Source: Patescibacteria group bacterium (lineage in GTDB: Bacteria > Patescibacteriota > Minisyncoccia > Moranbacterales > UBA9337). From it: a stretch of DNA of 64,000 nucleotides. The stretch is from contig JBHPHA010000002.1 of NCBI GenBank assembly GCA_042569905.1, forward strand, positions 3,756-67,755, written 5' to 3'. A program made the translations under genes and the position numbers. Shown here in pieces: positions 1 to 64,000 of the stretch (its first letter is position 1; each line of letters starts with the position of its first letter). Under the pieces are notes generated by a model. It was not told the DNA's origin. It worked only from the letters and a program-made list of their open reading frames with translations, and did no database searches.

Positions 1-1597
<1,597 letters not shown>

Positions 1598-1677
1598 TCA
1601 ATTAATCTTAGAACCTATTCGTAATCCCCATATTCCAATCCGAAAGAGAGATTATGAACAGTCCCTACTTTTTATTT

Positions 1678-2046
1678 CTATCTACTTAAAAAATATAACT
1701 CTACTAAAAATATCCCTGTAGCCAGTAAGAATCCATCCCACCAAACTAACACTCCAAAACTCTGCATAACTAGTAATCCAATGCATATCATAGCTAATAG
1801 AACACCTTGCCTAAAGCTCATTCCTAGACATACAAATGCAATATCCTCTCCCATGAAAACTCTTCTCAACCAGCTCAAAAATAGAACAAAAATTCCTGAT
1901 AAAAAAAGCCAGAAACTTAAATAAAAAAAGACCTGTCCTACTGAGCCAGCTTCTACTGGATCTATACTATTGATCACTATTAGCCAAACTATTAGAGATG
2001 TCATTGTGGCTATTCTCATTCCCCACAAGTAATATTTCAAAGTCAT
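1678..2046 (-). CDS. hypothetical multi-pass membrane protein
   Basis: 122-aa ORF, 3-4 hydrophobic helices; no recognisable family. Confidence 0.5.
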   Translation of the reverse strand: MTLKYYLWGMRIATMTSLIVWLIVINSIDPVEAGSVGQVFFYLSFWLFLSGIFVLFLSWLRRVFMGEDIAFVCLGMSFRQGVLLAMICIGLLVMQSFGVLVWWDGFLLATGIFLVELYFLSR

Positions 2047-2100
2047 GTTTCATTTTCCTTAACAAGAATTCTATTACTATTTTACCGCATTCTCGGAAAC

Positions 2101-2130
2101 AAAACAAGGCAATTCACTGCCTTGTTTTTT
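2101..2130. terminator. bidirectional hairpin terminator after manC
   Basis: aaaacaaggcaattcactgccttgtttttt: stem acaaggca/tgccttgt flanked by an A-run and a T-run. Confidence 0.6.
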
Positions 2131-2152
2131 AGTATTCACACTTAGATACATC

Positions 2153-3508
2153 TTAATCAAAAATTATCATATCATCATCACCTAGGTAGTTTCCAGTTTG
2201 AACTTCAATAAGTTCAAGGTTAACTTTTCCAGGGTTTTTTATCTGATGCTTATTTCCATTTGGAATAAAAGTACTCTCATTTCCCCTTAGAAACATTTCT
2301 TTATCTCCATTTAACACATTCGCCATACCTTTAATCACAATCCAATGTTCAGCTCTGTGATAGTGCATTTGAAGCTTCAATTCCTCACCTGGATATACTG
2401 TTACCTTCCGCACCTTATGCTTTGTTCCATCAATCAGTGTCTCATATTTTCCCCACGGCCTATGAACGATTACGTTGTGTTCCAACTCCTTAAAATTATG
2501 CTCCTTCAAATAGTCTACAACTTTTTTAACATCTTCCCCTTTTCCTTTTTTGTGAATCAAGATACTGTCATTATTCTCAATCACAACCAAATCTTTTACA
2601 CCTAGCGTGGCAACTACTTTATTTGAATGAACAAACACATCCTCAGAGTCAATGCTAATATGCTTTTTATTTTTCTTTTTTTTCTTCAAAAGAACATCCG
2701 CCAATCCATCAAAAGAGCCGATGTCGCTCCAACCAAAATCACCATCAAAAACAATCACTTTGTCAGATTTTTCACTTACAGCATAATCAATAGATATAGA
2801 TGGGGACTTGTCAAAATTGTCCAAAAATTCGTTCAACCCTCCCTTTAGCAGCTTGAACAAATCTTTTGAATGCTTCTCTAATTCCTCCATTAAAACCTTT
2901 CGATTGAAAATATACATCCCTGAGTTCCAAAGGTACTTCCCGGAATCTACATACTTTTTTGCAGTTTTCAAATCAGGTTTTTCCTTGAACTCCGCAACAT
3001 TGGAATAGCACTTAAACTCCTTGCCTTTTTGAATATATCCATAGCCAGTTTCAGGCTTTGTTGGAACAATCCCAATCGTCCCAACATTATCACCAACCTC
3101 TTTCATGGCTCGCTTCACAACATCTAGATAGTCCTTCTGCCTTTCAATGTGGTGATCTGCTGGAAGAATAATTACTGAGTCACTAACTTTAGAATCATAT
3201 TTCTCTTCCAAATATTTAAATGCTAGTGCTATCGCTGGTGCAGTATTCAAGCTAGCCGGCTCCACTAAGACCTGATCCTCGGAAAAATCCGCATCAATTT
3301 CCCTAATCTGATTGGCAACATTAAAAAAGTTATCCTTATTAGAGACTAATAGGATGTTTTTTGCTGGCATAATCTCTCTCATTCTCAAAAAGGTTTCTTG
3401 CAAGAGAGACTTGTCACTATACAAGCTCAAAAACTGCTTTGGATAATTTTTCCTACTAAGTGGCCAAAGCCTTGTTCCAGATCCTCCACATAAAATTACA
3501 CTATACAT
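2153..3508 (-). CDS. manC: mannose-1-phosphate guanylyltransferase / mannose-6-phosphate isomerase (bifunctional, cupin C-terminus)
   Basis: N-terminus MYSVILCGGSGTRLWPLSRKNYPKQFL is the NTP-transferase signature; C-terminal HRPWG..YHRAEHW cupin. Confidence 0.9.
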   Translation of the reverse strand: MYSVILCGGSGTRLWPLSRKNYPKQFLSLYSDKSLLQETFLRMREIMPAKNILLVSNKDNFFNVANQIREIDADFSEDQVLVEPASLNTAPAIALAFKYLEEKYDSKVSDSVIILPADHHIERQKDYLDVVKRAMKEVGDNVGTIGIVPTKPETGYGYIQKGKEFKCYSNVAEFKEKPDLKTAKKYVDSGKYLWNSGMYIFNRKVLMEELEKHSKDLFKLLKGGLNEFLDNFDKSPSISIDYAVSEKSDKVIVFDGDFGWSDIGSFDGLADVLLKKKKKNKKHISIDSEDVFVHSNKVVATLGVKDLVVIENNDSILIHKKGKGEDVKKVVDYLKEHNFKELEHNVIVHRPWGKYETLIDGTKHKVRKVTVYPGEELKLQMHYHRAEHWIVIKGMANVLNGDKEMFLRGNESTFIPNGNKHQIKNPGKVNLELIEVQTGNYLGDDDMIIFD

Positions 3509-3569
3509 AATATTTTTTATTTTACTTTTTATCTAGTACCAGATTAAATTAATCACTTCTTTATCGATT

Positions 3570-4526
3570 CTAATAAACCATTATTTTTTCTAGCTTCTCT
3601 TGATATTTCTCAAAAACCAATGGACCTTGTGGTTTTGGCAAAAAAATCAACGCTTCATCTGAAGCCTCAATAAAACTACTTTCCATCTTGGTTTTTGGAT
3701 TATTTTCAATTTTCTTTTTTTCAATTTTTCTCAAAAAATCCTCCAGTCTATCAAAATCAAACATTCTTTCCAGAAAAGTCCTTATTGACACAGCAAGTTT
3801 ACTATCAGAAACTTTTTTCAAATTACTAATCTCGCTAATGTAGTAATTTGGTCTAATATTTTTTATCCAATGATTTTTAAGTTGAAACTTCTTGTAATAG
3901 TTATTCACATCAAAAATAGGTGAGGTGAACATATATTCACTAGCAGAGAAAATATTTTTATCAGTAATCTCTAAAGATTTTGTGGTTATAAAATAATTCA
4001 AACAAACTCTATCCCTAATCTTATTTCCATATCGTCTTTTTCCTAGAATGTGCGTCAATAAAGTTACTAAAGTTCTTCCAATCCAAATTCGATTATTCTT
4101 AAGTACCACCAATAAATCCCAGTCACTTTCATTTTCAGCATTCTTCATTGAAAGCCTTCCCGTAATTAAAAGCATCCTCACGAAAGGTACAAATCTCAAG
4201 CACCACACAACATTTCTAAGTCTTTTTATTTTTGTATTTGAAATCTTACTATTCCTAACTCTCCTATCAACCAAATCGCCCTCTCCTGCAAGAAAATAAT
4301 ATCCACGAGACATTTCAATCACTCTTCTCAGTTCGTCACTCTCAAGACCACTTATCACATCTAATAATGAGTATTCCCTTTTTTCAAAATCACTATCCAA
4401 ATTCATCTTCTCCCTGTCCATTTTATCTATTATAAACTTCCAGATTTCAAAAGCAGTTAATGGATAATTCAGCGCACTATAATAACAAATCGTACTAACA
4501 ATATTTTTCGATAAATAAGAATTCAT
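3570..4526 (-). CDS. hypothetical protein, possible nucleotidyltransferase-fold
   Basis: 318 aa; ITGRLSMKNAENESDWDLLVV resembles the GS..DxD minimal NTase motif; weak. Confidence 0.45.
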   Translation of the reverse strand: MNSYLSKNIVSTICYYSALNYPLTAFEIWKFIIDKMDREKMNLDSDFEKREYSLLDVISGLESDELRRVIEMSRGYYFLAGEGDLVDRRVRNSKISNTKIKRLRNVVWCLRFVPFVRMLLITGRLSMKNAENESDWDLLVVLKNNRIWIGRTLVTLLTHILGKRRYGNKIRDRVCLNYFITTKSLEITDKNIFSASEYMFTSPIFDVNNYYKKFQLKNHWIKNIRPNYYISEISNLKKVSDSKLAVSIRTFLERMFDFDRLEDFLRKIEKKKIENNPKTKMESSFIEASDEALIFLPKPQGPLVFEKYQEKLEKIMVY

Positions 4527-4652
4527 ATCAACAATAAAAATCTAAACTGATTACATATTCCATTATACAGAAAAAGTATAAATACAACAAAAAAAATCCC
4601 ATATCGATTTCGATACGGGATTATATTGTCTGGTTTTTTTAAAAAAGATTAT

Positions 4653-5213
4653 CTATCTCTTTAGTTCTTTTGCTTGCTCCATGCACTTCTGAATGGCGGC
4701 ATACTCGGGGTTGTTGTATTTTACTATATTATGAGCAATCCCACTATCATATAAAACCCATATAAAAATAACTGCAGCTACACCGGAAATGATAAAATAA
4801 TTAACTGCCCAGTTCTCCCTTGAGCTTTTTTCTTTTTCACTTTCACCCTCAACAGACCTATCTATTTTCAAGCCCACTCGAAAACAGATACTAGCCATTA
4901 TCGCAAACAACAAAATCCAGAAAGTGGAAAATATAATATCAGCCATAGCCTCCGCTTTCGCCTGTTTTACATAAATTGGGAAAGCGTCTTCGGCCAAGGA
5001 CTCCACCTTCAAAAGCAACTCTTTCAGTTCACCTCCGCCGTTCTCCATGATTTCCTTGGTATTATCACCAAGGTCTAATTTCAGCGAAAAACTCGACGGA
5101 ATTTCGGTAGAATTATCCTCATTTTCCGCCAATGCATTGCCTGAAAAAGGCAAAGACATAGCTACCAGTGTAAATACCATCGTCAAAATTACTTTCTTCG
5201 TGTTCGTCAACAT
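4653..5213 (-). CDS. hypothetical signal-peptide / membrane protein
   Basis: Track ORF 4653..5417 trimmed to ATG 5213, which has a GGAGGAG RBS just upstream. MLTNTKKVILTMVFTLVAMSLPFSGNALA signal-like N-terminus; C-terminal TM helices. Confidence 0.55.
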   Translation of the reverse strand: MLTNTKKVILTMVFTLVAMSLPFSGNALAENEDNSTEIPSSFSLKLDLGDNTKEIMENGGGELKELLLKVESLAEDAFPIYVKQAKAEAMADIIFSTFWILLFAIMASICFRVGLKIDRSVEGESEKEKSSRENWAVNYFIISGVAAVIFIWVLYDSGIAHNIVKYNNPEYAAIQKCMEQAKELKR

Positions 5214-5440
5214 GATTTTCTCCTCCACAGTAAGATTACTTGAATTGAGCAATTGCTCAGGGTTAACCTTTTTTAAAAAACTTTGACTGTTAAGACTAGT
5301 ATACCTTAATAATGTTGTCAATAGATTAGATGACATGCATTTATAGCTGATGCTTTTATTTAGGGATCCTGAAACAAGTTCAGAATGACAAGAAACAAAA
5401 ACCACCCGATCGCTCAAGTGGTTTCTATTCTTCCTGTTAT

Positions 5441-8239
5441 CTAAATATATTTTGCTGTCCAGCTTTTTTTGTCTTTTTGAAGTTGCTTTGGAGTTCCTTC
5501 GAATACTACTTCTCCTCCTCCGTCTCCTCCTTCATGCCCAAGTTCGATAATCCAGTCTGAGCTTTTCATAACGTCAGTGTTATGCTCAACAATCAAAACA
5601 GTGTTCCCTTTTTCAACCAATGCATCACAAACTTTCAAAAGCTTCTTAGTATCTTCAAAGTGAAGTCCTATTGTTGGCTCATCTAGAATATAAAGAGTTT
5701 TTCCAGTTGATTTTCTTGCCAATTCAGTTGCTAGTTTAATTCTCTGAGCTTCACCACCTGAAAGATCTGTTGCGCTTTGTCCTAGTTTCAAGTATCCCAA
5801 TCCAACTTCCTCCATGGTCCTCAATTTATCATGAATCAATGGATGTTCCTTGAAAAACTTACTTGCGTAACTAACACTCATCTCTAAAACATTTGCAATA
5901 TTCACACCTCTGTATTCTATCTCAAGAGTTTTCTTATTGTACCTTGTCCCCTCACATGCTTCACATTTAACATACATATCTGGAAGAAGTTGCATTTCAA
6001 TCTTTCGCTTACCGTCACCCTGACAAACTTCACAACGCCCACCTTTCATATTGAAACTAAACCGACTCGCAGTATATCCTCTATTCTTAGATTCTTCAGT
6101 TCTTGAAAACAACTCTCTGATATGAGAAAAGGTTCCAGTATAAGTTGCAGCATTAGAACGAGGAGTTTTCCCAATTGGAGCCTGAGTAATATTAATCACC
6201 TTATCAATATTAGAAACTCCATTAATTTCTTTATGCTCACCAGGCTCTCTTTTTGCATTATAGAAATGCTTTGAAAGTGCTTTAGCTAAGATATCATTAA
6301 CCAGAGTAGATTTACCAGAACCAGAAACTCCAGCCACAGTAATAATCTTTCCAAGTGGAATACTAACATCAACTTTTTTCAAATTGTTCTCAGTGGCTCC
6401 GATAATACTAATACTTTTTCCACTTCCTGCTCTATATTTACTCTTACTAAAAACATCTTCTTTCTCAAACACATGTCTCCCTGTAATATTTCCTGATTTT
6501 TCTAAATCATCAGGAGTTCCTTCAAAGATTACCTTTCCACCTTCTTCTCCAGCTCCAGGACCCATATCAATAATCCAATCAGCAGCTTTCATGAAATCCC
6601 TGTCATGTTCCACAATAATCAAAGAGTTTCCAGCGTCCTTCAATGAGTTTACTGTTTTTATTAACTTTTCAGTATCACGACTATGTAGTCCGATTGACGG
6701 CTCATCTAAAACATAGATTATTCCTGATAGTTGTGATTTAATCTGAACTGCTAATCTTATTCTCTGAGCTTCACCACCTGAAATAGTCTGAGTACTTCTT
6801 GAAAGACTTAGATAATTCAAACCAACATTTTCCAATGCATTCAATCTTTCTAATATTTCATCAATTAACACACTAGCAACTTTTTCAAAATCACTATCAA
6901 TTTCAGCAAAAGAAAAAGTATCAAAGAATTCTCTCGCTTCAGATATGCTCATAATCACAATATCATCAATAGATTTCCCCTTAATCAAAACACTTAAATA
7001 TTCTCTTTTCAATCTCTTCCCTTCACAAGAAGAACAAGTACTTGAAAACATGTATTTTTCAATTTCTTTTCTAGCATGATCAGATCTTGTGCTTGCGTAC
7101 TTCTCTTCTAATTCACGCACAACTCCTTTAAACTGAATTTTTGAATCGCTACATTCTCCATGAAGAATTGCCTCTAAAGCTTTGTTAGATAGTTTGCTAA
7201 TAGGGGCATTTAAGGAAAACTTATATTTTCTTGCTAATGATTGCAAAGATCTCAATTGAGCATTATCATCAGACTTACTTCCCAATTTACTCCAAGGCTT
7301 AATTGCACCTTCAATAATAGAAAGCTTTTTATTGGGAATAATAAACTTAGGAGAAACATTCATCTTCACACCCAAACCTGAACACTCTGAACAAGCTCCC
7401 TCTGGACTATTGAATGAAAATTTATTTGGAGTAACTTCCTTGATGCGAACACCACAACTATGACATATGAAATCATTATTAAACGTCATTTCGTCAATAT
7501 TATCCACCAAGACAACCATAGACCCACTCCCTAATTTCATTGCTGTCTCAATAGAATCCAAAATTCTCTCATCATCAGGATTTTTTGAGCTCAATGTTAT
7601 CCTATCCACCACAACATCTATATCAGTATCCACTCCATCTCTAATTAAAGGAATCGCGTCATCAATTGCTTTTACTTTCTCATTGAACCTTACCCTTGCA
7701 TATCCAAGCTGCTGAATTCTTTTTAGTGTATCTACAGGAGCACTTTTGCTATCATAATATCGAGCTAGAATCATTATCTGAGTTCTATCTTCAAATTTCA
7801 AAATTTTCTTCAATATCTCCCTATTACTTTTTCTTTTCATTTCATTATTACAATCAGGACAGTGTACACCTCCGATTTTAGAGAACAATACTCTCAAGTA
7901 ATCATAAACCTCGGTCATAGTACCTACTGTTGACCTTGGACTCCTAACAACACTTCTTTGATCAATTGCAATTGGAGGACTTATGTTATCAATTTTATCC
8001 ACATCGGGCTTTGCAGAAATATCCAAAAAACTACGCGCATATGAAGAAAGACCCTCCATATATCGACGATTACCCTCAGCAAAAATTGTATCAAAAGCCA
8101 AAGAAGATTTCCCTGATCCAGAAAGACCTGTTACCACTACCAATTTATTCTTAGGAATATCTAAATTAACATTTTTTAAGTTATTAACCCTCGCTCCTCT
8201 TATTATTATTTCCTCTTTTTTACTTTTATTAGAAGGCAT
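5441..8239 (-). CDS. uvrA: excinuclease ABC subunit A
   Basis: 932 aa; two ABC ATPase modules ([18 protein letters not shown]; LSGGEAQR twice) and zinc-finger Cys clusters. Confidence 0.97.
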
Positions 8240-8431
8240 TATTTTTTGTAAATAAATTAAAATGGTTATCTAGCTATATATGTTACTACAAAAAATATAA
8301 CTTGTAAACACACAATACTAGATGACCGTTTTAGGCATATACATTAATAGCTATTATGGTAAAATATAATTATCGGAATATAGCTCTTCAAGAGAATTAG
8401 TTTTAATTAAAAGATTATAATCTCAAAAAAT

Positions 8432-8932
8432 ATGAGTGAGAAACTTCAAAAAACAAAATGGTTTTGGAAAAACAATTATTTCCTTATTCTTTCATTGATT
8501 CCAATCATTGTCATAATAGTGGCCTTAGAAATAACGTCCAGCACTAGATTTGACTTCATACCTCATCTTTTTGGAGATCAAAGAAGCTCATTATTTGACC
8601 TCTGGTCTATTCAGCACTTTTTATCAGGGGTTTTGATTGGGGCTCTTCTTATTACGCCAAAATACCAAGCAACAAAAAACTGGCAAAAAATGGTCCCTTT
8701 AACATTATTTTTTGCTTTCGGATGGGAAGCGCTTGAACTCTTGATTGAATCAGGAGGAATATCTACTTTTAGTAGCTTCTGGAATAGTCGAGAGCATTGG
8801 TCCAATAGACTAATCAGTGATCCGGCATTGGTTTTTGTTGGAGGAATTGTCGGATACGTTATTCATGATTCTTGGAAAGTTGCGATAGTCCCTACCGTTG
8901 TCTGGCTAGCACTTAAAGCGGCTCTTATTTAA
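8432..8932 (+). CDS. hypothetical membrane protein
   Basis: 166 aa, 4-5 TM helices; followed by a terminator at 8936-8967. Confidence 0.55.
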   Translation: MSEKLQKTKWFWKNNYFLILSLIPIIVIIVALEITSSTRFDFIPHLFGDQRSSLFDLWSIQHFLSGVLIGALLITPKYQATKNWQKMVPLTLFFAFGWEALELLIESGGISTFSSFWNSREHWSNRLISDPALVFVGGIVGYVIHDSWKVAIVPTVVWLALKAALI

Positions 8933-8935
8933 AAC

Positions 8936-8967
8936 AAAAAACGACAGAAATAACACTGTCGTTTTTT
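8936..8967 (+). terminator. intrinsic terminator
   Basis: acgacag-aaataaca-ctgtcgt followed by tttttt. Confidence 0.65.
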
Positions 8968-8983
8968 ATATTTGGCTTTCCTA

Positions 8984-9217
8984 CTAAGCTTCTTTTTGGT
9001 ATTTTTTATATATAGCTACACTGTACGCAAAGGCTACTAAGAAAAATACTGCTCCATAAAAACACGGTGTTAAAAATGGATTAGTCATTCCAACTGGACA
9101 TCCAGTTGTGCATGCTCTTCCATTCATCCAATCTGCTAATTCTCTTCCAAAATTAACCCAAGCAAAGATTGTTCCTACTAATAAGATTACAAGTTGCTGT
9201 TTCACCAAAGTGTTCAT
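8984..9217 (-). CDS. small 2-TM membrane protein with Cys-rich loop (CTTGCPVG)
   Basis: 77-aa ORF, two hydrophobic helices; family not recognised. Confidence 0.4.
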   Translation of the reverse strand: MNTLVKQQLVILLVGTIFAWVNFGRELADWMNGRACTTGCPVGMTNPFLTPCFYGAVFFLVAFAYSVAIYKKYQKEA

Positions 9218-9345
9218 TTTTTTAATACATTAAAAATTACTCTCCTTACTTACAAATATACTCCTGTCAATTAATCCATGCAACTAATGACAATAAAAAG
9301 CCCTCCACAAGAAAGGCTTTTTATTATTTTATCAAAAGATGCAAC

Positions 9346-10422
9346 TTAGAAACTTATATCCAAGTCACCGCCGCTAACATCTAAATCCACATCCTTTGTG
9401 TCAATTTTTAAGTCACCACCGCTAGTGACATCAAGATCAGCTTCGTCTGTTCTTATCTTCAAGCTTCCATCACTATTTACCTCAAGCGTTGTAGTTCCAG
9501 TAGTTACCTTAGAACCCATATCATCTACAACTAAGTTCAAGTCACTAGAACCTTCAACTGAAAAATATGAACCACCACCACTTACAGAAATGCTATTCAA
9601 TTGCGTCTTAGTAGCTCCTGTAACATTTAATCCAATCACATCAATCACAATTCCCTTTGCCTTCAATTGACTAGCCACATTAACTGGATTACCACCACAT
9701 GTCTCCTCTCCATCGCTCAACAGTAATACGTGCATTTTTTCTCCTGACTTTGATTTTTGAATCAAAATGTCTCCAGCTTTTTGCAATGATGACGCAAGAG
9801 GAGTCCATCCATTTGGATTCAAACTATTAACTCTTGATTTAACAATCCCTCCATTTACTGGTCCAAAAGTGTATACCTCCTCTATACCGCTACATGATTC
9901 AGCTTTTCCAGCCTGAGTATTGTTACCCTTGTGCCCATATGCAAGCACACTCAAATCAACATTCTCCCCTAGTTTTGATACATACTTTGCAACTGCATTT
10001 TTTGCAACGCTCATCCTAGTGCCTCCCTGAGCTTGAGCAGCCATACTTCCTGATGCATCAAAAATAAGAACTGAGTTTATCTCCTCATAATCACCACTAC
10101 CAGCTTCTTGTGATGCTCCATCACCTGTAACATTTACGCTAGAACCTCCGGCACCAGTCTGAATATCCACACCAGGAGCACTCACACTAGCACCATCAGC
10201 ACCAGTTTGAATATCTACACCGGGAGCACTAACGCTAGCACCGCCTGGACCTGTTTTAATATTCACACCATCAGCATTCACTTCCACACCATCATTATTA
10301 ATCCTCACAGAAGGAATAAGAGTTCGACGAACCATGTAGGCACCCACGGCTACAGTGATCAATAGTACGACTATAACTATTAAAACGACTCCTACTTTTG
10401 CAATACCTTTTTCTTTTTTCAT
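9346..10422 (-). CDS. membrane-anchored von Willebrand factor A domain protein with internal repeats
   Basis: N-terminal TM helix; tandem GVDIQTGA(D/G)G(A/S)SVSAP repeats; VWA MIDAS motif LIFDASGSM; C-terminal DLDV/DLKI repeats. Confidence 0.8.
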   Translation of the reverse strand: MKKEKGIAKVGVVLIVIVVLLITVAVGAYMVRRTLIPSVRINNDGVEVNADGVNIKTGPGGASVSAPGVDIQTGADGASVSAPGVDIQTGAGGSSVNVTGDGASQEAGSGDYEEINSVLIFDASGSMAAQAQGGTRMSVAKNAVAKYVSKLGENVDLSVLAYGHKGNNTQAGKAESCSGIEEVYTFGPVNGGIVKSRVNSLNPNGWTPLASSLQKAGDILIQKSKSGEKMHVLLLSDGEETCGGNPVNVASQLKAKGIVIDVIGLNVTGATKTQLNSISVSGGGSYFSVEGSSDLNLVVDDMGSKVTTGTTTLEVNSDGSLKIRTDEADLDVTSGGDLKIDTKDVDLDVSGGDLDISF

Positions 10423-10500
10423 TTGTTTTTATTTTTAATTTATAACTACCATATCATACCATAAAAATACTACATCGACAATTTGCTAAAATGTCTTGCC

Positions 10501-11736
10501 TTATCGATATAATGGGAAATTTTTGCAAAGCGCTTTCACTTCTTTGTGAATCAATTTCAAAACTTCTTCGTCGTCATGACTTTCAACTGCAGCGTTGATC
10601 CAATTGGCAATCTTTTTCACCTCTCCCTTTTTCATTCCTCTAGTTGTCATAGCTGGGGTTCCAATTCTGATTCCACTTGGATCCATTGGACTTCTTGGGT
10701 CATCTGGAATCATATTCTTATTCACAGTGATTCCAATTTTATCCAAAGCAACCTCTGCTTCTTGCCCAGTAACTTCCTTACTTCCAAAAACATCCACTAA
10801 AACCATATGATTCTCAGTTCCTCCAAACATCATCTTAAAACCATAAGAAGTCAACTCCTCCTCTAAAACTTTGGCATTAACAATTATTTGCTTAGCGTAT
10901 TTCTTGAAAGATGGCTTCAATGCTTCCCCAAAAGAAACAGCTTTAGCTGCAATATTATTCATATGTGGACCACCTTGAAATCCTGGGAAAGCTGATTTGT
11001 TAATCGCCTTAGCATACTTTTCCTTGCAAAGAATCATTCCTCCCCTTGGGCCACGCAATGTTTTGTGAGTAGTAGTTGTTACAATATCGAAATATGGAGT
11101 AGGATTCTCAATTGCACCTCCCGCAATGAGTCCAGCAATGTGAGCAATGTCAATCATCAGAATTGCCCCTACTTTGTCAGCAATTTTTCTAAATTTTTTG
11201 TAATCCAAATTCCTAGTATAAGCAGAAAAACCAGCCAAAATCATTTTTGGCTTTTCCTTAATCGCCATCGCCTCTAATTCTTTGTAATCAATTTTTCCAT
11301 TCTTAGCTGTTTTGTATCCCTTAAATTTATAAATCTGAGCTGAGAGTGTTACTGGGTGACCATGAGTCAAATGTCCTCCATGAGAAAGATCCATCCCCAA
11401 AATCTTATCCCCTGGCTCCAAAACGGCGCTATACGCAATCATATTTGCAGGCGCGCCTGAATGTGGCTGTACGTTTACATGCTCCGCACCAAAAAGCTTT
11501 TTAGCCCTTTCAATTGCCAAGTTTTCAACGACATCAGTATACTCTTGCCCCCCATAATATCTTTTTCCTGGATACCCTTCAGAATATTTATTTGTAAAAA
11601 CTGTTCCCAGTGCTTCAAGAACTGCCTTTGAAACATAATTCTCCGAAGCAATCATTTCCAAACCTTCTTCCTGCCTCTTCAATTCCTTCATTGTGGCATC
11701 ATAAACTTTTGGATCTGTCTTTTTTAGATTTTTCAT
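10501..11736 (-). CDS. glyA: serine hydroxymethyltransferase
   Basis: MKNLKKTDPKVYDATMKELKRQEEGLEMIASENY..; PLP site TTTTHKTLRGPRGG. Start trimmed from 11814 to ATG 11736. Confidence 0.95.
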   Translation of the reverse strand: MKNLKKTDPKVYDATMKELKRQEEGLEMIASENYVSKAVLEALGTVFTNKYSEGYPGKRYYGGQEYTDVVENLAIERAKKLFGAEHVNVQPHSGAPANMIAYSAVLEPGDKILGMDLSHGGHLTHGHPVTLSAQIYKFKGYKTAKNGKIDYKELEAMAIKEKPKMILAGFSAYTRNLDYKKFRKIADKVGAILMIDIAHIAGLIAGGAIENPTPYFDIVTTTTHKTLRGPRGGMILCKEKYAKAINKSAFPGFQGGPHMNNIAAKAVSFGEALKPSFKKYAKQIIVNAKVLEEELTSYGFKMMFGGTENHMVLVDVFGSKEVTGQEAEVALDKIGITVNKNMIPDDPRSPMDPSGIRIGTPAMTTRGMKKGEVKKIANWINAAVESHDDEEVLKLIHKEVKALCKNFPLYR

Positions 11737-11830
11737 ATCTTTGTTTTTCCCAGTTAATTTATTACGTTCCCTTAATATATGGTAACTATTTATAATTTTA
11801 TCATTATTCAGCATTAAATCAAAAAGTGAC

Positions 11831-11864
11831 TAAGATTACCACGCACTGTAGCGTGGTAATCTTA
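11831..11864. repeat. perfect 14-bp-stem palindrome, core TACCACGC-ACTGTA-GCGTGGTA (copy 1), abutting the glyA promoter
   Basis: taagattaccacgc actgta gcgtggtaatctta read directly; same 22-nt core as 12501-12536. Confidence 0.85.
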
Positions 11865-11930
11865 GTGGTGGTCAATGATAGTATCACAAATACCAATCAT
11901 GAAAAACACCTCTATGTATTGGGGTGATTT

Positions 11931-12449
11931 TCATTTCATTAATCTTTTTAATTTACGGTATAATTCAGTTTTTTCTTTCATCTTGTCCATCTCGACAATA
12001 ACATTTCTCAATTTCTCCTTTTGCTTTCTGCTTGAGCTTTTAATAATATTTTCCAAAATAATTTCCGGCCAATAATACATTGGGTATCGCTTTTTTATTG
12101 AATTTAAATCAACAACAGGACATTCTTCCTTGATATTAATATTCTTCTTTCGCGTTTTTCTAACAGCTGCCCTGTATCCATCTCCTGATATCTTCAACCA
12201 CTCTTGAACCCTTGCAATAGTACTATATCCAACTCCCAACTCATTTCTAATGTCCTCATAAGAATACTTGTCTAGTAAAAGTTCAGATATCTTCAATCTC
12301 TTCGCAATCATCTCCGCCTCCTTAATTGAAAGAAGGTCCCGCAAAAGAGCTGCTGCCTCGTCAACTTTTTTTGTTTTTGAAATTGCTAATGATAATTTGT
12401 AAAAAATCATTCCTATTTCTTTTTTTGACATTTTTTTAGAACCTACCAT
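11931..12449 (-). CDS. TrpR / YerC-YecD-like helix-turn-helix regulator
   Basis: LLSIKEAEMIAKRLKISELLL..SYEDIRNELGVGYSTIARVQEWL resembles the TrpR-related YerC/YecD family. The track GTG start (12503) lies inside the palindrome stem, so an internal ATG is preferred; start uncertain. Confidence 0.65.
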   Translation of the reverse strand: MVGSKKMSKKEIGMIFYKLSLAISKTKKVDEAAALLRDLLSIKEAEMIAKRLKISELLLDKYSYEDIRNELGVGYSTIARVQEWLKISGDGYRAAVRKTRKKNINIKEECPVVDLNSIKKRYPMYYWPEIILENIIKSSSRKQKEKLRNVIVEMDKMKEKTELYRKLKRLMK

Positions 12450-12500
12450 ATCTTTAATGACACTATTAACTAAATTGGATTTACATAATCTCAATTTAGT

Positions 12501-12536
12501 CACATACTACCACGCACTGTAGCGTGGTAGTATGTG
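12501..12536. repeat. perfect 15-bp-stem palindrome, same core (copy 2), immediately 5' of the TrpR-like gene
   Basis: cacatactaccacgc actgta gcgtggtagtatgtg read directly. Confidence 0.85.
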
Positions 12537-12894
12537 GTATTTAAATAGATTGGGTGTAGACTCTTTTGTTGATCTTTATTGTCACTGTTCTTTACTAATT
12601 ATCTGCTCTCAAGTAACGCAAGCTGTTTGTGATATTGCAAGTTACTCACTAATTTCCTTCAAATACTTCTTCATAGCTCCTCAGTGGATTTAATTTCTTG
12701 ATTATCAATTCCTAAAAATATAGTTCTAACTAGATGGGTAAATTAATCTCGTACAACTGGAGTGATTCTAGTTTCAATCCATATCTACTGCCTCATGCTA
12801 AGCCATTATTTGATTTTATTATACTACCATGATAACATAATTCCAGGTTGAATTGCTCTTTTTATCTAAAAAGTTACTACTTATAGGAGTAAGT

Positions 12895-13341
12895 ATGTCT
12901 GATCAAAAAACGGTAGCGATAATATTGTGGAGCTATCCGAAAATTGTAACCATTCACAGAAAAAGTGGTGTTTTTTATGCAAGAGAAATTGATGTAACGC
13001 GTGATACATGTCTCGAACACACATCAGAAATGATCATTCCACCACACAATAACAAATTCAAAACCCACTGGTCTTCCAGAACGGGTTTGGAATTGCAATC
13101 AGAAAAGTACCGGAATTGGAAAAGCATTTCACTAGAATCAAAGAATTCCGAAACAGCCACGGGTATTGCTCTCAGAGAATTGGCCAAAAGACTTCTCTAT
13201 TTATTTACAATCATCATAGCATTGGCGCATCCAGATGACTCATACCTTGACGGCCTGGATCGTGAAAATCTTGGCATTGAAAATGACGAGATTCTTTTCA
13301 TCAACCAAACTATGCGTAAAATTAAAAAGGAAGACAGCTAG
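12895..13341 (+). CDS. hypothetical protein
   Basis: ATG 12895 preceded by taggagtaagt RBS; the track TTG start at 12853 is less likely. Confidence 0.5.
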   Translation: MSDQKTVAIILWSYPKIVTIHRKSGVFYAREIDVTRDTCLEHTSEMIIPPHNNKFKTHWSSRTGLELQSEKYRNWKSISLESKNSETATGIALRELAKRLLYLFTIIIALAHPDDSYLDGLDRENLGIENDEILFINQTMRKIKKEDS

Positions 13342-13362
13342 ACACTAGCTCTTCCTATATCA

Positions 13363-13395
13363 AATAACCGAGCCCATAACATGGACCCGGTTATT
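13363..13395. terminator. bidirectional terminator between convergent genes
   Basis: aataaccg..cggttatt stem followed by ttatttttt. Confidence 0.5.
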
Positions 13396-13424
13396 TTATT
13401 TTTGACTATCTTCTGCTACAAATC

Positions 13425-14363
13425 TTAGCCTTCTATCTCCTTTAGATAATCCGCCAATGCCTCCTTGTAGCTTCTCAACGGATTCAACTTTTTGTTTATA
13501 AGCACTGAGAAAAATGGTCTCTTAGCTGGGCGAGGAAATTCTTCTCCTGACACAGGAGAAATCTTAGTCTCAATCCCCGCTTGACGGTAAAGCTCCACGA
13601 CTGCCTCATACCAAGTACAAGCATCACTATTAATTATATGATATATCCCGAAATCCTTTTTAGATTCAATCATCTCTTTTGATTTCCTCGCTAAATCTGG
13701 TGCATAAGTAAAGCAACTTGTTTCTTCATCAACAGCTTTCACTTCATCATTATTCTTTCCAGCCTCAAGCATCACATCAAAAAAGCTTCTTTTAGCTCCA
13801 TCAGTTTGTGCAGGTTTTCCAAACAACTTTGAAAGACGTACAATATAATATTTTTCACCCTTTTCTTGAGTCTCTTTTTCTCCCATCAATTTACTCTCTC
13901 CGTAACGATTCGTCGGGGCCGTAACATCATCCTCTTTAAATCCAACCTCAGCCTCAAAGTTGTCATGAAGACCACAAGAGCCACAACTTCCTGTACAACC
14001 CTCTGGCTCTGGAATTTCTGGCATACTTTCACCAAAAACATAGTCGGTAGAATAGTGTACAAAAGTAGCGCCAATCTTTTTTGAAATCTCTGCCAAGTAT
14101 CCAGGAGCTAGTCCATTCAACTTCTTTGCCTTTTCAAATTCCGAATCATCTTCCTCACAAAGATCCACTGCATTATATGCCGCAGCATTTAGAATAATCT
14201 CCGGACCAAGTTCTTCAATTTTATTGAAAGACTCATCCTTATTAGTTGTATCGATTTCATTCCTATCCCAGTCAAAAACCTCATAATCACTATCATCCTC
14301 AAAAACAGAGACTAATTCTTGCCCCAGCATTCCCTTTGAACCCACTATCAAAACTTTTTTCAT
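13425..14363 (-). CDS. rmlD: dTDP-4-dehydrorhamnose reductase with a ~38-aa Cys-rich insertion
   Basis: MKKVLIVGSKGMLGQEL Rossmann N-terminus, STDYVF and YGESKLMGE catalytic region; insertion holds CTGSCGSC. Confidence 0.85.
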   Translation of the reverse strand: MKKVLIVGSKGMLGQELVSVFEDDSDYEVFDWDRNEIDTTNKDESFNKIEELGPEIILNAAAYNAVDLCEEDDSEFEKAKKLNGLAPGYLAEISKKIGATFVHYSTDYVFGESMPEIPEPEGCTGSCGSCGLHDNFEAEVGFKEDDVTAPTNRYGESKLMGEKETQEKGEKYYIVRLSKLFGKPAQTDGAKRSFFDVMLEAGKNNDEVKAVDEETSCFTYAPDLARKSKEMIESKKDFGIYHIINSDACTWYEAVVELYRQAGIETKISPVSGEEFPRPAKRPFFSVLINKKLNPLRSYKEALADYLKEIEG

Positions 14364-14507
14364 ATAATTAAATCCTTAAATAAATTAAGCTATTATTCTT
14401 ACTTCTATTGATTTTCTTTAATTTAACAGTAACCAGTAGTCAAATTGTAGCACACTGAAACTTTTTTTGAAATATAAAAAGGATGTTGATTTTCAACACC
14501 CTTTACT

Positions 14508-14696
14508 TTATTTTTCACTTTTAATAACCCAGATAATCATTTTAGTTCCGATCGGTCCTGTGAAAGTAACTATTGGAGTAAACCAAAACAAAAACCATTC
14601 TTTGTTTCTGCAAATTGAAATAATACAGAAAATCAGATTAAACAACATACAGAATCCCCACAAAAGCTCAAGCACCTGCCTCACAGTTGTCCACAT
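14508..14696 (-). CDS. possible small membrane protein
   Basis: 62-aa hydrophobic ORF with a hairpin terminator (~14476-14510) just downstream; weak. Confidence 0.3.
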   Translation of the reverse strand: MWTTVRQVLELLWGFCMLFNLIFCIISICRNKEWFLFWFTPIVTFTGPIGTKMIIWVIKSEK

Positions 14697-14791
14697 AGTT
14701 TACCCCCATTCTAAGCTTCACATCATTGAGTTAAATAAAAAGACGAGAAAGTATTACTTTACTCGTCCTTAATTTTGAAACAACACGAAAA

Positions 14792-15205
14792 CTACTCCTT
14801 TACAGAATCGCCTAAGGAAGCGGGGCTGAAGGTGGCAATGATTTTTCTAATCGAAGCCATCCTCTTCTCAGTTCCCTCAATTGAATCAGAAAACATTTCT
14901 TCATATTCTTTTGCGGATTCTTTCGCCTCAATCACCCGCTGCTCCAAATCAGCAATTTCCTGAGCATTCATTTCACTAGTAAGCTTACCCTGCTTAATCA
15001 ATGTCTCTTTTTCGATTGCCATTTTTCTCAGAAGAATCTCTCCTTCAGATAGAAATCTCGGATCGATATCCAAACAATCCAAAATGGATCCCATAATCAC
15101 ATCAATTGAAGATATATCTTTCCCCTCAAGTTTTTCGAAAATATCTTCTAACTGCTCAATACCCAGAGAAATCTGTGGACTCTTTTTTTCTTCAAAAATA
15201 CTCAT
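14792..15205 (-). CDS. hypothetical acidic helical protein
   Basis: ATG 15205 with aagggag RBS; terminator hairpin gacgag..ctcgtc at ~14737-14772. Confidence 0.55.
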   Translation of the reverse strand: MSIFEEKKSPQISLGIEQLEDIFEKLEGKDISSIDVIMGSILDCLDIDPRFLSEGEILLRKMAIEKETLIKQGKLTSEMNAQEIADLEQRVIEAKESAKEYEEMFSDSIEGTEKRMASIRKIIATFSPASLGDSVKE

Positions 15206-15368
15206 GATCAACTCCCTTTCCTAAACTTTACAAACAACAGCGTCCTCTTATTGAAATTATCACCCCTACGACTAAAAGTCAAATAACACACTAGCAATTC
15301 GCCATATAAAAAAATCCATCGAATATTATTCATTCGATGGATTTCATTTTGGCAGATAGTACTACTAT

Positions 15369-16127
15369 CTAATTAACGATACAAACCTTCCAATCATTAT
15401 TAATCACTAATTCGCCGAGTATTGCATTTTGAATAACCAATTCCCACATCACAAATGAGGTCAGGTGAAAACTAGTCAGCAGAAATAAGCCTTCGCGAAC
15501 CTTTGCATTTTGATCAGAAAAACTGTATGCTTTGATTTTTTTAACATATCTCTCTATAACCGTTGAACAAGCCTTTTCGGCGTCAGTCATCTCCCGTATA
15601 ATCTGAAGATTTTCTGGCAATTTCACATTAATTCTGTCAAATTTGCCTTCAGCTAGAACACTTAGGATATCCTCTACAAAACTACCTCGAAACAATCCTT
15701 CGACGCCACCCACATCTTTTATTTCCAAGAAATCCTTAGAAGCTTTCTCGTCATTGGGATTACCCCAAATAAAGCCTTCAAATAATGCACCACTTTCTTC
15801 CCCTGGAAACCTATGATAGTAAGAATTTCCCATGTGCTTATCGATAATCCCATGCCCATTTATCAATCTATTGATTTTTGGATAGTCACCGCTAGATTCG
15901 AGCATCATCATGAAAAGCGAATCACGTTTCATGTAAGAATACATCCCACTAATTTTAGTAAGTGCTTTCTCAAGAGCGCTCGCATTCCCAATAGGCGCTA
16001 CATTGGGTGGAATAGCTGGAAATTGAAATTGATCATCATCTTGACCAAGCGTCATTGCGATATCCTCAATAATTGTATTTTGAAATACATTCCCAATTGT
16101 ACCCAAATCCAGATCACACTTAGACAT
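15369..16127 (-). CDS. hypothetical protein
   Basis: 252 aa; AGGAGA RBS 7 nt upstream; terminator at ~15308-15343. Confidence 0.6.
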   Translation of the reverse strand: MSKCDLDLGTIGNVFQNTIIEDIAMTLGQDDDQFQFPAIPPNVAPIGNASALEKALTKISGMYSYMKRDSLFMMMLESSGDYPKINRLINGHGIIDKHMGNSYYHRFPGEESGALFEGFIWGNPNDEKASKDFLEIKDVGGVEGLFRGSFVEDILSVLAEGKFDRINVKLPENLQIIREMTDAEKACSTVIERYVKKIKAYSFSDQNAKVREGLFLLTSFHLTSFVMWELVIQNAILGELVINNDWKVCIVN

Positions 16128-16293
16128 AGCTTGTCTCCTTTTTTTAAAAGAATAATAAAGAACTCTCTATCAGATAAGTATCACTACTTGCACATAAGTG
16201 TAGCGGAACTTAGATGAATATGTCAAGTTTTATCACTCGGATAACAAAAACCATTCACACAAGGCAAATGGTTTTTTTATTGAAAAGTATTTC

Positions 16294-16956
16294 TTACAAG
16301 CTTACATATTTCACTGGCAACACTCTCTTGTACACCCCAGCAATCACAAACGTGTCTGTTTCGTGAATGAAAATTGGTTGATGAGTACTGTTGCTTGATT
16401 TTGGAAAAAGACCAATTACACCCTTACTCACCTTTTTGAATCTCTTGATTGTTGCCATACCATTAATCACTGCTACAACAATTTTTCCCTCAAGAACATC
16501 TTGGTTATCATATTTTTCAAAAACCACATAATCACCATCATTGATATTTTCTTTATCCATAGAATCTCCCAAAGCTTTTACTGCAAAAAGTTTTGCTGGC
16601 TCTGATCTCCTAAAGAGACTTTTGGAAATCTGGAGGTATCCATCGACATTATCCTGAGCATACGCCAATGCCTCACCACAAGAAGCTAGTCCATAAAGAG
16701 GTATGGAAAAAATGTTTCCCAAATTCGCATAACTCTCGTTTTCAATTAAATATATGCGCCTGTCCTCATCTCTCTTTATGATTTCTTTCCTCTCAAGGGC
16801 TTCAATGACCTGAGTCACTGATTTTAAGCTTTCAGATTGACCCTGAGTTTCAAGCTCTTTTTGTAGTCTGTAGCTTGTTGGATTCTCCTTGCTTTGCTCA
16901 ATAAATCCCCTGATAGCCTCCAAAATGTTTTTCTGTTTTGTTGTTAACTTTTGCAT
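16294..16956 (-). CDS. lexA: LexA-like repressor (wHTH + S24 peptidase)
   Basis: N-terminus MQKLTTKQKNILEAIRGFI; cleavage-site-like SCGEALA; KALGDSM (Ser) and ATIKRF (Lys) catalytic motifs. Confidence 0.85.
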   Translation of the reverse strand: MQKLTTKQKNILEAIRGFIEQSKENPTSYRLQKELETQGQSESLKSVTQVIEALERKEIIKRDEDRRIYLIENESYANLGNIFSIPLYGLASCGEALAYAQDNVDGYLQISKSLFRRSEPAKLFAVKALGDSMDKENINDGDYVVFEKYDNQDVLEGKIVVAVINGMATIKRFKKVSKGVIGLFPKSSNSTHQPIFIHETDTFVIAGVYKRVLPVKYVSL

Positions 16957-16987
16957 ATTTTTTTAGTTAAAAATACCTTACAGTGTT

Positions 16988-17016
16988 ATTATATCACTAT
17001 ATTATATCTCTGCCAA
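16988..17016 (-). promoter_or_regulatory. lexA promoter TTGGCA-N17-TATAAT with overlapping inverted repeat AGTG-N9-CACT
   Basis: Minus strand reads ttggca gagatataatatagtga tataat; IR at 16982-16998 spans the -10. Confidence 0.5.
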
Positions 17017-17085
17017 ATTTCTGCTTGTGGATAAATAAAAAACGACCATCGATTTTTCGATAGTCGCTATGGATCCCTTTACTAT

Positions 17086-17346
17086 TTAAGGCTCGTAACA
17101 CAAATTACCCACATCCTCGTCGAATTGCCACCCCAGCGACGCCAACTTCTTCGTATCATCCTCAGAGATTCCGACTTCAACGAGATCATCTCCATCCACA
17201 GAATGAGCATGGCCATCTGAAACTGCAGAAAGACTTTGTGAATCTGGGAGGTATCTTTTGATAATTACCAACCCTTCAAAATAACCGTCTCCACTATAGA
17301 ATCTTCGATTTTTACTCATAATTTCTTCGAATTTTTTCAAATTCAT
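17086..17346 (-). CDS. hypothetical protein
   Basis: 86 aa; GGAGGG RBS overlaps the stop of the upstream gene. Confidence 0.55.
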   Translation of the reverse strand: MNLKKFEEIMSKNRRFYSGDGYFEGLVIIKRYLPDSQSLSAVSDGHAHSVDGDDLVEVGISEDDTKKLASLGWQFDEDVGNLCYEP

Positions 17347-17355
17347 CTTACCCTC

Positions 17356-17973
17356 CTAATTCTTGAATATATTCTCAAATGACTTCTTTGTATGATCTGG
17401 AATGAGGCCTTCCTCCTCATGAGGCTCGAGCATTTCGACGGTTCCACCAAAATTGGCAACCTGTTTTTTGACCCATTCTAGGAAATAGACACCGGCTTCG
17501 TCGTCCTTCATATCCTGAGCCTCTAAAGTCAATTCACGGAAAGACTTTTTCACATAAGTCGACCTGAGATCTTGTATTAAATTTTTAATAAGATCCTTTT
17601 TATTCGCAACGATCTCCTTGTTCAACTTGAAGCTTAAGACTTTTATAATAAAACATATGTCATCAATTTCATGACTCATGCCCAACCTCAGCCCTCTGAT
17701 ACCAAATACCGGCATTCCTTTGATATCAAAAACCCAATTACGCTTATGTATATCTTCTTCAATTTCTGCGTTAAACTTCTCCACATACAAATCAACGCGT
17801 ACGCAATCACTTGGAGCTAATTTTTCTTCAAATTCCTCCAAGGAGGCGCGAGATGAATCTACATACAGACACAGAAAGTTTGAGTTATCTGGGTACGGAT
17901 TCCCATAAGCCTCAAACCTATGACACCGACACCTATCAATTTTTTTATTACAGATTTCAATATTTCTTTTCAT
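17356..17973 (-). CDS. hypothetical protein
   Basis: ATG 17973 with AAGGAG RBS; the track TTG start 17991 is less likely. Confidence 0.6.
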   Translation of the reverse strand: MKRNIEICNKKIDRCRCHRFEAYGNPYPDNSNFLCLYVDSSRASLEEFEEKLAPSDCVRVDLYVEKFNAEIEEDIHKRNWVFDIKGMPVFGIRGLRLGMSHEIDDICFIIKVLSFKLNKEIVANKKDLIKNLIQDLRSTYVKKSFRELTLEAQDMKDDEAGVYFLEWVKKQVANFGGTVEMLEPHEEEGLIPDHTKKSFENIFKN

Positions 17974-18110
17974 TTTTGACTCCTTTGACAAAAAACCGTT
18001 AAAAATAATTCTCTGCTACTAACGCCACAAAATGCAGCAAAAACTCTCCATAATTTACAAATGCCCACTACAGCAACTAACAACTGAATGTATTCTGCTG
18101 GAATTTCCAT
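17970..18110 (-). CDS. small hydrophobic peptide (46 aa), not in ORF track
   Basis: MEIPAEYIQLLVAVVGICKLWRVFAAFCG..; GGAGGG RBS; its TGA overlaps the next ATG (ATGA). Confidence 0.35.
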   Translation of the reverse strand: MEIPAEYIQLLVAVVGICKLWRVFAAFCGVSSRELFLTVFCQRSQK

Positions 18111-18111
18111 T

Positions 18112-18267
18112 TCACCCTCCGCTAATCATTTTAGCGATATGCTTCCATAAAAATCTCAAAGGATTCATTCCTGAACCCTTTGAGATAAATTTTAATACCT
18201 CCCAAAATGTGCCCCCTAATAAAAACAAAACAAGCACAATCAACCAAGTCTCGGATTTACTCCACAT
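18112..18267 (-). CDS. small membrane peptide (51 aa), not in ORF track
   Basis: MWSKSETWLIVLVLFLLGGTFWEVLKF..; AGGAGGT RBS 5 nt upstream; canonical promoter at 18329-18357. Confidence 0.45.
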   Translation of the reverse strand: MWSKSETWLIVLVLFLLGGTFWEVLKFISKGSGMNPLRFLWKHIAKMISGG

Positions 18268-18328
18268 TATTACCTCCTACTACTTATCAAATTGTCAATT
18301 AACCTTCCTTACATTTTACTAACAATTA

Positions 18329-18357
18329 ATATTAGCATAAATTAATATTTTTGTCAA
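18329..18357 (-). promoter_or_regulatory. sigma70-type promoter TTGACA-N17-TAATAT
   Basis: Minus strand: ttgaca aaaatattaatttatgc taatat. Confidence 0.6.
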
Positions 18358-18360
18358 TCA

Positions 18361-18390
18361 AAAAACACCTCAATAAATCGAGGTGTTTTT
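18361..18390 (-). terminator. rpoC terminator
   Basis: aaaaacacctc-gatttatt-gaggtgttttt, 23 nt after the rpoC stop. Confidence 0.7.
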
Positions 18391-18412
18391 GTGTACAATT
18401 ACGTTTTATTGA

Positions 18413-21400
18413 CTATTTCCTAAACCCACTTCCTGCTGGGATCAATCTACCAATAATAACATTTTCTTTTAGACCTTTAAGCTTGTCTTCTTTTCCTTCT
18501 ACAGCAGCGTTAATCAAAACTCTAGCAGTTTCAATAAATGACGCAGCACTCAAGAAAGATTCAGTTGAAAGAGCAACCTTAGTGATTCCAAGAAGCACTG
18601 GACTTCCTTGTGATGGTTCTTTCTTAGCTTTAACCATATTCTCATTGGTTTCATCAAATTTAGATTTTTCAACAACATCACCAACCAAGAATCCTGTATC
18701 ACCAGATGTTTCAATAGCAATTCTACTTAGCATCTGTCTAATGATAACTTCAATATGCTTATCATTAATTGCCTCACCTTGTGAAGCATAGATTTCCTGA
18801 ATTTCACGAACAATATATCTGTGAAGTTCATCTTGTCCCATTGTCTTATAAAGCTTCTTAAGATCAATATGTCCTTCAATAAGCTGAGAACCTTTAGCAA
18901 CCAAATCTCCTTTTTCCACCTTCAACGAAGCGTTTATAGGAACTTGATACTCCTTAGTATTTTTCTTTTCCTCTGCCTCAATTGTAATTGTAAGATTTTT
19001 CTTCCCTTCACCTGTAATACTCTTAACTTTACCATCGATTTCAGAGATCAAAGCTTCACCCTTAGGAGGTCTTACTTCAAAGATTTCTTCAACACGAGGA
19101 AGACCTTGAGTAATATCAGACCCTGCAACACCCCCAATATGGAAGGTACGCATAGTAAGCTGTGTTCCTGGCTCACCAATCGCTTGAGCAGCCACAACAC
19201 CAACAGCCTCACCAATCTTCACTACTCCTCCTCTACCTAAATCTACTCCATAACATTTCTTACAAATTCCACTCTTTGACTTACAGCTAACAACACTTCT
19301 GATTTTAACCTCCTTAATCTTAGCTTCTTCAATTTCTTGAGATTGTTCCTTTGTAACAAGCTCTCCTGCTTCAACAATTGTTTTCTTTGTTTTTGGATTT
19401 ACGATTTTATCCAAAACTGTTCTACCAGCAACACGGCTAGCAAATGCTTGTCCAATTGCATCAGAATCTTCTTTATACAAGAAAGTTCCTTCTGTATCTC
19501 CACAATCCTCCTCACGAACGATAATATCTTGAGATACATCTACAAGTCTTCTAGTTAGATAACCAGCTGTAGCTGTTCTAAGAGCAGTATCAGCCATACC
19601 TTTACGAGCACCATGAGTAGACATGAAATACTCAAGCACATTCAAACCTTCTTTAAATGAACTCTTAACTGGAAGTTCAATCGTTTCACCACTAGCACCA
19701 GCCATAAGACCTCTCATACCCATCATCTGAACAACTACTGATTCGCTACCTCTAGCCTTAGAATAAACCATTGAATAAACAGGACCTTCCTTATCTAAGC
19801 TCTCTCTTACAACCTCAGTAATTTGATTCTTAGCTTCATTCCAAATTTCAATAGATTTATTCTTCTTCTCCTCAGTAGTCAAGAGACCCATGTTAAACTG
19901 ACTCGTTACTGTTTTAATCTTATCTTCTGAAGATTCAATCAAAGCCTTCTTTTCATCTGGAACAATAATGTCATCCATTCCCCAACTAATTCCTGATTGA
20001 GTTGCAGATTTGAACCCAAGAGACTTTACCTCATCCACGAAGTTAGCTGTTTCCTCTTGTCCTTTTGCTTCCAAGATATCAGAAACGATTTGCTTTAACT
20101 CCACCTTAGTCATCTCATTGTTATTGAATCTCATTTCCTCAGGAAGAACTTCATTAAAGATAACTCTTCCGGCTGAAGTTTCAATCAACTCACCATTAAA
20201 CTGAAGCTTGATTCTCTCGTTTACTTTAATAACGTTATTTTGATGAGCTAACATCACCTCGTCAATTGAACAAAAATACTTCGTAGCCTCTGGCGCAGTT
20301 GCTTTAATATGAGTTAGGTAATATATTCCCAAAACAATATCCAATGCAGGAGTTGTAATCGGCTCACCACTAGCGGGCTTTAAAAGATTCTTAGATGAAA
20401 GCATCATATTTGCACATTCATCATGAGCCTTCTTAGTCAAAGGAACATGAACCGCCATCTGATCACCATCGAAATCAGCATTAAACGCTGCACATACCAT
20501 AGGATGAACTCGGATAGCTTTACCTTCAATCAGTTTCGGTTGAAAAGCTTGAATTGAAAGTCTATGCAGGGTTGGTGCACGATTAAGCATCACGAAATGA
20601 TCTCCGATAATATTATCTAGGATTTCATATGCTTCCTCAGCCTCAGCATCAACCATACGCCCAGCTGTTCTAACGTTATGAGCGTATTCTTTTTTGATAA
20701 GATTGTTTATAATAAAAGGTTTGAAAAGTTCAAGAGCCATTTTCTTTGGAAGACCTACTTGATTCAATTTCAATTGTGGACCAACAACGATTACACTCCT
20801 ACCTGAATAATCAACACGTTTACCAAGCAAATTCTGCCTGAAACGACCTTGCTTACCTTTCAACGAGTCAGCAAGTGATCTCAAAGGTCTCTTTTGACCA
20901 GTAGAAGCAGCAACTGAAGCTTGCCCTCTTCTCATACTATTATCAAATAGTGAATCAACAGCCTCTTGAAGCATTCTCTTTTCATTTCTTGTAATAACTT
21001 CAGGAGCCCCAAGACTCATCAATTTCTTCAAACGATTGTTCCTGTTTATAATTCTCCTATAAAGATCATTAAGGTCAGAAGTAGCAAACCTACCTCCATC
21101 TAAAGCAACCATTGGTCGAAGATCTGGTGGAATAACTGGAATTGCAGTTGGGAACATCCACTTAGGCTTTAATCCTGACATATCGAAACCTTGAAGAAGC
21201 TTAATTCTTCTTAGAACTTTTTTGTCATCAACTTTTCTATCAGAATCTAGATCGTCTTGAAGCTTCTTAATTTCAGCCTTAATATTCATCTCATCAAGAA
21301 CTTTTCTAACAGCCTCAGCTCCGATTCCAGCGCTGAAAACCTGACCAAACTTAGTTGAAAGATTGAAGTATCCAATCTCAGAAAGAATCTTAAAAGGTTT

Positions 21401-21988
21401 CAAGCTCTTTAATTCATCACTACTATTTCTATATTCAACATTCAAATCCTTCAGCATATCCTCTTTCTCTTCAGCATCTTCATCACTCTTCTTGATTTCT
21501 TTCTTCTTATTCTTATATTCATTCTCCAACTGATCCATCACTCTATTTTGCGCAGCTTCATCAACGCTAGTCACAAGATAAGCAGAGAAATAAATAACCT
21601 TCTCAATGTCTTGGTAAGAAAGACCCAAAACTAAACCAACTTTAGAAGGAACACCTCTTAGGAACCAGATATGAGAAACTGGTACAGCTAATTCGATGTG
21701 ACCCATTCTTTCACGTCTAACATTAGCACGAGTCACTTCAACTCCACACTTGTCACAAACGATTCCTTTATAACGAATTCTTTTATATTTTCCACAATAA
21801 CATTCCCAATCTTTTGATGGTCCAAATATTTTTTCACAGAATAAACCATCCTTTTCATATCGTTGAGTACGATAATTAATAGTTTCTGGTTTTGTAACCT
21901 CACCAGATGACCACTTCATGATATCCTCTGGGCTAGCCAATTTCAGACGAACACTGCTGAAGTCACTTACTCTAGTATTATTTTCCAT
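18413..21988 (-). CDS. rpoC: DNA-directed RNA polymerase subunit beta'
   Basis: 1191 aa; NADFDGDQM catalytic motif; zinc-binding CYCGKYKRIRYKGIVCDKCG. Confidence 0.98.
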   Translation of the reverse strand: MENNTRVSDFSSVRLKLASPEDIMKWSSGEVTKPETINYRTQRYEKDGLFCEKIFGPSKDWECYCGKYKRIRYKGIVCDKCGVEVTRANVRRERMGHIELAVPVSHIWFLRGVPSKVGLVLGLSYQDIEKVIYFSAYLVTSVDEAAQNRVMDQLENEYKNKKKEIKKSDEDAEEKEDMLKDLNVEYRNSSDELKSLKPFKILSEIGYFNLSTKFGQVFSAGIGAEAVRKVLDEMNIKAEIKKLQDDLDSDRKVDDKKVLRRIKLLQGFDMSGLKPKWMFPTAIPVIPPDLRPMVALDGGRFATSDLNDLYRRIINRNNRLKKLMSLGAPEVITRNEKRMLQEAVDSLFDNSMRRGQASVAASTGQKRPLRSLADSLKGKQGRFRQNLLGKRVDYSGRSVIVVGPQLKLNQVGLPKKMALELFKPFIINNLIKKEYAHNVRTAGRMVDAEAEEAYEILDNIIGDHFVMLNRAPTLHRLSIQAFQPKLIEGKAIRVHPMVCAAFNADFDGDQMAVHVPLTKKAHDECANMMLSSKNLLKPASGEPITTPALDIVLGIYYLTHIKATAPEATKYFCSIDEVMLAHQNNVIKVNERIKLQFNGELIETSAGRVIFNEVLPEEMRFNNNEMTKVELKQIVSDILEAKGQEETANFVDEVKSLGFKSATQSGISWGMDDIIVPDEKKALIESSEDKIKTVTSQFNMGLLTTEEKKNKSIEIWNEAKNQITEVVRESLDKEGPVYSMVYSKARGSESVVVQMMGMRGLMAGASGETIELPVKSSFKEGLNVLEYFMSTHGARKGMADTALRTATAGYLTRRLVDVSQDIIVREEDCGDTEGTFLYKEDSDAIGQAFASRVAGRTVLDKIVNPKTKKTIVEAGELVTKEQSQEIEEAKIKEVKIRSVVSCKSKSGICKKCYGVDLGRGGVVKIGEAVGVVAAQAIGEPGTQLTMRTFHIGGVAGSDITQGLPRVEEIFEVRPPKGEALISEIDGKVKSITGEGKKNLTITIEAEEKKNTKEYQVPINASLKVEKGDLVAKGSQLIEGHIDLKKLYKTMGQDELHRYIVREIQEIYASQGEAINDKHIEVIIRQMLSRIAIETSGDTGFLVGDVVEKSKFDETNENMVKAKKEPSQGSPVLLGITKVALSTESFLSAASFIETARVLINAAVEGKEDKLKGLKENVIIGRLIPAGSGFRK

Positions 21989-22041
21989 ATTTTTATAGTT
22001 AAGTTAAAAGCTTCAATTTAAATTAATTTTTCTTGTTAATT

Positions 22042-25000
22042 TTATTTATCAGTTGATTTTACCCCTCCTATTAAGTCAATATCTAGGCATAAACCTTTCA
22101 ACTCATTAACAAGTACATGGAATGATGCTGGAATATTTGGACTACTAATCGGTTCGCCCTTAATAATAGCTTCGTAAGCACCACTTCTACCTTTAATATC
22201 ATCAGATTTAATAGTCAACATTTCTTGAAGAGTATAAGCTGCACCGTATCCTTCAAGTGCCCACACTTCCATCTCTCCAAATCTCTGTCCACCGAACTGA
22301 GCTTTACCTCCAAGAGGTTGCTGAGTAATCAAAGAGTATGGACCAATTGAACGCATATGCAATTTATCATCTACAAGATGGTTCAGTTTCAAAATATACA
22401 TAATTCCAACAGTTGACTCATTGTCAAACTTCTCACCAGTCTTACCATTAGTCAATCCAATCTTTCCATTTTCTGGTAAACCAGCTTTTTTCAATTCAGC
22501 CTTAATATCAGTTTCTGAAACTCCATCCAATGCAGGAGTAGCAACATTATAACCTAATTTTGACGCTGCCCATCCAAGATGAGTTTCCAAAATTTGACCA
22601 ATATTCATACGACTAGCTACACCAAGTGGGTTCAAGATAACATCCACAGCAGTACCATCTGGAAGATGAGGCATATCCTCAACTGGTGCAATTCTTGAAA
22701 TAACACCCTTATTACCATGACGACCAGCTAACTTATCTCCAACAGAGATTTTTCTAAGCTGTGCTATTGAAACTTGAATTTTTTGAATAACTCCAGTTGG
22801 AAGCTTATCACCTTGCTCTCTTGAGAAGATTCTAATGTCAACAACCTTACCATGTTCACCATGAGGAAGATAAAGTGATGAATCTTTAACATCTCTAGAT
22901 TTTTCACCAAAAATAGCTCTAAGCAATCTTTCTTCAGCAGTCAAATCACCCTCACCCTTTGGAGTAATCTTTCCAACCATTATATCACCAGAAGCAACTT
23001 CTGCTCCGATTCTGATAATTCCAGTCTCATCAAGATTTTTCAATCTATCTTCACCGATATTTGGAATATCTCTTGTAATAACTTCCGGTCCAAGCTTTGT
23101 ATCACGAACATCCATAGAGAAGTCCTCAATATGAATAGAGCTATATCTATCTTCTTGAAGAAGTCTTTCTGAAATGATAATCGCATCCTCAAAGTTATAT
23201 CCATCCCAAGGGACAAATGATACTAGTACATTTTGCCCTAGCGCTAACTCTCCGTGATCAGTTGAAGCACCATCTGCAAGCATTTGACCCTTCTTAACTT
23301 TTTCACCTCTAGCAACACGAGGAACCTGATTCATACTAGTGAAAGCATTTGATCTTACGAAAGTTTGTAGTAAATATGTTCTCTTAAAGTATTTATTCTT
23401 AGATCCTGCTGGAGCTGTTTCTTTTACAATAACATGAGCTCCGTCAACCTCAATAACTTCACCACTATTCTTAGCAATCACAACCTGACCTGAATCAGCA
23501 GCTGCTTTATCTTCGATACCAGTACCAACAACAGGAGCTTGTGGAATAACACAAGAAACTGCCTGACGTTGCATATTTGATCCCATCAATGCACGGTTAG
23601 CATCATCATGTTCCAAGAAAGGAATCATTGATGTAGCAATTGAAATACATTGTTTCGCAGAAACATCTACGTAATCCAATGAATCAGCTTCAATCATTTC
23701 TGGATGCCCTTTAACACGAGCCTCTACAGTTCCGTTTAAAATATTTCCATTCTCATCAATCTCAATTCCAGCATGAGCAATAATTTTTCTATCTTCAACA
23801 GTTGCATTTACAAACTCAGTTTCTCTTTCAACAAAAGGCACTATCTCAATAGTCTCTTCCTTCACTGCCTTTGCAACTGCCTTTGCTGATTTTTCATCAA
23901 GAATCTCACCACTCTTAGCAGCACCTTTGATATTTTCCTTTAGAATTCTACCAAACAATGCCTCAGCAGTAGCCTTAACTTCCTTTGTAACCTTCAAGTA
24001 AGGAGTCTCTAGGAAACCATACTCGTTAATCCTTGCGTAAGTAGCCATCTGTCCAACCAAACCAATGTTTGGACCTTCAGGAGTCTGTACTGGACAAATT
24101 CTTCCATAATGAGAATGATGTACATCACGAACTTCAAATCCAGCTCTTTCTCTTGTAAGACCTCCAGGACCCATAGCACTAAACCTTCTTTTATGTTCTA
24201 GCTCAGCTAAAGGATTTACTTGATCCATAAATTGTGAAAGCTGTGAACTAGAGAAGAATTCTTTAATAGAGGCTGCTACTGGTCTTGAATTGATAATCTG
24301 TCCAGGAACTACAGTATTAACTTCACAAGTACTCATTCTGTCACGAATATTCTTAGACATTCTTGCCATACCAACCCTCAACTTGTTTTGCACAAGCTCT
24401 CCAACTCCTCTAACACGCCTATTTCCCAAGTGATCAATATCATCAGCTTGAGCTTCAGGATCGTTATTTAACTTAATAATTTCTTTTATAACTAAAATAA
24501 GGTCTTCAGTATTCAAAATTCTGTTCTCCTCTTCGTTTGAACGTTCAACGCTCAATCTTTGATTTAACCTATATCGTCCAACTTTTCCAAAATCATAACG
24601 ATTAAAGTCAAAAAACATTGAATCAATCATTTGTTTTGCATTGTCTTCAGTAGCAAAATCTCCTGGTCTGATTCTTTTGTATACCTCTTTATAACCTTCT
24701 CCTTGAGTTTTTGTAATATCTTTATTGATTGTTTCATCAATAAAATGAACATCTCCTAAGTCAACATCAGAAAACGCCTTTTTAATTTTTTCATCTTCTA
24801 TGTACCCAAAAGCACGCAGTAATGATGTTACTGGGATTTTTCTTTTTCTATCAATTTTTACTGAGATTACTCCGTCTAAATCTGTATCAATCTCAAGCCA
24901 AGCACCTCTATTAGGGATAATTTTTGCACCGAAAAGTTTCTTACCCTTTTGATAAGTTACAGTAAAGAAAACACCTGGGCTTCTGATAAGCTGATTAACA

Positions 25001-25428
25001 ACAACTCTTTCAACTCCGTTTACGATAAATGTTCCTCTATCTGTCATTATTGGAAGATCTCCTAAATACACTTCTTGTTCTCTAACTTCACCAGTTTTCT
25101 TCACCAAAAGAGAGGCCTTAGCTCTAAGAGGAGCCTCATATGAAATGTTCTTATTATTTGAAGTCAACTCATCATACTTTGGTTCATCAAGATAGTAGTC
25201 AGAAATTGTAACTTCTAACTCCCTACCTGTAGCATCCACAATAGGATTAACTTCATCTAACAATTCTTGAAAACCCTTGTCCAAAAGCCAGTCATATGAC
25301 TGAGTTTGCGCCTCAATTAAATTTGGTAGAGACACCATAAACCTCTTCTTGAAAAACTTTCTCTTCGATAAGGATGAAGCAGCACTGAAATTCTCCTTAA
25401 TCTTTAAGTCCTTGTCTTTTTTAAGCAT
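22042..25428 (-). CDS. rpoB: DNA-directed RNA polymerase subunit beta
   Basis: Conserved LIEAQTQSYDWLL, GRHGNKGV, RFGEMEVWALE motifs; start set to ATG 25428 (track start 25491 is probably over-extended). Confidence 0.97.
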   Translation of the reverse strand: MLKKDKDLKIKENFSAASSLSKRKFFKKRFMVSLPNLIEAQTQSYDWLLDKGFQELLDEVNPIVDATGRELEVTISDYYLDEPKYDELTSNNKNISYEAPLRAKASLLVKKTGEVREQEVYLGDLPIMTDRGTFIVNGVERVVVNQLIRSPGVFFTVTYQKGKKLFGAKIIPNRGAWLEIDTDLDGVISVKIDRKRKIPVTSLLRAFGYIEDEKIKKAFSDVDLGDVHFIDETINKDITKTQGEGYKEVYKRIRPGDFATEDNAKQMIDSMFFDFNRYDFGKVGRYRLNQRLSVERSNEEENRILNTEDLILVIKEIIKLNNDPEAQADDIDHLGNRRVRGVGELVQNKLRVGMARMSKNIRDRMSTCEVNTVVPGQIINSRPVAASIKEFFSSSQLSQFMDQVNPLAELEHKRRFSAMGPGGLTRERAGFEVRDVHHSHYGRICPVQTPEGPNIGLVGQMATYARINEYGFLETPYLKVTKEVKATAEALFGRILKENIKGAAKSGEILDEKSAKAVAKAVKEETIEIVPFVERETEFVNATVEDRKIIAHAGIEIDENGNILNGTVEARVKGHPEMIEADSLDYVDVSAKQCISIATSMIPFLEHDDANRALMGSNMQRQAVSCVIPQAPVVGTGIEDKAAADSGQVVIAKNSGEVIEVDGAHVIVKETAPAGSKNKYFKRTYLLQTFVRSNAFTSMNQVPRVARGEKVKKGQMLADGASTDHGELALGQNVLVSFVPWDGYNFEDAIIISERLLQEDRYSSIHIEDFSMDVRDTKLGPEVITRDIPNIGEDRLKNLDETGIIRIGAEVASGDIMVGKITPKGEGDLTAEERLLRAIFGEKSRDVKDSSLYLPHGEHGKVVDIRIFSREQGDKLPTGVIQKIQVSIAQLRKISVGDKLAGRHGNKGVISRIAPVEDMPHLPDGTAVDVILNPLGVASRMNIGQILETHLGWAASKLGYNVATPALDGVSETDIKAELKKAGLPENGKIGLTNGKTGEKFDNESTVGIMYILKLNHLVDDKLHMRSIGPYSLITQQPLGGKAQFGGQRFGEMEVWALEGYGAAYTLQEMLTIKSDDIKGRSGAYEAIIKGEPISSPNIPASFHVLVNELKGLCLDIDLIGGVKSTDK

Positions 25429-25608
25429 AAAAACACATCTCATCACGACACTCCCATCACAACTCCAGCAGAGCGTAAAGGGCTTGATCAATGAGATTCA
25501 TTTAAAGATTCGTATTTAGTTATCCTCTTTTATATAAATAATTCATTACCTAGTAAGCATTATTATACACGATTGAAAAAATAGTGCAAGCCCATCAGCA
25601 ATTTCTTA

Positions 25609-25637
25609 ATTTTAGCACGCTAAAACGCTTTTGTCAA
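25609..25637 (-). promoter_or_regulatory. rpoBC promoter TTGACA-N17-TAAAAT
   Basis: Minus strand: ttgaca aaagcgttttagcgtgc taaaat, ~180 nt upstream of the rpoB ATG. Confidence 0.5.
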
Positions 25638-25856
25638 TAGGAAATACGCCATTTTCGACACTCAATACAAAGAATTTAGTGAAAAATATCGTTTTTAGTG
25701 TTTTTACCCCATTTTACCTCTGTTTATGGAGAAAAAGTAGGAAATATTCGTGCTTTTTTGAGAAAATAAAAAATCCAATAATCAAATGATTATTGGATTT
25801 TTGAATTCATATTCATTGGATAGCACTATATGCTAAATATTCAAATCCATGAAACA

Positions 25857-26339
25857 TCATCCTTTTTCAGACGAATCCCACTTCATGTCGACAAACTCCT
25901 TATACTGCGCATCTTGAAGAGTCCAGAGAACCTGAAGAAGGTGTTTTTTAGTTTTAATTTCTTGTGCAGTTCTGAAAAATCTATCCTTATACATCAAATT
26001 CATGATATATTTCAAGTCAACAGTATTGCCCACTGAATACTGAACAATTGCAGATTCAGTATCCCTACTTGAATTAAGCATATACGGTGCCCAATCCAGG
26101 TTGTCACACAAAAATTTCCTCCCGTCACTAAGACACTTCACTTCTTCATAATCGCTAATATCCAATTCTTTGCATAGTGCTGGGTAATTTATCCTTGCAT
26201 TCAATACACGTGCTTTTTTTGCTTCTTTAGCAAAAAAAACATGGACGAAAAAAAGCTGAAATTTTTCTAATTGATTTTCAAAATTCACCTCTCCAATCTC
26301 TTTGAAAATACTATAAATATTCCTTTTACTTGCACTCAT
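25857..26339 (-). CDS. hypothetical protein (orphan)
   Basis: 160 aa; AGAGGTGA RBS; terminator at ~25768-25803. Confidence 0.55.
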   Translation of the reverse strand: MSASKRNIYSIFKEIGEVNFENQLEKFQLFFVHVFFAKEAKKARVLNARINYPALCKELDISDYEEVKCLSDGRKFLCDNLDWAPYMLNSSRDTESAIVQYSVGNTVDLKYIMNLMYKDRFFRTAQEIKTKKHLLQVLWTLQDAQYKEFVDMKWDSSEKG

Positions 26340-26462
26340 GGATCACCTCTTTTTTTAAGATACTTTTGATATGAAAACTATTTCCAATTGCCAACTTAAT
26401 GACTCACTAATTTAACATCCAACATCCTCTATGTCAATAGACATTCCCTGTTTTTTATTATT

Positions 26463-26496
26463 AAAAAAACGAGTGGGGATTTTACCACACTCGTTT
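26463..26496 (-). terminator. terminator family T-a, copy 1
   Basis: aaaaaaacgagtggggattttaccacactcgttt; on the minus strand a hairpin followed by a T-run. Confidence 0.7.
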
Positions 26497-26521
26497 ATAT
26501 CTTACTTCTTTCTATGCAATT

Positions 26522-27178
26522 CTATCGCTTTCTATTGTAACGACGATGCATTTTTGAATAGTTCTTTCCTTGACACGCCTTGCTTCCAGTCCTATTGCCT
26601 CGCTTGGAGGCACTTGGCACACTAGCATGCATAATATTTCTTGAAATACTCCTGCGTACATCTATTGCCTCCAAACCAATATGCTGAACATGCAATTCCA
26701 AGCCAGATTGACGTAAAGTTGCGGTCTTAATCTCAAAATCAAGATCTTTCATTTTACCAATGAGCTTACTACTATCCTCAGCTCCGTCAGTTACTATTAA
26801 AACAGACTGACTTCCACAACCACAAGATCCTATCTTTGCTGTATCACCGGGTCTAGCAACAATACTACAGCAGTACGTTTCCTCATCCACTTCAACATTA
26901 ACATTGAGACCAGCGGCACGAAGAGCTGATATTCCATTCTCGAACATAAGACTAATAATCCTAACATCCTGTCGATTCTCAAAAACCACGACGGCGCAAC
27001 TCAGATCTTCATGCTCCAACATATCACCGAGGATCTCTTCCGAGGCTGTGACCATCAAATCATCTTCTGGCAAACTAAGGATAACTTCACTCACCTTCAC
27101 AAACAAATCCACCTTCTTCTTCAAACGTTTTGCGATTTTCAAATTTCCTTTCATCTCATTTAAGTCTTCGCGATTCAT
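26522..27178 (-). CDS. hypothetical protein (family P, long form with basic C-tail)
   Basis: 218 aa; ATGA overlap with the upstream gene; N-terminal ~110 aa weakly similar to 27928..28248. Confidence 0.6.
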   Translation of the reverse strand: MNREDLNEMKGNLKIAKRLKKKVDLFVKVSEVILSLPEDDLMVTASEEILGDMLEHEDLSCAVVVFENRQDVRIISLMFENGISALRAAGLNVNVEVDEETYCCSIVARPGDTAKIGSCGCGSQSVLIVTDGAEDSSKLIGKMKDLDFEIKTATLRQSGLELHVQHIGLEAIDVRRSISRNIMHASVPSASKRGNRTGSKACQGKNYSKMHRRYNRKR

Positions 27179-27744
27179 ACCTTAAATCCTTTTTCAAAAG
27201 TAAGATTATTACCAACAACTCCAACAACGCTATTTTTAATAAGCGTAGTTCCCCCATCTCTGGTTATCATGAATGAAACTTTCTCGTCCTGACGATAATA
27301 CTTTTCGAAGGGATTATTAAAAATCCCACCATCATACCCAACACTCCATGATGCATCCAGAGGTTGCTTGATTACCGTTATAATGACTCCTTCCTCCACA
27401 CTTACTCTTTTTGTTTTCATGAAAACAATTTCCGAACTACTCCGCTCGAAGTAAATCTTCTTACTTCCACAATAATTAACAGTGTCTCCTTCAACTTTGA
27501 TAATATATTCCGGATCCTTATTCGGTTCACCGAAAAATACCCAGGTCACTCCATTCACCTCAATCACCAGCAAGCCGTTGGCGCCGAAAACAATCGGCTG
27601 ATCCTCTGTAATTCCAATGTCCATAGCAAATCCGACTTCGCCATCGACATGAATATCGTACATGTTCGCACAGTTAATTTTTGTACCGTACCATATATTT
27701 ACGCCACACTCCAATTCATGTTTAATCATTTTGGCCATTTTCAT
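27175..27744 (-). CDS. hypothetical all-beta-looking protein
   Basis: 189 aa; GAAGGAGA RBS; canonical promoter upstream. Confidence 0.6.
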   Translation of the reverse strand: MKMAKMIKHELECGVNIWYGTKINCANMYDIHVDGEVGFAMDIGITEDQPIVFGANGLLVIEVNGVTWVFFGEPNKDPEYIIKVEGDTVNYCGSKKIYFERSSSEIVFMKTKRVSVEEGVIITVIKQPLDASWSVGYDGGIFNNPFEKYYRQDEKVSFMITRDGGTTLIKNSVVGVVGNNLTFEKGFKV

Positions 27745-27801
27745 TCTCCTTCAGTTTGTCTTACAGATTTCTATATTTATTCAATTGTTAAACAACACCT
27801 A

Positions 27802-27830
27802 ATATTACACTATTTTTCAACTTTTGTCAA
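27802..27830 (-). promoter_or_regulatory. promoter TTGACA-N17-TAATAT, followed by conserved leader at 27780-27797
   Basis: Minus strand: ttgaca aaagttgaaaaatagtg taatat. Confidence 0.65.
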
Positions 27831-27884
27831 TAAGCATATGTAATATGCACAGACATATTGTTTTCGTACCAAAAAATTTTCAAC

Positions 27885-27916
27885 AAAAAACGAGTGGGGA
27901 TTTTTCCACACTCGCT
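27885..27916 (-). terminator. terminator family T-a, copy 2
   Basis: aaaaaacgagtggggatttttccacactcgctt. Confidence 0.7.
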
Positions 27917-27927
27917 TGAAAGCACTC

Positions 27928-28248
27928 CTACTCTATAATTGCAACAACCCGAAAAACAGAATCCTGCTTCTCAACCAAAACACCAATACCAGCAGAACGA
28001 AATACTTCGATTTCCTTTTGATACATTACCTCTACATCACTCATATTGCAGAGAGCTCTTTTTGAAAGACTAGCCAATATAATTTCATTTCTTGCGACAC
28101 AACGCACTAATTCCGTAAAATTAGAAACTCGTACCAAAGGATTATCCTTAGGTAATTTAACAAAAATCTTAATTGTATCAAGAAAAAAATCACACCCTCT
28201 ATGTTCCTCAAAAAGCTTTCTTAATGCATCCACCTCACCATCAATCAT
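27928..28248 (-). CDS. hypothetical protein (family P, short form)
   Basis: 106 aa; AGGAGG RBS; LPKDNPLV and FRSAGIGVLVE match LPEDDLMV and LRAAGLNVNVE of 26522..27178. Confidence 0.55.
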   Translation of the reverse strand: MIDGEVDALRKLFEEHRGCDFFLDTIKIFVKLPKDNPLVRVSNFTELVRCVARNEIILASLSKRALCNMSDVEVMYQKEIEVFRSAGIGVLVEKQDSVFRVVAIIE

Positions 28249-28349
28249 CTACACATGTCCTCCTTCCTTAGAGTCATTATTTCATTCTATATCAACTGCC
28301 AAACAAAACATTATACTAAGCTATGCCCCTAATTTTGTCAACAGAGAAC

Positions 28350-29687
28350 TCACCTACTCAACAGTTCATTAATCACGTTTTCATCCTTGCAAGAATGACG
28401 GTTATCTGCTGAATAGTATTTTCTTGATTTTCCATAGCAACCACCGTTTTCTTTGTATAACGGAGTTAATATAGGCATCAAAAATCCAACGTCTTTTTTT
28501 GAAAAATATCCCTCTAAGTATCGAAGAGTTTCAGCTCTTTTTTTGCGACTCATATGAGCGAAAGTCCCCATGTCATCACCTTCAATTCCACTCCAATCCA
28601 AGTGCACAAAAACATTATTTGCTTTCTTGGAAAACTTTTTGTTCCACAAAAGTGCCCAACACCAATCGCCTTTTTTCTTCCACCAGCGAGAATAACATGG
28701 GCCTTTTTCAATTTCCCCTTTCGGACTGATTCCAATTCCCCCTTCAATAAAGTCAAATTGTCGCAAATATTTCTCATCATTAATGTCATTCGTCTGAGCC
28801 CCAATCACAATTTCAATCCCTTTAAATTTGGCATACGCTCGCATTTCTCTCAAAACTTGTTCAGCTGAGGAATTGGTAATGTAGTCTTGAAAATATATTT
28901 GCCCAAACATAAAACTCTGCACTCCCAAGTCCATAGCCTTTTTAGTAATATCCAGAACATAGAGACGATACTCTTCCCTTCCTAAGGAAGGCTTGCAAGT
29001 ATGTTCCCCCCAAAAGTTCTTACTTCCTGATCGACACATTCTGTTGAATTCAAATTCCCTATTTTCTGTCTCATAGAGATAAATTGCCTTTGTGTCAATC
29101 GCTTCAGCAATAAACATGCCATACAACACATCATCCCTATTCTTTGTAATGCTCCCCATAGTCTTCTCAATCTCTTCAAAATCAGGAGGACTAAGCCATG
29201 TCTCAATGGATCGATGCAGGTAGTAGCAGCTTGATCTATTCACCAGCTCCACTACAGATTTTTCTCTCGTTTCCTTATTTGCTCTATTTAAAATACCATC
29301 TACTACACAACCCTGTCTTTTCATTCTCTGCATATTTGGTGGCAAAAGATTCAAAGCGGGTTCGTCTGGAAATTCAGCCTGCCACTGTTCAATTAATTTC
29401 TTATACTCCAGTTCTACCGCCCTAATTTTTGCCCTCTCACTCTGCTGTTCATATTCTTTAACAATATCACCTGTATTTCTCTCTATTGCCCACATAATAA
29501 ATCCGAACAATACTAAAGACGCCAGAGTAAAAACTCCTAAAAAAATCCAACTTTTCGCTGTAGTCTCTTTAGTTATCTCTAAAAATCTCATACTCAAAAA
29601 GTTAATAATATCTCTTTCTATTTTACCACAAAAACCACCTTCCCTCCTCCTCTCTTCAGAATAGAGGGATAAAAAAGGACGAGTCAT
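28350..29687 (-). CDS. membrane-anchored hypothetical protein (possible TIM-barrel-like ectodomain)
   Basis: 445 aa; one TM (WIFLGVFTLASLVLFGFIMWAI); starts 6 nt after the stop of 29694..30395; Trp/Cys-rich C-terminal half. Confidence 0.6.
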   Translation of the reverse strand: MTRPFLSLYSEERRREGGFCGKIERDIINFLSMRFLEITKETTAKSWIFLGVFTLASLVLFGFIMWAIERNTGDIVKEYEQQSERAKIRAVELEYKKLIEQWQAEFPDEPALNLLPPNMQRMKRQGCVVDGILNRANKETREKSVVELVNRSSCYYLHRSIETWLSPPDFEEIEKTMGSITKNRDDVLYGMFIAEAIDTKAIYLYETENREFEFNRMCRSGSKNFWGEHTCKPSLGREEYRLYVLDITKKAMDLGVQSFMFGQIYFQDYITNSSAEQVLREMRAYAKFKGIEIVIGAQTNDINDEKYLRQFDFIEGGIGISPKGEIEKGPCYSRWWKKKGDWCWALLWNKKFSKKANNVFVHLDWSGIEGDDMGTFAHMSRKKRAETLRYLEGYFSKKDVGFLMPILTPLYKENGGCYGKSRKYYSADNRHSCKDENVINELLSR

Positions 29688-29693
29688 TATAAC

Positions 29694-30395
29694 TCATCCC
29701 TGATAAGTATTCACCACTTTGTTTGCAAAATTATTAAGCTCTTTTACCTTTTCCTCAGGAGTAAATCCATCCTCATATACGTCCAATCGCAAAAGGATGT
29801 CTGCTTGAATTTTTGAATCCTTGTATCCACCTGTTTTCAAGTCAAATGACACATTCTCCCTATCTCCATCTTCCCTCACAATCTCAACCCAGCCATCGAT
29901 TCCACATTGATAATCCAAAGGAGTACCTACTGCAGTGTAGAAATTCACCTCTGAAATATTTAAGTTAGCTTGTTTTAATTTTTGAATAAGTACTAATTCA
30001 GCCTCTCTGGAAACATTTTGCTCACTCTTATCTTTTTCTGCTGGCTGATGCTGTCTTGCGAAGTCAAAAAGTGCATTTTTCACTTTCTCATAATCCTCAG
30101 GAGTTTTTCGAGTAGGCACAGGAACCTTCTCCTTTCTCCCTATCTTACACTTACCCAAAAGAGACTCTTCGCATACATGACCCCTATCAATCTCTCTTGT
30201 AATGGGGTTCACCATGTATCCCTTTTTCTCAATCAGTCCTCTTTTTGCAGCTTCTCTTTTGACATACTCAGCGTACGGCATTCTCTTAAAACTAGGTTTC
30301 TCAGATCTTTCACGCTTCCCAGCCTTAGACGCTGCAATATCCCTCCTTTTCCTTTCTGGACTATTCGTAAATGTTGGCATTCTTTCAAAGCTCAT
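29694..30395 (-). CDS. hypothetical protein, family A (basic N-terminus + conserved C-domain)
   Basis: 233 aa; clear paralog of 33958..34680 (shared KPSF..M.YA(D/E)Y, LFDFAR.HQP, AVGTPLDYQCG(I/V)DGWVEIV, FDLKTG, IQADI(L/M)L). Confidence 0.65.
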   Translation of the reverse strand: MSFERMPTFTNSPERKRRDIAASKAGKRERSEKPSFKRMPYAEYVKREAAKRGLIEKKGYMVNPITREIDRGHVCEESLLGKCKIGRKEKVPVPTRKTPEDYEKVKNALFDFARQHQPAEKDKSEQNVSREAELVLIQKLKQANLNISEVNFYTAVGTPLDYQCGIDGWVEIVREDGDRENVSFDLKTGGYKDSKIQADILLRLDVYEDGFTPEEKVKELNNFANKVVNTYQG

Positions 30396-30576
30396 ATTTT
30401 TAAAATCATATCAATCTTTTACAGATTAAATGATGTTATTATTTACAAGATATTACACTAAAAGTATACCACCAAAGATTGAGTCAAACAAAAAAAGTAC
30501 CATTTAAATTGCAATTTAAATGGTACTTTAATTTATCATTATGCCTTACACTGAAATAGAGAACTCACATAATCTC

Positions 30577-30605
30577 TTGACAAATAGCTAAAAATATGCT
30601 AAATT
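30577..30605 (+). promoter_or_regulatory. promoter TTGACA-N17-TAAATT
   Basis: ttgaca aatagctaaaaatatgc taaatt. Confidence 0.6.
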
Positions 30606-30662
30606 AAATAGTTAGACAAGTTGTTTTAAATTATTAATAATCAATTCACAAGGAGACTCTCA

Positions 30663-31007
30663 ATGATGGATTTAGTTATCACAATCGCAATACTGGGCAC
30701 TGGAACAATGATCGGCGGTAAGATTTTTAAGCTTACCGCGGGACATATAACTGAATTAGCAATTCTTCAGTTAGCAGCAGCTGCATTTTATTATGTAGCC
30801 AGTGTCGACATACTCCCCGTTAATCCGAAGTTTGTCATAAACATAGTAGTTTGCTCAACCTTGCTCTGTGACGGGTTCTTACAGGACCCAAAAAAAAGAA
30901 ACCTAAAGCGAACCCTTCTAAAAATAGCGGTGCAGGTAATTGCAATACTGTTGTGTGCTTACTTATTAGGTGATAGTATCTCAAACTTATTCACATTGAA
31001 TTATTAA
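30663..31007 (+). CDS. hypothetical membrane protein
   Basis: 114 aa, 3-4 TM; AGGAGA RBS; terminator at 31032-31066. Confidence 0.6.
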   Translation: MMDLVITIAILGTGTMIGGKIFKLTAGHITELAILQLAAAAFYYVASVDILPVNPKFVINIVVCSTLLCDGFLQDPKKRNLKRTLLKIAVQVIAILLCAYLLGDSISNLFTLNY

Positions 31008-31031
31008 GAAAAAAACGCCCTGACAAACAAT

Positions 31032-31066
31032 AAAGTCGCAAGGAAAACCCTGCGACTTTTTTATTT
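31032..31066 (+). terminator. terminator family T-c, copy 1
   Basis: aaagtcgcaaggaaaaccctgcgactttttt; same 31 nt occurs at 37626-37660. Confidence 0.7.
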
Positions 31067-31084
31067 TTCTCATTTTAACGTATC

Positions 31085-31117
31085 AAAAAACGAGTGGGGA
31101 TTTTTCCACACTCGTTT
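31085..31117 (-). terminator. terminator family T-a, copy 3
   Basis: aaaaaacgagtggggatttttccacactcgttt. Confidence 0.7.
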
Positions 31118-31141
31118 AAAAACTTCATATTACTACATTCT

Positions 31142-31543
31142 CTAGCGCTTAATTCCGCTGAATTGATGATGTTTTTCATCAATATCGTTGAGAAATGATA
31201 GTTTACATGAGAATTGACCAGAGCCCTCGATTAGGGCCCAAAATTTCTCAGATCCATCTCCCCATAACATCTTTCCGAAAAGCTCCCAAGCAAATTCAAA
31301 AGCTTCTTTATTGTATTTAAAGATCCTGTAAGGTGCTCCAGAAACTTGATTTCTCCATGCCCAATCACTTCCTTGCATAAGAACATTCTTCTCAACCAAT
31401 ACCAACGAATACACCCCAAATCCTCGAGAAGAAGCTTTTTTTAATAATATATTTATAATTAGATACCTCTCCCCCTCCACAAGCTCATCTTCATTTCGAA
31501 CCATCAACGTTTTCAAAAAATCAATCTTTTCTTGCTCAGTCAT
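31142..31543 (-). CDS. hypothetical protein, family C
   Basis: Start at MTEQEK (AGAGGGG RBS); paralog of 56610..57044. Confidence 0.6.
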   Translation of the reverse strand: MTEQEKIDFLKTLMVRNEDELVEGERYLIINILLKKASSRGFGVYSLVLVEKNVLMQGSDWAWRNQVSGAPYRIFKYNKEAFEFAWELFGKMLWGDGSEKFWALIEGSGQFSCKLSFLNDIDEKHHQFSGIKR

Positions 31544-31602
31544 AATGCCCCTCTGTCTTGGTTTGTAGGATTTAAAGATATTCAATTGTTAAACAACATT
31601 CT

Positions 31603-31631
31603 ACGTTACACTATTCTATTGATTTTGTCAA
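31603..31631 (-). promoter_or_regulatory. promoter TTGACA-N17-TAACGT, followed by conserved leader at 31581-31598
   Basis: Minus strand: ttgaca aaatcaatagaatagtg taacgt. Confidence 0.55.
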
Positions 31632-31745
31632 ATACAATACCTCTATGCGCATTACATTTCTTCATTGACAGGATCAACAAAATACCTTACCTTGTACATA
31701 AATAAGATAATAAAGAACATTAACATTCATACAAGGAGAGAAACT

Positions 31746-32078
31746 GTGAACAAAAGAACTGACGTCTCTCGTAAAAAAATTAGAGACTTCCAGAAAAAAA
31801 TCGCAAGCCCATCTTATCAGAAGATTGAAATCGACATACCCTCAGCCTTTCTAGGAGCAGTCATCTCTCCGATATTATTTGCATTGTCCGCGATAATCTA
31901 CGTCCTATACGCAATAGTCTACGTGATATTAGCGATAGCCTACACTTTTTTCATTATCATATTCTACGTTGCAATGCTTATATTCTATATTGCAATGTTT
32001 GCATTCTGTTGTGGAGTAGTACTTGCTATGATCGTAGTCATTCTTAGAATTTTCGCAACTTTCCTGAGCATTCTTTGA
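31746..32078 (+). CDS. hypothetical membrane protein with repetitive Y/I/A-rich TM region
   Basis: GTG 31746 preceded by AGGAGA; the track TTG start at 31665 is actually the TTGACA -35 box; terminator at ~32108-32141. Confidence 0.5.
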   Translation: MNKRTDVSRKKIRDFQKKIASPSYQKIEIDIPSAFLGAVISPILFALSAIIYVLYAIVYVILAIAYTFFIIIFYVAMLIFYIAMFAFCCGVVLAMIVVILRIFATFLSIL

Positions 32079-32223
32079 TAACAGGAATGCGACACAAACA
32101 CCCCTCTAAAAAACCGTAAGCGGAAATCTGCCTACGGTTTTAATTTTTCTCAGAAAATAAAAACAAGGAAACTGTTTAGTTTCCTTGCTTGAGTCTTAAA
32201 GATAAGACTATTCTTCCTTAAGC

Positions 32224-32646
32224 TCACATATCATTCGACATTATGCTCTTCGGCAGGACAGGATCAAGTGCCTTTACTTGAAGGAGAACACTCTCCGTAC
32301 AGGAAATTGCTTCCGTGAGTTTTAATTTCGTATCTCCAATATCTCGGGCACACTTAGCAGCTGCATTAAGCGCATTATTCACATCAGTGTTTGCACCTGC
32401 GTAGTATTGAGACAATAACTCAAAGACTTTTTCCATCTTGTAAAAATTATCCTTAGCGGTTTCAGCACGCCTCAACATTTCATCTTTTAATTCCACTTCA
32501 AGAATATCACACTCAGCCTGGCTTAACTCCTTGCCAACGATTCCAAATGCTATTTCCATGGAATTAAATAGATTCATAGTCAATTCCTTGATTATATCGA
32601 GTGCATCTTTCTTTGACATATCACCACTACAAGCATCACTCTTCAT
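32224..32646 (-). CDS. hypothetical helical protein
   Basis: 140 aa; AGGAGG RBS; terminator at ~32157-32190; 39 nt downstream of family B gene 32686..33228. Confidence 0.55.
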   Translation of the reverse strand: MKSDACSGDMSKKDALDIIKELTMNLFNSMEIAFGIVGKELSQAECDILEVELKDEMLRRAETAKDNFYKMEKVFELLSQYYAGANTDVNNALNAAAKCARDIGDTKLKLTEAISCTESVLLQVKALDPVLPKSIMSNDM

Positions 32647-32685
32647 AATTGAAACCTCCTTGAAATTACTGTTAAATAACTTTTT

Positions 32686-33228
32686 TTAATTGATAGCGGG
32701 AGAGAGCCTTTCAATCGCGCTCTTTATCCATTTCACTACCTTACTTTCTGACGGTGGTGTAGATAAGCAAGAGATTGCGTATATTGCAAAAAAATGAGTA
32801 AAAGCTTGTGCACTTCTTGCAACCACCTGATAATCCTCTACGGTACACAGCTTAAAAATTATAAATGCACTCATACACGGGGTTGCGGTTATTATTACCC
32901 ATCTAGGCCACTGTAGCATTAACCTCAAGACATTTACATATCTCTCATTCCCTCTCATTATCGCTTCAAAGTAAAAGCTACCTAAGAAAATTGCCACTAC
33001 AAGGCCAATATCCATGTAATTAATATAGTAAGTACTCCATGTTTTTAACCCCTGAGAACTTAATTCTACCTGTAAAAAACATAAGACGATGCATATCTTA
33101 ATGATAAGCATAATTCTTGCCCACCAAAAATTGTCCAGTCCAAAGATGTTTTTCGTCCATTGAAACATTCTTTCCAGCTTTTTAATAATCCAAGAGTCAA
33201 TACGGTCTAATCGATCAAGTACATTCAT
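32686..33228 (-). CDS. hypothetical 4-TM membrane protein, family B
   Basis: Paralog of 34888..35418 (W(T)(K/Q)..FGL(D/N)NF(W/F)W.R; C-terminal PPS(E/D)SKV). Confidence 0.6.
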   Translation of the reverse strand: MNVLDRLDRIDSWIIKKLERMFQWTKNIFGLDNFWWARIMLIIKICIVLCFLQVELSSQGLKTWSTYYINYMDIGLVVAIFLGSFYFEAIMRGNERYVNVLRLMLQWPRWVIITATPCMSAFIIFKLCTVEDYQVVARSAQAFTHFFAIYAISCLSTPPSESKVVKWIKSAIERLSPAIN

Positions 33229-33519
33229 TTTAGCCTCTCTGCTTTTTTAATATTAACTTTTTAATATACTTTATGCTAACAATTAATAATACACCACACT
33301 TACACATTTGTCAAGCTAAAAAGCCGCGAGAGATAGGTTTCTTTATTTAGGGTATATAAAAAAAGCACAGGTTAGAAATCGAATCTGTGCTATATGTCAC
33401 TTACTGATTATGGTATTAATGACCACCAATACTATCATCCTTCATATCTTTCGTTACTGACCTTATTGTAACGTTTTCGATGTGATTATTATTCCAAAAA
33501 AACAAATCATATTCATCAT

Positions 33520-33750
33520 TTATATAAGTAAATAATACAACGTCTTTTTTTTGAATCTCGCATTAACACTCATATTTCCTGCATCATCTCCATTCCAACA
33601 TTCAATCACCACATCTCCGTTAAATTCTCGATTTGCCCCACAATGCTCATATATTCCTTCATCAAGTTCAGCGTTAAGCTCATTGCCCTCGGCAAATACG
33701 AACGGTGAACAAGCTAACAAAAACAACATTGCCATAAGCACACTCTTCAT
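33520..33750 (-). CDS. small secreted protein
   Basis: 76 aa; signal peptide MKSVLMAMLFLLACSPFVFAEG. Confidence 0.5.
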   Translation of the reverse strand: MKSVLMAMLFLLACSPFVFAEGNELNAELDEGIYEHCGANREFNGDVVIECWNGDDAGNMSVNARFKKKTLYYLLI

Positions 33751-33823
33751 TTTCTCTAATTCAATTGAGCTTTACAAAAAAAACCACTCAAGAAAAATAA
33801 CAAATCTAAGCAAAAAAAGTCAA

Positions 33824-33870
33824 CCAAAACAACAAAACCTGACGATCGAATCTGATCATCAGGTTTTTTT
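33824..33870. terminator. bidirectional terminator family T-d, copy 1
   Basis: aaaacaacaaaacctgacgatcgaatctgatcatcaggtttttttt; differs at 1 nt from 36421-36467. Confidence 0.65.
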
Positions 33871-33957
33871 TTAATTCCTTATTGAAGAGAGTTCACCAAG
33901 AAGAAGTTTTCCAGCTCTACCCTAAAAAACCACACAACCGCCTATTATTCTATCTCG

Positions 33958-34680
33958 CTAGTTACTTGATAAATGAACCCTTTCCCTGTAAATATCCACC
34001 ACATTACCTGTAAACCCAGATAGCTCCGCCAATTTCTGATCCGGAGTAAATCCATCACTTTCTAAGTCCAATTTCAACATAATATCCGCCTGAATTGACG
34101 AATCTCTAGCTGCACCTGTCTTTAAGTCAAAAGTAATAATCTCTCTCCCTTCTCCTTGACTCACAATTTCAACCCAACCGTCAACTCCACATTGATAGTC
34201 TAAGGGTGTGCCTACTGCTGTACGGAATCTAACGTCGGCAATATCTACACCGCTTTCTTTTAACTTATCTCCAATCATTAATTCCACTTCACCAGAAATA
34301 TTTGATTCACTTTTCTCACTTTCAGATGGCTGATGATTTCTTGCGAAATCAAAAAGTTCACTCTTTGCTTTTTCATACGACACAGGATTCCTGCCAACTG
34401 GCACTGGGATTTTCTCATTTCTAGCAATGACACACCTGCCCAATAACGACTGTTCGCACTCCTGTCCTCGATCAACTTTTCTAGTTACTTTGTTAACCAT
34501 TTGACCCATTTTTTCATCCAATCCTCTTCTCCCAGCCTCTCTTGAAATATAGTCAGCATATGTCATCATCTCAAAACTTGGTTTTTCAAATTTTTCAGGA
34601 CCTCCTCTTTTAAAAGAAACCACTCTTTTTCCACCTCTATTACCCTCACTCGAAATTGTCGGTTGATACTCAAAACTCAT
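33958..34680 (-). CDS. hypothetical protein, family A
   Basis: 240 aa; paralog of 29694..30395; the two share the start context aaaaatATGAG(C/T)TTTGA. Confidence 0.65.
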   Translation of the reverse strand: MSFEYQPTISSEGNRGGKRVVSFKRGGPEKFEKPSFEMMTYADYISREAGRRGLDEKMGQMVNKVTRKVDRGQECEQSLLGRCVIARNEKIPVPVGRNPVSYEKAKSELFDFARNHQPSESEKSESNISGEVELMIGDKLKESGVDIADVRFRTAVGTPLDYQCGVDGWVEIVSQGEGREIITFDLKTGAARDSSIQADIMLKLDLESDGFTPDQKLAELSGFTGNVVDIYRERVHLSSN

Positions 34681-34887
34681 ATTTTTTTATATTTCTGCTA
34701 ATCTTTCGAAAAAAGCTTAACAAAAAATTAAAACTATTCCATTAAAATCATACATTCCCTATCATTATGCCACAAAAATAACAACACATCATACCCTTTT
34801 CAAGTAAACAAAAAACCACTGAAACTATTTAGTTTCAGTGATTATAATTTCTATCCTTCCAAGAAAGAGAGCTAGACTCTCTCCGAT

Positions 34888-35418
34888 TTACCCCTTCAAA
34901 GGAACAGGCACTGTGTTTGGGACAATTGCTTTTCTAGCTTTTCTGAGACCCTCTTTTATCAGCTGCTTCACTTTACTATCCGAAGGAGGAAGTGGTGTGC
35001 AACAAAGAAGGTATGCAGACAGAGAGACGAAGGTAAGTGACTTGGGACACATATCTAAGCCTGCTACACTATCAAAAGAATATACTACTAACATCAATAC
35101 CGGCAGTAATCTGCAGCTGTAAAAACTTATCTTTAGTTCATTTTCATATCTCGGATGCTTATTTACATCTTTTTCAGTCCAAAAAACCATAAAAAAAGTA
35201 GCAACACTCAGTATGACATATGAGCAGCAAGCCTGAGTCTCGCAAAAAGCGTCTTGTTTAGGATCACTCGCTATATTTATCAATCCCTGCACAGCATAAA
35301 ATACTGCAAACAAGCAACAAACTCTCACCCAAAAAAAATTATTCAAGCCGAACCATTTCTGGGTCCACCTTGAAAATTTCTCAAGAATATTCAAGGCACC
35401 TAGATCAATTCTACGCAT
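34888..35418 (-). CDS. hypothetical membrane protein, family B
   Basis: 176 aa; AGGAGG RBS; terminator at 34810-34842. Confidence 0.6.
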   Translation of the reverse strand: MRRIDLGALNILEKFSRWTQKWFGLNNFFWVRVCCLFAVFYAVQGLINIASDPKQDAFCETQACCSYVILSVATFFMVFWTEKDVNKHPRYENELKISFYSCRLLPVLMLVVYSFDSVAGLDMCPKSLTFVSLSAYLLCCTPLPPSDSKVKQLIKEGLRKARKAIVPNTVPVPLKG

Positions 35419-35621
35419 GACACATTCCTCCTTTTCATTAAAATTAACTTATTAAGTTACTTCATACTAACATCTAATATTATCATATTTTAAGAATTTT
35501 GTCAATGAAAACCTTCTATAGAAATCTGTACACAGCTCTTTACTGTTCATAAAAAATAAAAAACCCTATCGAAGTATTACACCTAATAGGGTTTTGATTA
35601 TATACAAGCTTTTTTACAACC

Positions 35622-35996
35622 TCACGAACTCCTTTTCTCGCTTCTAATCCCCCTTACCAATTCTTCTGGATTGAGATTACTCTTACAGAAACAGAACGAC
35701 TTTTTGCTTTCCCGTATCTTGCCTACATCAACTGCATCAATTTTAATTCCCTCGCCACCAACAGGAACAAAAGTCACTTCATTTTTCAGAATATTGTTTA
35801 TATGGTTTGTGCAGCTCCTCAATCTGGCCACATACTGCAAAACAACGCCGGGGATAATCTCAATATCATACACCATTCCTTCCTTAATACGTCTCCTATA
35901 GTCAGATTCTGAATCAGATAATTCATAATAGGGTACATCAATATCATATACATACTCCACCTGATAGAAATTATCTTGTTCTTTGTTATTTGCCAT
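35622..35996 (-). CDS. hypothetical protein
   Basis: 124 aa; AAGGAG RBS; terminator at ~35558-35594. Confidence 0.55.
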   Translation of the reverse strand: MANNKEQDNFYQVEYVYDIDVPYYELSDSESDYRRRIKEGMVYDIEIIPGVVLQYVARLRSCTNHINNILKNEVTFVPVGGEGIKIDAVDVGKIRESKKSFCFCKSNLNPEELVRGIRSEKRSS

Positions 35997-36176
35997 AAAA
36001 AAACTCCTTCTTGTTTTTTGTTTATTAAGAACCTTTATTTTAAAAGGACTCCTTAGTATACATTAATAGAATAGATTTGTCAATCATAAATACCTACATC
36101 AAATCCTCTTACATTACTTCAAGTTATTTATCAATGCAAATAAGAATAAAAAGAGATTGATTCAATTTTCGGAATT

Positions 36177-36407
36177 TTGCTGGCGATTGTCTCAAAATTC
36201 TACCCCGACGGAACATTCTTCTTTTTCCTTCTTGCTATTACTGCCACATTTTTCCCTTATCCAGAATTTCTAAGGAACAGAAAGATTGATCTCAAGAAAG
36301 ATTCGCAAGCGGCTCCCACTAAAGCACTCGTAGGTAGACTATCAATATTATTTGTTACGATACCAATAATCTTCTTAGCAGTGACAGTCTTCCTGAAGCT
36401 TTTCTAG
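36177..36407 (+). CDS. possible small membrane protein
   Basis: 76-aa hydrophobic ORF with TTG start and no clear RBS; followed by terminator 36421-36467. Confidence 0.3.
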   Translation: MLAIVSKFYPDGTFFFFLLAITATFFPYPEFLRNRKIDLKKDSQAAPTKALVGRLSILFVTIPIIFLAVTVFLKLF

Positions 36408-36420
36408 CCTAAAATATCCA

Positions 36421-36467
36421 AAAACAACAAAACCTGACGATCGAATCTGATCATTAGGTTTTTTTTA
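36421..36467. terminator. bidirectional terminator family T-d, copy 2
   Basis: aaaacaacaaaacctgacgatcgaatctgatcattaggtttttttt. Confidence 0.65.
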
Positions 36468-36890
36468 TTAAATCTTTCGAATCGCTTTGAGTGCAATAGG
36501 CGCAATGTTGTCAGAATTTATCTCTTCAATTTTAACGAAAAGTGCTCCTTCTGAATCATGCCCGTCAGCGTCCTTCTTCAAGTTACCCTCTTTGGCTTCA
36601 ATCAAATAATACATTCCAACATGGTGAAACTTTTTAGTACAGTCACTTATATCAGCATATTAAAAAACATCTTCTTCTACACTCAAAAAAGAAGCCTTCA
36701 TCATTTCAAGACCAGTTTCCTCTTGAAGCTCTCTTCTTAGTCCGTCCTCAATGCTTTCACCAAATTCAAGTCTTCCACCAGGAAGATCATATTTCCCTAT
36801 ATACGGACCTCGACCCTTCTTGATCACAAGAAGTTCATCATCTCTCCTCACTAAGCAATATACGCCTAAGTGGATTTTCTTGTTTTCCAT
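36468..36890 (-). pseudogene. NUDIX hydrolase interrupted by one in-frame TAA (at 36660-36662)
   Basis: Nudix box GGRLEFGESIEDGLRRELQEETGL lies in the 5' ORF. My same-frame translation past the stop continues as YADISDCTKKFHHVGMYYLIEAKEGNLK..ALFVKIEEINSDNIAPIALKAIRKI to a TAA at 36468. Confidence 0.75.
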
Positions 36891-37109
36891 TACATTTCTA
36901 TTAATAATACTTAGCTCTTCTTATCTGAGTCTTTTTATAGGTAGAGTTAAAATCCATAATAAAAGGTACCCGACCCCTTTTATTACTATCTAGTATTTAC
37001 GGTATTTATTATAAGTGTTTTTTTGAAACTTATCAATTAAAATTAGTTAAGTGATTTATTGAAAAAATGCACATTTAAAGATACATTTCTTTCGACATCA
37101 CCCAACACC

Positions 37110-37138
37110 TTGACTTTTTCCTTAAGCTATGCTATTAT
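37110..37138 (+). promoter_or_regulatory. promoter TTGACT-N17-TATTAT
   Basis: ccttgactttttccttaagctatgctattattaa; near-identical framework to 59156-59184. Confidence 0.6.
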
Positions 37139-37188
37139 TAACTGTTCGATTAAACGCACATTAAAAACTCAAAGCAAGGGAGAGAGAA

Positions 37189-37602
37189 ATGAGTTCATTA
37201 CAAGATGCACTGCTAAAAACAAAGCTGGCCGATCAACATCAACTCGCGAGGCACGAAAACTGGAGTAAATTTGAACAGGCCGAGAAAGCGAAGAAGGGTC
37301 AATCAAAAAATAACTCATCCACTATAGAGGAGCTTAAAAAGGCTAAAACTGTCACCGCATTCAAAAGTAGCGCCAAATCGCTACTTTTGAAAGATGCCAA
37401 CAAAATTTCAATTGTTGAGACTATGCAGGTTATCATCAATGTCGCACACAAAAATTTTCCGAATAACCAGCGATTAAAAGCCATGACCCTCAAGTTGAGA
37501 AACGGACTTGAAAAGGTCAAGCCAGAATTTACCGAAAAACTCATTAAACGCTTTTTCAGCAAAAAAACTCGCTGGGACATCCCTGGAGAGTGGCTGAAAT
37601 AA
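37189..37602 (+). CDS. hypothetical basic protein
   Basis: 137 aa; AAGGGAGAG RBS; terminator at 37626-37660. Confidence 0.6.
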   Translation: MSSLQDALLKTKLADQHQLARHENWSKFEQAEKAKKGQSKNNSSTIEELKKAKTVTAFKSSAKSLLLKDANKISIVETMQVIINVAHKNFPNNQRLKAMTLKLRNGLEKVKPEFTEKLIKRFFSKKTRWDIPGEWLK

Positions 37603-37625
37603 AAAAACCACTCCCAAAAAAAGTC

Positions 37626-37660
37626 AAAGTCGCAAGGAAAACCCTGCGACTTTTTTTATT
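37626..37660 (+). terminator. terminator family T-c, copy 2
   Basis: aaagtcgcaaggaaaaccctgcgacttttttt. Confidence 0.7.
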
Positions 37661-37677
37661 TTCCAAATCTCGAACTT

Positions 37678-37712
37678 CCTCCCCTTTTCAAAGGGGAGGA
37701 TTGAGGAGGGGG
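37678..37712. repeat. GC-rich hairpin repeat, family C (cctcccctttt..aaggggagg..gaggaggggg), copy 1
   Basis: Read directly; related copy at 39723-39759. Confidence 0.6.
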
Positions 37713-37715
37713 TTT

Positions 37716-38018
37716 TTACTCGAACAACATACCCTCAAACTCATCTCGATATGATTTTTCTAGTTTCATTCTGAAAAAGTGATTCTTGAGTTCAGTGTGC
37801 TTGAATTCCTCGGTCGTTGCCAAATCAAGAAACTCATCAAAAGAAATTTCCTCTACAGTAATATTTTCTGTTTCTTCCAAATCAACATCAGACGATTTCA
37901 CGCAATCCCTAGCAATCAAAAAGTTTTTGTTGCTTATGACTGTCTGAGAATAGTTATTCGAAAACCACAAACTCAAAACATTTTCAAAAATCCACGCCTC
38001 ATTCTCTCTTTTTTTCAT
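37716..38018 (-). CDS. hypothetical protein (possibly a truncated gene)
   Basis: 100-aa ORF whose start abuts hairpin repeat 38027-38098. Confidence 0.4.
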   Translation of the reverse strand: MKKRENEAWIFENVLSLWFSNNYSQTVISNKNFLIARDCVKSSDVDLEETENITVEEISFDEFLDLATTEEFKHTELKNHFFRMKLEKSYRDEFEGMLFE

Positions 38019-38026
38019 CCCATCCG

Positions 38027-38098
38027 CCCCCTTGTCATTCCGGAAAACATATTTTTCAAAATAAGATACGAATTTTAGAAAAATAGTTTATCCGGAAT
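38027..38098 (+). repeat. TTGTCATYC-terminus hairpin element, type A, copy 1
   Basis: cccccttgtcattccggaaaacatatttttc...gaaaaatagtttatccggaat; arms attccgga/tccggaat and aaacatatttttc/gaaaaatagttt pair. Confidence 0.75.
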
Positions 38099-38122
38099 CT
38101 ACGCCAACAAAAGCCACATGAG

Positions 38123-38167
38123 TTAAGTTAAAATATTTTCAAGTTGTTGTTCTGATTGATATTTCAT
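38123..38167 (-). pseudogene. hsdR 5'-end remnant (MKYQSEQQLENILT*), third copy
   Basis: 38/40 nt identical to the genuine hsdR start (43575-43614); begins 6 nt after the rhuM stop. Confidence 0.8.
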
Positions 38168-38173
38168 ATTATT

Positions 38174-39193
38174 TTAGTTTTTCAAATATTTCTTAACCTC
38201 TCGATCAAAATCAGATTCATACACTCCATCTTGAATAGGTCGATATTTCTCAAATTCACTTTCAGCAAAAGACTTTGCTATTTCCGCAGTTACTTTTCCA
38301 GGACTATTCAAGACTTCTTCATCATTAAATTTCAAAAAAACATCCAGTTTTTCAGACCAGTCATTCATCGACATTGGAATGCCTTTTTCTGCTTGATTTT
38401 CAGCATAATCCAAATACATTACCACAAACCTATTCAAATCCTTAATTTCTTTTTGAATAAGATAATTTTTCGCAACTGAAACATCAGACTTGAGAATCTT
38501 TCCATCTGGAGCTTTTTTCCATATTGAAAGCCCCATGCTTTCTTTTTTATGATCAGCCCGACTCACGATCAACTCCGCTGCGGTTTTCCCATGAATCGCA
38601 TAATGAAGCTTGTTTTGCACAGTTGCAAAAAATTCCTTAGTCGTGAATGAATCCATATCATAATCAACAGCTGTTGCGTATATGTCAGTGATTTGTTGAT
38701 AAAAATTTCTCTCACTAGATCGAATATCGCGAATCTCTAAGATCAAATCATTGAAATACTGCTTACTCAAATATGCTCCATTTTTCAATCTCACATCATC
38801 CAAAACATATCCACGAATCGCAAAGTCTTTCAAAATCTCAATTGCCCATCTTCTGAAGTCCGTTGCTCTCCTAGAGTTAATTCGAAAACCAACAGAAATG
38901 ATCGCTTCTAGATTATAATGCTTAGTATCATACTTCTTACCATCTTTGGCAGTTATTAGGAAATTCCTAATAACTAAATCTTTCTCAATTTCTCCTGTTT
39001 CAAAAATATTCTTCAAATGCTCGTTAATTGTCGGAATCTTCACATCAAAAAGCTTAGCGATCAACTTTTGAGTCAGCCAAACATTTTCATCTTCAACACG
39101 AACCTCAATCCCACCTTCTCCCGATTGAGAGGTGAACATTAAAAATTCCGCTGTGCTGTTCCTGATTTTTAACTTTTTATTTTCTCTTTTCAT
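38174..39193 (-). CDS. rhuM: RhuM family virulence/defence-island protein
   Basis: IEVRVEDENVWLTQKLIAKLFDV..INEHLKNIFETGEI..YNLEAIISVGFRINSRRATDFRRWA matches my memory of the RhuM family. Confidence 0.85.
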   Translation of the reverse strand: MKRENKKLKIRNSTAEFLMFTSQSGEGGIEVRVEDENVWLTQKLIAKLFDVKIPTINEHLKNIFETGEIEKDLVIRNFLITAKDGKKYDTKHYNLEAIISVGFRINSRRATDFRRWAIEILKDFAIRGYVLDDVRLKNGAYLSKQYFNDLILEIRDIRSSERNFYQQITDIYATAVDYDMDSFTTKEFFATVQNKLHYAIHGKTAAELIVSRADHKKESMGLSIWKKAPDGKILKSDVSVAKNYLIQKEIKDLNRFVVMYLDYAENQAEKGIPMSMNDWSEKLDVFLKFNDEEVLNSPGKVTAEIAKSFAESEFEKYRPIQDGVYESDFDREVKKYLKN

Positions 39194-39257
39194 ATTTCAA
39201 AAATTTTTCTATCTTATAGGGATAGTATATCACTAAAAACATCACTTCGCAAAAAAC

Positions 39258-39312
39258 TGTCATCTCAAGTGAAACGAAACGAGGGACGAGCGGAGTGAAG
39301 TCGAGAAATCTC
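39258..39312 (+). repeat. TGTCATCTC hairpin element, type B, copy 1
   Basis: tgtcatctcaagtgaaacgaaacgagggacgagcggagtgaagtcgagaaatctc; inverted relative at 52089-52143. Confidence 0.7.
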
Positions 39313-39350
39313 ACCCAAACAAAAAACATAAACTAAAGATTTTCAACACG

Positions 39351-39424
39351 CCCCCAGTTGTCATCCTGGAAAGTATATTTTTCCAAACGAGGTACGAGTT
39401 TGAGAAAAATAACTTATCCGGGAT
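39351..39424 (+). repeat. TTGTCATYC-terminus hairpin element, type A, copy 2
   Basis: cccccagttgtcatcctggaaagtatatttttcc...gagaaaaataacttatccgggat. Confidence 0.75.
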
Positions 39425-39425
39425 C

Positions 39426-39496
39426 CATCCTTAATATAACCTCAAGTAACATTTATTCACCGCAACCGATCAAAAACAGATCCAGTCCAAAAATCA
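39426..39496 (+). repeat. 71-nt direct repeat D, copy 1
   Basis: 68/71 identical to 39783-39853 (my count). Confidence 0.8.
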
Positions 39497-39553
39497 ATTT
39501 CAAAAAGGTAACTGACCTTTTTTATCCACCTTATTCCAGTTTACAAGCATATA

Positions 39554-39609
39554 CTGGAATATAGGTTTTCTTATTCTAATATCTGGAATATGGGTTTTCT
39601 TATTCTGAT
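39554..39609 (+). repeat. two tandem 29-nt units (ctggaatatRggttttcttattctRat)
   Basis: Read directly; only two units. Confidence 0.7.
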
Positions 39610-39722
39610 TTTATTTATTTTGCTAGAATATGAAATAAAGACACTCATAGAAATCTACACTTCGATTTCTGAAATGATACTATCAATTTCTGAAGTTTTT
39701 TTATCTAGAAGTTTCATTATTT

Positions 39723-39759
39723 CCTCCTCCCTTTTTTAAAAGGGAGGACCGAGGAGAGG
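39723..39759. repeat. GC-rich hairpin repeat, family C, copy 2
   Basis: cctcctcccttttttaaaagggaggaccgaggagagg. Confidence 0.6.
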
Positions 39760-39782
39760 TTTCTTCTTCCCTACTCCATTGT

Positions 39783-39853
39783 CATCCTTAACATAACCTC
39801 AAATAACATTTACTCACCGCAACCGATCAAAAACAGATCCAGTCCAAAAATCA
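39783..39853 (+). repeat. 71-nt direct repeat D, copy 2 (preceded by TTGT, completing a TTGTCATCC terminus)
   Basis: ccattgtcatccttaacataacctcaaataacatttactcaccgcaaccgatcaaaaacagatccagtccaaaaatca. Confidence 0.8.
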
Positions 39854-39858
39854 CCCAA

Positions 39859-40803
39859 CTACTTCTTAAACTCCTTAAGATATCTCCCAAAAACCTTTTG
39901 CATTTTTTCAGACACTGTTTTTATCTCCTCAAAATATTCTTCATACTTATTCTCAGTATCTATATTAAAATCAAAAGAAGTTCCAATTAAAGAACCTTTT
40001 GACTCAGGATATTCATCCCAAATAAGATCAAAATCAAATTTCCTATCAATCTCTTCCCTACTTTCCTCCAGCTTGTAATAGGTGTCTTTATTTGTAACAT
40101 ATAAATCCACCTTCATCAGATTATGATGAGTGTTCATTTTTATAGCTATTCGTGCCTTCGAAGTTCCTATTCCTACTTGATAGTAAGCTGTCGCAGTTGT
40201 TCCAGGTTTACTCAATTTTAAAATCGTCTTCTTTCCATTGCAATATTCGACAAAACGATTAAAAAAGTCTATTTGCTGCAAAGCTAATTTTGACGGCTCC
40301 CCAGATCGAGAAACCTTCTTGATTGCCTTTGCCCAATTGTTTGGCTTAGATACAATATCAAATTTTGGAGCAGGATCTGAATCCCCGATTTTCCACAACT
40401 CAATTTTAATCAAAAAGAAATTAATCTTCTCATCAGTATGCTCATTCAGCCAATCCACGGCCTGCCTATGCTCCTCCCTACAATCCTTTGCAATCCAAAC
40501 CATAACCTCCGCATCATGACCTGAAGCATAAGTTATGAGTTTTCCAAGATGATCATGATTAGTCACCTCCAATTGATTCTCGATTATGATTTTTCTTCCA
40601 GCCATTTCATCTTCCGCCAAAATATCAACACTAAAATTACCCGAATTCGCCTCAGTTTCAATTAGTTTTATTTCTATTCCGATCTCAATACCCAAGAAAC
40701 TTAAATTATCCTCCTTAGCCAACCACGTTGTGAAATCATAAGCTTCATGATTCCAAACCTCACGCAATTCAACATTTTCCAATGTTCCTAGTTTTGTAGA
40801 CAT
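39859..40803 (-). CDS. DUF4268-like protein with N-terminal PD-(D/E)XK-like nuclease motif
   Basis: DILAED..IIIENQLEVTNHDHLGKLITYASG motif; commonly found beside Type I R-M genes; starts 9 nt after the hsdR stop. Confidence 0.65.
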   Translation of the reverse strand: MSTKLGTLENVELREVWNHEAYDFTTWLAKEDNLSFLGIEIGIEIKLIETEANSGNFSVDILAEDEMAGRKIIIENQLEVTNHDHLGKLITYASGHDAEVMVWIAKDCREEHRQAVDWLNEHTDEKINFFLIKIELWKIGDSDPAPKFDIVSKPNNWAKAIKKVSRSGEPSKLALQQIDFFNRFVEYCNGKKTILKLSKPGTTATAYYQVGIGTSKARIAIKMNTHHNLMKVDLYVTNKDTYYKLEESREEIDRKFDFDLIWDEYPESKGSLIGTSFDFNIDTENKYEEYFEEIKTVSEKMQKVFGRYLKEFKK

Positions 40804-40812
40804 AGTTTTTTA

Positions 40813-43614
40813 TTATTTATTCTCCCATTCAAAAATATCAATAATATTATCAATGGCATTTTTTACACGATCAATTATACTTTGCCTTTCCAATATTCCT
40901 GATCCTCCTCGTGAATCAATAATTTTTTGACCTCGAGGCAATTTTTGAGTGTAGATATATTCACTGATCAAATCTTCAAATTTATCTAGAGGAATATTTT
41001 CTTCTTCTGCAATGTTTCTCAAAAAATCAGAACGTTCATTTTCCCAAAATTCACCAAATACTTTTTCAACATCATCAGACTCATCAATTCTAGGCAAATT
41101 TTCTTCAATAAACTTTCGGATCAAATCTTTCTTCTTACGAAGCCTTGCGTCGCGATCAAAAATATTTAGAATATCTTCAATCTTTCTCTCCTTAACTGAA
41201 TTAGAAGTAACACCCTTTAATCCTGCAATAAGCTGAATGATATAATCAAAATTAATGGAAACTGTAACCGTTAACTCTACTTCAAAATCAATTTGATCCA
41301 AAATAGACTCAGTCTGACCGCTATCCTTTCTATCATGATGAATATCCAAATATTTACTTTGATAGTCATAGAACTCCTGCTCAGAAATTCCCAGATCAGA
41401 AAAAGAAAATTCAGCAAAAGTTTCAAGCGATGCCTTGGCACGCAAAAGATCACGAAACGTTTTCACAAATTCAGCCTTTTCCTCTTCTCCAGCCAACGCA
41501 TCCACAGACTCAACAGTTGGAACTTTTTCACGTAGCTCAATCAACTTACCCTCAAAGTCCTTTTTCTGCTCCTCATATGGTCTTTTAAAAACAATTTCTT
41601 TTGCATTTTCATCACCATAAAGAGCCAGTGACTTGTCGGTCGCATCTTTCAAATTCCTAAAAGAAATAATATTCCCATGAGGCTTGTCAGAATTCAAAAG
41701 CCTATTTGTCCTTGAGTAAGCTTGAATCAATCCATGATAGCGCAAATTCTTATCGACATACAGAGTGTTTAATCTAGGACTATCAAAACCAGTCAAAAAC
41801 ATATTCACAACCAAAACAAGATCAACTTCCTTATCTTTAATTCTTTTTTGCAGATCTTTGTAATACTCATAGAAAGTATTAGTTGAAAAATTAGTCGCAT
41901 GTTCCTTATTATAATCTGAAATACAGTCCTCCAAAAAATCCCTTGAATGTTTGTTTATCACGTCACCTTCATCAACAAAAACATCACTGTCGAGTATATC
42001 AGAATTATCCTCTTCATTAGCTTGATAGGTGAAAATTGTCGCTATCTTAAATTTCTCAGATTTCTTTTCGCTTATCAGCTTATAATATTTTTTCAAAACA
42101 TCAATATTTGAAACTGCAAACAAAGCATTAAATTTTCCGTCCTTGGTTTTTCTTTTCCAATCCGCCAAAACATAATCTGAGATTTTATTCAATCGATCAT
42201 CACTTTCCAAAACTTCTCTTGTGTCCACTCCCTCAACCAAAGTCTCAGCAAAGATGTCCGCATCCAGTGTGTCAGGATATTTCTGCTTATACCTCCCAAC
42301 ATATTCCACAGCAAAGCCAAGTACATTATTATCAGAGATTGCATGCGTGATGATATACTTATGCAAACAATCACCAAACACATCAGCAGTTGTCACTCCT
42401 CCAACATTATTCTCAGCAAAAATGGGTGTCCCTGTGAAACCAAAAAGTTGCGCTTTTTTGAAAAAGCTTTTGATCCGAGCGTGAGTTTGCCCAAACTGAC
42501 TCCTGTGACACTCATCAAAAATGATCACGACTTTTTCATTCGCCAAATTTTCAATCTTTTTCAAATATGACTCTCTTCCAATAGCAATATCCAGTTTCTG
42601 AATCGTAGTCACAATTAACTTCCTTTTTCCATCTTTCAATTGTGAAACAAGATTGCGAGTGTTTTCGGTTCCGTCCACTGACCCATCAGAGAAAGAATTG
42701 AATTCCTTGGTAGTTTGAATGTCCAAATCCTTTCTGTCCACAACGAAAATAACTTTCTTGATTTCCGGCATTCTTGAGAGGACCTGACTGGCTTTGAAAG
42801 AAGTCAAAGTCTTTCCTGATCCAGTTGTGTGCCAAATGTAGCCATTTTTTTCCGACTCATTCACTCGCTTTTCAATTTTTTGACAAGCGTAATATTGATA
42901 TGGTCGGAGCACCATTGGGATTCTCAGTGACTCAGCTAAAACAATATACTCCGCAATCATTTCACTGACCGTACATTTTGCCAAAAATGCCTCTGCAAAT
43001 TCACTCAGCTGAGTAATTTTTTTGTTGTCCTCATCAGTCCAATAGAAAGTTTGCTCAAAAGATTGCTTTGGATTATTTGAAAAATATTTTGTGTTGACCC
43101 CGTTTGAAATCACAAAAATCTGGACATATTCAAAAAGCGTTCCAGAAAAAGAATGCTTGTGGTATCTCTGAATCTGATTAAAAGCCTCTTTCATTTCCAC
43201 TCCTCGCCTCTTGAGCTCAATTTGAACCAAGGGTAAGCCATTGATGAGAAGTGTCACGTCATAGCGATTTTCATATCTCCCTGTTTGAGTAACTTGAGTC
43301 GCCACTTGATATTCATTTTTGCACCACTGATCCATGTTGAAAAAACGAACATAGAGAGTGCTTTCGTCATCACGCTTGAGAACAAATCGATCCCTCAATG
43401 TTTTTGCTTTTTCAAATCTGTCACCCTTGTTCAAATGATTCAAAATTCTCGAAAATTCAGTTTCAGAAAATTTTGTCTGATTGAATTTTTCAAGTTGTGA
43501 CCGAAGATTCTCAACCAAAGCTCTCTCATCTTCGATTTTCACGCTCAAAAAACCCAATCTATTCAATTGTTCAATTAAAGTATTTTCAAGTTGTTGTTCT
43601 GATTGATGTTTCAT
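40813..43614 (-). CDS. hsdR: Type I restriction enzyme R subunit
   Basis: 933 aa; N-terminal nuclease region (RYDVTLLINGLPLVQIELKRRG), SF2 helicase motifs (TGSGKT, DECHRSQ). Confidence 0.95.
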   Translation of the reverse strand: MKHQSEQQLENTLIEQLNRLGFLSVKIEDERALVENLRSQLEKFNQTKFSETEFSRILNHLNKGDRFEKAKTLRDRFVLKRDDESTLYVRFFNMDQWCKNEYQVATQVTQTGRYENRYDVTLLINGLPLVQIELKRRGVEMKEAFNQIQRYHKHSFSGTLFEYVQIFVISNGVNTKYFSNNPKQSFEQTFYWTDEDNKKITQLSEFAEAFLAKCTVSEMIAEYIVLAESLRIPMVLRPYQYYACQKIEKRVNESEKNGYIWHTTGSGKTLTSFKASQVLSRMPEIKKVIFVVDRKDLDIQTTKEFNSFSDGSVDGTENTRNLVSQLKDGKRKLIVTTIQKLDIAIGRESYLKKIENLANEKVVIIFDECHRSQFGQTHARIKSFFKKAQLFGFTGTPIFAENNVGGVTTADVFGDCLHKYIITHAISDNNVLGFAVEYVGRYKQKYPDTLDADIFAETLVEGVDTREVLESDDRLNKISDYVLADWKRKTKDGKFNALFAVSNIDVLKKYYKLISEKKSEKFKIATIFTYQANEEDNSDILDSDVFVDEGDVINKHSRDFLEDCISDYNKEHATNFSTNTFYEYYKDLQKRIKDKEVDLVLVVNMFLTGFDSPRLNTLYVDKNLRYHGLIQAYSRTNRLLNSDKPHGNIISFRNLKDATDKSLALYGDENAKEIVFKRPYEEQKKDFEGKLIELREKVPTVESVDALAGEEEKAEFVKTFRDLLRAKASLETFAEFSFSDLGISEQEFYDYQSKYLDIHHDRKDSGQTESILDQIDFEVELTVTVSINFDYIIQLIAGLKGVTSNSVKERKIEDILNIFDRDARLRKKKDLIRKFIEENLPRIDESDDVEKVFGEFWENERSDFLRNIAEEENIPLDKFEDLISEYIYTQKLPRGQKIIDSRGGSGILERQSIIDRVKNAIDNIIDIFEWENK

Positions 43615-43642
43615 GTTATTTATCTTTTAAATTTGAACTATT

Positions 43643-44254
43643 TTAACCCCCTTTCAATACGCTTTTAATTTTTCTCATATACTCATCACCACAACTTTCC
43701 TCCAAGCTACCCAGAATCATTTGTGCCGACTTATATGGACTACTTGGAAGAGAATCTATGTACTTATATTTTTCATACTTCTTATCCCAAGTTTCACTTA
43801 TCAACTCATGAAGAATTAAGAATAGTTTGAAAATAATAGAATCTGCTGTCTCTGAAGAAAATTTATGATAAGAAGATTTTTTTTCTGGAAAACGAATGTG
43901 ATATGTGAGCGGACCAATTTCGTGTTCAATCATTCGTACCGCGGCGTGTCTGATGTTTCCGTTTTTGTGCAAAAGTAAATTCAGTAACCAATGAAACATA
44001 AAATCAGGCTGATCCTCATTATCATGCAAAAAATACATCACTGAAACAGCTACGACGAAATTTTCTTGCCTCCAATCTTCTTGAATTTTTGAATATTTTT
44101 CCGGAGCACTATTGATGATTTTTTTGATACTTTTAAATTCATTTCTTCCACTGCGAGAGCTATGCAAAAAATTCCGCACCTCGCGTGCAGCTTTGCGACT
44201 CTCCTCCCTATTTGCATTCAAAATTGTGTCAAATATCTCAATAAATGTTTTCAT
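43643..44254 (-). CDS. hypothetical HEAT/ARM-repeat-like protein (cargo between hsdR 5' copies)
   Basis: ATG 44254 (track GTG 44317 is less likely); all-helical; NGNIRHAAVRMIEHEIG resembles a HEAT repeat. Confidence 0.55.
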   Translation of the reverse strand: MKTFIEIFDTILNANREESRKAAREVRNFLHSSRSGRNEFKSIKKIINSAPEKYSKIQEDWRQENFVVAVSVMYFLHDNEDQPDFMFHWLLNLLLHKNGNIRHAAVRMIEHEIGPLTYHIRFPEKKSSYHKFSSETADSIIFKLFLILHELISETWDKKYEKYKYIDSLPSSPYKSAQMILGSLEESCGDEYMRKIKSVLKGG

Positions 44255-44350
44255 GGTTTTTACTTTAAAACAGTTTTTTATCCTTATTTTTTTCCAATCT
44301 CTCAGAGAAAAAGACACCCGACTTTTTTCAACTCATCACTCCCCTTCTTG

Positions 44351-44416
44351 TCATCCCGAGCGATTCAATTGACCAATTAACGTATTTTCAAGTTGTTGTT
44401 CTGATTGATGCTTCAT
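44351..44416 (-). pseudogene. hsdR 5'-end remnant (MKHQSEQQLENTLIGQLNRSG*), second copy
   Basis: 44363-44416 is 50/54 identical to 43561-43614; homology ends where the TTGTCATCCCGAGCG terminus (44341-44362) begins. Confidence 0.85.
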
Positions 44417-44425
44417 AATTGATTA

Positions 44426-45007
44426 CTAAATAATATCATTAATTTTCAATAAATATTTAACACATAAAGAATATTCTTTGTCATACCATGCTTCCTTCTT
44501 TAAATCATCAAGTGCATTATTTTTTAATGTTGAATTAGATGACCTAAAGCACTCATTAATCAACTTATTAATTACATCAAGTTTTTCTTGTCTTTTTTCA
44601 ACTAATTCAAGTCTATTTAAGTCAATATCTAAAATTGTTAGTTCTCCTCGCTCTGATCCTCTTTTTTGCTTCAACATAGAGCCAAGTGCAATAATGTGCC
44701 CACCCGGATCTTCTTCATAAGGATTTATATATGGGGTATTATTATCAAATTTATCACGTTTCTTATTATTACACTTCCAACAAGCAACACCTAAATTATC
44801 CCAACTGTATTCTAATGCAGGAAAATTAATCTTTGGCTTAATATGCTCAATATCCCCAGGATAAGTATGCGAAATCATACTCTCACAATACATACATTTA
44901 CCAAAACTTGCACCTACTAATACAGATTTATTCTTGGGATTTTTATAATCCTTACTCAGAGCTCTTGTATTTGGACATCTTGGTCTATCAATCTTTATCA
45001 TTATCAA
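44426..45007 (-). CDS. HNH endonuclease, PtuB-like (TIGR02646-type)
   Basis: CMYCES..H..GDIEHIKPK..WDNLGVACWKCNNKK HNH motif; 20-nt overlap with the upstream ATPase. Confidence 0.75.
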   Translation of the reverse strand: MIMIKIDRPRCPNTRALSKDYKNPKNKSVLVGASFGKCMYCESMISHTYPGDIEHIKPKINFPALEYSWDNLGVACWKCNNKKRDKFDNNTPYINPYEEDPGGHIIALGSMLKQKRGSERGELTILDIDLNRLELVEKRQEKLDVINKLINECFRSSNSTLKNNALDDLKKEAWYDKEYSLCVKYLLKINDII

Positions 45008-46244
45008 TTTTCATTAACTTATAAACAGCTTCTGGCATAAGCCTTCCTAGTCCTATTTCATCTAACTCTCTTCTCATATTACTAAATTCACCCTTTGTCA
45101 TACGTTTCGAAGAATATTTTTCCACAATACCCATCAACTTATCCTCTGCCCAAATTGGCATAGTAAAAGACACTCCTAAAACCTCAGTTAAAATCTCAGT
45201 TGCTGTTTTAGCTTGATTAATTAAATCAAGCTCCTGACTTACAATCTTACCATTATCATTATATTTAAAAACAAAAACATTTGAGTCCTGAACAGATCCT
45301 ACAACTAAAGGACTGTGTGTTGAAACTACAAAACGAGCCTCCGGAAAAGAATCCAGTAGATCTGGCAATATCCTTCTTTGCATTGTTGGATGTAAGTGAT
45401 TCTCAATCTCATCAATAATAACAGTAAACTCTGTTTTTTCTACAGTAGAATACATATAAATTTGCCACGCTATATCAATAAGGGCACTCACTCCTCCCGA
45501 CGCTTGCTCTAAAACAAATTCATCTTTTCCTTTATTACAGATAAAAACAATTTCTCTTTCTCTTATTTCAAAATCCTCAAAACCAAGTGTTTTAGGCAAA
45601 ATCTTCCTCAGCACATTTTTAAATCCCTCGTAAAATTTAACTTGCTCACTATCTCTCGCATTAATTTCTTTTCCACTATCATCAACTAGTCTATATCCCT
45701 GATATGCCCACCCAATTAAGGTGTTCTTCATCAAAAAACTACTCGGCTGATTATTCCCCCCAAGGTATCTATCTTTTGTAGCATTGGAAACCTCCTGAAA
45801 TGCAGATCTCTTATCTTTTTTACCAAAAGGAATATTATTCACTGGATGATAACGAAAAACTGACCTATGTGATGGAATAAAAAAACATTGTACGCCCTGT
45901 TGTCCCAATATTTGCAATTGATATTGTGCGGAATTTTGATCAGGAACTCGCAAGCTAGCTTTTTGATCATTGTCATATAAAATATATCCAATTTTACTAC
46001 TATCATTCTTATTCTCTCCATTAAAAAGTCTTGTTAAAAACGAAATAACGCCCGTCTTTTTGTCTTTTTTGGGTGTAGAACACGACTGCACCTCCCATCC
46101 AAAATGTCTTGCTAGAATATTTCCTAATATAGTAGTCTTACCACTCCCATTTGCACCCGTTAAAATAGTTAGTCTATCATGAAATTTAATCTCAACATCT
46201 TGAAATTGTTGCCATTCTTTAATTGTTAATTCCTTAAAATTCAT
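44988..46244 (-). CDS. AAA_15/21-type ATPase, PtuA-like
   Basis: Walker A GANGSGKTT; Walker B VIIDEIENHLHP; STHSP motif; ATG 46244 preferred over the track TTG 46256. Confidence 0.75.
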   Translation of the reverse strand: MNFKELTIKEWQQFQDVEIKFHDRLTILTGANGSGKTTILGNILARHFGWEVQSCSTPKKDKKTGVISFLTRLFNGENKNDSSKIGYILYDNDQKASLRVPDQNSAQYQLQILGQQGVQCFFIPSHRSVFRYHPVNNIPFGKKDKRSAFQEVSNATKDRYLGGNNQPSSFLMKNTLIGWAYQGYRLVDDSGKEINARDSEQVKFYEGFKNVLRKILPKTLGFEDFEIREREIVFICNKGKDEFVLEQASGGVSALIDIAWQIYMYSTVEKTEFTVIIDEIENHLHPTMQRRILPDLLDSFPEARFVVSTHSPLVVGSVQDSNVFVFKYNDNGKIVSQELDLINQAKTATEILTEVLGVSFTMPIWAEDKLMGIVEKYSSKRMTKGEFSNMRRELDEIGLGRLMPEAVYKLMKIDNDKD

Positions 46245-46248
46245 AGCT

Positions 46249-46316
46249 TTACACAAACAACCATTGCATCAAGCCTCCTTTCATTGCCCTGCTTGGGTGA
46301 TTTGTTATTGATTTAA
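46249..46316 (-). pseudogene. degenerate hsdS 3'-end remnant
   Basis: ~80% identical over ~68 nt to the true hsdS 3' end (46900-46968), by hand alignment; now broken by stops. Confidence 0.7.
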
Positions 46317-46333
46317 ATTATTTAATCGCATAA

Positions 46334-46882
46334 CTATCCTAAAAGAATACTCTTTAATATCTCAATTACCCCAGCTGTTCCAAGGCCACTGAGAAAATCT
46401 AATATCTTATTCTCCTTTTCTTTCTTATCAGAAATCTTCAAAATATCACTCAACTCACCATATTGCGAAACCGTCAAATTATTCTCTAGTACATTTGTCA
46501 GACTAATATTCAATGTCTGATTTAGGTTAACTGTAACACCACTCGATTCAGGTTTATCTTTTAAGGAATTAAATTCTAGAGAACCAAATTCTTCTAATTC
46601 TTCAACTATAGAGTTAAGAATTTCTTTAGCATCTTCCAGTCCCGACCTATATACTCTTTCACGGGAGACATCAGAAGCGCCTCCTGAAAATACCATCAAG
46701 CTATACTGTATCTCGTTAAAATCTTTCAAATGAGTTGAACTGCTACCAAAAATTCTTTCAATTACTCGAGCAGTTTTTGCTTCCCACCCCTTAAATTCTG
46801 AAGAATGTCTCTCTTTCTTTAAAAGATTATCTATTTTATTCAATTGACCTTTCAGTGCATCAATCTTTTTTTGCTCGTCCAT
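46334..46882 (-). CDS. hypothetical protein (cargo between the hsdS 3' end and its remnant)
   Basis: 182 aa; coiled-coil-like N-terminus; no family recognised. Confidence 0.55.
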   Translation of the reverse strand: MDEQKKIDALKGQLNKIDNLLKKERHSSEFKGWEAKTARVIERIFGSSSTHLKDFNEIQYSLMVFSGGASDVSRERVYRSGLEDAKEILNSIVEELEEFGSLEFNSLKDKPESSGVTVNLNQTLNISLTNVLENNLTVSQYGELSDILKISDKKEKENKILDFLSGLGTAGVIEILKSILLG

Positions 46883-46899
46883 ATCTTTATATTATTATT

Positions 46900-48045
46900 C
46901 TAAACAAACAACCCATGCATCAAACCTTTTTTCCATTGCTCGGCTTGGGTAATTTGTTGTTGTTTTAATTCTATATCTTCATCAATCGATGTTAAAAATT
47001 CCGCGATTTTTTGCTGCTCTGAAATTTGGGGAACTTTAGTTTTTATTTTTTCAATCGTATTCCTTGAAAGACTTGGCACACCAGATGCTTCATTGTATTT
47101 CAACCAATTGATTTTTTGAAATACTAAACTCACAAATTTCGGAATTACATTCTTAAAATCACGGGTATAAAATAATGTATCCACTGTCCAAAATTTTCCA
47201 TCATAGTAAAATGGTTTATCAATTGTACCCTTTCTACCAATCAGCACAGACTCGCCATCATAAAGAGCTTTGTCAACAGAAAGCATATAGCCGCCAGTTC
47301 CAAAAACAGGAATATTTCCACTTCCAAGATGTTTATAATCTCTACCACTTCCAATCTTTAAAACCTCCCCCAATTTTTTCTCCTCCCATTCTAGGAATTC
47401 TTTTCCATTTTCATCTTTGAATCGGATCTTTTGAGAGAAGATTTTTTGCATCATTCCTTTTTTGTAGCTTTCAAGATTTTCCTTCTGCTCTCGCAAATTT
47501 CCGATCCACTCATCCACCTCACCCAAAAACCCAGCAATTTTTTGTTGTTCTTTTAATAGAGGAAGTATCAAAGGACACCTTAAAATTTCGTCTTTTCTAA
47601 GATTTGTTTGACTAACACCATTATCAGATTTTAAGAAATATTTATTTCGATTTAATATTCGTATTAGAAAAGAGCTTATTATTTCTTCCGATTTAATTCC
47701 TCCAATTCTCTGATTAAGGGTATATTTATCATTCTGATCAACAAGAAAGCATTTACCAATTGCTTTTCCATTCGGGATATCGCTCATTACAATAGTAATA
47801 TCTTCTTTTTTAAGTGGTGAAATTTGGCTATCTGAATACTTTTTCACCTTGCCATTTTGTGAAATAAACTTTGAATTCACAACAATATATTTACCATCTT
47901 CAGAAATATCCTGCTCATGCGCCTTCCCGTTCCAAAAATCTGCAATTCGTCCCAATCTCTTCTCCTCCCACTCACCATCAAAACCACCAAATCGAAGTTT
48001 GGGAATTTTCACAGTATTCTTTTGTTTTTTATTATTTTTCATCAT
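46900..48045 (-). CDS. hsdS: Type I restriction enzyme S (specificity) subunit
   Basis: 381 aa; two target-recognition halves separated by conserved EQQKIA(G/E)FL helices. Confidence 0.9.
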   Translation of the reverse strand: MMKNNKKQKNTVKIPKLRFGGFDGEWEEKRLGRIADFWNGKAHEQDISEDGKYIVVNSKFISQNGKVKKYSDSQISPLKKEDITIVMSDIPNGKAIGKCFLVDQNDKYTLNQRIGGIKSEEIISSFLIRILNRNKYFLKSDNGVSQTNLRKDEILRCPLILPLLKEQQKIAGFLGEVDEWIGNLREQKENLESYKKGMMQKIFSQKIRFKDENGKEFLEWEEKKLGEVLKIGSGRDYKHLGSGNIPVFGTGGYMLSVDKALYDGESVLIGRKGTIDKPFYYDGKFWTVDTLFYTRDFKNVIPKFVSLVFQKINWLKYNEASGVPSLSRNTIEKIKTKVPQISEQQKIAEFLTSIDEDIELKQQQITQAEQWKKGLMHGLFV

Positions 48046-48568
48046 ATTTTCCGCTTATCAAATCAATCAACATCTTCAGATTCTTAATTTTTTTAGCTTG
48101 TTTGGCTAACAATCTTTTTGGAAATATTTTCCCATAATTTCTTTTGTTTTTTCTTTTCTTTCCATCCAAATATTTCTTTTCAAACATCTTCTTGCAATCA
48201 CAGCTACGCTGTTGTGAATAATCTTTGCCTTCTAAAATTTCAAGCAATAAAGACTCGAGACACTGATTGTTTTCAACACACACGACACCTCTCGATTGTC
48301 TTTCTGCTTTCAATTCTCGGTCAACTCCACTATCAACATCAAACACACAAACCATAATATCAGCAGGAATCTGCCTTACGATATTTCTCAAAATGCAATC
48401 AGCACCTTTCCCGTGGTTTTCCTTAACTATCGTATGCACACCGCTATCCTCTGAAAAAAGCATCTTTAGATAATTCAAAAATGCCTTCTCATGCGCACCT
48501 TCACAGTACAATAACAATGTCCTCTTAGCTGCTCTTATTTTCTTTTTGTTTGGATTTGATTGGGACAT
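48032..48568 (-). CDS. RloB / AbiLii-like (Toprim-like) protein
   Basis: LLLYCEGAHEKAFLNYL and VCVFDVDSG match RloB family motifs; 14-nt overlap with hsdS. Confidence 0.65.
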   Translation of the reverse strand: MSQSNPNKKKIRAAKRTLLLYCEGAHEKAFLNYLKMLFSEDSGVHTIVKENHGKGADCILRNIVRQIPADIMVCVFDVDSGVDRELKAERQSRGVVCVENNQCLESLLLEILEGKDYSQQRSCDCKKMFEKKYLDGKKRKNKRNYGKIFPKRLLAKQAKKIKNLKMLIDLISGKYDEK

Positions 48569-48573
48569 GAAAA

Positions 48574-49761
48574 TTACAAGTCAAATTCAGGAATAGCTCC
48601 ATAGGCTCCTGATAAATACTTAGCATAATAATTATCATCAGAACGAACATTTTCCATCTCATTCATCCTCCAAATTTCACTTTCTCCCTTTTCATTCTTT
48701 TCCGTAAAGGCGATTTGATACTTGTCCAACAAATTCAAAAGGTGTGGGCTATGGGCAGAAAAAATTAACTGTGCATTATTAGGGTTAGTTTCTTTGGAAA
48801 AAAACATTTCCAAAAGCGCCTCACTCATCATTGGATGCAAATCAGTATCAAATTCATCAAGCACCGCCACACCGCCAAATTCCAGTGTTTGCAAGATATT
48901 TTTCAAAATAGAAAAGAGTTTTTTTGTTCCAGATGATTCAAAACGAAAATCCAAATCATACTCTCCGTAATGGGAACCACGCAAATCAAAAGCTACTCCT
49001 CCGTTATCATCTTCTTTTTTTGTAATATTAATTGCTTCCAACCCAATGTCAAATTTTTGCAAGAGCTTATCTGCCTTTTTTTTGATTTTGGGATTATTCT
49101 CAAAAAAATTAGCGGCACTTACAAGATTACGAGATTCATTGTTCATCTTTCCCCAAGCAGTAACGTTCACATCGACATTTTTCCAAAAATCGAATATCTC
49201 CATACTTTCCAGGTGTTTGTCACGAATAGCAGTTGCAAGTACGGAGGCATTTTCCCTCAATCGATCATGAAAGTTTTTTCCCAGATTAAATTTATCATTC
49301 CAAATGTAATTATTTTTTTCTCCTTTTTTCCAGCTACGCTCGAAAAGTGTTGAAAATTTAACTTTTCCATGCGACTTTTTTTTCAGCTTTTCATTGAGTA
49401 TTTTATGTGTTGTAAATGATACAAAATAAATATACAAACTTTTTCCAATACTAAATTCCACCGATATTTCTACTGGGTCACTTTTTTTGTTGGTGAACTT
49501 AAAAGGAACAACAGGCATCTTTGCATCAGGTTTCTCTGTGTATGCATACACAACAAACCATTGAAGAAAAGAAATTGCCTTAAGAGCGTTTGTCTTTCCG
49601 GATGCATTGTGTCCAAAAATAGACATCACCTTTGAAAGATTCCCTCCTGTTGCATCCGCGAAATACTTTTCTGTTTTCGGAGCTTTTTCATTCACTTTAA
49701 ATGATATAATTCCCTCATCCTTGAATGAGAAAAAGTTTTTAAATTTAACTTCGTGTATCAT
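48574..49761 (-). CDS. AAA_15/21 ATPase, RloA / AbiLi-like
   Basis: Walker A GHNASGKTN; Walker B VAVLDEFDTDLHP; SAHSP. Confidence 0.75.
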   Translation of the reverse strand: MIHEVKFKNFFSFKDEGIISFKVNEKAPKTEKYFADATGGNLSKVMSIFGHNASGKTNALKAISFLQWFVVYAYTEKPDAKMPVVPFKFTNKKSDPVEISVEFSIGKSLYIYFVSFTTHKILNEKLKKKSHGKVKFSTLFERSWKKGEKNNYIWNDKFNLGKNFHDRLRENASVLATAIRDKHLESMEIFDFWKNVDVNVTAWGKMNNESRNLVSAANFFENNPKIKKKADKLLQKFDIGLEAINITKKEDDNGGVAFDLRGSHYGEYDLDFRFESSGTKKLFSILKNILQTLEFGGVAVLDEFDTDLHPMMSEALLEMFFSKETNPNNAQLIFSAHSPHLLNLLDKYQIAFTEKNEKGESEIWRMNEMENVRSDDNYYAKYLSGAYGAIPEFDL

Positions 49762-50002
49762 AATTTTGAATTACTCAATTTAATGCTACTGATATCTTAT
49801 CAAAATGCACGCTAAAAGTCAAGTTTCAACAAGAATTTGTTTGTTTAGCTTTTTAAAGTCTACTTTTCTCTAAATTAACTCAGAGGCTTTCATGTATATA
49901 CAACTCCACTAAAAACCCATTCCTCTAATATATTCAATTATACTAGAGACACTAAATACTCACACTTCTATCTTTTCAACATCACCCCCTGACTTCCTAC
50001 CC

Positions 50003-51580
50003 TCAAAAGGGCTTATCAATTTTTAACTCATCGCAAAACTTTGCGATTTTTTCTTGAATTCCAACTTCATCTTTCTGAAGATTTTTGAGATTTTTTGAAA
50101 CTTCCTCAATGTCAATTTCCTCCTCTTCTTCAAAAGTGTCCACATATCTTGGGATGTTGAGATTGTACTCATTCTCAATGATTTCTTCCATTGTTGCTCG
50201 GTGGGAATATTTTTCAATCTCTTTTCTGTCTTTGTAAGTCTCGAAAATCTTTTCAATGTTTTGATTAGTCAACCTGTTTTGATTTTTTTCTTTTTCAAAT
50301 CCCTTCGAAGCATCAATGAATAGAATATCGTCATCATTTTTTCTGCACTTTTTGAAAACCAAAACAGTAGCTGGAATTGATGTTCCATAGAAAAGATTTG
50401 ACGGAAGTCCAATCACAGCATCGAGGTAGTTTTGTTTTTCGATTATATACTTCCTGATTTGTCCTTCTGCTCCTGATCGAAACAATGCGCCATGAGGAAG
50501 AACAATTGCCATTGTCCCATTGTCTGCCAAGTGATAGAGCATGTGCGTCACGAAAGCATAATCCGCTGCACCCTTTGGAGCCAGTCTTCCATATTGAGAA
50601 AAACGATCATCCTGGGCAAGTTGTGGATCACTGTCACTTTTCCATTTTGCAGAAAAAGGAGGATTGGCAACAATTGCCTCCGCCTTAAGATCCTCATGCA
50701 TGTCCTCCACCAGAGTGTCTCCGTGGCGAATGTCAAAGTGATCAAAATGAACTCCGTGAAGAATCATATTCATTCTTGCTAGATTGTAGGTTGTTGGATT
50801 CAGTTCTTGTCCATAATAGTCTGAAACTTCAGTGTAATCGTTGAGACGCAAAAGCAAGGATCCCGATCCGCAAGATGGATCATAAACGCTACGAACTCTT
50901 TTTTTGTCTTCGGAAACTATTTGAGCCATTAGTCTTGAAATTTGTTGAGGAGTGTAGAACTCTCCACCTTTTTTCCCTGCGCCTGCCGCAAACTCACCAA
51001 TCAAATATTCATATGCATCCCCAAGCAAGTCACTCTTTGAATCTTCAAGCTTGAAATCAATCCCACTCAGATGAGTGAGCACTTCGATGACAACTTCATT
51101 TTTTTGATTCTCTCGAGCGCCTAGTTTTGTGGAAGTCAGATCAACATCGTCGAACAATCCCTTGAAATCATCTTCACTATCAGTTCCCATCGATGTTTGC
51201 TCGATTGTGTTGAGAACATTTCGAAGATCTTCAATGATGAAATTTTCTTCACCTTTAATTTCACCTTTTCCTTTTTTAACAAGATATGAAAAAAGTTCAG
51301 AAGGCTTCAAGAAAAATCCAAGTTCATCAACACAAGCCACTTGAACCTCTTTCAAAATCTTACTACCTTCTTTAGTTTTCTCTTTTATTTCAAAAAATTT
51401 GAATTTTTCATCACACAAAAGCTTCTCGTCCACAAAATATTCCAATTTTTCAGATAGATATTTGTAGAAAATGAAACCAAGAATATAGTTTTTGTACTCA
51501 TCAGCATTCATCTTTCCTCGAAGCAAATCCGCCACATTCCACAGTTGTTTCTCCAAAAGCTTTTTTTGTTCTGTTGTCAT
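50003..51580 (-). CDS. hsdM: Type I restriction-modification N6-adenine methyltransferase M subunit
   Basis: HsdM N-terminus LWNVADLLRG; SAM motif DPSCGSGS; catalytic NPPF. Confidence 0.95.
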   Translation of the reverse strand: MTTEQKKLLEKQLWNVADLLRGKMNADEYKNYILGFIFYKYLSEKLEYFVDEKLLCDEKFKFFEIKEKTKEGSKILKEVQVACVDELGFFLKPSELFSYLVKKGKGEIKGEENFIIEDLRNVLNTIEQTSMGTDSEDDFKGLFDDVDLTSTKLGARENQKNEVVIEVLTHLSGIDFKLEDSKSDLLGDAYEYLIGEFAAGAGKKGGEFYTPQQISRLMAQIVSEDKKRVRSVYDPSCGSGSLLLRLNDYTEVSDYYGQELNPTTYNLARMNMILHGVHFDHFDIRHGDTLVEDMHEDLKAEAIVANPPFSAKWKSDSDPQLAQDDRFSQYGRLAPKGAADYAFVTHMLYHLADNGTMAIVLPHGALFRSGAEGQIRKYIIEKQNYLDAVIGLPSNLFYGTSIPATVLVFKKCRKNDDDILFIDASKGFEKEKNQNRLTNQNIEKIFETYKDRKEIEKYSHRATMEEIIENEYNLNIPRYVDTFEEEEEIDIEEVSKNLKNLQKDEVGIQEKIAKFCDELKIDKPF

Positions 51581-51760
51581 ATTTTTATCCCTTTTTCAGT
51601 ATTAAAATTAAAGTAATTCACAAAATAACACTAGTTAATAATAGCACTATTGAACGCTTAAATACAATCATTGCTATTCTTCACGTATTTTAACACTTCT
51701 ACTTTTTCCAAAAATTCATCTAGTTATTTTGATATTCTCTTTTAAAAATTGGTTCCTACT

Positions 51761-52000
51761 CTACCACTTCTTACTATAATTCGTTTTTACATGTTCGTTG
51801 ATGAAAGTGCTTAGTCCTTCTCCTTTTTGTGCGAGTTCTTTCATTGCTTCAACGTTACTGTCTCCAGCGCTTCCGTAAGTGTATTTGTAGTTTGTGTAGC
51901 TGAAAACTGGTGATGGATTGAATTGCACATCAATGAACTCATCTCCTATCTCGTATGAGATGACATTAGAGTCTCCGCCTAGGTTCTTGTAGTTTTCCAT
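51761..52000 (-). CDS. KTSC domain-like small protein
   Basis: ISYEIGDEFIDVQF..YKYTY..AMKELAQKGEGLSTFINEHVKTNY fits my memory of the KTSC pattern. Confidence 0.5.
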   Translation of the reverse strand: MENYKNLGGDSNVISYEIGDEFIDVQFNPSPVFSYTNYKYTYGSAGDSNVEAMKELAQKGEGLSTFINEHVKTNYSKKW

Positions 52001-52088
52001 ATTATTATTTTAAAAAAATTAAATGTATCTTTAAATGTACCTTTTTTTATTATTAAGTTCATCGAGTATTTGTGACTATATTTAGGTT

Positions 52089-52186
52089 GAGATCTCTCGA
52101 CTTCACTTCACTCGTTCCTCGTTTCGCTCCGCTCGAGATGACAAGCTACGGGGGTGACCGTGTGGGAAGATGACAAGCTACGGGGG
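52089..52186 (-). repeat. type B hairpin element (inverted) plus two tandem GATGACAAGCTACGGGGG termini
   Basis: gagatctctcgacttcacttcactcgttcctcgtttcgctccgctcgagatgacaagctacggggg..gatgacaagctacggggg. Confidence 0.75.
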
Positions 52187-52294
52187 ATAATAAGATGCGG
52201 GAACTAAAAAAACACTACCCTTCTTTGATAGTGTTTTTACCTTAGCATAAGTGATATGAAATAAAGATGAAGAAGTTATGAAGTTTTTGTGAAA

Positions 52295-52332
52295 TAAAAA
52301 AAGCCTGATCAAGTTTTACCTGATAGGCTTTT
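52295..52332 (-). terminator. intrinsic terminator
   Basis: aaaaaaagcctgatcaagttttacctgataggctttt. Confidence 0.65.
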
Positions 52333-52358
52333 AATTTCCCTTATTTTACTAAATGTAA

Positions 52359-52499
52359 CTATCTTCGAGTTCCATTCAAAGTTTCCAATGCCTCATCCCA
52401 TCTCTTTCCCATATAGTTAATGAGAAGAACGATTCTCTGATTTATTTCCTGCTGGACTTGAAGAGTGCGTTCATCAAATATTGCAGACACCCAGTTCAT
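52359..52499 (-). CDS. possible 46-aa ORF, not in track
   Basis: MNWVSAIFDERTLQVQQEINQRIVLLINYMGKRWDEALETLNGTRR; sits between the stop of 52517..52975 and its terminator; weak. Confidence 0.25.
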   Translation of the reverse strand: MNWVSAIFDERTLQVQQEINQRIVLLINYMGKRWDEALETLNGTRR

Positions 52500-52516
52500 T
52501 CTTTGACCGAAAGAAG

Positions 52517-52975
52517 TTAATCGATTACCTCTTCATCACTTGATGGTGAAAAAAGTCGCTTCGCGCTTTTGTCTTCATCTGTTGGAACCCGACACAGAAT
52601 CCCATTGAAAATAGCTTCAAATTGCATCATGGGGACTTTCATTTCCTGTGCTAATTGCATTGCAACTTCGGCATGCTCTTTAGAACCGGGTTCTGAAATC
52701 ATCAGACTCCAACACATTACTATATGCCAGTAATCAATATCATCAAAACGTTCCAGGAAGGCTATCGCTCTCCAAAGTGCAATTGTGTCATATCCACCAT
52801 CCTCCAGAACCACCGGAGAAAAACAACTATGATTAGAGTCAATCATTAGGCTCAATACATTACCACTACTATCATCCACAGTTTCTCCCACAAAAAAAAC
52901 GATGCTATCAACTTTCTCGCCTCTTATTTTTCTTGTTTTTAACTCCTTTCCAATCCACGCAATCCTTACTGACAT
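52517..52975 (-). CDS. hypothetical protein, family Q
   Basis: GAGGAG RBS; N-terminus GKELKTRKIRGEKVDSIVFFVG parallels GKKLENKKVNGKNVRTFQFFIG of 58269..59027. Confidence 0.55.
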   Translation of the reverse strand: MSVRIAWIGKELKTRKIRGEKVDSIVFFVGETVDDSSGNVLSLMIDSNHSCFSPVVLEDGGYDTIALWRAIAFLERFDDIDYWHIVMCWSLMISEPGSKEHAEVAMQLAQEMKVPMMQFEAIFNGILCRVPTDEDKSAKRLFSPSSDEEVID

Positions 52976-53208
52976 CTCTATTCTCCTCTTGTGATGATTT
53001 ATGTGTTTTTAATGTTTTTTAAAAAAACTAACCTGATTACTAATTGTAGCAGAAAAAGTCTCTATTGTCAACCAGAAAAGAACTATTTCTCTCAGTTCTT
53101 TTAAAATTTAAGTCTATTTATTTCTCAATCTTTTCAACAATTCTCGATAACCTGCAATTGCTTTCTCCATAAGCTGGTATGTTTTTTTATTTTTATTTTT
53201 TTGGCAAC

Positions 53209-53243
53209 AAAAAAACGGGGAGTTCATTTTTGAACTCTCCGTT
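53209..53243 (-). terminator. terminator family T-b, copy 1
   Basis: aaaaaacggggagttcatttttgaactctccgtt. Confidence 0.7.
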
Positions 53244-53271
53244 ATACTGCTTCTAAGGAGTAGGTGATGCC

Positions 53272-53862
53272 TTATGTATCAGATTTTCTCCACCTTTTAA
53301 AAAACTTTATAAATTTCTCCTTCATTGTATGCTTAAGGGCTGATTCTTTTGCTGCCTGTAAAGCACGAAATTTCGCATTTAAAACCCTCGTCTTAATATA
53401 GCTCGCATCCAACGAGCTAATCCCGCAAGGTCCATCAGTATTCTCATTCCCCCTCCAAAGTAGCAATATGTATTTCACAAACTCTTTTGCTACTTTCTTG
53501 GTGTTGGAATCTAATGCAATGTATTTGCCCGTATCGATAGAAAGATCTACAATGAATCCCCTTATTAAATTCATTTCAGTATCTTCCTTCAATACGATTG
53601 CAGAAACCGCTAAAACAAAATTAGCATCTTTATCTCCTACTCTCTCATCACATTTTCGACACACAAACGGATATGTCTCTCCATACTTGTTCAGCTGCAT
53701 CTCCAATTGATGTGCAGTCCACAGAGGATCATGATCCAAAAATGGAATCGCCAACACCCTTCCACTTGAGACATTTACTAGTTCACCGCAAGAGCGACAA
53801 ATTTGATCATCTTCAGATTGGGAATCCATGTTCTGTATCGCATCTTTAGACTCTATACTCAT
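53272..53862 (-). CDS. hypothetical zinc-ribbon protein
   Basis: ATG 53862 with AAGGGAGA RBS; CRSCGE ... CRKCDE Cys pairs. Confidence 0.55.
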   Translation of the reverse strand: MSIESKDAIQNMDSQSEDDQICRSCGELVNVSSGRVLAIPFLDHDPLWTAHQLEMQLNKYGETYPFVCRKCDERVGDKDANFVLAVSAIVLKEDTEMNLIRGFIVDLSIDTGKYIALDSNTKKVAKEFVKYILLLWRGNENTDGPCGISSLDASYIKTRVLNAKFRALQAAKESALKHTMKEKFIKFFKRWRKSDT

Positions 53863-53968
53863 GATAGTTCTCCCTTTTTTTATTGACATGTTAACGAACA
53901 TTACATATTAGTATAGTTTCAAGTTCTTGTCAATCCAAAACTACGCCACCTATGAAGTTTTTGTGAAA

Positions 53969-54005
53969 TAAAAAAAACGGGGAGTTCATTTTTGAACTCT
54001 CCCGC
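53969..54005 (-). terminator. terminator family T-b, copy 2
   Basis: aaaaaaaacggggagttcatttttgaactctcccgct. Confidence 0.7.
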
Positions 54006-54015
54006 TATACATTCT

Positions 54016-54441
54016 TTACATTCCTGCCATCACCTTCACAAGAAGTAACTGAAGATTATCGTCGCACTCTTTATCCTTAACCAAAAGTCTTTTGAGCTCA
54101 GAAGATGACTCAGTGGTCTCATTTTTCTCCACGATAGCAATCATATCCTTCCTATTCTTTCCGCGATCCATCATTATATTGAGAAGCTCCTCAGTCGCAG
54201 AAATCATCCACGAAGGAGCTTTGACTTCCTCCAGATCACCGGAAAGATATCTCCCCTGCAAACGCAGGAGATACTCTACAAATTCCTTCGCAAAAGAATC
54301 AGCAGCAGTCTCAGAGACATTTTCCGGAAATTCGAACATCTTGATCAAGCCAATTACCTCCTCCTCACCAATCAGGGTCAAACTAGCGCCCTCAAGATCC
54401 TCGGTTACTTGCTTCACAAATCTTTCTTTGGCGTTTTCCAT
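54016..54441 (-). CDS. hypothetical acidic protein
   Basis: 141 aa; GGAGGA RBS. Confidence 0.55.
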   Translation of the reverse strand: MENAKERFVKQVTEDLEGASLTLIGEEEVIGLIKMFEFPENVSETAADSFAKEFVEYLLRLQGRYLSGDLEEVKAPSWMISATEELLNIMMDRGKNRKDMIAIVEKNETTESSSELKRLLVKDKECDDNLQLLLVKVMAGM

Positions 54442-54587
54442 TATTCACTTCCTCCGTTTTATATTGGAATTTTTACCTAACTTCTCTTTTTAAAATATTC
54501 ACATTTTACTTTAAAGAACGATATTATATATTAGCATATTATTGCTGAAATGTCAAGAGGAGGAACCGCCATATTTCAGATAGGCTT

Positions 54588-55175
54588 TTAAGCAATAGTA
54601 CCTGGTTCTTTTTTGTTTTCTTTTTTATTATTGAAGACTTCCCAGTTATTAAAGTGATTAGTTGCGTCGTTTTCCATGTTTCCGAGAAATATCTTTCCTT
54701 CTCTAGGGTAGAATTTCAGTCGATACATGTCAGTAGATTTCATGTACCAGATGTTTTTAAGTTTGATATGCTTATCAATTTCTTTTTTTGTAAATATGAT
54801 GAAATCATTTTCACTTCCATCCTCTGTTAGGACAAAGATGTATATTGGCGTGTACTCTCCATGGAAAGTAACCGCTTCTTTTTTGATGCCTATATTGTAG
54901 AGATAGTTTTCATCACCATTCAAAAAAGCGGTTTTCACTTGAATGAAAAATAGCTTTCCGTTGTTGGTCACTACGACATCATAACCCTCATCAATGTATG
55001 ATTTCATTGCGTTGATTCCTTGAAACATTAACTTTGAAATCACAGCGTGTTCTCCTGCATATCCAATATATTGCATAAAAGCTCTGATGTCTTTCACTTT
55101 TTCAAGGTTTTTGTTTTTTGGTCTGTTGGCTAATTTCAATTCACTAATCGCCAGTTCAGTTTCTTTTGTATTCAT
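54588..55175 (-). CDS. PD-(D/E)XK (Hjc/restriction-endonuclease-like) nuclease family protein
   Basis: AGEHAVISKL..GYDVVV..KLFFIQVKT reproduces the E...D...(E/Q)xK core. Confidence 0.55.
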   Translation of the reverse strand: MNTKETELAISELKLANRPKNKNLEKVKDIRAFMQYIGYAGEHAVISKLMFQGINAMKSYIDEGYDVVVTNNGKLFFIQVKTAFLNGDENYLYNIGIKKEAVTFHGEYTPIYIFVLTEDGSENDFIIFTKKEIDKHIKLKNIWYMKSTDMYRLKFYPREGKIFLGNMENDATNHFNNWEVFNNKKENKKEPGTIA

Positions 55176-55181
55176 AGGTTG

Positions 55182-55349
55182 TTATTTCCAATCCTTAACG
55201 ATTAATTTTCCTCTTTCTTCTGTTACAATAACTTTTTGACCATTTCTCCACTTCAACTTCCTCACAAGCTCAATCGGGAGAGTAATGGAATAACTTGCAC
55301 CCCTCTTTAGAATTTTGCGTACATTTCGCTCTTCTAAAGTTCTTCTCAT
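55182..55349 (-). CDS. AbrB/MazE/SpoVT-family DNA-binding protein (55 aa), not in ORF track
   Basis: Own translation: MRRTLEERNVRKILKRGASYSITLPIELVRKLKWRNGQKVIVTEERGKLIVKDWK; stop lies 6 nt before the nuclease ATG. Confidence 0.65.
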   Translation of the reverse strand: MRRTLEERNVRKILKRGASYSITLPIELVRKLKWRNGQKVIVTEERGKLIVKDWK

Positions 55350-55408
55350 ATTTTTTTATTTTAAAATTTATTATTTATCTTTATCGCCTCAGGTAGTACA
55401 ATGCGTAG

Positions 55409-55486
55409 ATTCCGGATAAGTTAATTTCTTTGAACTCGTACCTCATTCAAGAAATTATACTTTCCGGAATGACAAGCTACGGGGGG
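55409..55486 (-). repeat. TTGTCATYC-terminus hairpin element, type A, copy 3 (inverted)
   Basis: attccggataagttaatttctttgaactcgtacctcattcaagaaattatactttccggaatgacaagctacgggggg. Confidence 0.75.
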
Positions 55487-55602
55487 TGACGGGTTAGGAG
55501 GAGGAATGCATTTCGAGAGTGCTTTTACCTTAACATAAGTGAGATGAAATAAAATTGAATTTTTTGTGAAATTTTTATGAAGTTGTTTTTTTGGATAAAA
55601 TA

Positions 55603-55636
55603 AAAAAACAGGTAGAGTCATTTGACTCACCTGTTT
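55603..55636 (-). terminator. intrinsic terminator
   Basis: aaaaaaacaggtagagtcatttgactcacctgttt. Confidence 0.65.
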
Positions 55637-55672
55637 ATTTTTACTTGGTATTTGTGCTTAGATTTAGAACAG

Positions 55673-56398
55673 TTACGCTCTTGCTAAAATTTCTTCAACG
55701 GCTTCAATGGTATCCTTGTCACATTTAGCATAAACAAGACTAAGTACTTCTGCCATTTTTTCAGGAGACGTATTTCCTGATTTAGCGTCGTTGATCCGAC
55801 CTTTTCTCTTCACCTCACTTACAGCTTCATATACCCTTTCATCCTTACAAGCTCTGGATAGGAAAAGCATGTCCGAATCATCCATCTTATCCGTTTTGAT
55901 GATTGCAATCGCAACATCAACGTCTCTGCAGCCTGCAAATATATCCATCATTTGAACTGGGTCCATGTCACTCCACGCAATGACATTAATCACTCTTGGA
56001 AGAATGCTATCATTTCCATATTCAGACAGCGATTTATAAGCTTTGATGTACATAAGGAATTCCAAGTTCTCCTCCGGAGACATTGTTTTTGCATTCAGGA
56101 TGTCCTTGATGGTGTCTTCTTTGTACTTACAGACATCAAACAGCTTGAATAATTCTGGAGCAGAAAGCTTTTTGGTTTCTATAACCTTCTCCATCAAACT
56201 TGGAAACTCTTCAACAAGTGGCATGAAGTCACTCATCACCCTAAAAGGACTAACTCTCTCCATCGACATCATATTTTCCAAAACAATCACTTTTTGAACC
56301 CCTCCTAGTCCACCTTCATTGATTTCGCTTATGATCTTATCTTCTGTCAAGTCAGGCATTCCCTCAATCAATTTCGTAAGCGATTCACCTTTACCCAT
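55673..56398 (-). CDS. hypothetical helical protein
   Basis: 241 aa; AGGAGA RBS. Confidence 0.6.
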   Translation of the reverse strand: MGKGESLTKLIEGMPDLTEDKIISEINEGGLGGVQKVIVLENMMSMERVSPFRVMSDFMPLVEEFPSLMEKVIETKKLSAPELFKLFDVCKYKEDTIKDILNAKTMSPEENLEFLMYIKAYKSLSEYGNDSILPRVINVIAWSDMDPVQMMDIFAGCRDVDVAIAIIKTDKMDDSDMLFLSRACKDERVYEAVSEVKRKGRINDAKSGNTSPEKMAEVLSLVYAKCDKDTIEAVEEILARA

Positions 56399-56609
56399 GC
56401 TGTTTCTCCTTTTCTTTGACTATTTTTGAATGTTAAGAGACTAAAACACATTGCCACATCGGACCTAAAACTTTATCATGTTTAGACTTATTTGTCAATA
56501 TCTCGTAAGAAAATCCTTTTGTAGAATTTTTGGGGAATAAAAAAGTGTTGAGTAATTTTACTCAACACATTGTTTTAAACTGCATTATGATTTAATCAAA
56601 AATGAAATC

Positions 56610-57044
56610 TTAGCCAGTATGCTTCAATGAAAAAACACGATCCCCTCTTCGACAACATACCTTGAAATTAACATCTTCAATCTTACCTAGCAATTGATGC
56701 CTGTTGGAAAACTGATCGGATTCCTCAATTAGGCTCCAGAAGTTATCGAAATTACCCAGGAAATCAATGCGATCAAAAAGTCCCTTGGCAATTTTAAATA
56801 ATTCTTCATTATACCGAAACACTCTTCTCGGAAGACCGGAAACTGCTTCAATAAGAACCTTTGACGGCTCTCCTTCATAGCAGTGAAAAATGCTCCCGTG
56901 CATTCTATTCACATCAACCGTCTTTCTTTTACTGTATTGATTAATTTCAACTCCGACAATGAAATATTTTTCTCCACTAACAAAATTACTATTGTCCACA
57001 ATCATTGCACCTTTCAATTTCTCAATTCTTTCTTCAAACGTCAT
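56610..57044 (-). CDS. hypothetical protein, family C
   Basis: Start at MTFEERIEKLKG (AAGAGG RBS); paralog of 31142..31543 (shared R(I/V)F(K/R)YN(K/E)E.F, FW(A/S)LIE.S.QFS). Confidence 0.6.
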   Translation of the reverse strand: MTFEERIEKLKGAMIVDNSNFVSGEKYFIVGVEINQYSKRKTVDVNRMHGSIFHCYEGEPSKVLIEAVSGLPRRVFRYNEELFKIAKGLFDRIDFLGNFDNFWSLIEESDQFSNRHQLLGKIEDVNFKVCCRRGDRVFSLKHTG

Positions 57045-57174
57045 CTGAAACCTCTTTCCTATTTTTTTTAACAAAAAATACTTCAACCTAAGCAATAAGA
57101 TTATTACACTTTACATTTTTTGTCAAGAAAAAGATTGGCTTCTGGGATGTTTTCTTGAATTTCATTTGCTCATA

Positions 57175-57203
57175 TTGACAAAATCTGTTAAATTTGGTAC
57201 AAT
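57175..57203 (+). promoter_or_regulatory. promoter TTGACA-N17-TACAAT
   Basis: ttgaca aaatctgttaaatttgg tacaat. Confidence 0.6.
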
Positions 57204-57261
57204 TAAGTATCAAAAAGTTTTTTTACAAATCATTATCAACATTAATAAAGGAGAGATCACG

Positions 57262-57660
57262 ATGGACCCGAGTAAACAAGCAGTTTTAAAAAGAGCTGGT
57301 TTGCCAGCAGCATTTTCACTGGTACTATTCATAGTAGTACTGTTTGGACCAAGAAACTTACTGAACTTGACTGGTTGCTTCATGTTAAGCGTTGGGTTGG
57401 AAGCATTGTTTTTAAGAGTTATCTTGAAGTCTTGGGCGGCGTGTCGGAACGAAAGATTGTCCCAGCTGGCAAGGGCTCATGAGGAGATGTTTGGGATGGT
57501 TCTCATGGTAATTGCAATGTTTAATGGACTCTCCATTGTTCTGTCTGCTACGCATCTTCATAATAATTTTTCCCACGTAGCAGTGATTTGGATCTCAGCA
57601 GCTGTGGCTATGACTGGGGTCACAATAGTGAGTACATTGTCCTATTTTCCAAGGAAATAA
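57262..57660 (+). CDS. hypothetical 4-TM membrane protein
   Basis: ATG 57262 after AAAGGAGAG; the track start 57166 lies upstream of the promoter -35 box (57175-57180), so that start would not be transcribed from this promoter. Confidence 0.6.
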   Translation: MDPSKQAVLKRAGLPAAFSLVLFIVVLFGPRNLLNLTGCFMLSVGLEALFLRVILKSWAACRNERLSQLARAHEEMFGMVLMVIAMFNGLSIVLSATHLHNNFSHVAVIWISAAVAMTGVTIVSTLSYFPRK

Positions 57661-57788
57661 GGAATTGAAAGAATATAAAAGCGCGAGGAAAAATCCTCTC
57701 GCTTTTTTTATTTTCTCTATTTTGTGTTAATTTGTGGAATTAAAAAGCGCTAGATGATTACCACCTAGCGCTTAACCTAACTTATTTA

Positions 57789-58223
57789 TTATTCCAATGC
57801 TCTTTGATCAGCAGGAATATTGTATCGGACTTTATAATCCTTCAAAAATTCATCCAGTGGCTGATTGATTTGCATTACATATGAATCTCCAGAAACTTTA
57901 CACAAGTTACCGTAATGATCTGTAAATTCCCAACCGTCACTTTGAGTGGAACTCTTGACGTAATTATCTTTCAGCACCCAGTGACGAATTGTTTTTCCAC
58001 CACTATTGTCAACCACTAACCACTCTCCTTCTACGGAGCTGGCCATAAGTTCCTTATACTCCATCTGACCAGATGACGTGAAGAATGCACCAATAACCAT
58101 ACAGTAACAAAGCGCGCCAATAGGTATAGAAAAAAATCTGTGTTCTCTGGCTGCATAAATCCACACACCAGAAAAAAACGCTCCAATTCCTCCAACACAC
58201 AACAAAACAACAAACGCGGTCAT
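57789..58223 (-). CDS. hypothetical protein, 2 TM + soluble domain
   Basis: 144 aa; 45 nt downstream of 58269..59027; terminator at 57742-57773. Confidence 0.55.
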   Translation of the reverse strand: MTAFVVLLCVGGIGAFFSGVWIYAAREHRFFSIPIGALCYCMVIGAFFTSSGQMEYKELMASSVEGEWLVVDNSGGKTIRHWVLKDNYVKSSTQSDGWEFTDHYGNLCKVSGDSYVMQINQPLDEFLKDYKVRYNIPADQRALE

Positions 58224-58268
58224 ATCTTCACCCTTTCAGTTTTTATTATTAATAAGCAGCGCCATTCA

Positions 58269-59027
58269 TCAGCCAAGGGAGATTGAATCTCCATCAGATT
58301 TGAATCGAAGCCATCCGGGTCGAGGCGGAGTATTCTTGGTTCCAACCTTGCCGCCAAGCGTCGCTGGACGAAGCTTACCATCGCCCTCTTTCTTTTTAAT
58401 GATGTACTTTTTTGCAATAAAGTTGATACACTCCATTGCCAATTTGTCCACCGTTTTTTCACGAGGGAGGCATGTTGTGTCCACGTCACACGCCTTTGTG
58501 TATATTTCCATCGCCAATAGTGGGTCTTTGCGACAGGCAATTTTCACTCCTATTTCAATTACTTTCTTAAAGATCTCGTTGCTCATAATTTGTCTCCGTG
58601 TTTGTTGAATTTTCATTTCCACTACTAACTTACGCACCTGTTCAAGCGAAGGTTCATGGCATCGAGCGCCAGCACAAACAGCTGAACATTTCATCATATT
58701 TCCACCAAATCCCTCAATCGACAATACTTCCATTTTGGAGATATTGTAATCTGACTCAACAGTCTCAATGCAAAGCCTTACTGTCTCAGAGCTAATTTCA
58801 TCCAGAGACTCGGCGATTTTCAGCACCTTGAATACTCCTAACAAGTCAAATGTTTCAAGATTAACGAAAGAAAATTCATCATTTTTCGACCCTATTCCAA
58901 AGGGAAGATCTAAGAATAGACTCCCAATCTTTATCCCAGCTACCCCGATAAAAAACTGGAATGTCCTCACATTCTTACCGTTTACCTTTTTATTTTCCAA
59001 TTTCTTACCCTCTACTAGTACGTGCAC
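58269..59027 (-). CDS. hypothetical protein, family Q (long form)
   Basis: GTG start with GGAGGAGAG RBS; Cys cluster CSAVCAGARCH; 3' part is visibly GC-rich. Confidence 0.55.
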   Translation of the reverse strand: MHVLVEGKKLENKKVNGKNVRTFQFFIGVAGIKIGSLFLDLPFGIGSKNDEFSFVNLETFDLLGVFKVLKIAESLDEISSETVRLCIETVESDYNISKMEVLSIEGFGGNMMKCSAVCAGARCHEPSLEQVRKLVVEMKIQQTRRQIMSNEIFKKVIEIGVKIACRKDPLLAMEIYTKACDVDTTCLPREKTVDKLAMECINFIAKKYIIKKKEGDGKLRPATLGGKVGTKNTPPRPGWLRFKSDGDSISLG

Positions 59028-59155
59028 ACTTATACTCTCCTCCTTGATTTGATTTTATTTTCAAGTAACTACATTCTTGTCATATAACGACTCCTAATAT
59101 TAGCATAAAAAATATGATTTGTCAAATGAAAATCACTGTTTTTTAGCTCCATACC

Positions 59156-59184
59156 TTGACTTTTTGGCAAAAATATGCTATTAT
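59156..59184 (+). promoter_or_regulatory. promoter TTGACT-N17-TATTAT
   Basis: ccttgactttttggcaaaaatatgctattattaa. Confidence 0.6.
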
Positions 59185-59251
59185 TAAAAGTATCATTTAA
59201 AGTTGTTTTAAAATAATACTAGACGCATCATATAGCACAAGGAGAAAAATA

Positions 59252-59668
59252 ATGTTTAAAATAATACTGAATTTCATAGATAGAAGAGAATCACTGGTAA
59301 TTGCTGTATTAGCTACGATAGCAGTACTACTAACTACACCGCTGGCTTATCAAGCGGTCACCGCCCCTACTGAAGGAGCCGTGACCATTACTAAGGACTT
59401 ACCTACTTTCACAATAACTGTGGACAAGGCTCCGCTGAATTATCGAGGAGCTGTTGTAAGTAGGGGTGGTGAATGTGAGGTTGACTTAGAAAACGGTCAA
59501 TTTAAAATCCTCGATCCAAAGGCGGAAAGAGGTAAGATTCCTGCTTTTTATGAGATCTTCACCAACAACAAACTTCCCAAGTTAGCCTGTCCGTCACAGA
59601 CAAGTTTTCGAATAACCATCGAGGAGTTGGAAGAAATGAAAAAAAGAGGAGCTCAATTCTCTTCGTAA
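59252..59668 (+). CDS. hypothetical signal-anchored/secreted protein
   Basis: 138 aa; AAGGAGA RBS; N-terminal TM helix. Confidence 0.6.
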   Translation: MFKIILNFIDRRESLVIAVLATIAVLLTTPLAYQAVTAPTEGAVTITKDLPTFTITVDKAPLNYRGAVVSRGGECEVDLENGQFKILDPKAERGKIPAFYEIFTNNKLPKLACPSQTSFRITIEELEEMKKRGAQFSS

Positions 59669-59722
59669 CACAACCGGGGCGTGAGATTATAATATCTCCG
59701 CCTTTTTTATTTTTCGATTTAA

Positions 59723-59890
59723 TTATTCTTCAGTTTCTAGAACAATATATGAAGCAGATTGACCGCCATCAAACGAACAAATGTTTTTACAGTTCTTACA
59801 TTTCACCTCAACAAAACCCTTAACCAAATCCCCCTTGAAAAACAGTTTTCCACAATGTGGACATCTGTATTGTTTTTTGACCTTACTCAT
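59723..59890 (-). CDS. Com-like zinc-ribbon protein (55 aa), not in ORF track
   Basis: Own translation: MSKVKKQYRCPHCGKLFFKGDLVKGFVEVKCKNCKNICSFDGGQSASYIVLETEE; the CxxC..CxxC layout resembles phage Mu Com. Confidence 0.5.
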   Translation of the reverse strand: MSKVKKQYRCPHCGKLFFKGDLVKGFVEVKCKNCKNICSFDGGQSASYIVLETEE

Positions 59891-59992
59891 AGTAGCATTT
59901 CAAATTATCTTTTTATTACTTCTACTTTCATTATCGCAGAACTACATAAAGAAAAGTTAAAGAAATTATGAAATATTTATGAAATGCTGCTT

Positions 59993-61957
59993 TTAACTCT
60001 TTTTATATGAATCAATAAACTTAAGCGCTTCTTTTTGCTCCTTTATTGTCTTTTTTGCAACATTTTCAACAGAAAAAATCATTTCCTCAAGAAACGTCTT
60101 ATCTCCCTTTAAATCAATTTGATTTAAAAAATGCGTTGCTTTGCCTGTGTGATATATCACCTTACTACAAATATCATCAACGGCATTGTTCCAAAAAAAC
60201 TCCCTAAAAATTGGGACGTCACTGTTGACATCAACTGCAATATCTCCACTCAACCTTCTTTCTTTTTTCCATTTATCAAAAATCCACACGAAAACACTAT
60301 TAATCTGACCATTTTTCAAATCATCCTCCCAATCATGCATATCATCATTAATTTGTCTTGCGACAATAAAATGATGAAAAAATTTCATTATATTTTTGAT
60401 TTCATCCGAGTCCTTACTGTATCCTAATAAAAATAGTATCGATACCACACCAAGAGAGTGTCCGATTGATTTTTCAGATAGCATCGACAACCTTCCGAAA
60501 CTTAAACTCGAATCAATCTCAACCTTCCCTCTTTTACTTTTCAAATGACAATTTTCAAGCTCCCACTTATTAGCTCTTTCTATTTTATCCATTGTGTCAC
60601 TAAAAAAACTCACAAACTCTTTATTTCTTGAGTTGGTTTGAATAAAAATAGACGTAAGTTCCCTTGAAAAAATATTCGCGATTAGTAGCTTCTTTTTGTC
60701 TCCCACATTGTCCAGAAAGTCATCATAAATCGCATAAGCAATCCATCCATACAAACCAGCAAGTCCCAAGTTAATCACGTCTTTGTCGCTTATGCCTTCC
60801 GCTTGATTACCCAGTGCTTTTTTAAAATAATATGGCAAAAGAATGATTTGATCATCATTGATGCCTCCTAATAATAATTTCTTTTCTTTCAAAAAATCAT
60901 CGCAAGAAAATATCTTCGTTTCTTGAACTTTTATTTTCAAGCTCATCTCCACTTCCTTTCTAATCTTATCTGCACCACTATCATTTTTTTCTTTTTTCTT
61001 TTTTAACTTAGAGGTGCTGTCTAAATACTTCTGAAAAACACATAGGCAAAACGCAGTAGTCAAACCAACTGACCCCGAGTAGTGCTTTTTATTCCTATTA
61101 ATTTTTTCCACAACAAATGAATACCTATCCCAGGAGCCATCTTTGTTTTGACTAGATTGAATCAAAGAAAGACTCTCTTTTAGCTTTTGAGGATTATAGC
61201 CAAAATTCAAAAGAGAAATACAAGCCAGAGCTGTATCTAAGACATTCCCCCAACTTCCATTTTTCTTTCTTTTTGAAACAAGAAATCTAATTATTTTATT
61301 TTTGTCTTTGTGCTTATAGAACCGTGAAATGAAATATATAACCGAGTATTCTGATGAATAATACTGAGAAGAGTAATCGCTCGTATTAATTGCATTTTTA
61401 ATTAGCTTATCAATACTATCTAGCGAGATATCCTCGAGACTCAAAAAATATGCCACGTTACTATTAACTGCTAGGTCAATATCTTTCCATTTTTCATCAT
61501 TCCCTGCTATCCAAGTATGGTAAGGTCCTCCCTCCTCAATCTCAACAACTGTCAACACAGAAACAGCCTTCGCTAAAACACTTCCATCCACAATCCCACT
61601 ATTCATCCTATGCAAAGCAGACAGCGCACAAAAAGTATCATCCAGGTCATCAGGATAAGGTAGTTTTTTGAAATCCTCTGACCCTCTATCCCAATAGTTA
61701 AATGTCCAGTACTCACTCTTTTGTGAAAGCAAAAACTTAGATAATTTACTTTTCAACACTCCCGCACCCTTACTCTCAGGTAGTTCATTTAGGCAATCAA
61801 GAATTAGTGTGGCAGAAAAGATAGATTGATATCTTTTCTTAACTTTATCGCTTAAATCACTAGAAGTAATTGAAGGAAAGTTACCATCATTTAGTTGATT
61901 TTGCAGTAAGAAACCAAGTCCCTTACTTATGTTTTTTTCTATTTGATTTTTCCTCAT
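59993..61957 (-). CDS. fusion protein: N-terminal prenyltransferase/squalene-cyclase-repeat (class II-like, DLDDT) + C-terminal isoprenoid-synthase-like (DDFLD, NDDMHDWEDD) domain
   Basis: 654 aa; QW-like repeats (NDGNFPS, KNGSWGN, NKDGSWD); PDDLDDTFCALSAL resembles DxDDTA; C-terminal Asp-rich motifs. Confidence 0.6.
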   Translation of the reverse strand: MRKNQIEKNISKGLGFLLQNQLNDGNFPSITSSDLSDKVKKRYQSIFSATLILDCLNELPESKGAGVLKSKLSKFLLSQKSEYWTFNYWDRGSEDFKKLPYPDDLDDTFCALSALHRMNSGIVDGSVLAKAVSVLTVVEIEEGGPYHTWIAGNDEKWKDIDLAVNSNVAYFLSLEDISLDSIDKLIKNAINTSDYSSQYYSSEYSVIYFISRFYKHKDKNKIIRFLVSKRKKNGSWGNVLDTALACISLLNFGYNPQKLKESLSLIQSSQNKDGSWDRYSFVVEKINRNKKHYSGSVGLTTAFCLCVFQKYLDSTSKLKKKKEKNDSGADKIRKEVEMSLKIKVQETKIFSCDDFLKEKKLLLGGINDDQIILLPYYFKKALGNQAEGISDKDVINLGLAGLYGWIAYAIYDDFLDNVGDKKKLLIANIFSRELTSIFIQTNSRNKEFVSFFSDTMDKIERANKWELENCHLKSKRGKVEIDSSLSFGRLSMLSEKSIGHSLGVVSILFLLGYSKDSDEIKNIMKFFHHFIVARQINDDMHDWEDDLKNGQINSVFVWIFDKWKKERRLSGDIAVDVNSDVPIFREFFWNNAVDDICSKVIYHTGKATHFLNQIDLKGDKTFLEEMIFSVENVAKKTIKEQKEALKFIDSYKKS

Positions 61958-63398
61958 TATTCACTTTTTGTTTTATTTTTATAGTAAACTCTGTACCAAA
62001 AGTTTTGTTATTCTTCACAGAAATGCCTCCATCAAAGCTTCTTGAAATAATATCCTTCACCGTTGTCAAACCTATTCCAGTTCCCCTTTCCTCTTTTGTA
62101 GTGAAGAATGGATCGAAAATATTCTGCATAACACACTCATCAATTCCCTCCCCATAATCTCTAATGACTATCTCAAAAAACTCGCCCGCCTCACGCAACT
62201 CCACATCTATATTGCAATTGCCTCTACTTACGGAATGATAAGAATCAATCGCGTTAATTAAAAGATTAATCATTATTTGATTAAATTTAGCCAAATCACC
62301 ATACAGTAAAAAATTATTCTTCGCATTTGAATCAAAGAAAACTTGAATATCTTTTCTCTTAATCTCATATGAAAGCATCTGTATCACTGACTCAATCTCA
62401 TCAGCTAATGAAAATGTGACCTTTTTATTTTCCCACTTAAGCTGTCTTTGCATAGCTATTAAAAATTCCCTTGTCTTATCCAAAGAAACATTCACCCGCT
62501 TAATGTCCTCTTTCGTCTCGGAAAGATTCGCCTGCTTACCCATCTCAGTCTTTTCAATACTCAAAAATAATACAGTTAGATAATTTGAGAGATCATGAAA
62601 AAGTCCTGATGATAGCTTACCAAATTCAGCCATTTTAAAGACTTGCCTGTTTTTCTCATATTGAATTCGCTTCAACTCTTCAGTTCTTTCAACTACCTTA
62701 TCCTCAAGCATATCCCTCTCGATTTTAAGCTCTGCCTCAGATTTTCTTGCTCGCTTCAGTGACCTTTCTATTTCCCGATTAGAGAGCCAAGAAACTAATG
62801 TGATAATCCCTAGTGTAACCACATATTCAAACACATCTCCAACCGTCAACATTTCAGACCGCCAGTAACCATCCACCTCAATAACTGACGTTGCCTGCAA
62901 ATACCCTAAAGATAATGCTGTCACTGCAATAAGAGTTGTTATTCCAAATGAAAATCGTGTCCCCAACAAAACACCAGCAACAACAATAATCATTGCGTAA
63001 GTCAGCAAAACTTGAGGAAGGTCAACTCCCCAAACATAGGCGGTGTACGTAACAGAAATAAAGTAAATTGTTATCAGCAAATATGAAGACAGAATAATCC
63101 AACCAATCCTTGATAAAGCATATAGCGAAATAAATACCAACAGTATCGATGTGATGATAATCACTGACACGCCTCTATAACTTGAATCTGTTAGCCAATA
63201 ATAAAGAACGAAGATAGAAAATGTTGCTGTCAAAAGTATTGTTCCAGCTAATAGCACATTCAAGATAAACTCTCTGCGACGTAAATCCTCAGTCTTAGAC
63301 CTAGCCTTGAACAGAAAACAAAACAAAAAACGAGCAATTCTTCTCCAAGAATCACTAGCATTTTTCAATAGGCATTTCTTTTTTAATAGATATTTCAT
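61923..63398 (-). CDS. sensor histidine kinase (multi-TM N-terminus)
   Basis: H-box GLFHDLSNYL; N-box NLLINAIDS; G-box GTGIGL; 35-nt overlap with the downstream terpene-like gene. Confidence 0.9.
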   Translation of the reverse strand: MKYLLKKKCLLKNASDSWRRIARFLFCFLFKARSKTEDLRRREFILNVLLAGTILLTATFSIFVLYYWLTDSSYRGVSVIIITSILLVFISLYALSRIGWIILSSYLLITIYFISVTYTAYVWGVDLPQVLLTYAMIIVVAGVLLGTRFSFGITTLIAVTALSLGYLQATSVIEVDGYWRSEMLTVGDVFEYVVTLGIITLVSWLSNREIERSLKRARKSEAELKIERDMLEDKVVERTEELKRIQYEKNRQVFKMAEFGKLSSGLFHDLSNYLTVLFLSIEKTEMGKQANLSETKEDIKRVNVSLDKTREFLIAMQRQLKWENKKVTFSLADEIESVIQMLSYEIKRKDIQVFFDSNAKNNFLLYGDLAKFNQIMINLLINAIDSYHSVSRGNCNIDVELREAGEFFEIVIRDYGEGIDECVMQNIFDPFFTTKEERGTGIGLTTVKDIISRSFDGGISVKNNKTFGTEFTIKIKQKVNNEEKSNRKKHK

Positions 63399-63668
63399 TG
63401 AATGCTCGCTTATTTGTTTTACTCAACGCTTAGTCCCAAGGAGTTCCAACTACAGCTGTAGCAACTATAATTGCATTGATTTTAGTAATATTTCTAGTAG
63501 CTTTTTTAACTAGAATTTTTTTTATTGCTTTTTTCATTTTTGTTTTTTGCAATATGTGCATTTATGCTCAATTAAGGATGAAATAAACTTTCGACCACCT
63601 TGTTTAATTTCACCTACTTACATTATACATAAAGAAGATGAAGAAAAGATGAAGAAAAAATGAAGTCA

Positions 63669-64000
63669 CTATTCATCACATTTCATTCTATATCCGCGCC
63701 CAGAAACTGTCTCAATCACATTGTTTCTACTCTTGCATCCCAACTTCATTCTTAAACTCCTCATATGTGATTCAACTGTATTAGAAAAAGGATCAACACT
63801 TGAATCCCAAACATGATCCCAAATCATTCCTCGAGAAACAACTTGTCCAGCGTTTCGCATAAGTAACTCCAGTAACATAAACTCCTTCAATGTAAGATTA
63901 ATTACCTTTGAATTTTTCTTAATAATATGTTTCTTCAAGTCAATTGAAATATGTCCAACCTCCAAAACGTCTCCCCTCATTCCACCTGGCCTCCTTAGTA
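63669..64000 (-). CDS. OmpR-family response regulator, C-terminal winged-helix part (5' end beyond window)
   Basis: LTLKEFMLLELLMRNAGQVVSR..VESHMRSLRMKL..ETVSGRGYRM; the frame stays open to the window edge. Confidence 0.85.
   Translation of the reverse strand, partial: LRRPGGMRGDVLEVGHISIDLKKHIIKKNSKVINLTLKEFMLLELLMRNAGQVVSRGMIWDHVWDSSVDPFSNTVESHMRSLRMKLGCKSRNNVIETVSGRGYRMKCDE

Follow-up and report, generated by a model that had tools for sequence, protein, structure and literature searches.

The window, by which we mean the whole 64-kb stretch of DNA that was analyzed, carries a gene for a TrpR-like regulator (11931-12449) and, downstream from it, the glyA gene for serine hydroxymethyltransferase (10501-11814), both on the minus strand. 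The regulator gene encodes a protein of 172 aa, the homologues of which begin with MVGSKK; the mechanically derived open reading frame (ORF) extends further, to a GTG at 12503, which falls within one of the two palindromes that are the subject of this analysis. These palindromes are found on either side of the gene. Copy 1, the 3' site (11829-11866), is located between the stop codon of the regulator gene and glyA, and copy 2, the 5' site (12501-12536), is located 5' of the regulator gene. A divergent ORF of 162 aa on the plus strand (12853-13341) follows beyond copy 2. This context, with a TrpR-like gene between the copies, glyA after copy 1 and a divergent ORF beyond copy 2, is as described in the original prediction made for this DNA.

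The longest ORF for glyA starts at 11814, inside a predicted promoter (see below), and the match to the SHMT family in Pfam begins at residue 30. The ATG at 11736 (MKNLKK...) is probably the true start of glyA.

Anatomy and copy number of the two palindromes

Perfect palindromes were confirmed at both places in the 64-kb window. Copy 1 has perfect arms of 16 bp and copy 2 perfect arms of 15 bp, in both cases around the 6-nt centre ACTGTA; copy 1 had been predicted at the right place, but its arms turned out to be 2 bp longer on each side. The 22-mer common to both copies, TACCACGCACTGTAGCGTGGTA, is found at 11837-11858 in copy 1 and at 12508-12529 in copy 2, where it reads TACCACGC-TAC·AGT-GCGTGGTA on the regulator strand (the dot marks the centre of the dyad). 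It occurs exactly twice in the window, so the central claim of two perfect palindromes with an identical 22-nt core bracketing the regulator gene was borne out. No further copies with up to three mismatches were detected in the window, and 100 dinucleotide-preserving shuffles of the window gave no matches to the 22-mer. The half-site TACCACGC is present five times in the window against 0.32 expected, four of these being in the two palindromes, and relaxed patterns produced additional sites in the window at chance level only.

On the regulator strand copy 2 reads CACATACT-ACC-ACGCTAC·AGTGCGT-GGT-AGTATGTG. Compared with the family consensus described below, the outer arm of copy 2 has kept the family-type ATACT box (CACATACT...), and the inner box of the window sites is the variant ACGCT/ACGCA instead of ATACT, the arm thus reading ...ATACT-ACC-ACGCT.... 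In copy 1 the outer box is replaced by AGATT, and this is the case in both arms. The earlier observation that the outer stems differ between the copies and still are complementary is therefore real, and it is general across the 59 loci analyzed below. The centre of copy 2 lies 69 nt 5' of the regulator ATG, and the centre of copy 1 lies 83 nt 3' of the regulator stop codon.

The window holds other inverted repeats as well. A perfect 36-bp palindrome without a loop, AAAGTACCATTTAAATTG·CAATTTAAATGGTACTTT (30494-30529), is placed between two divergent ORFs of 233 aa (29694-30395, minus strand) and 114 aa (30663-31007, plus strand) and may serve as operator for a different regulator. An imperfect hairpin element of approximately 62 nt (ATTCCGGAAAACATATTTTTC...GAAAAATAGTTTATCCGGAAT) is present in three copies (38037-38098, 39363-39424, and 55409-55470), two of them in one orientation and one inverted; a GCCCCC..TGTCAT-like stretch precedes the copies of the same orientation and is mirrored on the other side of the inverted copy, and no Rfam match to the element was obtained. 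Finally, two terminator-like hairpins (31022-31069 and 37617-37662) have nearly the same stem (AAGTCGCAAGG....CCCTGCGACTTTTTT).

The regulator protein

The 172-aa ORF is identical to the protein P0001, which carries the NCBI name Trp family transcriptional regulator from a Patescibacteria group bacterium. Residues 37-116 match the Pfam family PF01371 (Trp_repressor; E = 3e-16, score 59.7 bits, cut-off 27), and the N-terminal approximately 105 residues make up the TrpR/HisR fold. When a profile of the family was compared with PDB sequences, the HisR-like entries 3frw, 3g1c, and 3kor were matched at E = 5e-15 to 2e-13, and E. coli TrpR was also matched, though more weakly. An AlphaFold (AF2) model with a mean pLDDT of 77 gave target TM-scores of about 0.8 on the same three HisR-like structures with Foldseek. 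Sequence matches and predicted model thus both assign a TrpR fold to the regulator. The HisR group, represented by YerC of B. subtilis, is the closest one by sequence as well as by structure (3g1c, 3frw), and the score against the YerC/YecD equivalog model TIGR02531 was 41.1 bits, which is just under the cut-off of 42.2.

Approximately 60 residues at the C-terminus make up a helical extension that is specific to the family; it contains the motif KKRYPMYYWPE, in which K119, Y125, W127, and P128 are invariant, and it has three or four helices in the predicted structure. A structure search with the whole model returned no PDB fold match for this C-terminal domain, and in a search of 1.8 billion representative proteins the domain turned up C-terminally in proteins of this architecture and hardly anywhere else.

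The site-gene-site unit is conserved across lineages

For analysis of the palindromes in other organisms, contigs with close homologues of the regulator and 80 metagenome loci found with a family alignment were collected, and both flanks of each gene were scanned for palindromes. A related palindrome was present on both sides of the gene in 70 of the 79 loci with both flanks readable, corresponding to 59 distinct regulator genes. The regulator was found in Parcubacteria-type as well as Microgenomates-type lineages. The centre of the 5' site is placed 14-120 nt (median 41, most often 30-45) 5' of the ATG, and the centre of the 3' site from -4 to 83 nt (median 28) 3' of the stop codon, giving centre-to-centre distances of 563-691 bp. 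The palindromes have a median length of 34 bp and extend up to 50 bp; perfect arms of at least 15 bp are found in 14 of the 59 sites on each side, the longest being 26 bp.

The sequence of the sites tracks the lineage of the regulator. The two copies at the same locus match in a median of 21 of the 22 core positions, compared to 13 of 22 between lineages (p = 1e-38), and a match of at least 19 of 22 positions is seen in 92% of the same-locus pairs but in only 2.7% of the cross-lineage pairs. Synteny on one or both sides is kept in nearly all pairs of regulators that are at least 70% identical. In one locus (L081, contig Ga0172379_10003506) the sequences to the left and right of the 3' palindrome (centre at approximately 3555) are perfect mirror images of each other over 900 nt or more, resulting in two identical convergent copies of the regulator gene; either the palindrome caused the assembly to fold back here, or the inverted duplication is real.

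The consensus over 113 distinct sites (226 half-sites) reads AAaTACTnCcATACTnn up to the centre of the dyad and contains two ATACT boxes in each arm with 8-bp spacing, at positions -13, -5, +5, and +13 from the centre. The full family dyad is AAATACTnCCATACTnn·nnAGTATGGnAGTATTT, and the boxes are of the (A/G)NACT type. TrpR has GNACT half-sites with 8-bp tandem spacing, and YerC from B. subtilis is the histidine repressor HisR, which has 20-bp palindromic operators and is often autoregulated (PMC9413887). The ATACT boxes of the family have this TrpR-type arrangement and are similar to the GNACT half-site. In five regulators the conserved Thr of the sequence G-T-I-A-R-V is changed to Lys, and four of these five have sites without the box. 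This Thr aligns with the DNA-contacting Thr81 of TrpR. With five genes from approximately three lineages, such a covariation between contact residue and site is suggestive only.

Occurrence of the core outside the window

The 18-mer CCACGCACTGTAGCGTGG was searched as an exact match in one genome per species, 185,579 species genomes in all, and gave four hits with one exact hit per genome, two of them in CPR genomes. The remaining hits, in Trueperaceae and Thermofilaceae, were taken as chance matches, as they lack extended arms and are no more numerous than expected by chance. One CPR hit, on a Woesebacteria contig (L004), is placed directly 3' of a homologue with only 31% overall identity to the window regulator, and a second copy with one mismatch is placed directly 5' of the same gene. 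The orientation of the centre relative to the gene is as in the window, and the segment with the recognition helix (VGYSTIARV) is the same in the two proteins. The other CPR hit, on a Gottesmanbacteria contig (L003, 2581-2598), is a solo copy with perfect arms of 15 bp located between convergent genes. This solo site comes directly after a gene for a PEP-utilising enzyme, and the regulator gene in another locus (L027) is likewise preceded by a PEP synthase gene.

In approximately 300 kb of flanking DNA one clear third copy was found, in L027, and 57 of the 59 loci had none extra. The L027 copy (at approximately 4414) is exact, shares approximately 55 nt of flank with the others, and is found before a 234-aa ORF. 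In L062 a site of the type belonging to another lineage, ACTATACTACCAAGTATTAGAG, is found ahead of a strong TGTGGTATAAT promoter approximately 150 nt past its own 3' site (at approximately 3680-3720), which suggests that a paralogous regulator may be encoded in that genome as well.

These searches bear directly on the question of whether the palindromes are a generic dispersed repeat of the REP or BIME kind, or a chance pair, unconnected to the regulator. Such a repeat would also be palindromic, intergenic, and have a core common to its copies, but two copies in 64 kb where none is expected by chance, an exact 18-mer found in just four of 185,579 species genomes with two of these at chance level, and the co-location of the sites with the regulator in 59 lineages make this explanation hardly credible, and on the sequence evidence we regard it as effectively refuted. 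Scatter of the core irrespective of gene context had been named beforehand as evidence against the original prediction, and such REP-like scatter was not seen in the window or in the genome collection. The searches also provide a point against an operator, as sites in addition to the bracketing pair are few (L027 and L003) for a regulator that needs targets.

DNA sites, RNA hairpins, or a gene cassette

As single strands both palindromes fold stably, with energies between -27 and -30 kcal/mol and z-scores near -8 (from -6.4 to -8.6 relative to shuffled sequences), and they could accordingly be RNA hairpins, the 3' copy serving as intrinsic terminator of the regulator gene and the 5' copy as a leader hairpin or an RNase III or other processing site, with a core that is either incidental or bound as RNA. 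It would fit with this that copy 1 is followed by CACTTTTTGA on the minus strand and was called terminator-like, that 3' copies are found 10-40 nt past the stop codon, and that the non-conserved arm positions are perfectly complementary, as a structural RNA would show. Nevertheless we find such hairpins rather improbable. Copy 1 has the features of a rho-independent terminator, but copy 2 has no T-run and does not qualify, and in the family a T-rich tail on the sense strand accompanies only 10 of the 59 3' sites and 7 of the 59 5' sites, which leaves a general terminator role of the 3' copy unsupported. The mismatches between the arms (18 G.T, 23 A.C, and 51 other, non-wobble) are not biased towards G.U on the sense strand. 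Where the centre is non-symmetric it has the same orientation in both copies in 30 loci and is flipped in 11 (it is symmetric in 18), which a strand-specific loop would not tolerate. Furthermore, the conserved boxes are DNA half-sites of the TrpR type, and Rfam gave nothing at gathering level at the locus or anywhere in the window, the best match being rli38 with E = 0.2. Given the lack of a wobble bias, the flipped centres, the few T-tails, and the lack of an Rfam match, symmetric recognition of double-stranded DNA is favoured over a functional RNA hairpin. Copy 1 of the window may do double duty as a terminator. Transcripts that simply terminate at both hairpins had been named as evidence against the prediction, and from the distribution of terminator-like features such transcripts would not be expected.

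The unit could also be a recombination cassette, where the palindromes would act as lox- or dif-like crossover sites to excise, invert, or move the regulator gene. The layout with an arm of 8-11 bp, an asymmetric centre of 4-6 nt, and a second arm resembles such sites, the copies being direct in 30 loci and inverted in 11, and the repeats on the two sides of the gene can be identical over as much as 52 nt. The unit and a neighbouring ORF (162 aa in the window, 171 aa in its closest relative) are found in swapped order in the two genomes, and a solo site exists in L003 and three sites in L027. However, no recombinase or transposase is found in or near the unit, where the sole gene inside codes for a helix-turn-helix protein; the outer arms of each copy make an intact palindrome of their own, unlike in the hybrid sites attL/attR; and many sites have a centre of 0-2 nt, which is unsuited to tyrosine recombinases. 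Synteny is moreover kept around regulators of at least 70% identity, and neither the core nor any relative of the protein was found in viral contigs. The latter two results argue against a mobile or viral cassette, and we regard cassette recombination in general as quite improbable. The original prediction had offered a hairpin-bounded gene cassette as its own alternative, and the phrase is still adequate as a description of a conserved unit, but not of a mobile one.

In the window the 162-aa ORF with its upstream stretch (12810-13341) is located 5' of the unit, and in the closest relative (L005) the 171-aa ORF with its upstream stretch (4661-5261) is located 3' of it. The two ORFs are 23% identical (E = 2e-7), and a stretch of 39 nt upstream from them is 90% identical. 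The RmlD and glyA genes have unchanged places in the window and L005 despite the ORF swap. A replication origin or terminus, with a Tus- or RTP-like protein encoded beside its sites, was considered as well and ruled out by the lack of a GC-skew switch; the GC skew is uniformly negative (-0.12 to -0.36) over the window (1-64000), with no switch point.

Excess symmetry of the arms

The arms are at least 70% complementary out to 18 nt from the centre, compared to a background of 26%. Among 54 differences between copies in the same genome that affect both arms, 30 keep both copies paired, where approximately 6 would be expected if the changes were independent. Examples of such mirrored differences are the outer arms in the window and the sites in L061, L082, L086, and L049. 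The 4-6-nt centre varies widely between lineages and is nevertheless the same, directly or flipped, in both copies in 51-54 of the 59 loci. Independent binding of a dimer to each half-site predicts neither the mirrored differences nor the matching centres. Perfect arms of 15-26 bp together with mirrored differences at non-conserved positions exceed what a protein dimer would need, and this speaks against a plain operator model. The excess symmetry is not attributable to an RNA hairpin either.

Correction of quasipalindromes by template switching and gene conversion from arm to arm are processes known to act in palindromes. By analogy they would account for the mirrored differences, for perfect arms that continue into non-conserved sequence, and for the flipped centres, and they constitute a mutational process and not a function. 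Most economically, the excess symmetry is best attributed to such a symmetrising process at the DNA level, by arm-to-arm templated correction and gene conversion between the copies, or to selection for cruciform formation. A more elaborate possibility, which we consider unlikely, is that the self-symmetrising and concertedly evolving pair extrudes as cruciforms or hairpins that are recognised or bridged by the C-terminal domain with the gene looped out between them, thus forming a structure-dependent autoregulatory switch, coupled to supercoiling or replication, for a regulator conserved across CPR bacteria, and that the gene occasionally pops out and re-inserts at other operators.

A model with the palindromes as operators

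Returning to recognition of double-stranded DNA, we think it likely that the palindromes are the cognate operators of the TrpR-family regulator encoded between them and that they are autoregulatory. From the anatomy and conservation of the sites, their lineage-specific pairing with the regulator, and the fold of the protein we infer that the protein binds to them, represses, and may form a loop. In this model the composite dyad with two boxes per arm would give room for more than one dimer in tandem, and a 5' site at or adjoining the regulator's own promoter would result in negative autoregulation. The 3' site, placed where the gene ends, would most likely cooperate with the 5' site, for instance through a loop of approximately 600 bp held by an oligomer that forms through the extra C-terminal helical domain, and it may also gate transcription across the gene boundary. 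The effector is probably a small molecule, as it is for TrpR and HisR.

The placement of the 5' site can be compared with this model. With 30-45 nt as the most common distance to the ATG there is no room for a promoter downstream from the 5' site. This site is therefore bound to overlap the core promoter or the leader in the majority of lineages, which fits with autorepression. The window is different in having 69 nt between centre and ATG, and promoter scans were at chance level. No clear peak was seen for a consistent position of the -10 box relative to the site across the loci. The spacing of the two sites was analyzed for helical phasing as a test of looping, and the phasing was not significant.

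Directly after copy 1 and ahead of glyA the minus strand contains the promoter-like sequence TTGATT-16-TAAAAT with an upstream TG (11795-11822), so that the claim of copy 1 abutting a glyA promoter with TTGATT holds as far as a consensus match goes. In this AT-rich region the number of promoter-like matches, 7, is no excess over the 5.8 expected from shuffles. A TTGA box is found at a fixed offset after the site, as TTGAGA for copy 2, as TTGATT for copy 1, and as TTGAAA for the 5' site in the relative with 77% identity. The centres of the window sites are located approximately 60 nt upstream from the guessed start sites, a distance that counts against simple occlusion and is more typical of activation or looping.

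Because copy 1 adjoins the promoter-like element of glyA and is terminator-like, co-regulation of glyA is plausible in this organism, and in the model it would be a probable local consequence of where the 3' site is placed. The genes downstream of the regulator vary widely in the family loci (ileS in five loci, CofD, Rpe, NUDIX, methyltransferases, ComEC, and others), and control of glyA therefore appears as such a local consequence and not as a conserved function of the 3' site. In 10 of 55 loci the next ORF after the regulator is even on the opposite strand, and the 3' site stays with the end of the regulator gene regardless. In the closest relative, which has 77% identity, the 3' site is followed by a convergent gene for 171 aa and by a terminator, another gene separates glyA from the regulator, and glyA was found to have no site of its own. 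A common functional theme downstream, such as amino-acid supply, was ruled out by the diversity of the gene families.

The original prediction had suggested a shared operator for the adjacent helix-turn-helix regulator, acting in autoregulation and on glyA. Judged from the bracketing in 59 loci, the ATACT boxes, and the tracking of lineage, the sites are very probably operators, and the placement of the 5' copy agrees with autoregulation; glyA as a conserved second target found no specific support, given the diverse downstream genes and the relative whose glyA has no site.

Relation to known systems and significance

A close parallel is E. coli TrpR with its trp, aroH, and trpR operators, which has the same fold and (G/A)NACT-type dyads with 8-bp tandem spacing and tandem dimers. 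E. coli TrpR also has an operator at its own promoter, leading to autoregulation (PMC9413887). The CPR protein differs by the additional conserved C-terminal domain of approximately 60 aa, its sites, with a median of 34 bp and a maximum of 50 bp, exceed those of TrpR in length and are often perfect, and the unit has a second site at the 3' end of the gene; in the window the box is ACGCT, where the family has ATACT, and there are no trp genes nearby. The HisR proteins are below approximately 110 aa and without a C-terminal domain. The HisR motif cacTTTAnnnnnnTAAAgtg is absent from the CPR loci, the site consensus differs, and no his genes are found among the downstream neighbours. To our knowledge, no HisR gene has been described as bracketed by sites in this way. 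Looping repressors such as LacI (O1/O2/O3), GalR (OE/OI), and DeoR have two cognate dyads separated by a few hundred bp, the first at the promoter and the second inside the gene or past its end. The CPR unit may form such a loop, though no helical phasing was detected, and an oligomerisation module in the repressor is plausible. In kind this is probably a TrpR-family operator system, and what is new is a CPR-specific regulator with an added C-terminal domain, the bracketing by two sites, and the unusually long self-symmetric palindromes.

As far as we know, genomes of CPR/Patescibacteria encode very few transcription factors, and for almost none of these is the binding site known. Should no more than the ordinary part of the model hold, the regulator would be a routine autoregulated repressor. 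The pairing of a regulator with a well-defined candidate operator that varies between lineages provides a testable protein-DNA pair, and a position-weight matrix made from the sites could be used for regulon finding in complete CPR genomes. With its mirrored substitutions, flipped centres, and concerted copies the site-gene-site bracket would also offer a natural case for the evolution of palindromic operators.

Follow-up and report, generated by a model that had tools for sequence, protein, structure and literature searches.

In a candidate-phyla-radiation bacterium, a block of anti-phage defence genes has driven the two halves of one hairpin repeat pair 17 kb apart. Comparison with relatives supports a single dispersed family of repeats that differs from one related genome to the next. 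At a probability of roughly 0.6, we read these elements as non-coding, non-autonomous hairpin repeats that act as single-stranded DNA and belong to the broad class of Neisseria NTS/dRS3 repeats, or Ssn-related motifs. Throughout, the window is the whole 64-kb stretch of DNA that was analysed.

Type-1 copies fold into strong, oriented hairpins

A covariance model built from relatives identified exactly three full type-1 copies in the 64 kb, and no other match passed. The matches (38033-38102 and 39359-39428 on the + strand, 55405-55474 on the - strand) have E values of ~1e-17, and the GTCAT strand scores 88-90 bits versus 21-29 bits for the opposite strand. The copies themselves, A (38033-38099, +), C (39359-39425, +) and G (55408-55474, -), share a foot in which TGTC precedes ATYCCGGAA...TATCCGGRAT and a C follows it, with a stem of ~25 bp. 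Folded as single-stranded DNA, they reach -15 to -18 kcal/mol (z = -4.9 to -6.7), and none of 200 shuffles folds as well.

Copy A is of subtype 'a' (TGTC, then ATTCCGGAAAAC...GTTTATCCGGAAT, then C), scores 90.2 bits and folds at -16 kcal/mol (z = -5.6). Alignment and pattern search place a C-run, CATCCGCCCCCT, in its 5' flank (38021-38032, +), a weak version of the 'terminus' described in the earlier note. Copy C scores 88.7 bits (z = -4.9) and has no partner hairpin within the window. It is followed by a doublet-type spacer (39426-39496, +), recognized by BLAST to relatives and as part of repeat family D8: ~42 nt match the spacers of relatives (window 39358-39473 aligns to L036 and 39359-39473 to L041), and these together with the following 29 nt are copy 1 of a 71-nt direct repeat with 96% identity. 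Copy G, of subtype 'b', spans 55408-55489 (-) with its 5' flank TCACCCCCCGTAGCT, scores 87.6 bits and folds at -18.2 kcal/mol (z = -6.7).

Relatives carry the hairpins as convergent doublets

Pairing in the type-1 hairpin is under selection. The repeat is very widespread: the same foot is present at >120 metagenome loci with a GC content of 31-69%, whose interiors differ and whose stems carry compensatory changes. In the close family, compensatory changes affect 16 of the 25 stem pairs, paired cells amount to 89.6% versus 24-59% with slid partners, and none of 500 shuffles reaches the observed covariation. On the GTCAT strand, 21 G.T pairs are seen versus 10 A.C pairs.

The usual form in relatives is a convergent, REPIN-like doublet consisting of a hairpin, a spacer and an inverted hairpin, with the hairpins ~54 nt apart. 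In the element-bearing loci examined, 23 pairs are convergent and 1 is divergent. The doublets mostly lie beside housekeeping genes, with rpsI, aspS, manC, glycosyltransferase and NUDIX genes as neighbours; the specificity for accessory-gene junctions that had been proposed is not supported. Empty-site alleles, also raised earlier, do exist in two comparisons: L101 has a full doublet where window positions 3532-3583 have none, and in L041 the stretch from a conserved promoter-like block to the ORF79 homologue is without the 52089-52186 elements. These sequence comparisons indicate that doublets are gained and lost in intergenic regions of a Moranbacteria-like Patescibacteria lineage.

A defence island lies inside one split doublet

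Copies A and G are the left and right halves of a split doublet, and copy A aligns with the left hairpin of the L018 doublet. By BLAST, window 38033-38118 corresponds to L018 4517-4603 at 82.8% and window 55379-55479 to L018 4610-4711 at 84.3%; together they tile the L018 doublet (4517-4711) with just 6 nt uncovered. BLAST and alignment to L018 also define doublet-spacer remnants next to A (TACGCCAACAAAAGCCACA; 38100-38118, +) and next to G (55379-55407, -). Because A and G, each with its inner flank, correspond in the alignment to the two halves of a single doublet, the intervening 17.3 kb lies inside the doublet spacer. This segment (38119-55378; 17.26 kb, with boundaries from BLAST and the L018 alignment) was annotated with Pfam and PADLOC. 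It contains hsdR, hsdS and hsdM of a Type I restriction-modification (R-M) system, RhuM (PDC-S05), DUF4268 (PDC-S11), Septu PtuA/PtuB, AbiLi/AbiLii, a MazE-like and PD-(D/E)XK pair, and several unknown ORFs.

The brackets are nested, with the type-2 pair (39258/52089) inside the type-1 pair (38033/55408), and the Type I R-M, Septu and AbiL block lies between the inverted type-2 copies. Inverted copies therefore do bracket the island, as the earlier note stated, but its pairing of 38027 with 52089 over 14 kb was wrong: 38027 belongs with 55409, a copy of the same type (inverted repeats I1/I3), and 39258 with 52089 (I2), giving an outer span of 17.3 kb.

The window contains the first 62 nt of hsdR three times, at 38106-38167, 43553-43614 (the real start) and 44355-44416. 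The two additional copies are truncated 5' fragments on the - strand (repeat family D3). The fragment at 38106-38167, at the left island edge, retains the start codon and ~45 nt and is 76% identical to the real hsdR start; the 62-nt fragment at 44355-44416 is 89% identical. Both end at elements, as had been noticed: one breaks at 44354/44355, exactly after GTCAT, and the other at ~38119, in the spacer beside hairpin A.

The island within a doublet is a single case, and ~0.46 Mb of related loci contain no second cargo-bearing pair. Drawn from one nested example, a role of the repeats in cassette capture is plausible but unproven.

Type-2 copies and solo 5' flanks

Type-2 copies (39258-39312, +, and 52089-52143, -) have the TGTCAT head and a loop motif in common with type-1. 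Their folding is no better than that of shuffles (z = +1.7 and +2.2) and they are not Watson-Crick palindromes, terminal pairing being possible over ~5-7 pairs only (ATCTC/GAGAT); of the two types of long imperfect palindrome described earlier, only type-1 folds as such. Copy B (39258-39312, +; z = +1.7), purine-rich and reading TGTCATCTCAAG...GTCGAGAAATCTC, is the left member of the inner bracket and forms inverted repeat I2 with 52069-52143 (75 nt, 79% complementary; 86% identity over 56 nt). The right member, copy F1 with its 5' flank GGTCACCCCCGTAGCT (52089-52159, -), is absent at the homologous L041 site. Upstream of F1 lies F2, a solo 5' flank (TTATCCCCCGTAGCTTGTCAT; 52170-52191, -) that is a tandem partial duplicate; similar tandem 5' duplicates are found in L142, L143 and many metagenome loci.

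Three sites, 39780, 44350 and 52170, have a 5' flank ending in GTCAT without a hairpin, and the stretches at 39779, 44333 and 52160-52186, listed earlier as copies, are such solo flanks. Flank D (CCTACTCCATTGTCAT; 39770-39785, +), identified by direct reading, alignment and family D8, is joined directly to spacer copy 2 (39783-39853), the hairpin missing exactly between two CATCCT direct repeats. Flank E (TCACTCCCCTTCTTGTCAT; 44336-44354, +) breaks directly after GTCAT and abuts the hsdR fragment. All the coordinates listed earlier coincide with a repeat copy or lie only a few bases from one, except that 49975-49988 contains CATCACCCCC only (49980-49989, +) and is probably not an element. TCACCCCC was found 3 times versus 0.87 expected, and 7 of 100 shuffles reach 3; the 49980 site by itself looks no different from a chance occurrence.

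The 17-mer CCCCCGTAGCTTGTCAT occurs three times, always on the - strand (52143-52159, 52175-52191 and 55473-55489). Taken alone, TTGTCATYC, the conserved terminus of the earlier note, is weakly significant (6 found versus 2.1 expected; 1 of 100 shuffles reaches 6). The conserved 5' flank (TCACCCCCGTAGCT) is a local feature of this genome. CCCC is found upstream of only 7% of metagenome copies versus 1.7% of controls, and just 3 of 8 copies have GTAG 10 nt upstream.

A proposed single-stranded DNA mode of action and alternative explanations

Each type-1 unit has an oriented foot, (T)GTC before AT...AT and C-Y-A after it, around a ~25-bp stem, and the convergent doublet, resembling a REPIN or a dRS3-RS-dRS3 unit, is the normal form in the lineage. 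We infer the single-stranded-DNA mode of action, the nature of the nuclease and the route of island entry as follows. When the DNA becomes single-stranded in replication, repair or transformation, the hairpin would be extruded. The invariant foot would then be bound by a nuclease whose gene lies elsewhere in the genome, presumably an enzyme specific for sequence and structure and either of the Ssn (GIY-YIG) type or analogous to it, which would nick the strand immediately 5' of GTCAT. The repeats would be dispersed homology patches and fragile palindromes, and therefore breakpoints for the insertion or exchange of foreign DNA; the 17.3-kb defence island may have entered the spacer between A (38033) and G (55408), which make up one type-1 doublet, in this way. 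The solo 'termini' and hsdR stubs would be scars of later deletions and recombination at the GTCAT boundary. We count the non-folding of type-2, the miss of the published search pattern for Ssn-related motifs, the results on GIY-YIG genes (see below for both) and the single island case against this explanation; the conserved 5' flank (TCACCCCCGTAGCT), which it leaves unaccounted for, also counts against it.

The inverted hairpins could instead be the ends of a cargo-carrying, hairpin-ended transposon whose enzyme is encoded elsewhere, the 190-bp doublets of relatives being internally deleted MITE forms and the island cargo that moves with its hairpin ends. Outward-facing TGTCAT ends would then be terminal inverted repeats, consistent with the 23-to-1 excess of convergent pairs, the presence or absence of entire doublets between relatives, the nested brackets formed by two repeat types and, in this genome, inverted similarity reaching ~15-30 nt outside GTCAT. 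We think this unlikely. The inner flanks of A and G match ordinary doublet spacer, as predicted by insertion into a pre-existing doublet, no gene family recurs beside the elements, and the ~0.46 Mb of related loci contain no other cargo-bearing pair. The search for target-site duplications found none at any copy, and the 17-kb cargo contains no transposase or recombinase. A function as RNA, in which the hairpins would be transcript-stabilising or terminating stem-loops or small RNAs between genes, appears quite improbable, even though the hairpins are strong, conserved and covarying, every copy is intergenic, and gene junctions are where such signals belong. F and G directly follow a conserved promoter-like block (family D10) and so would be in 5' leaders; these two are sense, whereas A, B, C, D and E run antisense to the genes, all of which are on the minus strand. 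No T-run follows the hairpin, no terminator is called at any copy, and Rfam gives only spurious miRNA-like matches below threshold. Further, the motif matched by the asymmetric foot (GTC...C) is bound by the published nuclease in DNA but not in RNA (PMC11893778), and convergent doublets, which show both strands equally, are a misfit with a sense-specific signal.

We give very little credence to the elements being attC-like sites of an integron-like system that assembles defence genes cassette by cassette. Imperfect palindromes at gene junctions, solo 'termini' that break exactly at GTCAT and the duplication of the hsdR 5' end on either side of a single-gene insert (ORF224) would fit such a system. 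Against this, the window contains no integron integrase or any tyrosine recombinase, RYYYAAC/GTTRRRY core sites are absent, the copies are not uniform in orientation, most island genes have no individual flanking site, and relatives have the same repeats as tight doublets beside housekeeping genes.

Comparison with known repeat systems

The single-stranded DNA hairpin-repeat reading rests in part on likeness to the NTS, CGTCATTCCCGCGMAVGCGGGAATCYRG (PMC11893778). NTS or Ssn-related motifs (SRMs) are the substrate of the GIY-YIG single-strand nuclease Ssn (Chenal et al. 2025, PMC11893778), for which the key base in binding is the C that directly follows the palindrome, whereas cleavage hinges on the three bases that precede the palindrome on its 5' side (PMC11893778). 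In our alignment both elements are invariant, and the foot is identical to the NTS over GTCATTCC...GGAATC. In 127 independent metagenome copies, ATC is followed by Y (95%), then A (71%), then G or T, matching the NTS tail YRG. Shared with SRMs are the oriented foot (GTCAT, ATTCC...GGAAT, C and Y-R/A-G), the conservation of both stem sequence and structure, and a dispersed, mostly intergenic distribution that clusters around particular genes and extends over many phyla. Here, however, the stem is far longer, at 25 bp, and its apical region measures ~9-11 nt, whereas the loop of SRMs has 0-5 nt and their overall length is 20-50 nt; the stem base is CCGGAA rather than CCCGCG, and these repeats occur in a CPR bacterium. 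Searching with the published SRM pattern gives 0 matches in the window or the CPR loci.

No cd10448-type enzyme was linked to the repeats as a cognate nuclease, and the 64-kb window has no GIY-YIG gene or protein. The sole GIY-YIG gene near an element (L099 6847-7097, 194 nt from a doublet) resembles UPF0213 more than Ssn. Sister genes of its clade were sampled at five further independent genomic contexts: no such hairpin lies near them at four contexts (L133-L139 as one shared context, L140, L144 and L147), L146 has weak GTCTT-headed candidates only, and the fifth context, L141, has short 21-nt hairpin doublets only.

Small doublets of ~190 bp that are non-coding, have inverted ends and are polymorphic for presence or absence recall MITEs such as Correia elements. 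They differ in having no target-site duplication and no related autonomous transposon that we could find, and in that each 'end' is a self-folding hairpin whose pairing is under selection. REP/BIME/REPIN elements, which are associated with RAYT (Y1), are likewise hairpin repeats with an oriented conserved 5' motif; they have inverted doublets as the mobile unit, lack target-site duplications and act as single-stranded DNA. The head here is GTCAT adjoining the stem, not GTAG, and neither the window nor 709 kb of loci that carry the element yielded a RAYT/Y1 protein. Neisserial intergenic mosaic elements (dRS3-RS-dRS3; Bentley et al. 2007, PMC1797815) similarly place two small palindromes around a 50-150-nt spacer, and dRS3/NIME arrays flank variable or acquired genes and have been proposed as insertion sites for the foreign genes they flank (PMC1797815). 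The present repeats differ in being long, strictly convergent hairpins that form single doublets rather than long arrays, with a whole 17-kb defence island inside one unit. Among described elements, those nearest to them are single-strand hairpin repeats of the NTS/dRS3 type and doublets like REPINs, rather than classical MITEs or the attC sites of integrons.

Hairpin repeats in the window

Three copies of a type-1 hairpin are present in the window, at 38033-38099 (copy A, + strand), 39359-39425 (copy C, +) and 55408-55474 (copy G, -), each supported by covariance model, single-stranded DNA (ssDNA) folding and alignment. They share the form TGTC-ATYCCGGAA...TATCCGGRAT-C, with a 25-bp stem and apical GAGGTACGAG, and fold as ssDNA at -15 to -18 kcal/mol (z -4.9 to -6.7). 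A covariance model built from relatives has exactly three matches in the 64 kb, namely A, C and G, and scores them at 88-90 bits on the GTCAT strand versus 21-29 bits on its complement. A second type (type 2) is represented by copies B (39258-39312, +) and F1 (52089-52143, -), which are 86% alike and both carry a TGTCAT head, apical AACGAGGNACGAG and an ATC tail. These are purine-rich and fold no better than shuffles (z +1.7 and +2.2).

The earlier note had described both types as long imperfect palindromes, to be checked by folding and covariation. Type 1 indeed folds and covaries; the type-2 bodies do not bear the description out. The note's observation is confirmed in part: its repeat copies and truncated hsdR fragments stand, and its partial terminus (49980-49989) consists only of CATCACCCCC, at chance level.

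At three further sites, D (39770-39785), E (44336-44354) and F2 (52170-52191), a solo 5' flank stops exactly at GTCAT and is followed by unrelated sequence. The TGTCAT head is found in 5/5 full copies and 3/3 solo flanks of the window. The flank itself has a form particular to this genome, TCACCCCC(GTAGC)TTGTCAT, and the 17-mer CCCCCGTAGCTTGTCAT occurs three times in the window, at F1, F2 and G. A function of this flank as a ribosome-binding site or promoter was rejected because its orientation relative to genes is inconsistent.

Conservation and spread of the type-1 family

Selection acts on the type-1 hairpin. In an alignment of 22 low-GC copies, the TGTCAT head and ATC tail are invariant (22/22), 16 of the 25 stem pairs show compensatory changes, and 89.6% of cells are paired, versus 24-59% with partners slid; no shuffle reached the observed covariation. 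Scanning metagenomes with the type-1 foot and a free interior returned at least 120 loci with GC of 31-69%, and among the matches listed the interiors vary widely while the arms remain complementary. The family is an abundant, structured intergenic repeat in bacteria of the candidate phyla radiation (CPR). Among the same listed matches, the ATC of 127 copies is followed by Y at +1 (95%), A at +2 (71%) and G/T at +3 (74%). Upstream of TGTCAT there is no general conservation, with CCCC within 15 nt in 7.1% of listed copies versus 1.7% of control windows.

Many loci among the matches listed have tandem arrays of the 5' half before one full hairpin. Arrays in which the 5' flank plus the 5' arm (TGTCATCCCGGAA and about 20 nt) occur two to three times before a single complete hairpin are seen in L017, L026, L028, L054, L069, L078, L084, L091, L112 and L117, and at L142 621-676. 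The arrays occur in unrelated organisms (GC 0.39-0.67), and F2/F1 in the window share the layout, which suggests recurrent duplication or nested insertion at the hairpin. The stems are also asymmetric between strands, with 21 G.T pairs versus 10 A.C pairs; this asymmetry and the tandem 5'-flank duplicates may be read as indirect hints of single-strand binding or cutting.

Scanning species-representative genomes with CCCCGTAGCTTGTCATYC gave 12 matches, most of them chance occurrences inside coding sequence. Two (Gallionella L011 and Acidobacteriota L012) are true hairpins resembling NTS, the Neisseria repeat cut by the GIY-YIG nuclease Ssn, and carry the same upstream 11-mer. Because about one such match is expected by chance among millions of repeats, we do not take the 5' flank as universally conserved. 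In viral contigs, the type-1 pattern has no matches, and the type-2 pattern matches two near-identical contigs of GC 0.55, whose type-2-like element has the tandem layout described above. Short 21-nt versions occur in a Parcubacteria locus (L141 1184-1266 and 9009-9064), where GTC-ATTCCGGGCTTGACCCGGAAT-C is paired with GTC-ATCCTGAACTTGATTCAGGAT-C in the same convergent doublets, about 10-30 nt apart.

Convergent doublets and their gain and loss

In the closest relatives the unit is a doublet of about 190 bp: TGTCAT-hairpin(a)-ATC, a partly palindromic spacer of about 54 nt, and GAT-hairpin(b)-ATGACA. The covariance model finds 23 convergent doublets versus one divergent pair in related loci. 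They adjoin rpsI, aspS, manC, glycosyltransferase and NUDIX genes and are therefore ordinary intergenic repeats. Clustering of genes within 2.5 kb of elements yielded only generic families (such as ABC ATPases, histidine kinases and tRNA synthetases), none of them recurring beside the elements.

Individual sites are polymorphic. Locus L101 shares synteny and about 77% identity with window 1-3700, and it carries a doublet at a site that in the window is 51 nt of plain spacer. In L041, a conserved promoter-like block and the homologue of ORF79 have no F1/F2 between them. These are two comparisons of an occupied with an empty site, the kind of check that the earlier note proposed.

Partial units are present as well. 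Copy C has about 42 nt of normal doublet spacer, which then breaks off. Solo flank D has a C-type spacer from which the hairpin is absent precisely between two CATCCT direct repeats (repeat family D8), a layout that, as read from the sequence, is what would be left by slipped-strand deletion of a hairpin. The 286 nt separating two spacer-repeat copies contain, at 39557-39610 and 39711-39768, a 27-nt unit, CTGGAATATRGGTTTTCTTATTCTRAT, present twice in tandem, and a CCTCCC...GGGAGG hairpin near it.

A defence island inside a split doublet

The window has a GC content of about 35% and genes almost all on the minus strand, rpoB, rpoC and uvrA among them; its nearest element-bearing relatives are annotated as Candidatus Moranbacteria. 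Domain and defence-system annotation places a defence island at 38-55.5 kb. It comprises the Type I R-M genes hsdR (40813-43614), hsdS (46900-48045) and hsdM (50003-51580), Septu PtuA/PtuB (44426-46256), AbiLi/AbiLii (48032-49761), RhuM (PDC-S05, 38174-39193), a DUF4268 gene (PDC-S11, 39859-40803), a MazE-like gene (55182-55349) adjoining a weak PD-(D/E)XK protein, and several ORFs of no assigned family. Just beyond the island edge, a 76-aa ORF (36660-36890) aligns with a NUDIX domain over the first half alone and is probably a truncated gene.

The outermost hairpins of the island are the two halves of one doublet. Hairpin A (subtype a) and the adjoining 19 nt, window 38033-38118, align to 4517-4603 of the related locus L018; hairpin G (subtype b) and its adjoining 29 nt, window 55379-55479, align to L018 4610-4711. 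The two segments jointly tile the single L018 doublet with 6 nt uncovered, and 17.26 kb (38119-55378) therefore lies within the doublet spacer. Inside this stretch lies a second convergent pair, B (+) and F1 (-), whose likeness runs 20 nt into the inner flanks (inverted repeat I2); between its two members stand C, D, the R-M genes, Septu and AbiL. We considered L018 as the empty allele of this site; its flanking genes are not orthologous to those of the window, so the L018 doublet is paralogous. Orthology between the NUDIX gene beside the L018 doublet and the 36660-36890 ORF was not detectable. In the split doublet, a hairpin repeat appears to mark precisely where a defence island of several systems, itself without an integrase, was inserted, which makes it a concrete and testable case. 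The tie between the elements and island acquisition is an interesting single case.

hsdR stubs and other repeated modules

The first 62 nt of hsdR are present three times in the window (family D3: 38106-38167, 43553-43614 and 44355-44416), at 76-89% identity. As the earlier note had claimed, the truncated fragments stop at elements: one exactly at the GTCAT of E, the other in the spacer beside A. Between an hsdR stub and the intact gene lies a single-gene insert, ORF224 (43643-44317), and the triplication together with ORF224 has the look of an insertion made by recombination at the 5' end of hsdR.

A 70-nt block just outside F and G (52224-52293 and 55512-55581, 80% identical) is also found in L041 (1416-1476), upstream of the ORF79 homologue and without a hairpin; it may be a promoter or leader duplicated along with the elements' 5' flank. 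Repeats of about 55 nt (families D1, D2 and D4), whose minus-strand reading is TTGACAAAA-N17-TAATATTA with a conserved stretch downstream of it, occur at 18309-18363, 27778-27830, 31579-31631, 33266-33320, 35457-35511, 53885-53939 and 57078-57132, and look like a common promoter module ahead of many minus-strand genes. Near-identical terminator-like hairpins, in three families, recur behind different genes: D6 (26464-26514, 27885-27935, 31085-31135), D9 (31032-31069, 37626-37663, 57678-57715) and D7 (53196-53240, 53958-54002). A terminator scan calls some of these hairpins; the three families make up a second class of intergenic module that the genome repeats.

Search for a partner nuclease

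In systems built on the Ssn-related motif (SRM; PMC11893778), the genome encodes an Ssn-clade (cd10448) GIY-YIG nuclease of one domain, and the motif often flanks its gene. Neither a regular expression nor phmmer found a GIY-YIG gene in the 64-kb window. The 709 kb of element-bearing loci contain one, an 83-aa single-domain protein in L099 encoded 194 nt from a doublet, with UPF0213 proteins as its nearest solved relatives. Within L099 6780-7173, this gene lies between a partial tRNA-Gln 5' copy (GGGTCGTCGCCAAGTGG...) and the intact tRNA-Gln (7101-7173); an insertion of the nuclease gene in or next to the tRNA gene seems to have duplicated the tRNA 5' part. For the L099 clade, sister genes from five more independent genomic contexts were sampled; only L141, with its short 21-nt hairpins, has hairpins nearby (1/5), and the sampled neighbourhoods show no consistent link between the clade and hairpins. 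In another CPR locus (L146 10001-20231), a sister GIY-YIG gene stands beside a different defence block of Type III R-M, Cas4-like PD-(D/E)XK, NucS-like and RhuM genes; L146 has no clear GTCAT-type hairpin, only weak GTCTT-headed candidates at 7775-7815 and 11777-11817.

Possible mechanism and alternative explanations

We favor, with a probability of roughly 0.6, a reading in which the hairpins act as single-stranded DNA and the invariant foot is recognized by an Ssn-type nuclease, or by an analogue, whose gene lies elsewhere in the genome. Doublets would disperse through intergenic DNA and, as dispersed homology and fragile palindromes, would become sites where foreign DNA is inserted and later rearranged. 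Because the nuclease link rests on the shared foot, we offer it as inference rather than result; single-strand action and the island's route of entry are likewise inferred.

A bolder proposal, which we consider unlikely, is that convergent doublets are reusable "landing pads" for CPR defence islands, or else the hairpin ends of a cargo element. A trans-acting single-strand nuclease would nick each hairpin 5' of GTCAT, the two nicks falling on opposite strands, and the spacer would capture foreign DNA. Repeated rounds would yield the nested brackets seen here, in which a type-1 pair surrounds a type-2 pair and the latter surrounds the R-M, Septu and AbiL block. If true, defence genes would be acquired by a route not described before and requiring no integrase. 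A hairpin-ended cargo transposon, taken as an explanation of its own, is similarly improbable. That the repeats work as stem-loops at the RNA level is somewhat less probable still: the copies lie in both orientations relative to genes, an intrinsic terminator scan called none of the window copies and the T-run is absent, and Rfam gave nothing meaningful at gathering or permissive thresholds. Cassette sites like integron attC are very improbable, since attC calls for core sites and a nearby integrase, whereas the window copies contain no RYYYAAC...GTTRRRY cores and the window proteins scanned include no integron integrase or recombinase domain. The split doublet is relevant to the assembly of defence islands in reduced genomes without classical mobile-element machinery.

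Comparison with known repeat systems

The earlier note's interpretation of the family as MITE-like, with a possible role in cassette capture, is supported in part. MITEs have flanking target-site duplications, whereas no direct repeat flanks A, G or B; the CATCCT repeat at copy C derives from the spacer consensus, and the divergence between L101 (filled) and the window (empty) is too great to reveal a duplication. Like REP/REPIN elements, the type-1 family has inverted hairpin doublets as its predominant unit (23 convergent versus 1 divergent). It differs from them in that no associated RAYT (Y1, HUH) gene was found: phmmer with approximate IS200 TnpA/RAYT-like queries, of limited sensitivity, gave no match in the window or the 709 kb of element-bearing loci.

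The closest likeness is to NTS, CGTCATTCCCGCGMAVGCGGGAATCYRG, a hairpin with the foot GTC-ATTCC...GGAAT-C-YRG (Chenal et al. 2025, PMC11893778). The 94-aa GIY-YIG protein SsnA binds and cuts NTS solely in its single-stranded DNA form; binding depends critically on the C that follows the palindrome, and cleavage, which occurs a few bases upstream, on the three bases before the palindrome (PMC11893778). The type-1 foot is the same, and both key positions are invariant in the family: an oriented (H)GTCWY head directly precedes the palindrome, and a C directly follows it. The next bases, mostly Y, A and G/T, agree with the Y-R-G tail. The type-1 stems are, however, much longer than those of the SRM pattern. 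The published expression, HGTCWYN(0-2)YYVSBRHN(0-5)WNVSBRGN(0-2)RNCYNB, has no matches in the window, L018, L041, L099, L101 or L141, and does find two classical Gallionella copies in L011. In Neisseria, dRS3-RS-dRS3 units and arrays flank variable genes, and array-flanked acquired genes have been proposed to insert into chromosomal arrays (PMC1797815).

If the NTS-like reading is correct, the Ssn-type repeat/nuclease partnership extends into the CPR in a long-stem form to which the published pattern is blind, and the spread of the class has been under-counted (at least 120 metagenome loci). If it is wrong, the analysis still cleanly describes a structured intergenic repeat family that is abundant in CPR bacteria. 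The element is best filed as a putative variant of the NTS/SRM-dRS3 class, found in a CPR bacterium and marked by its long stem and its doublets.
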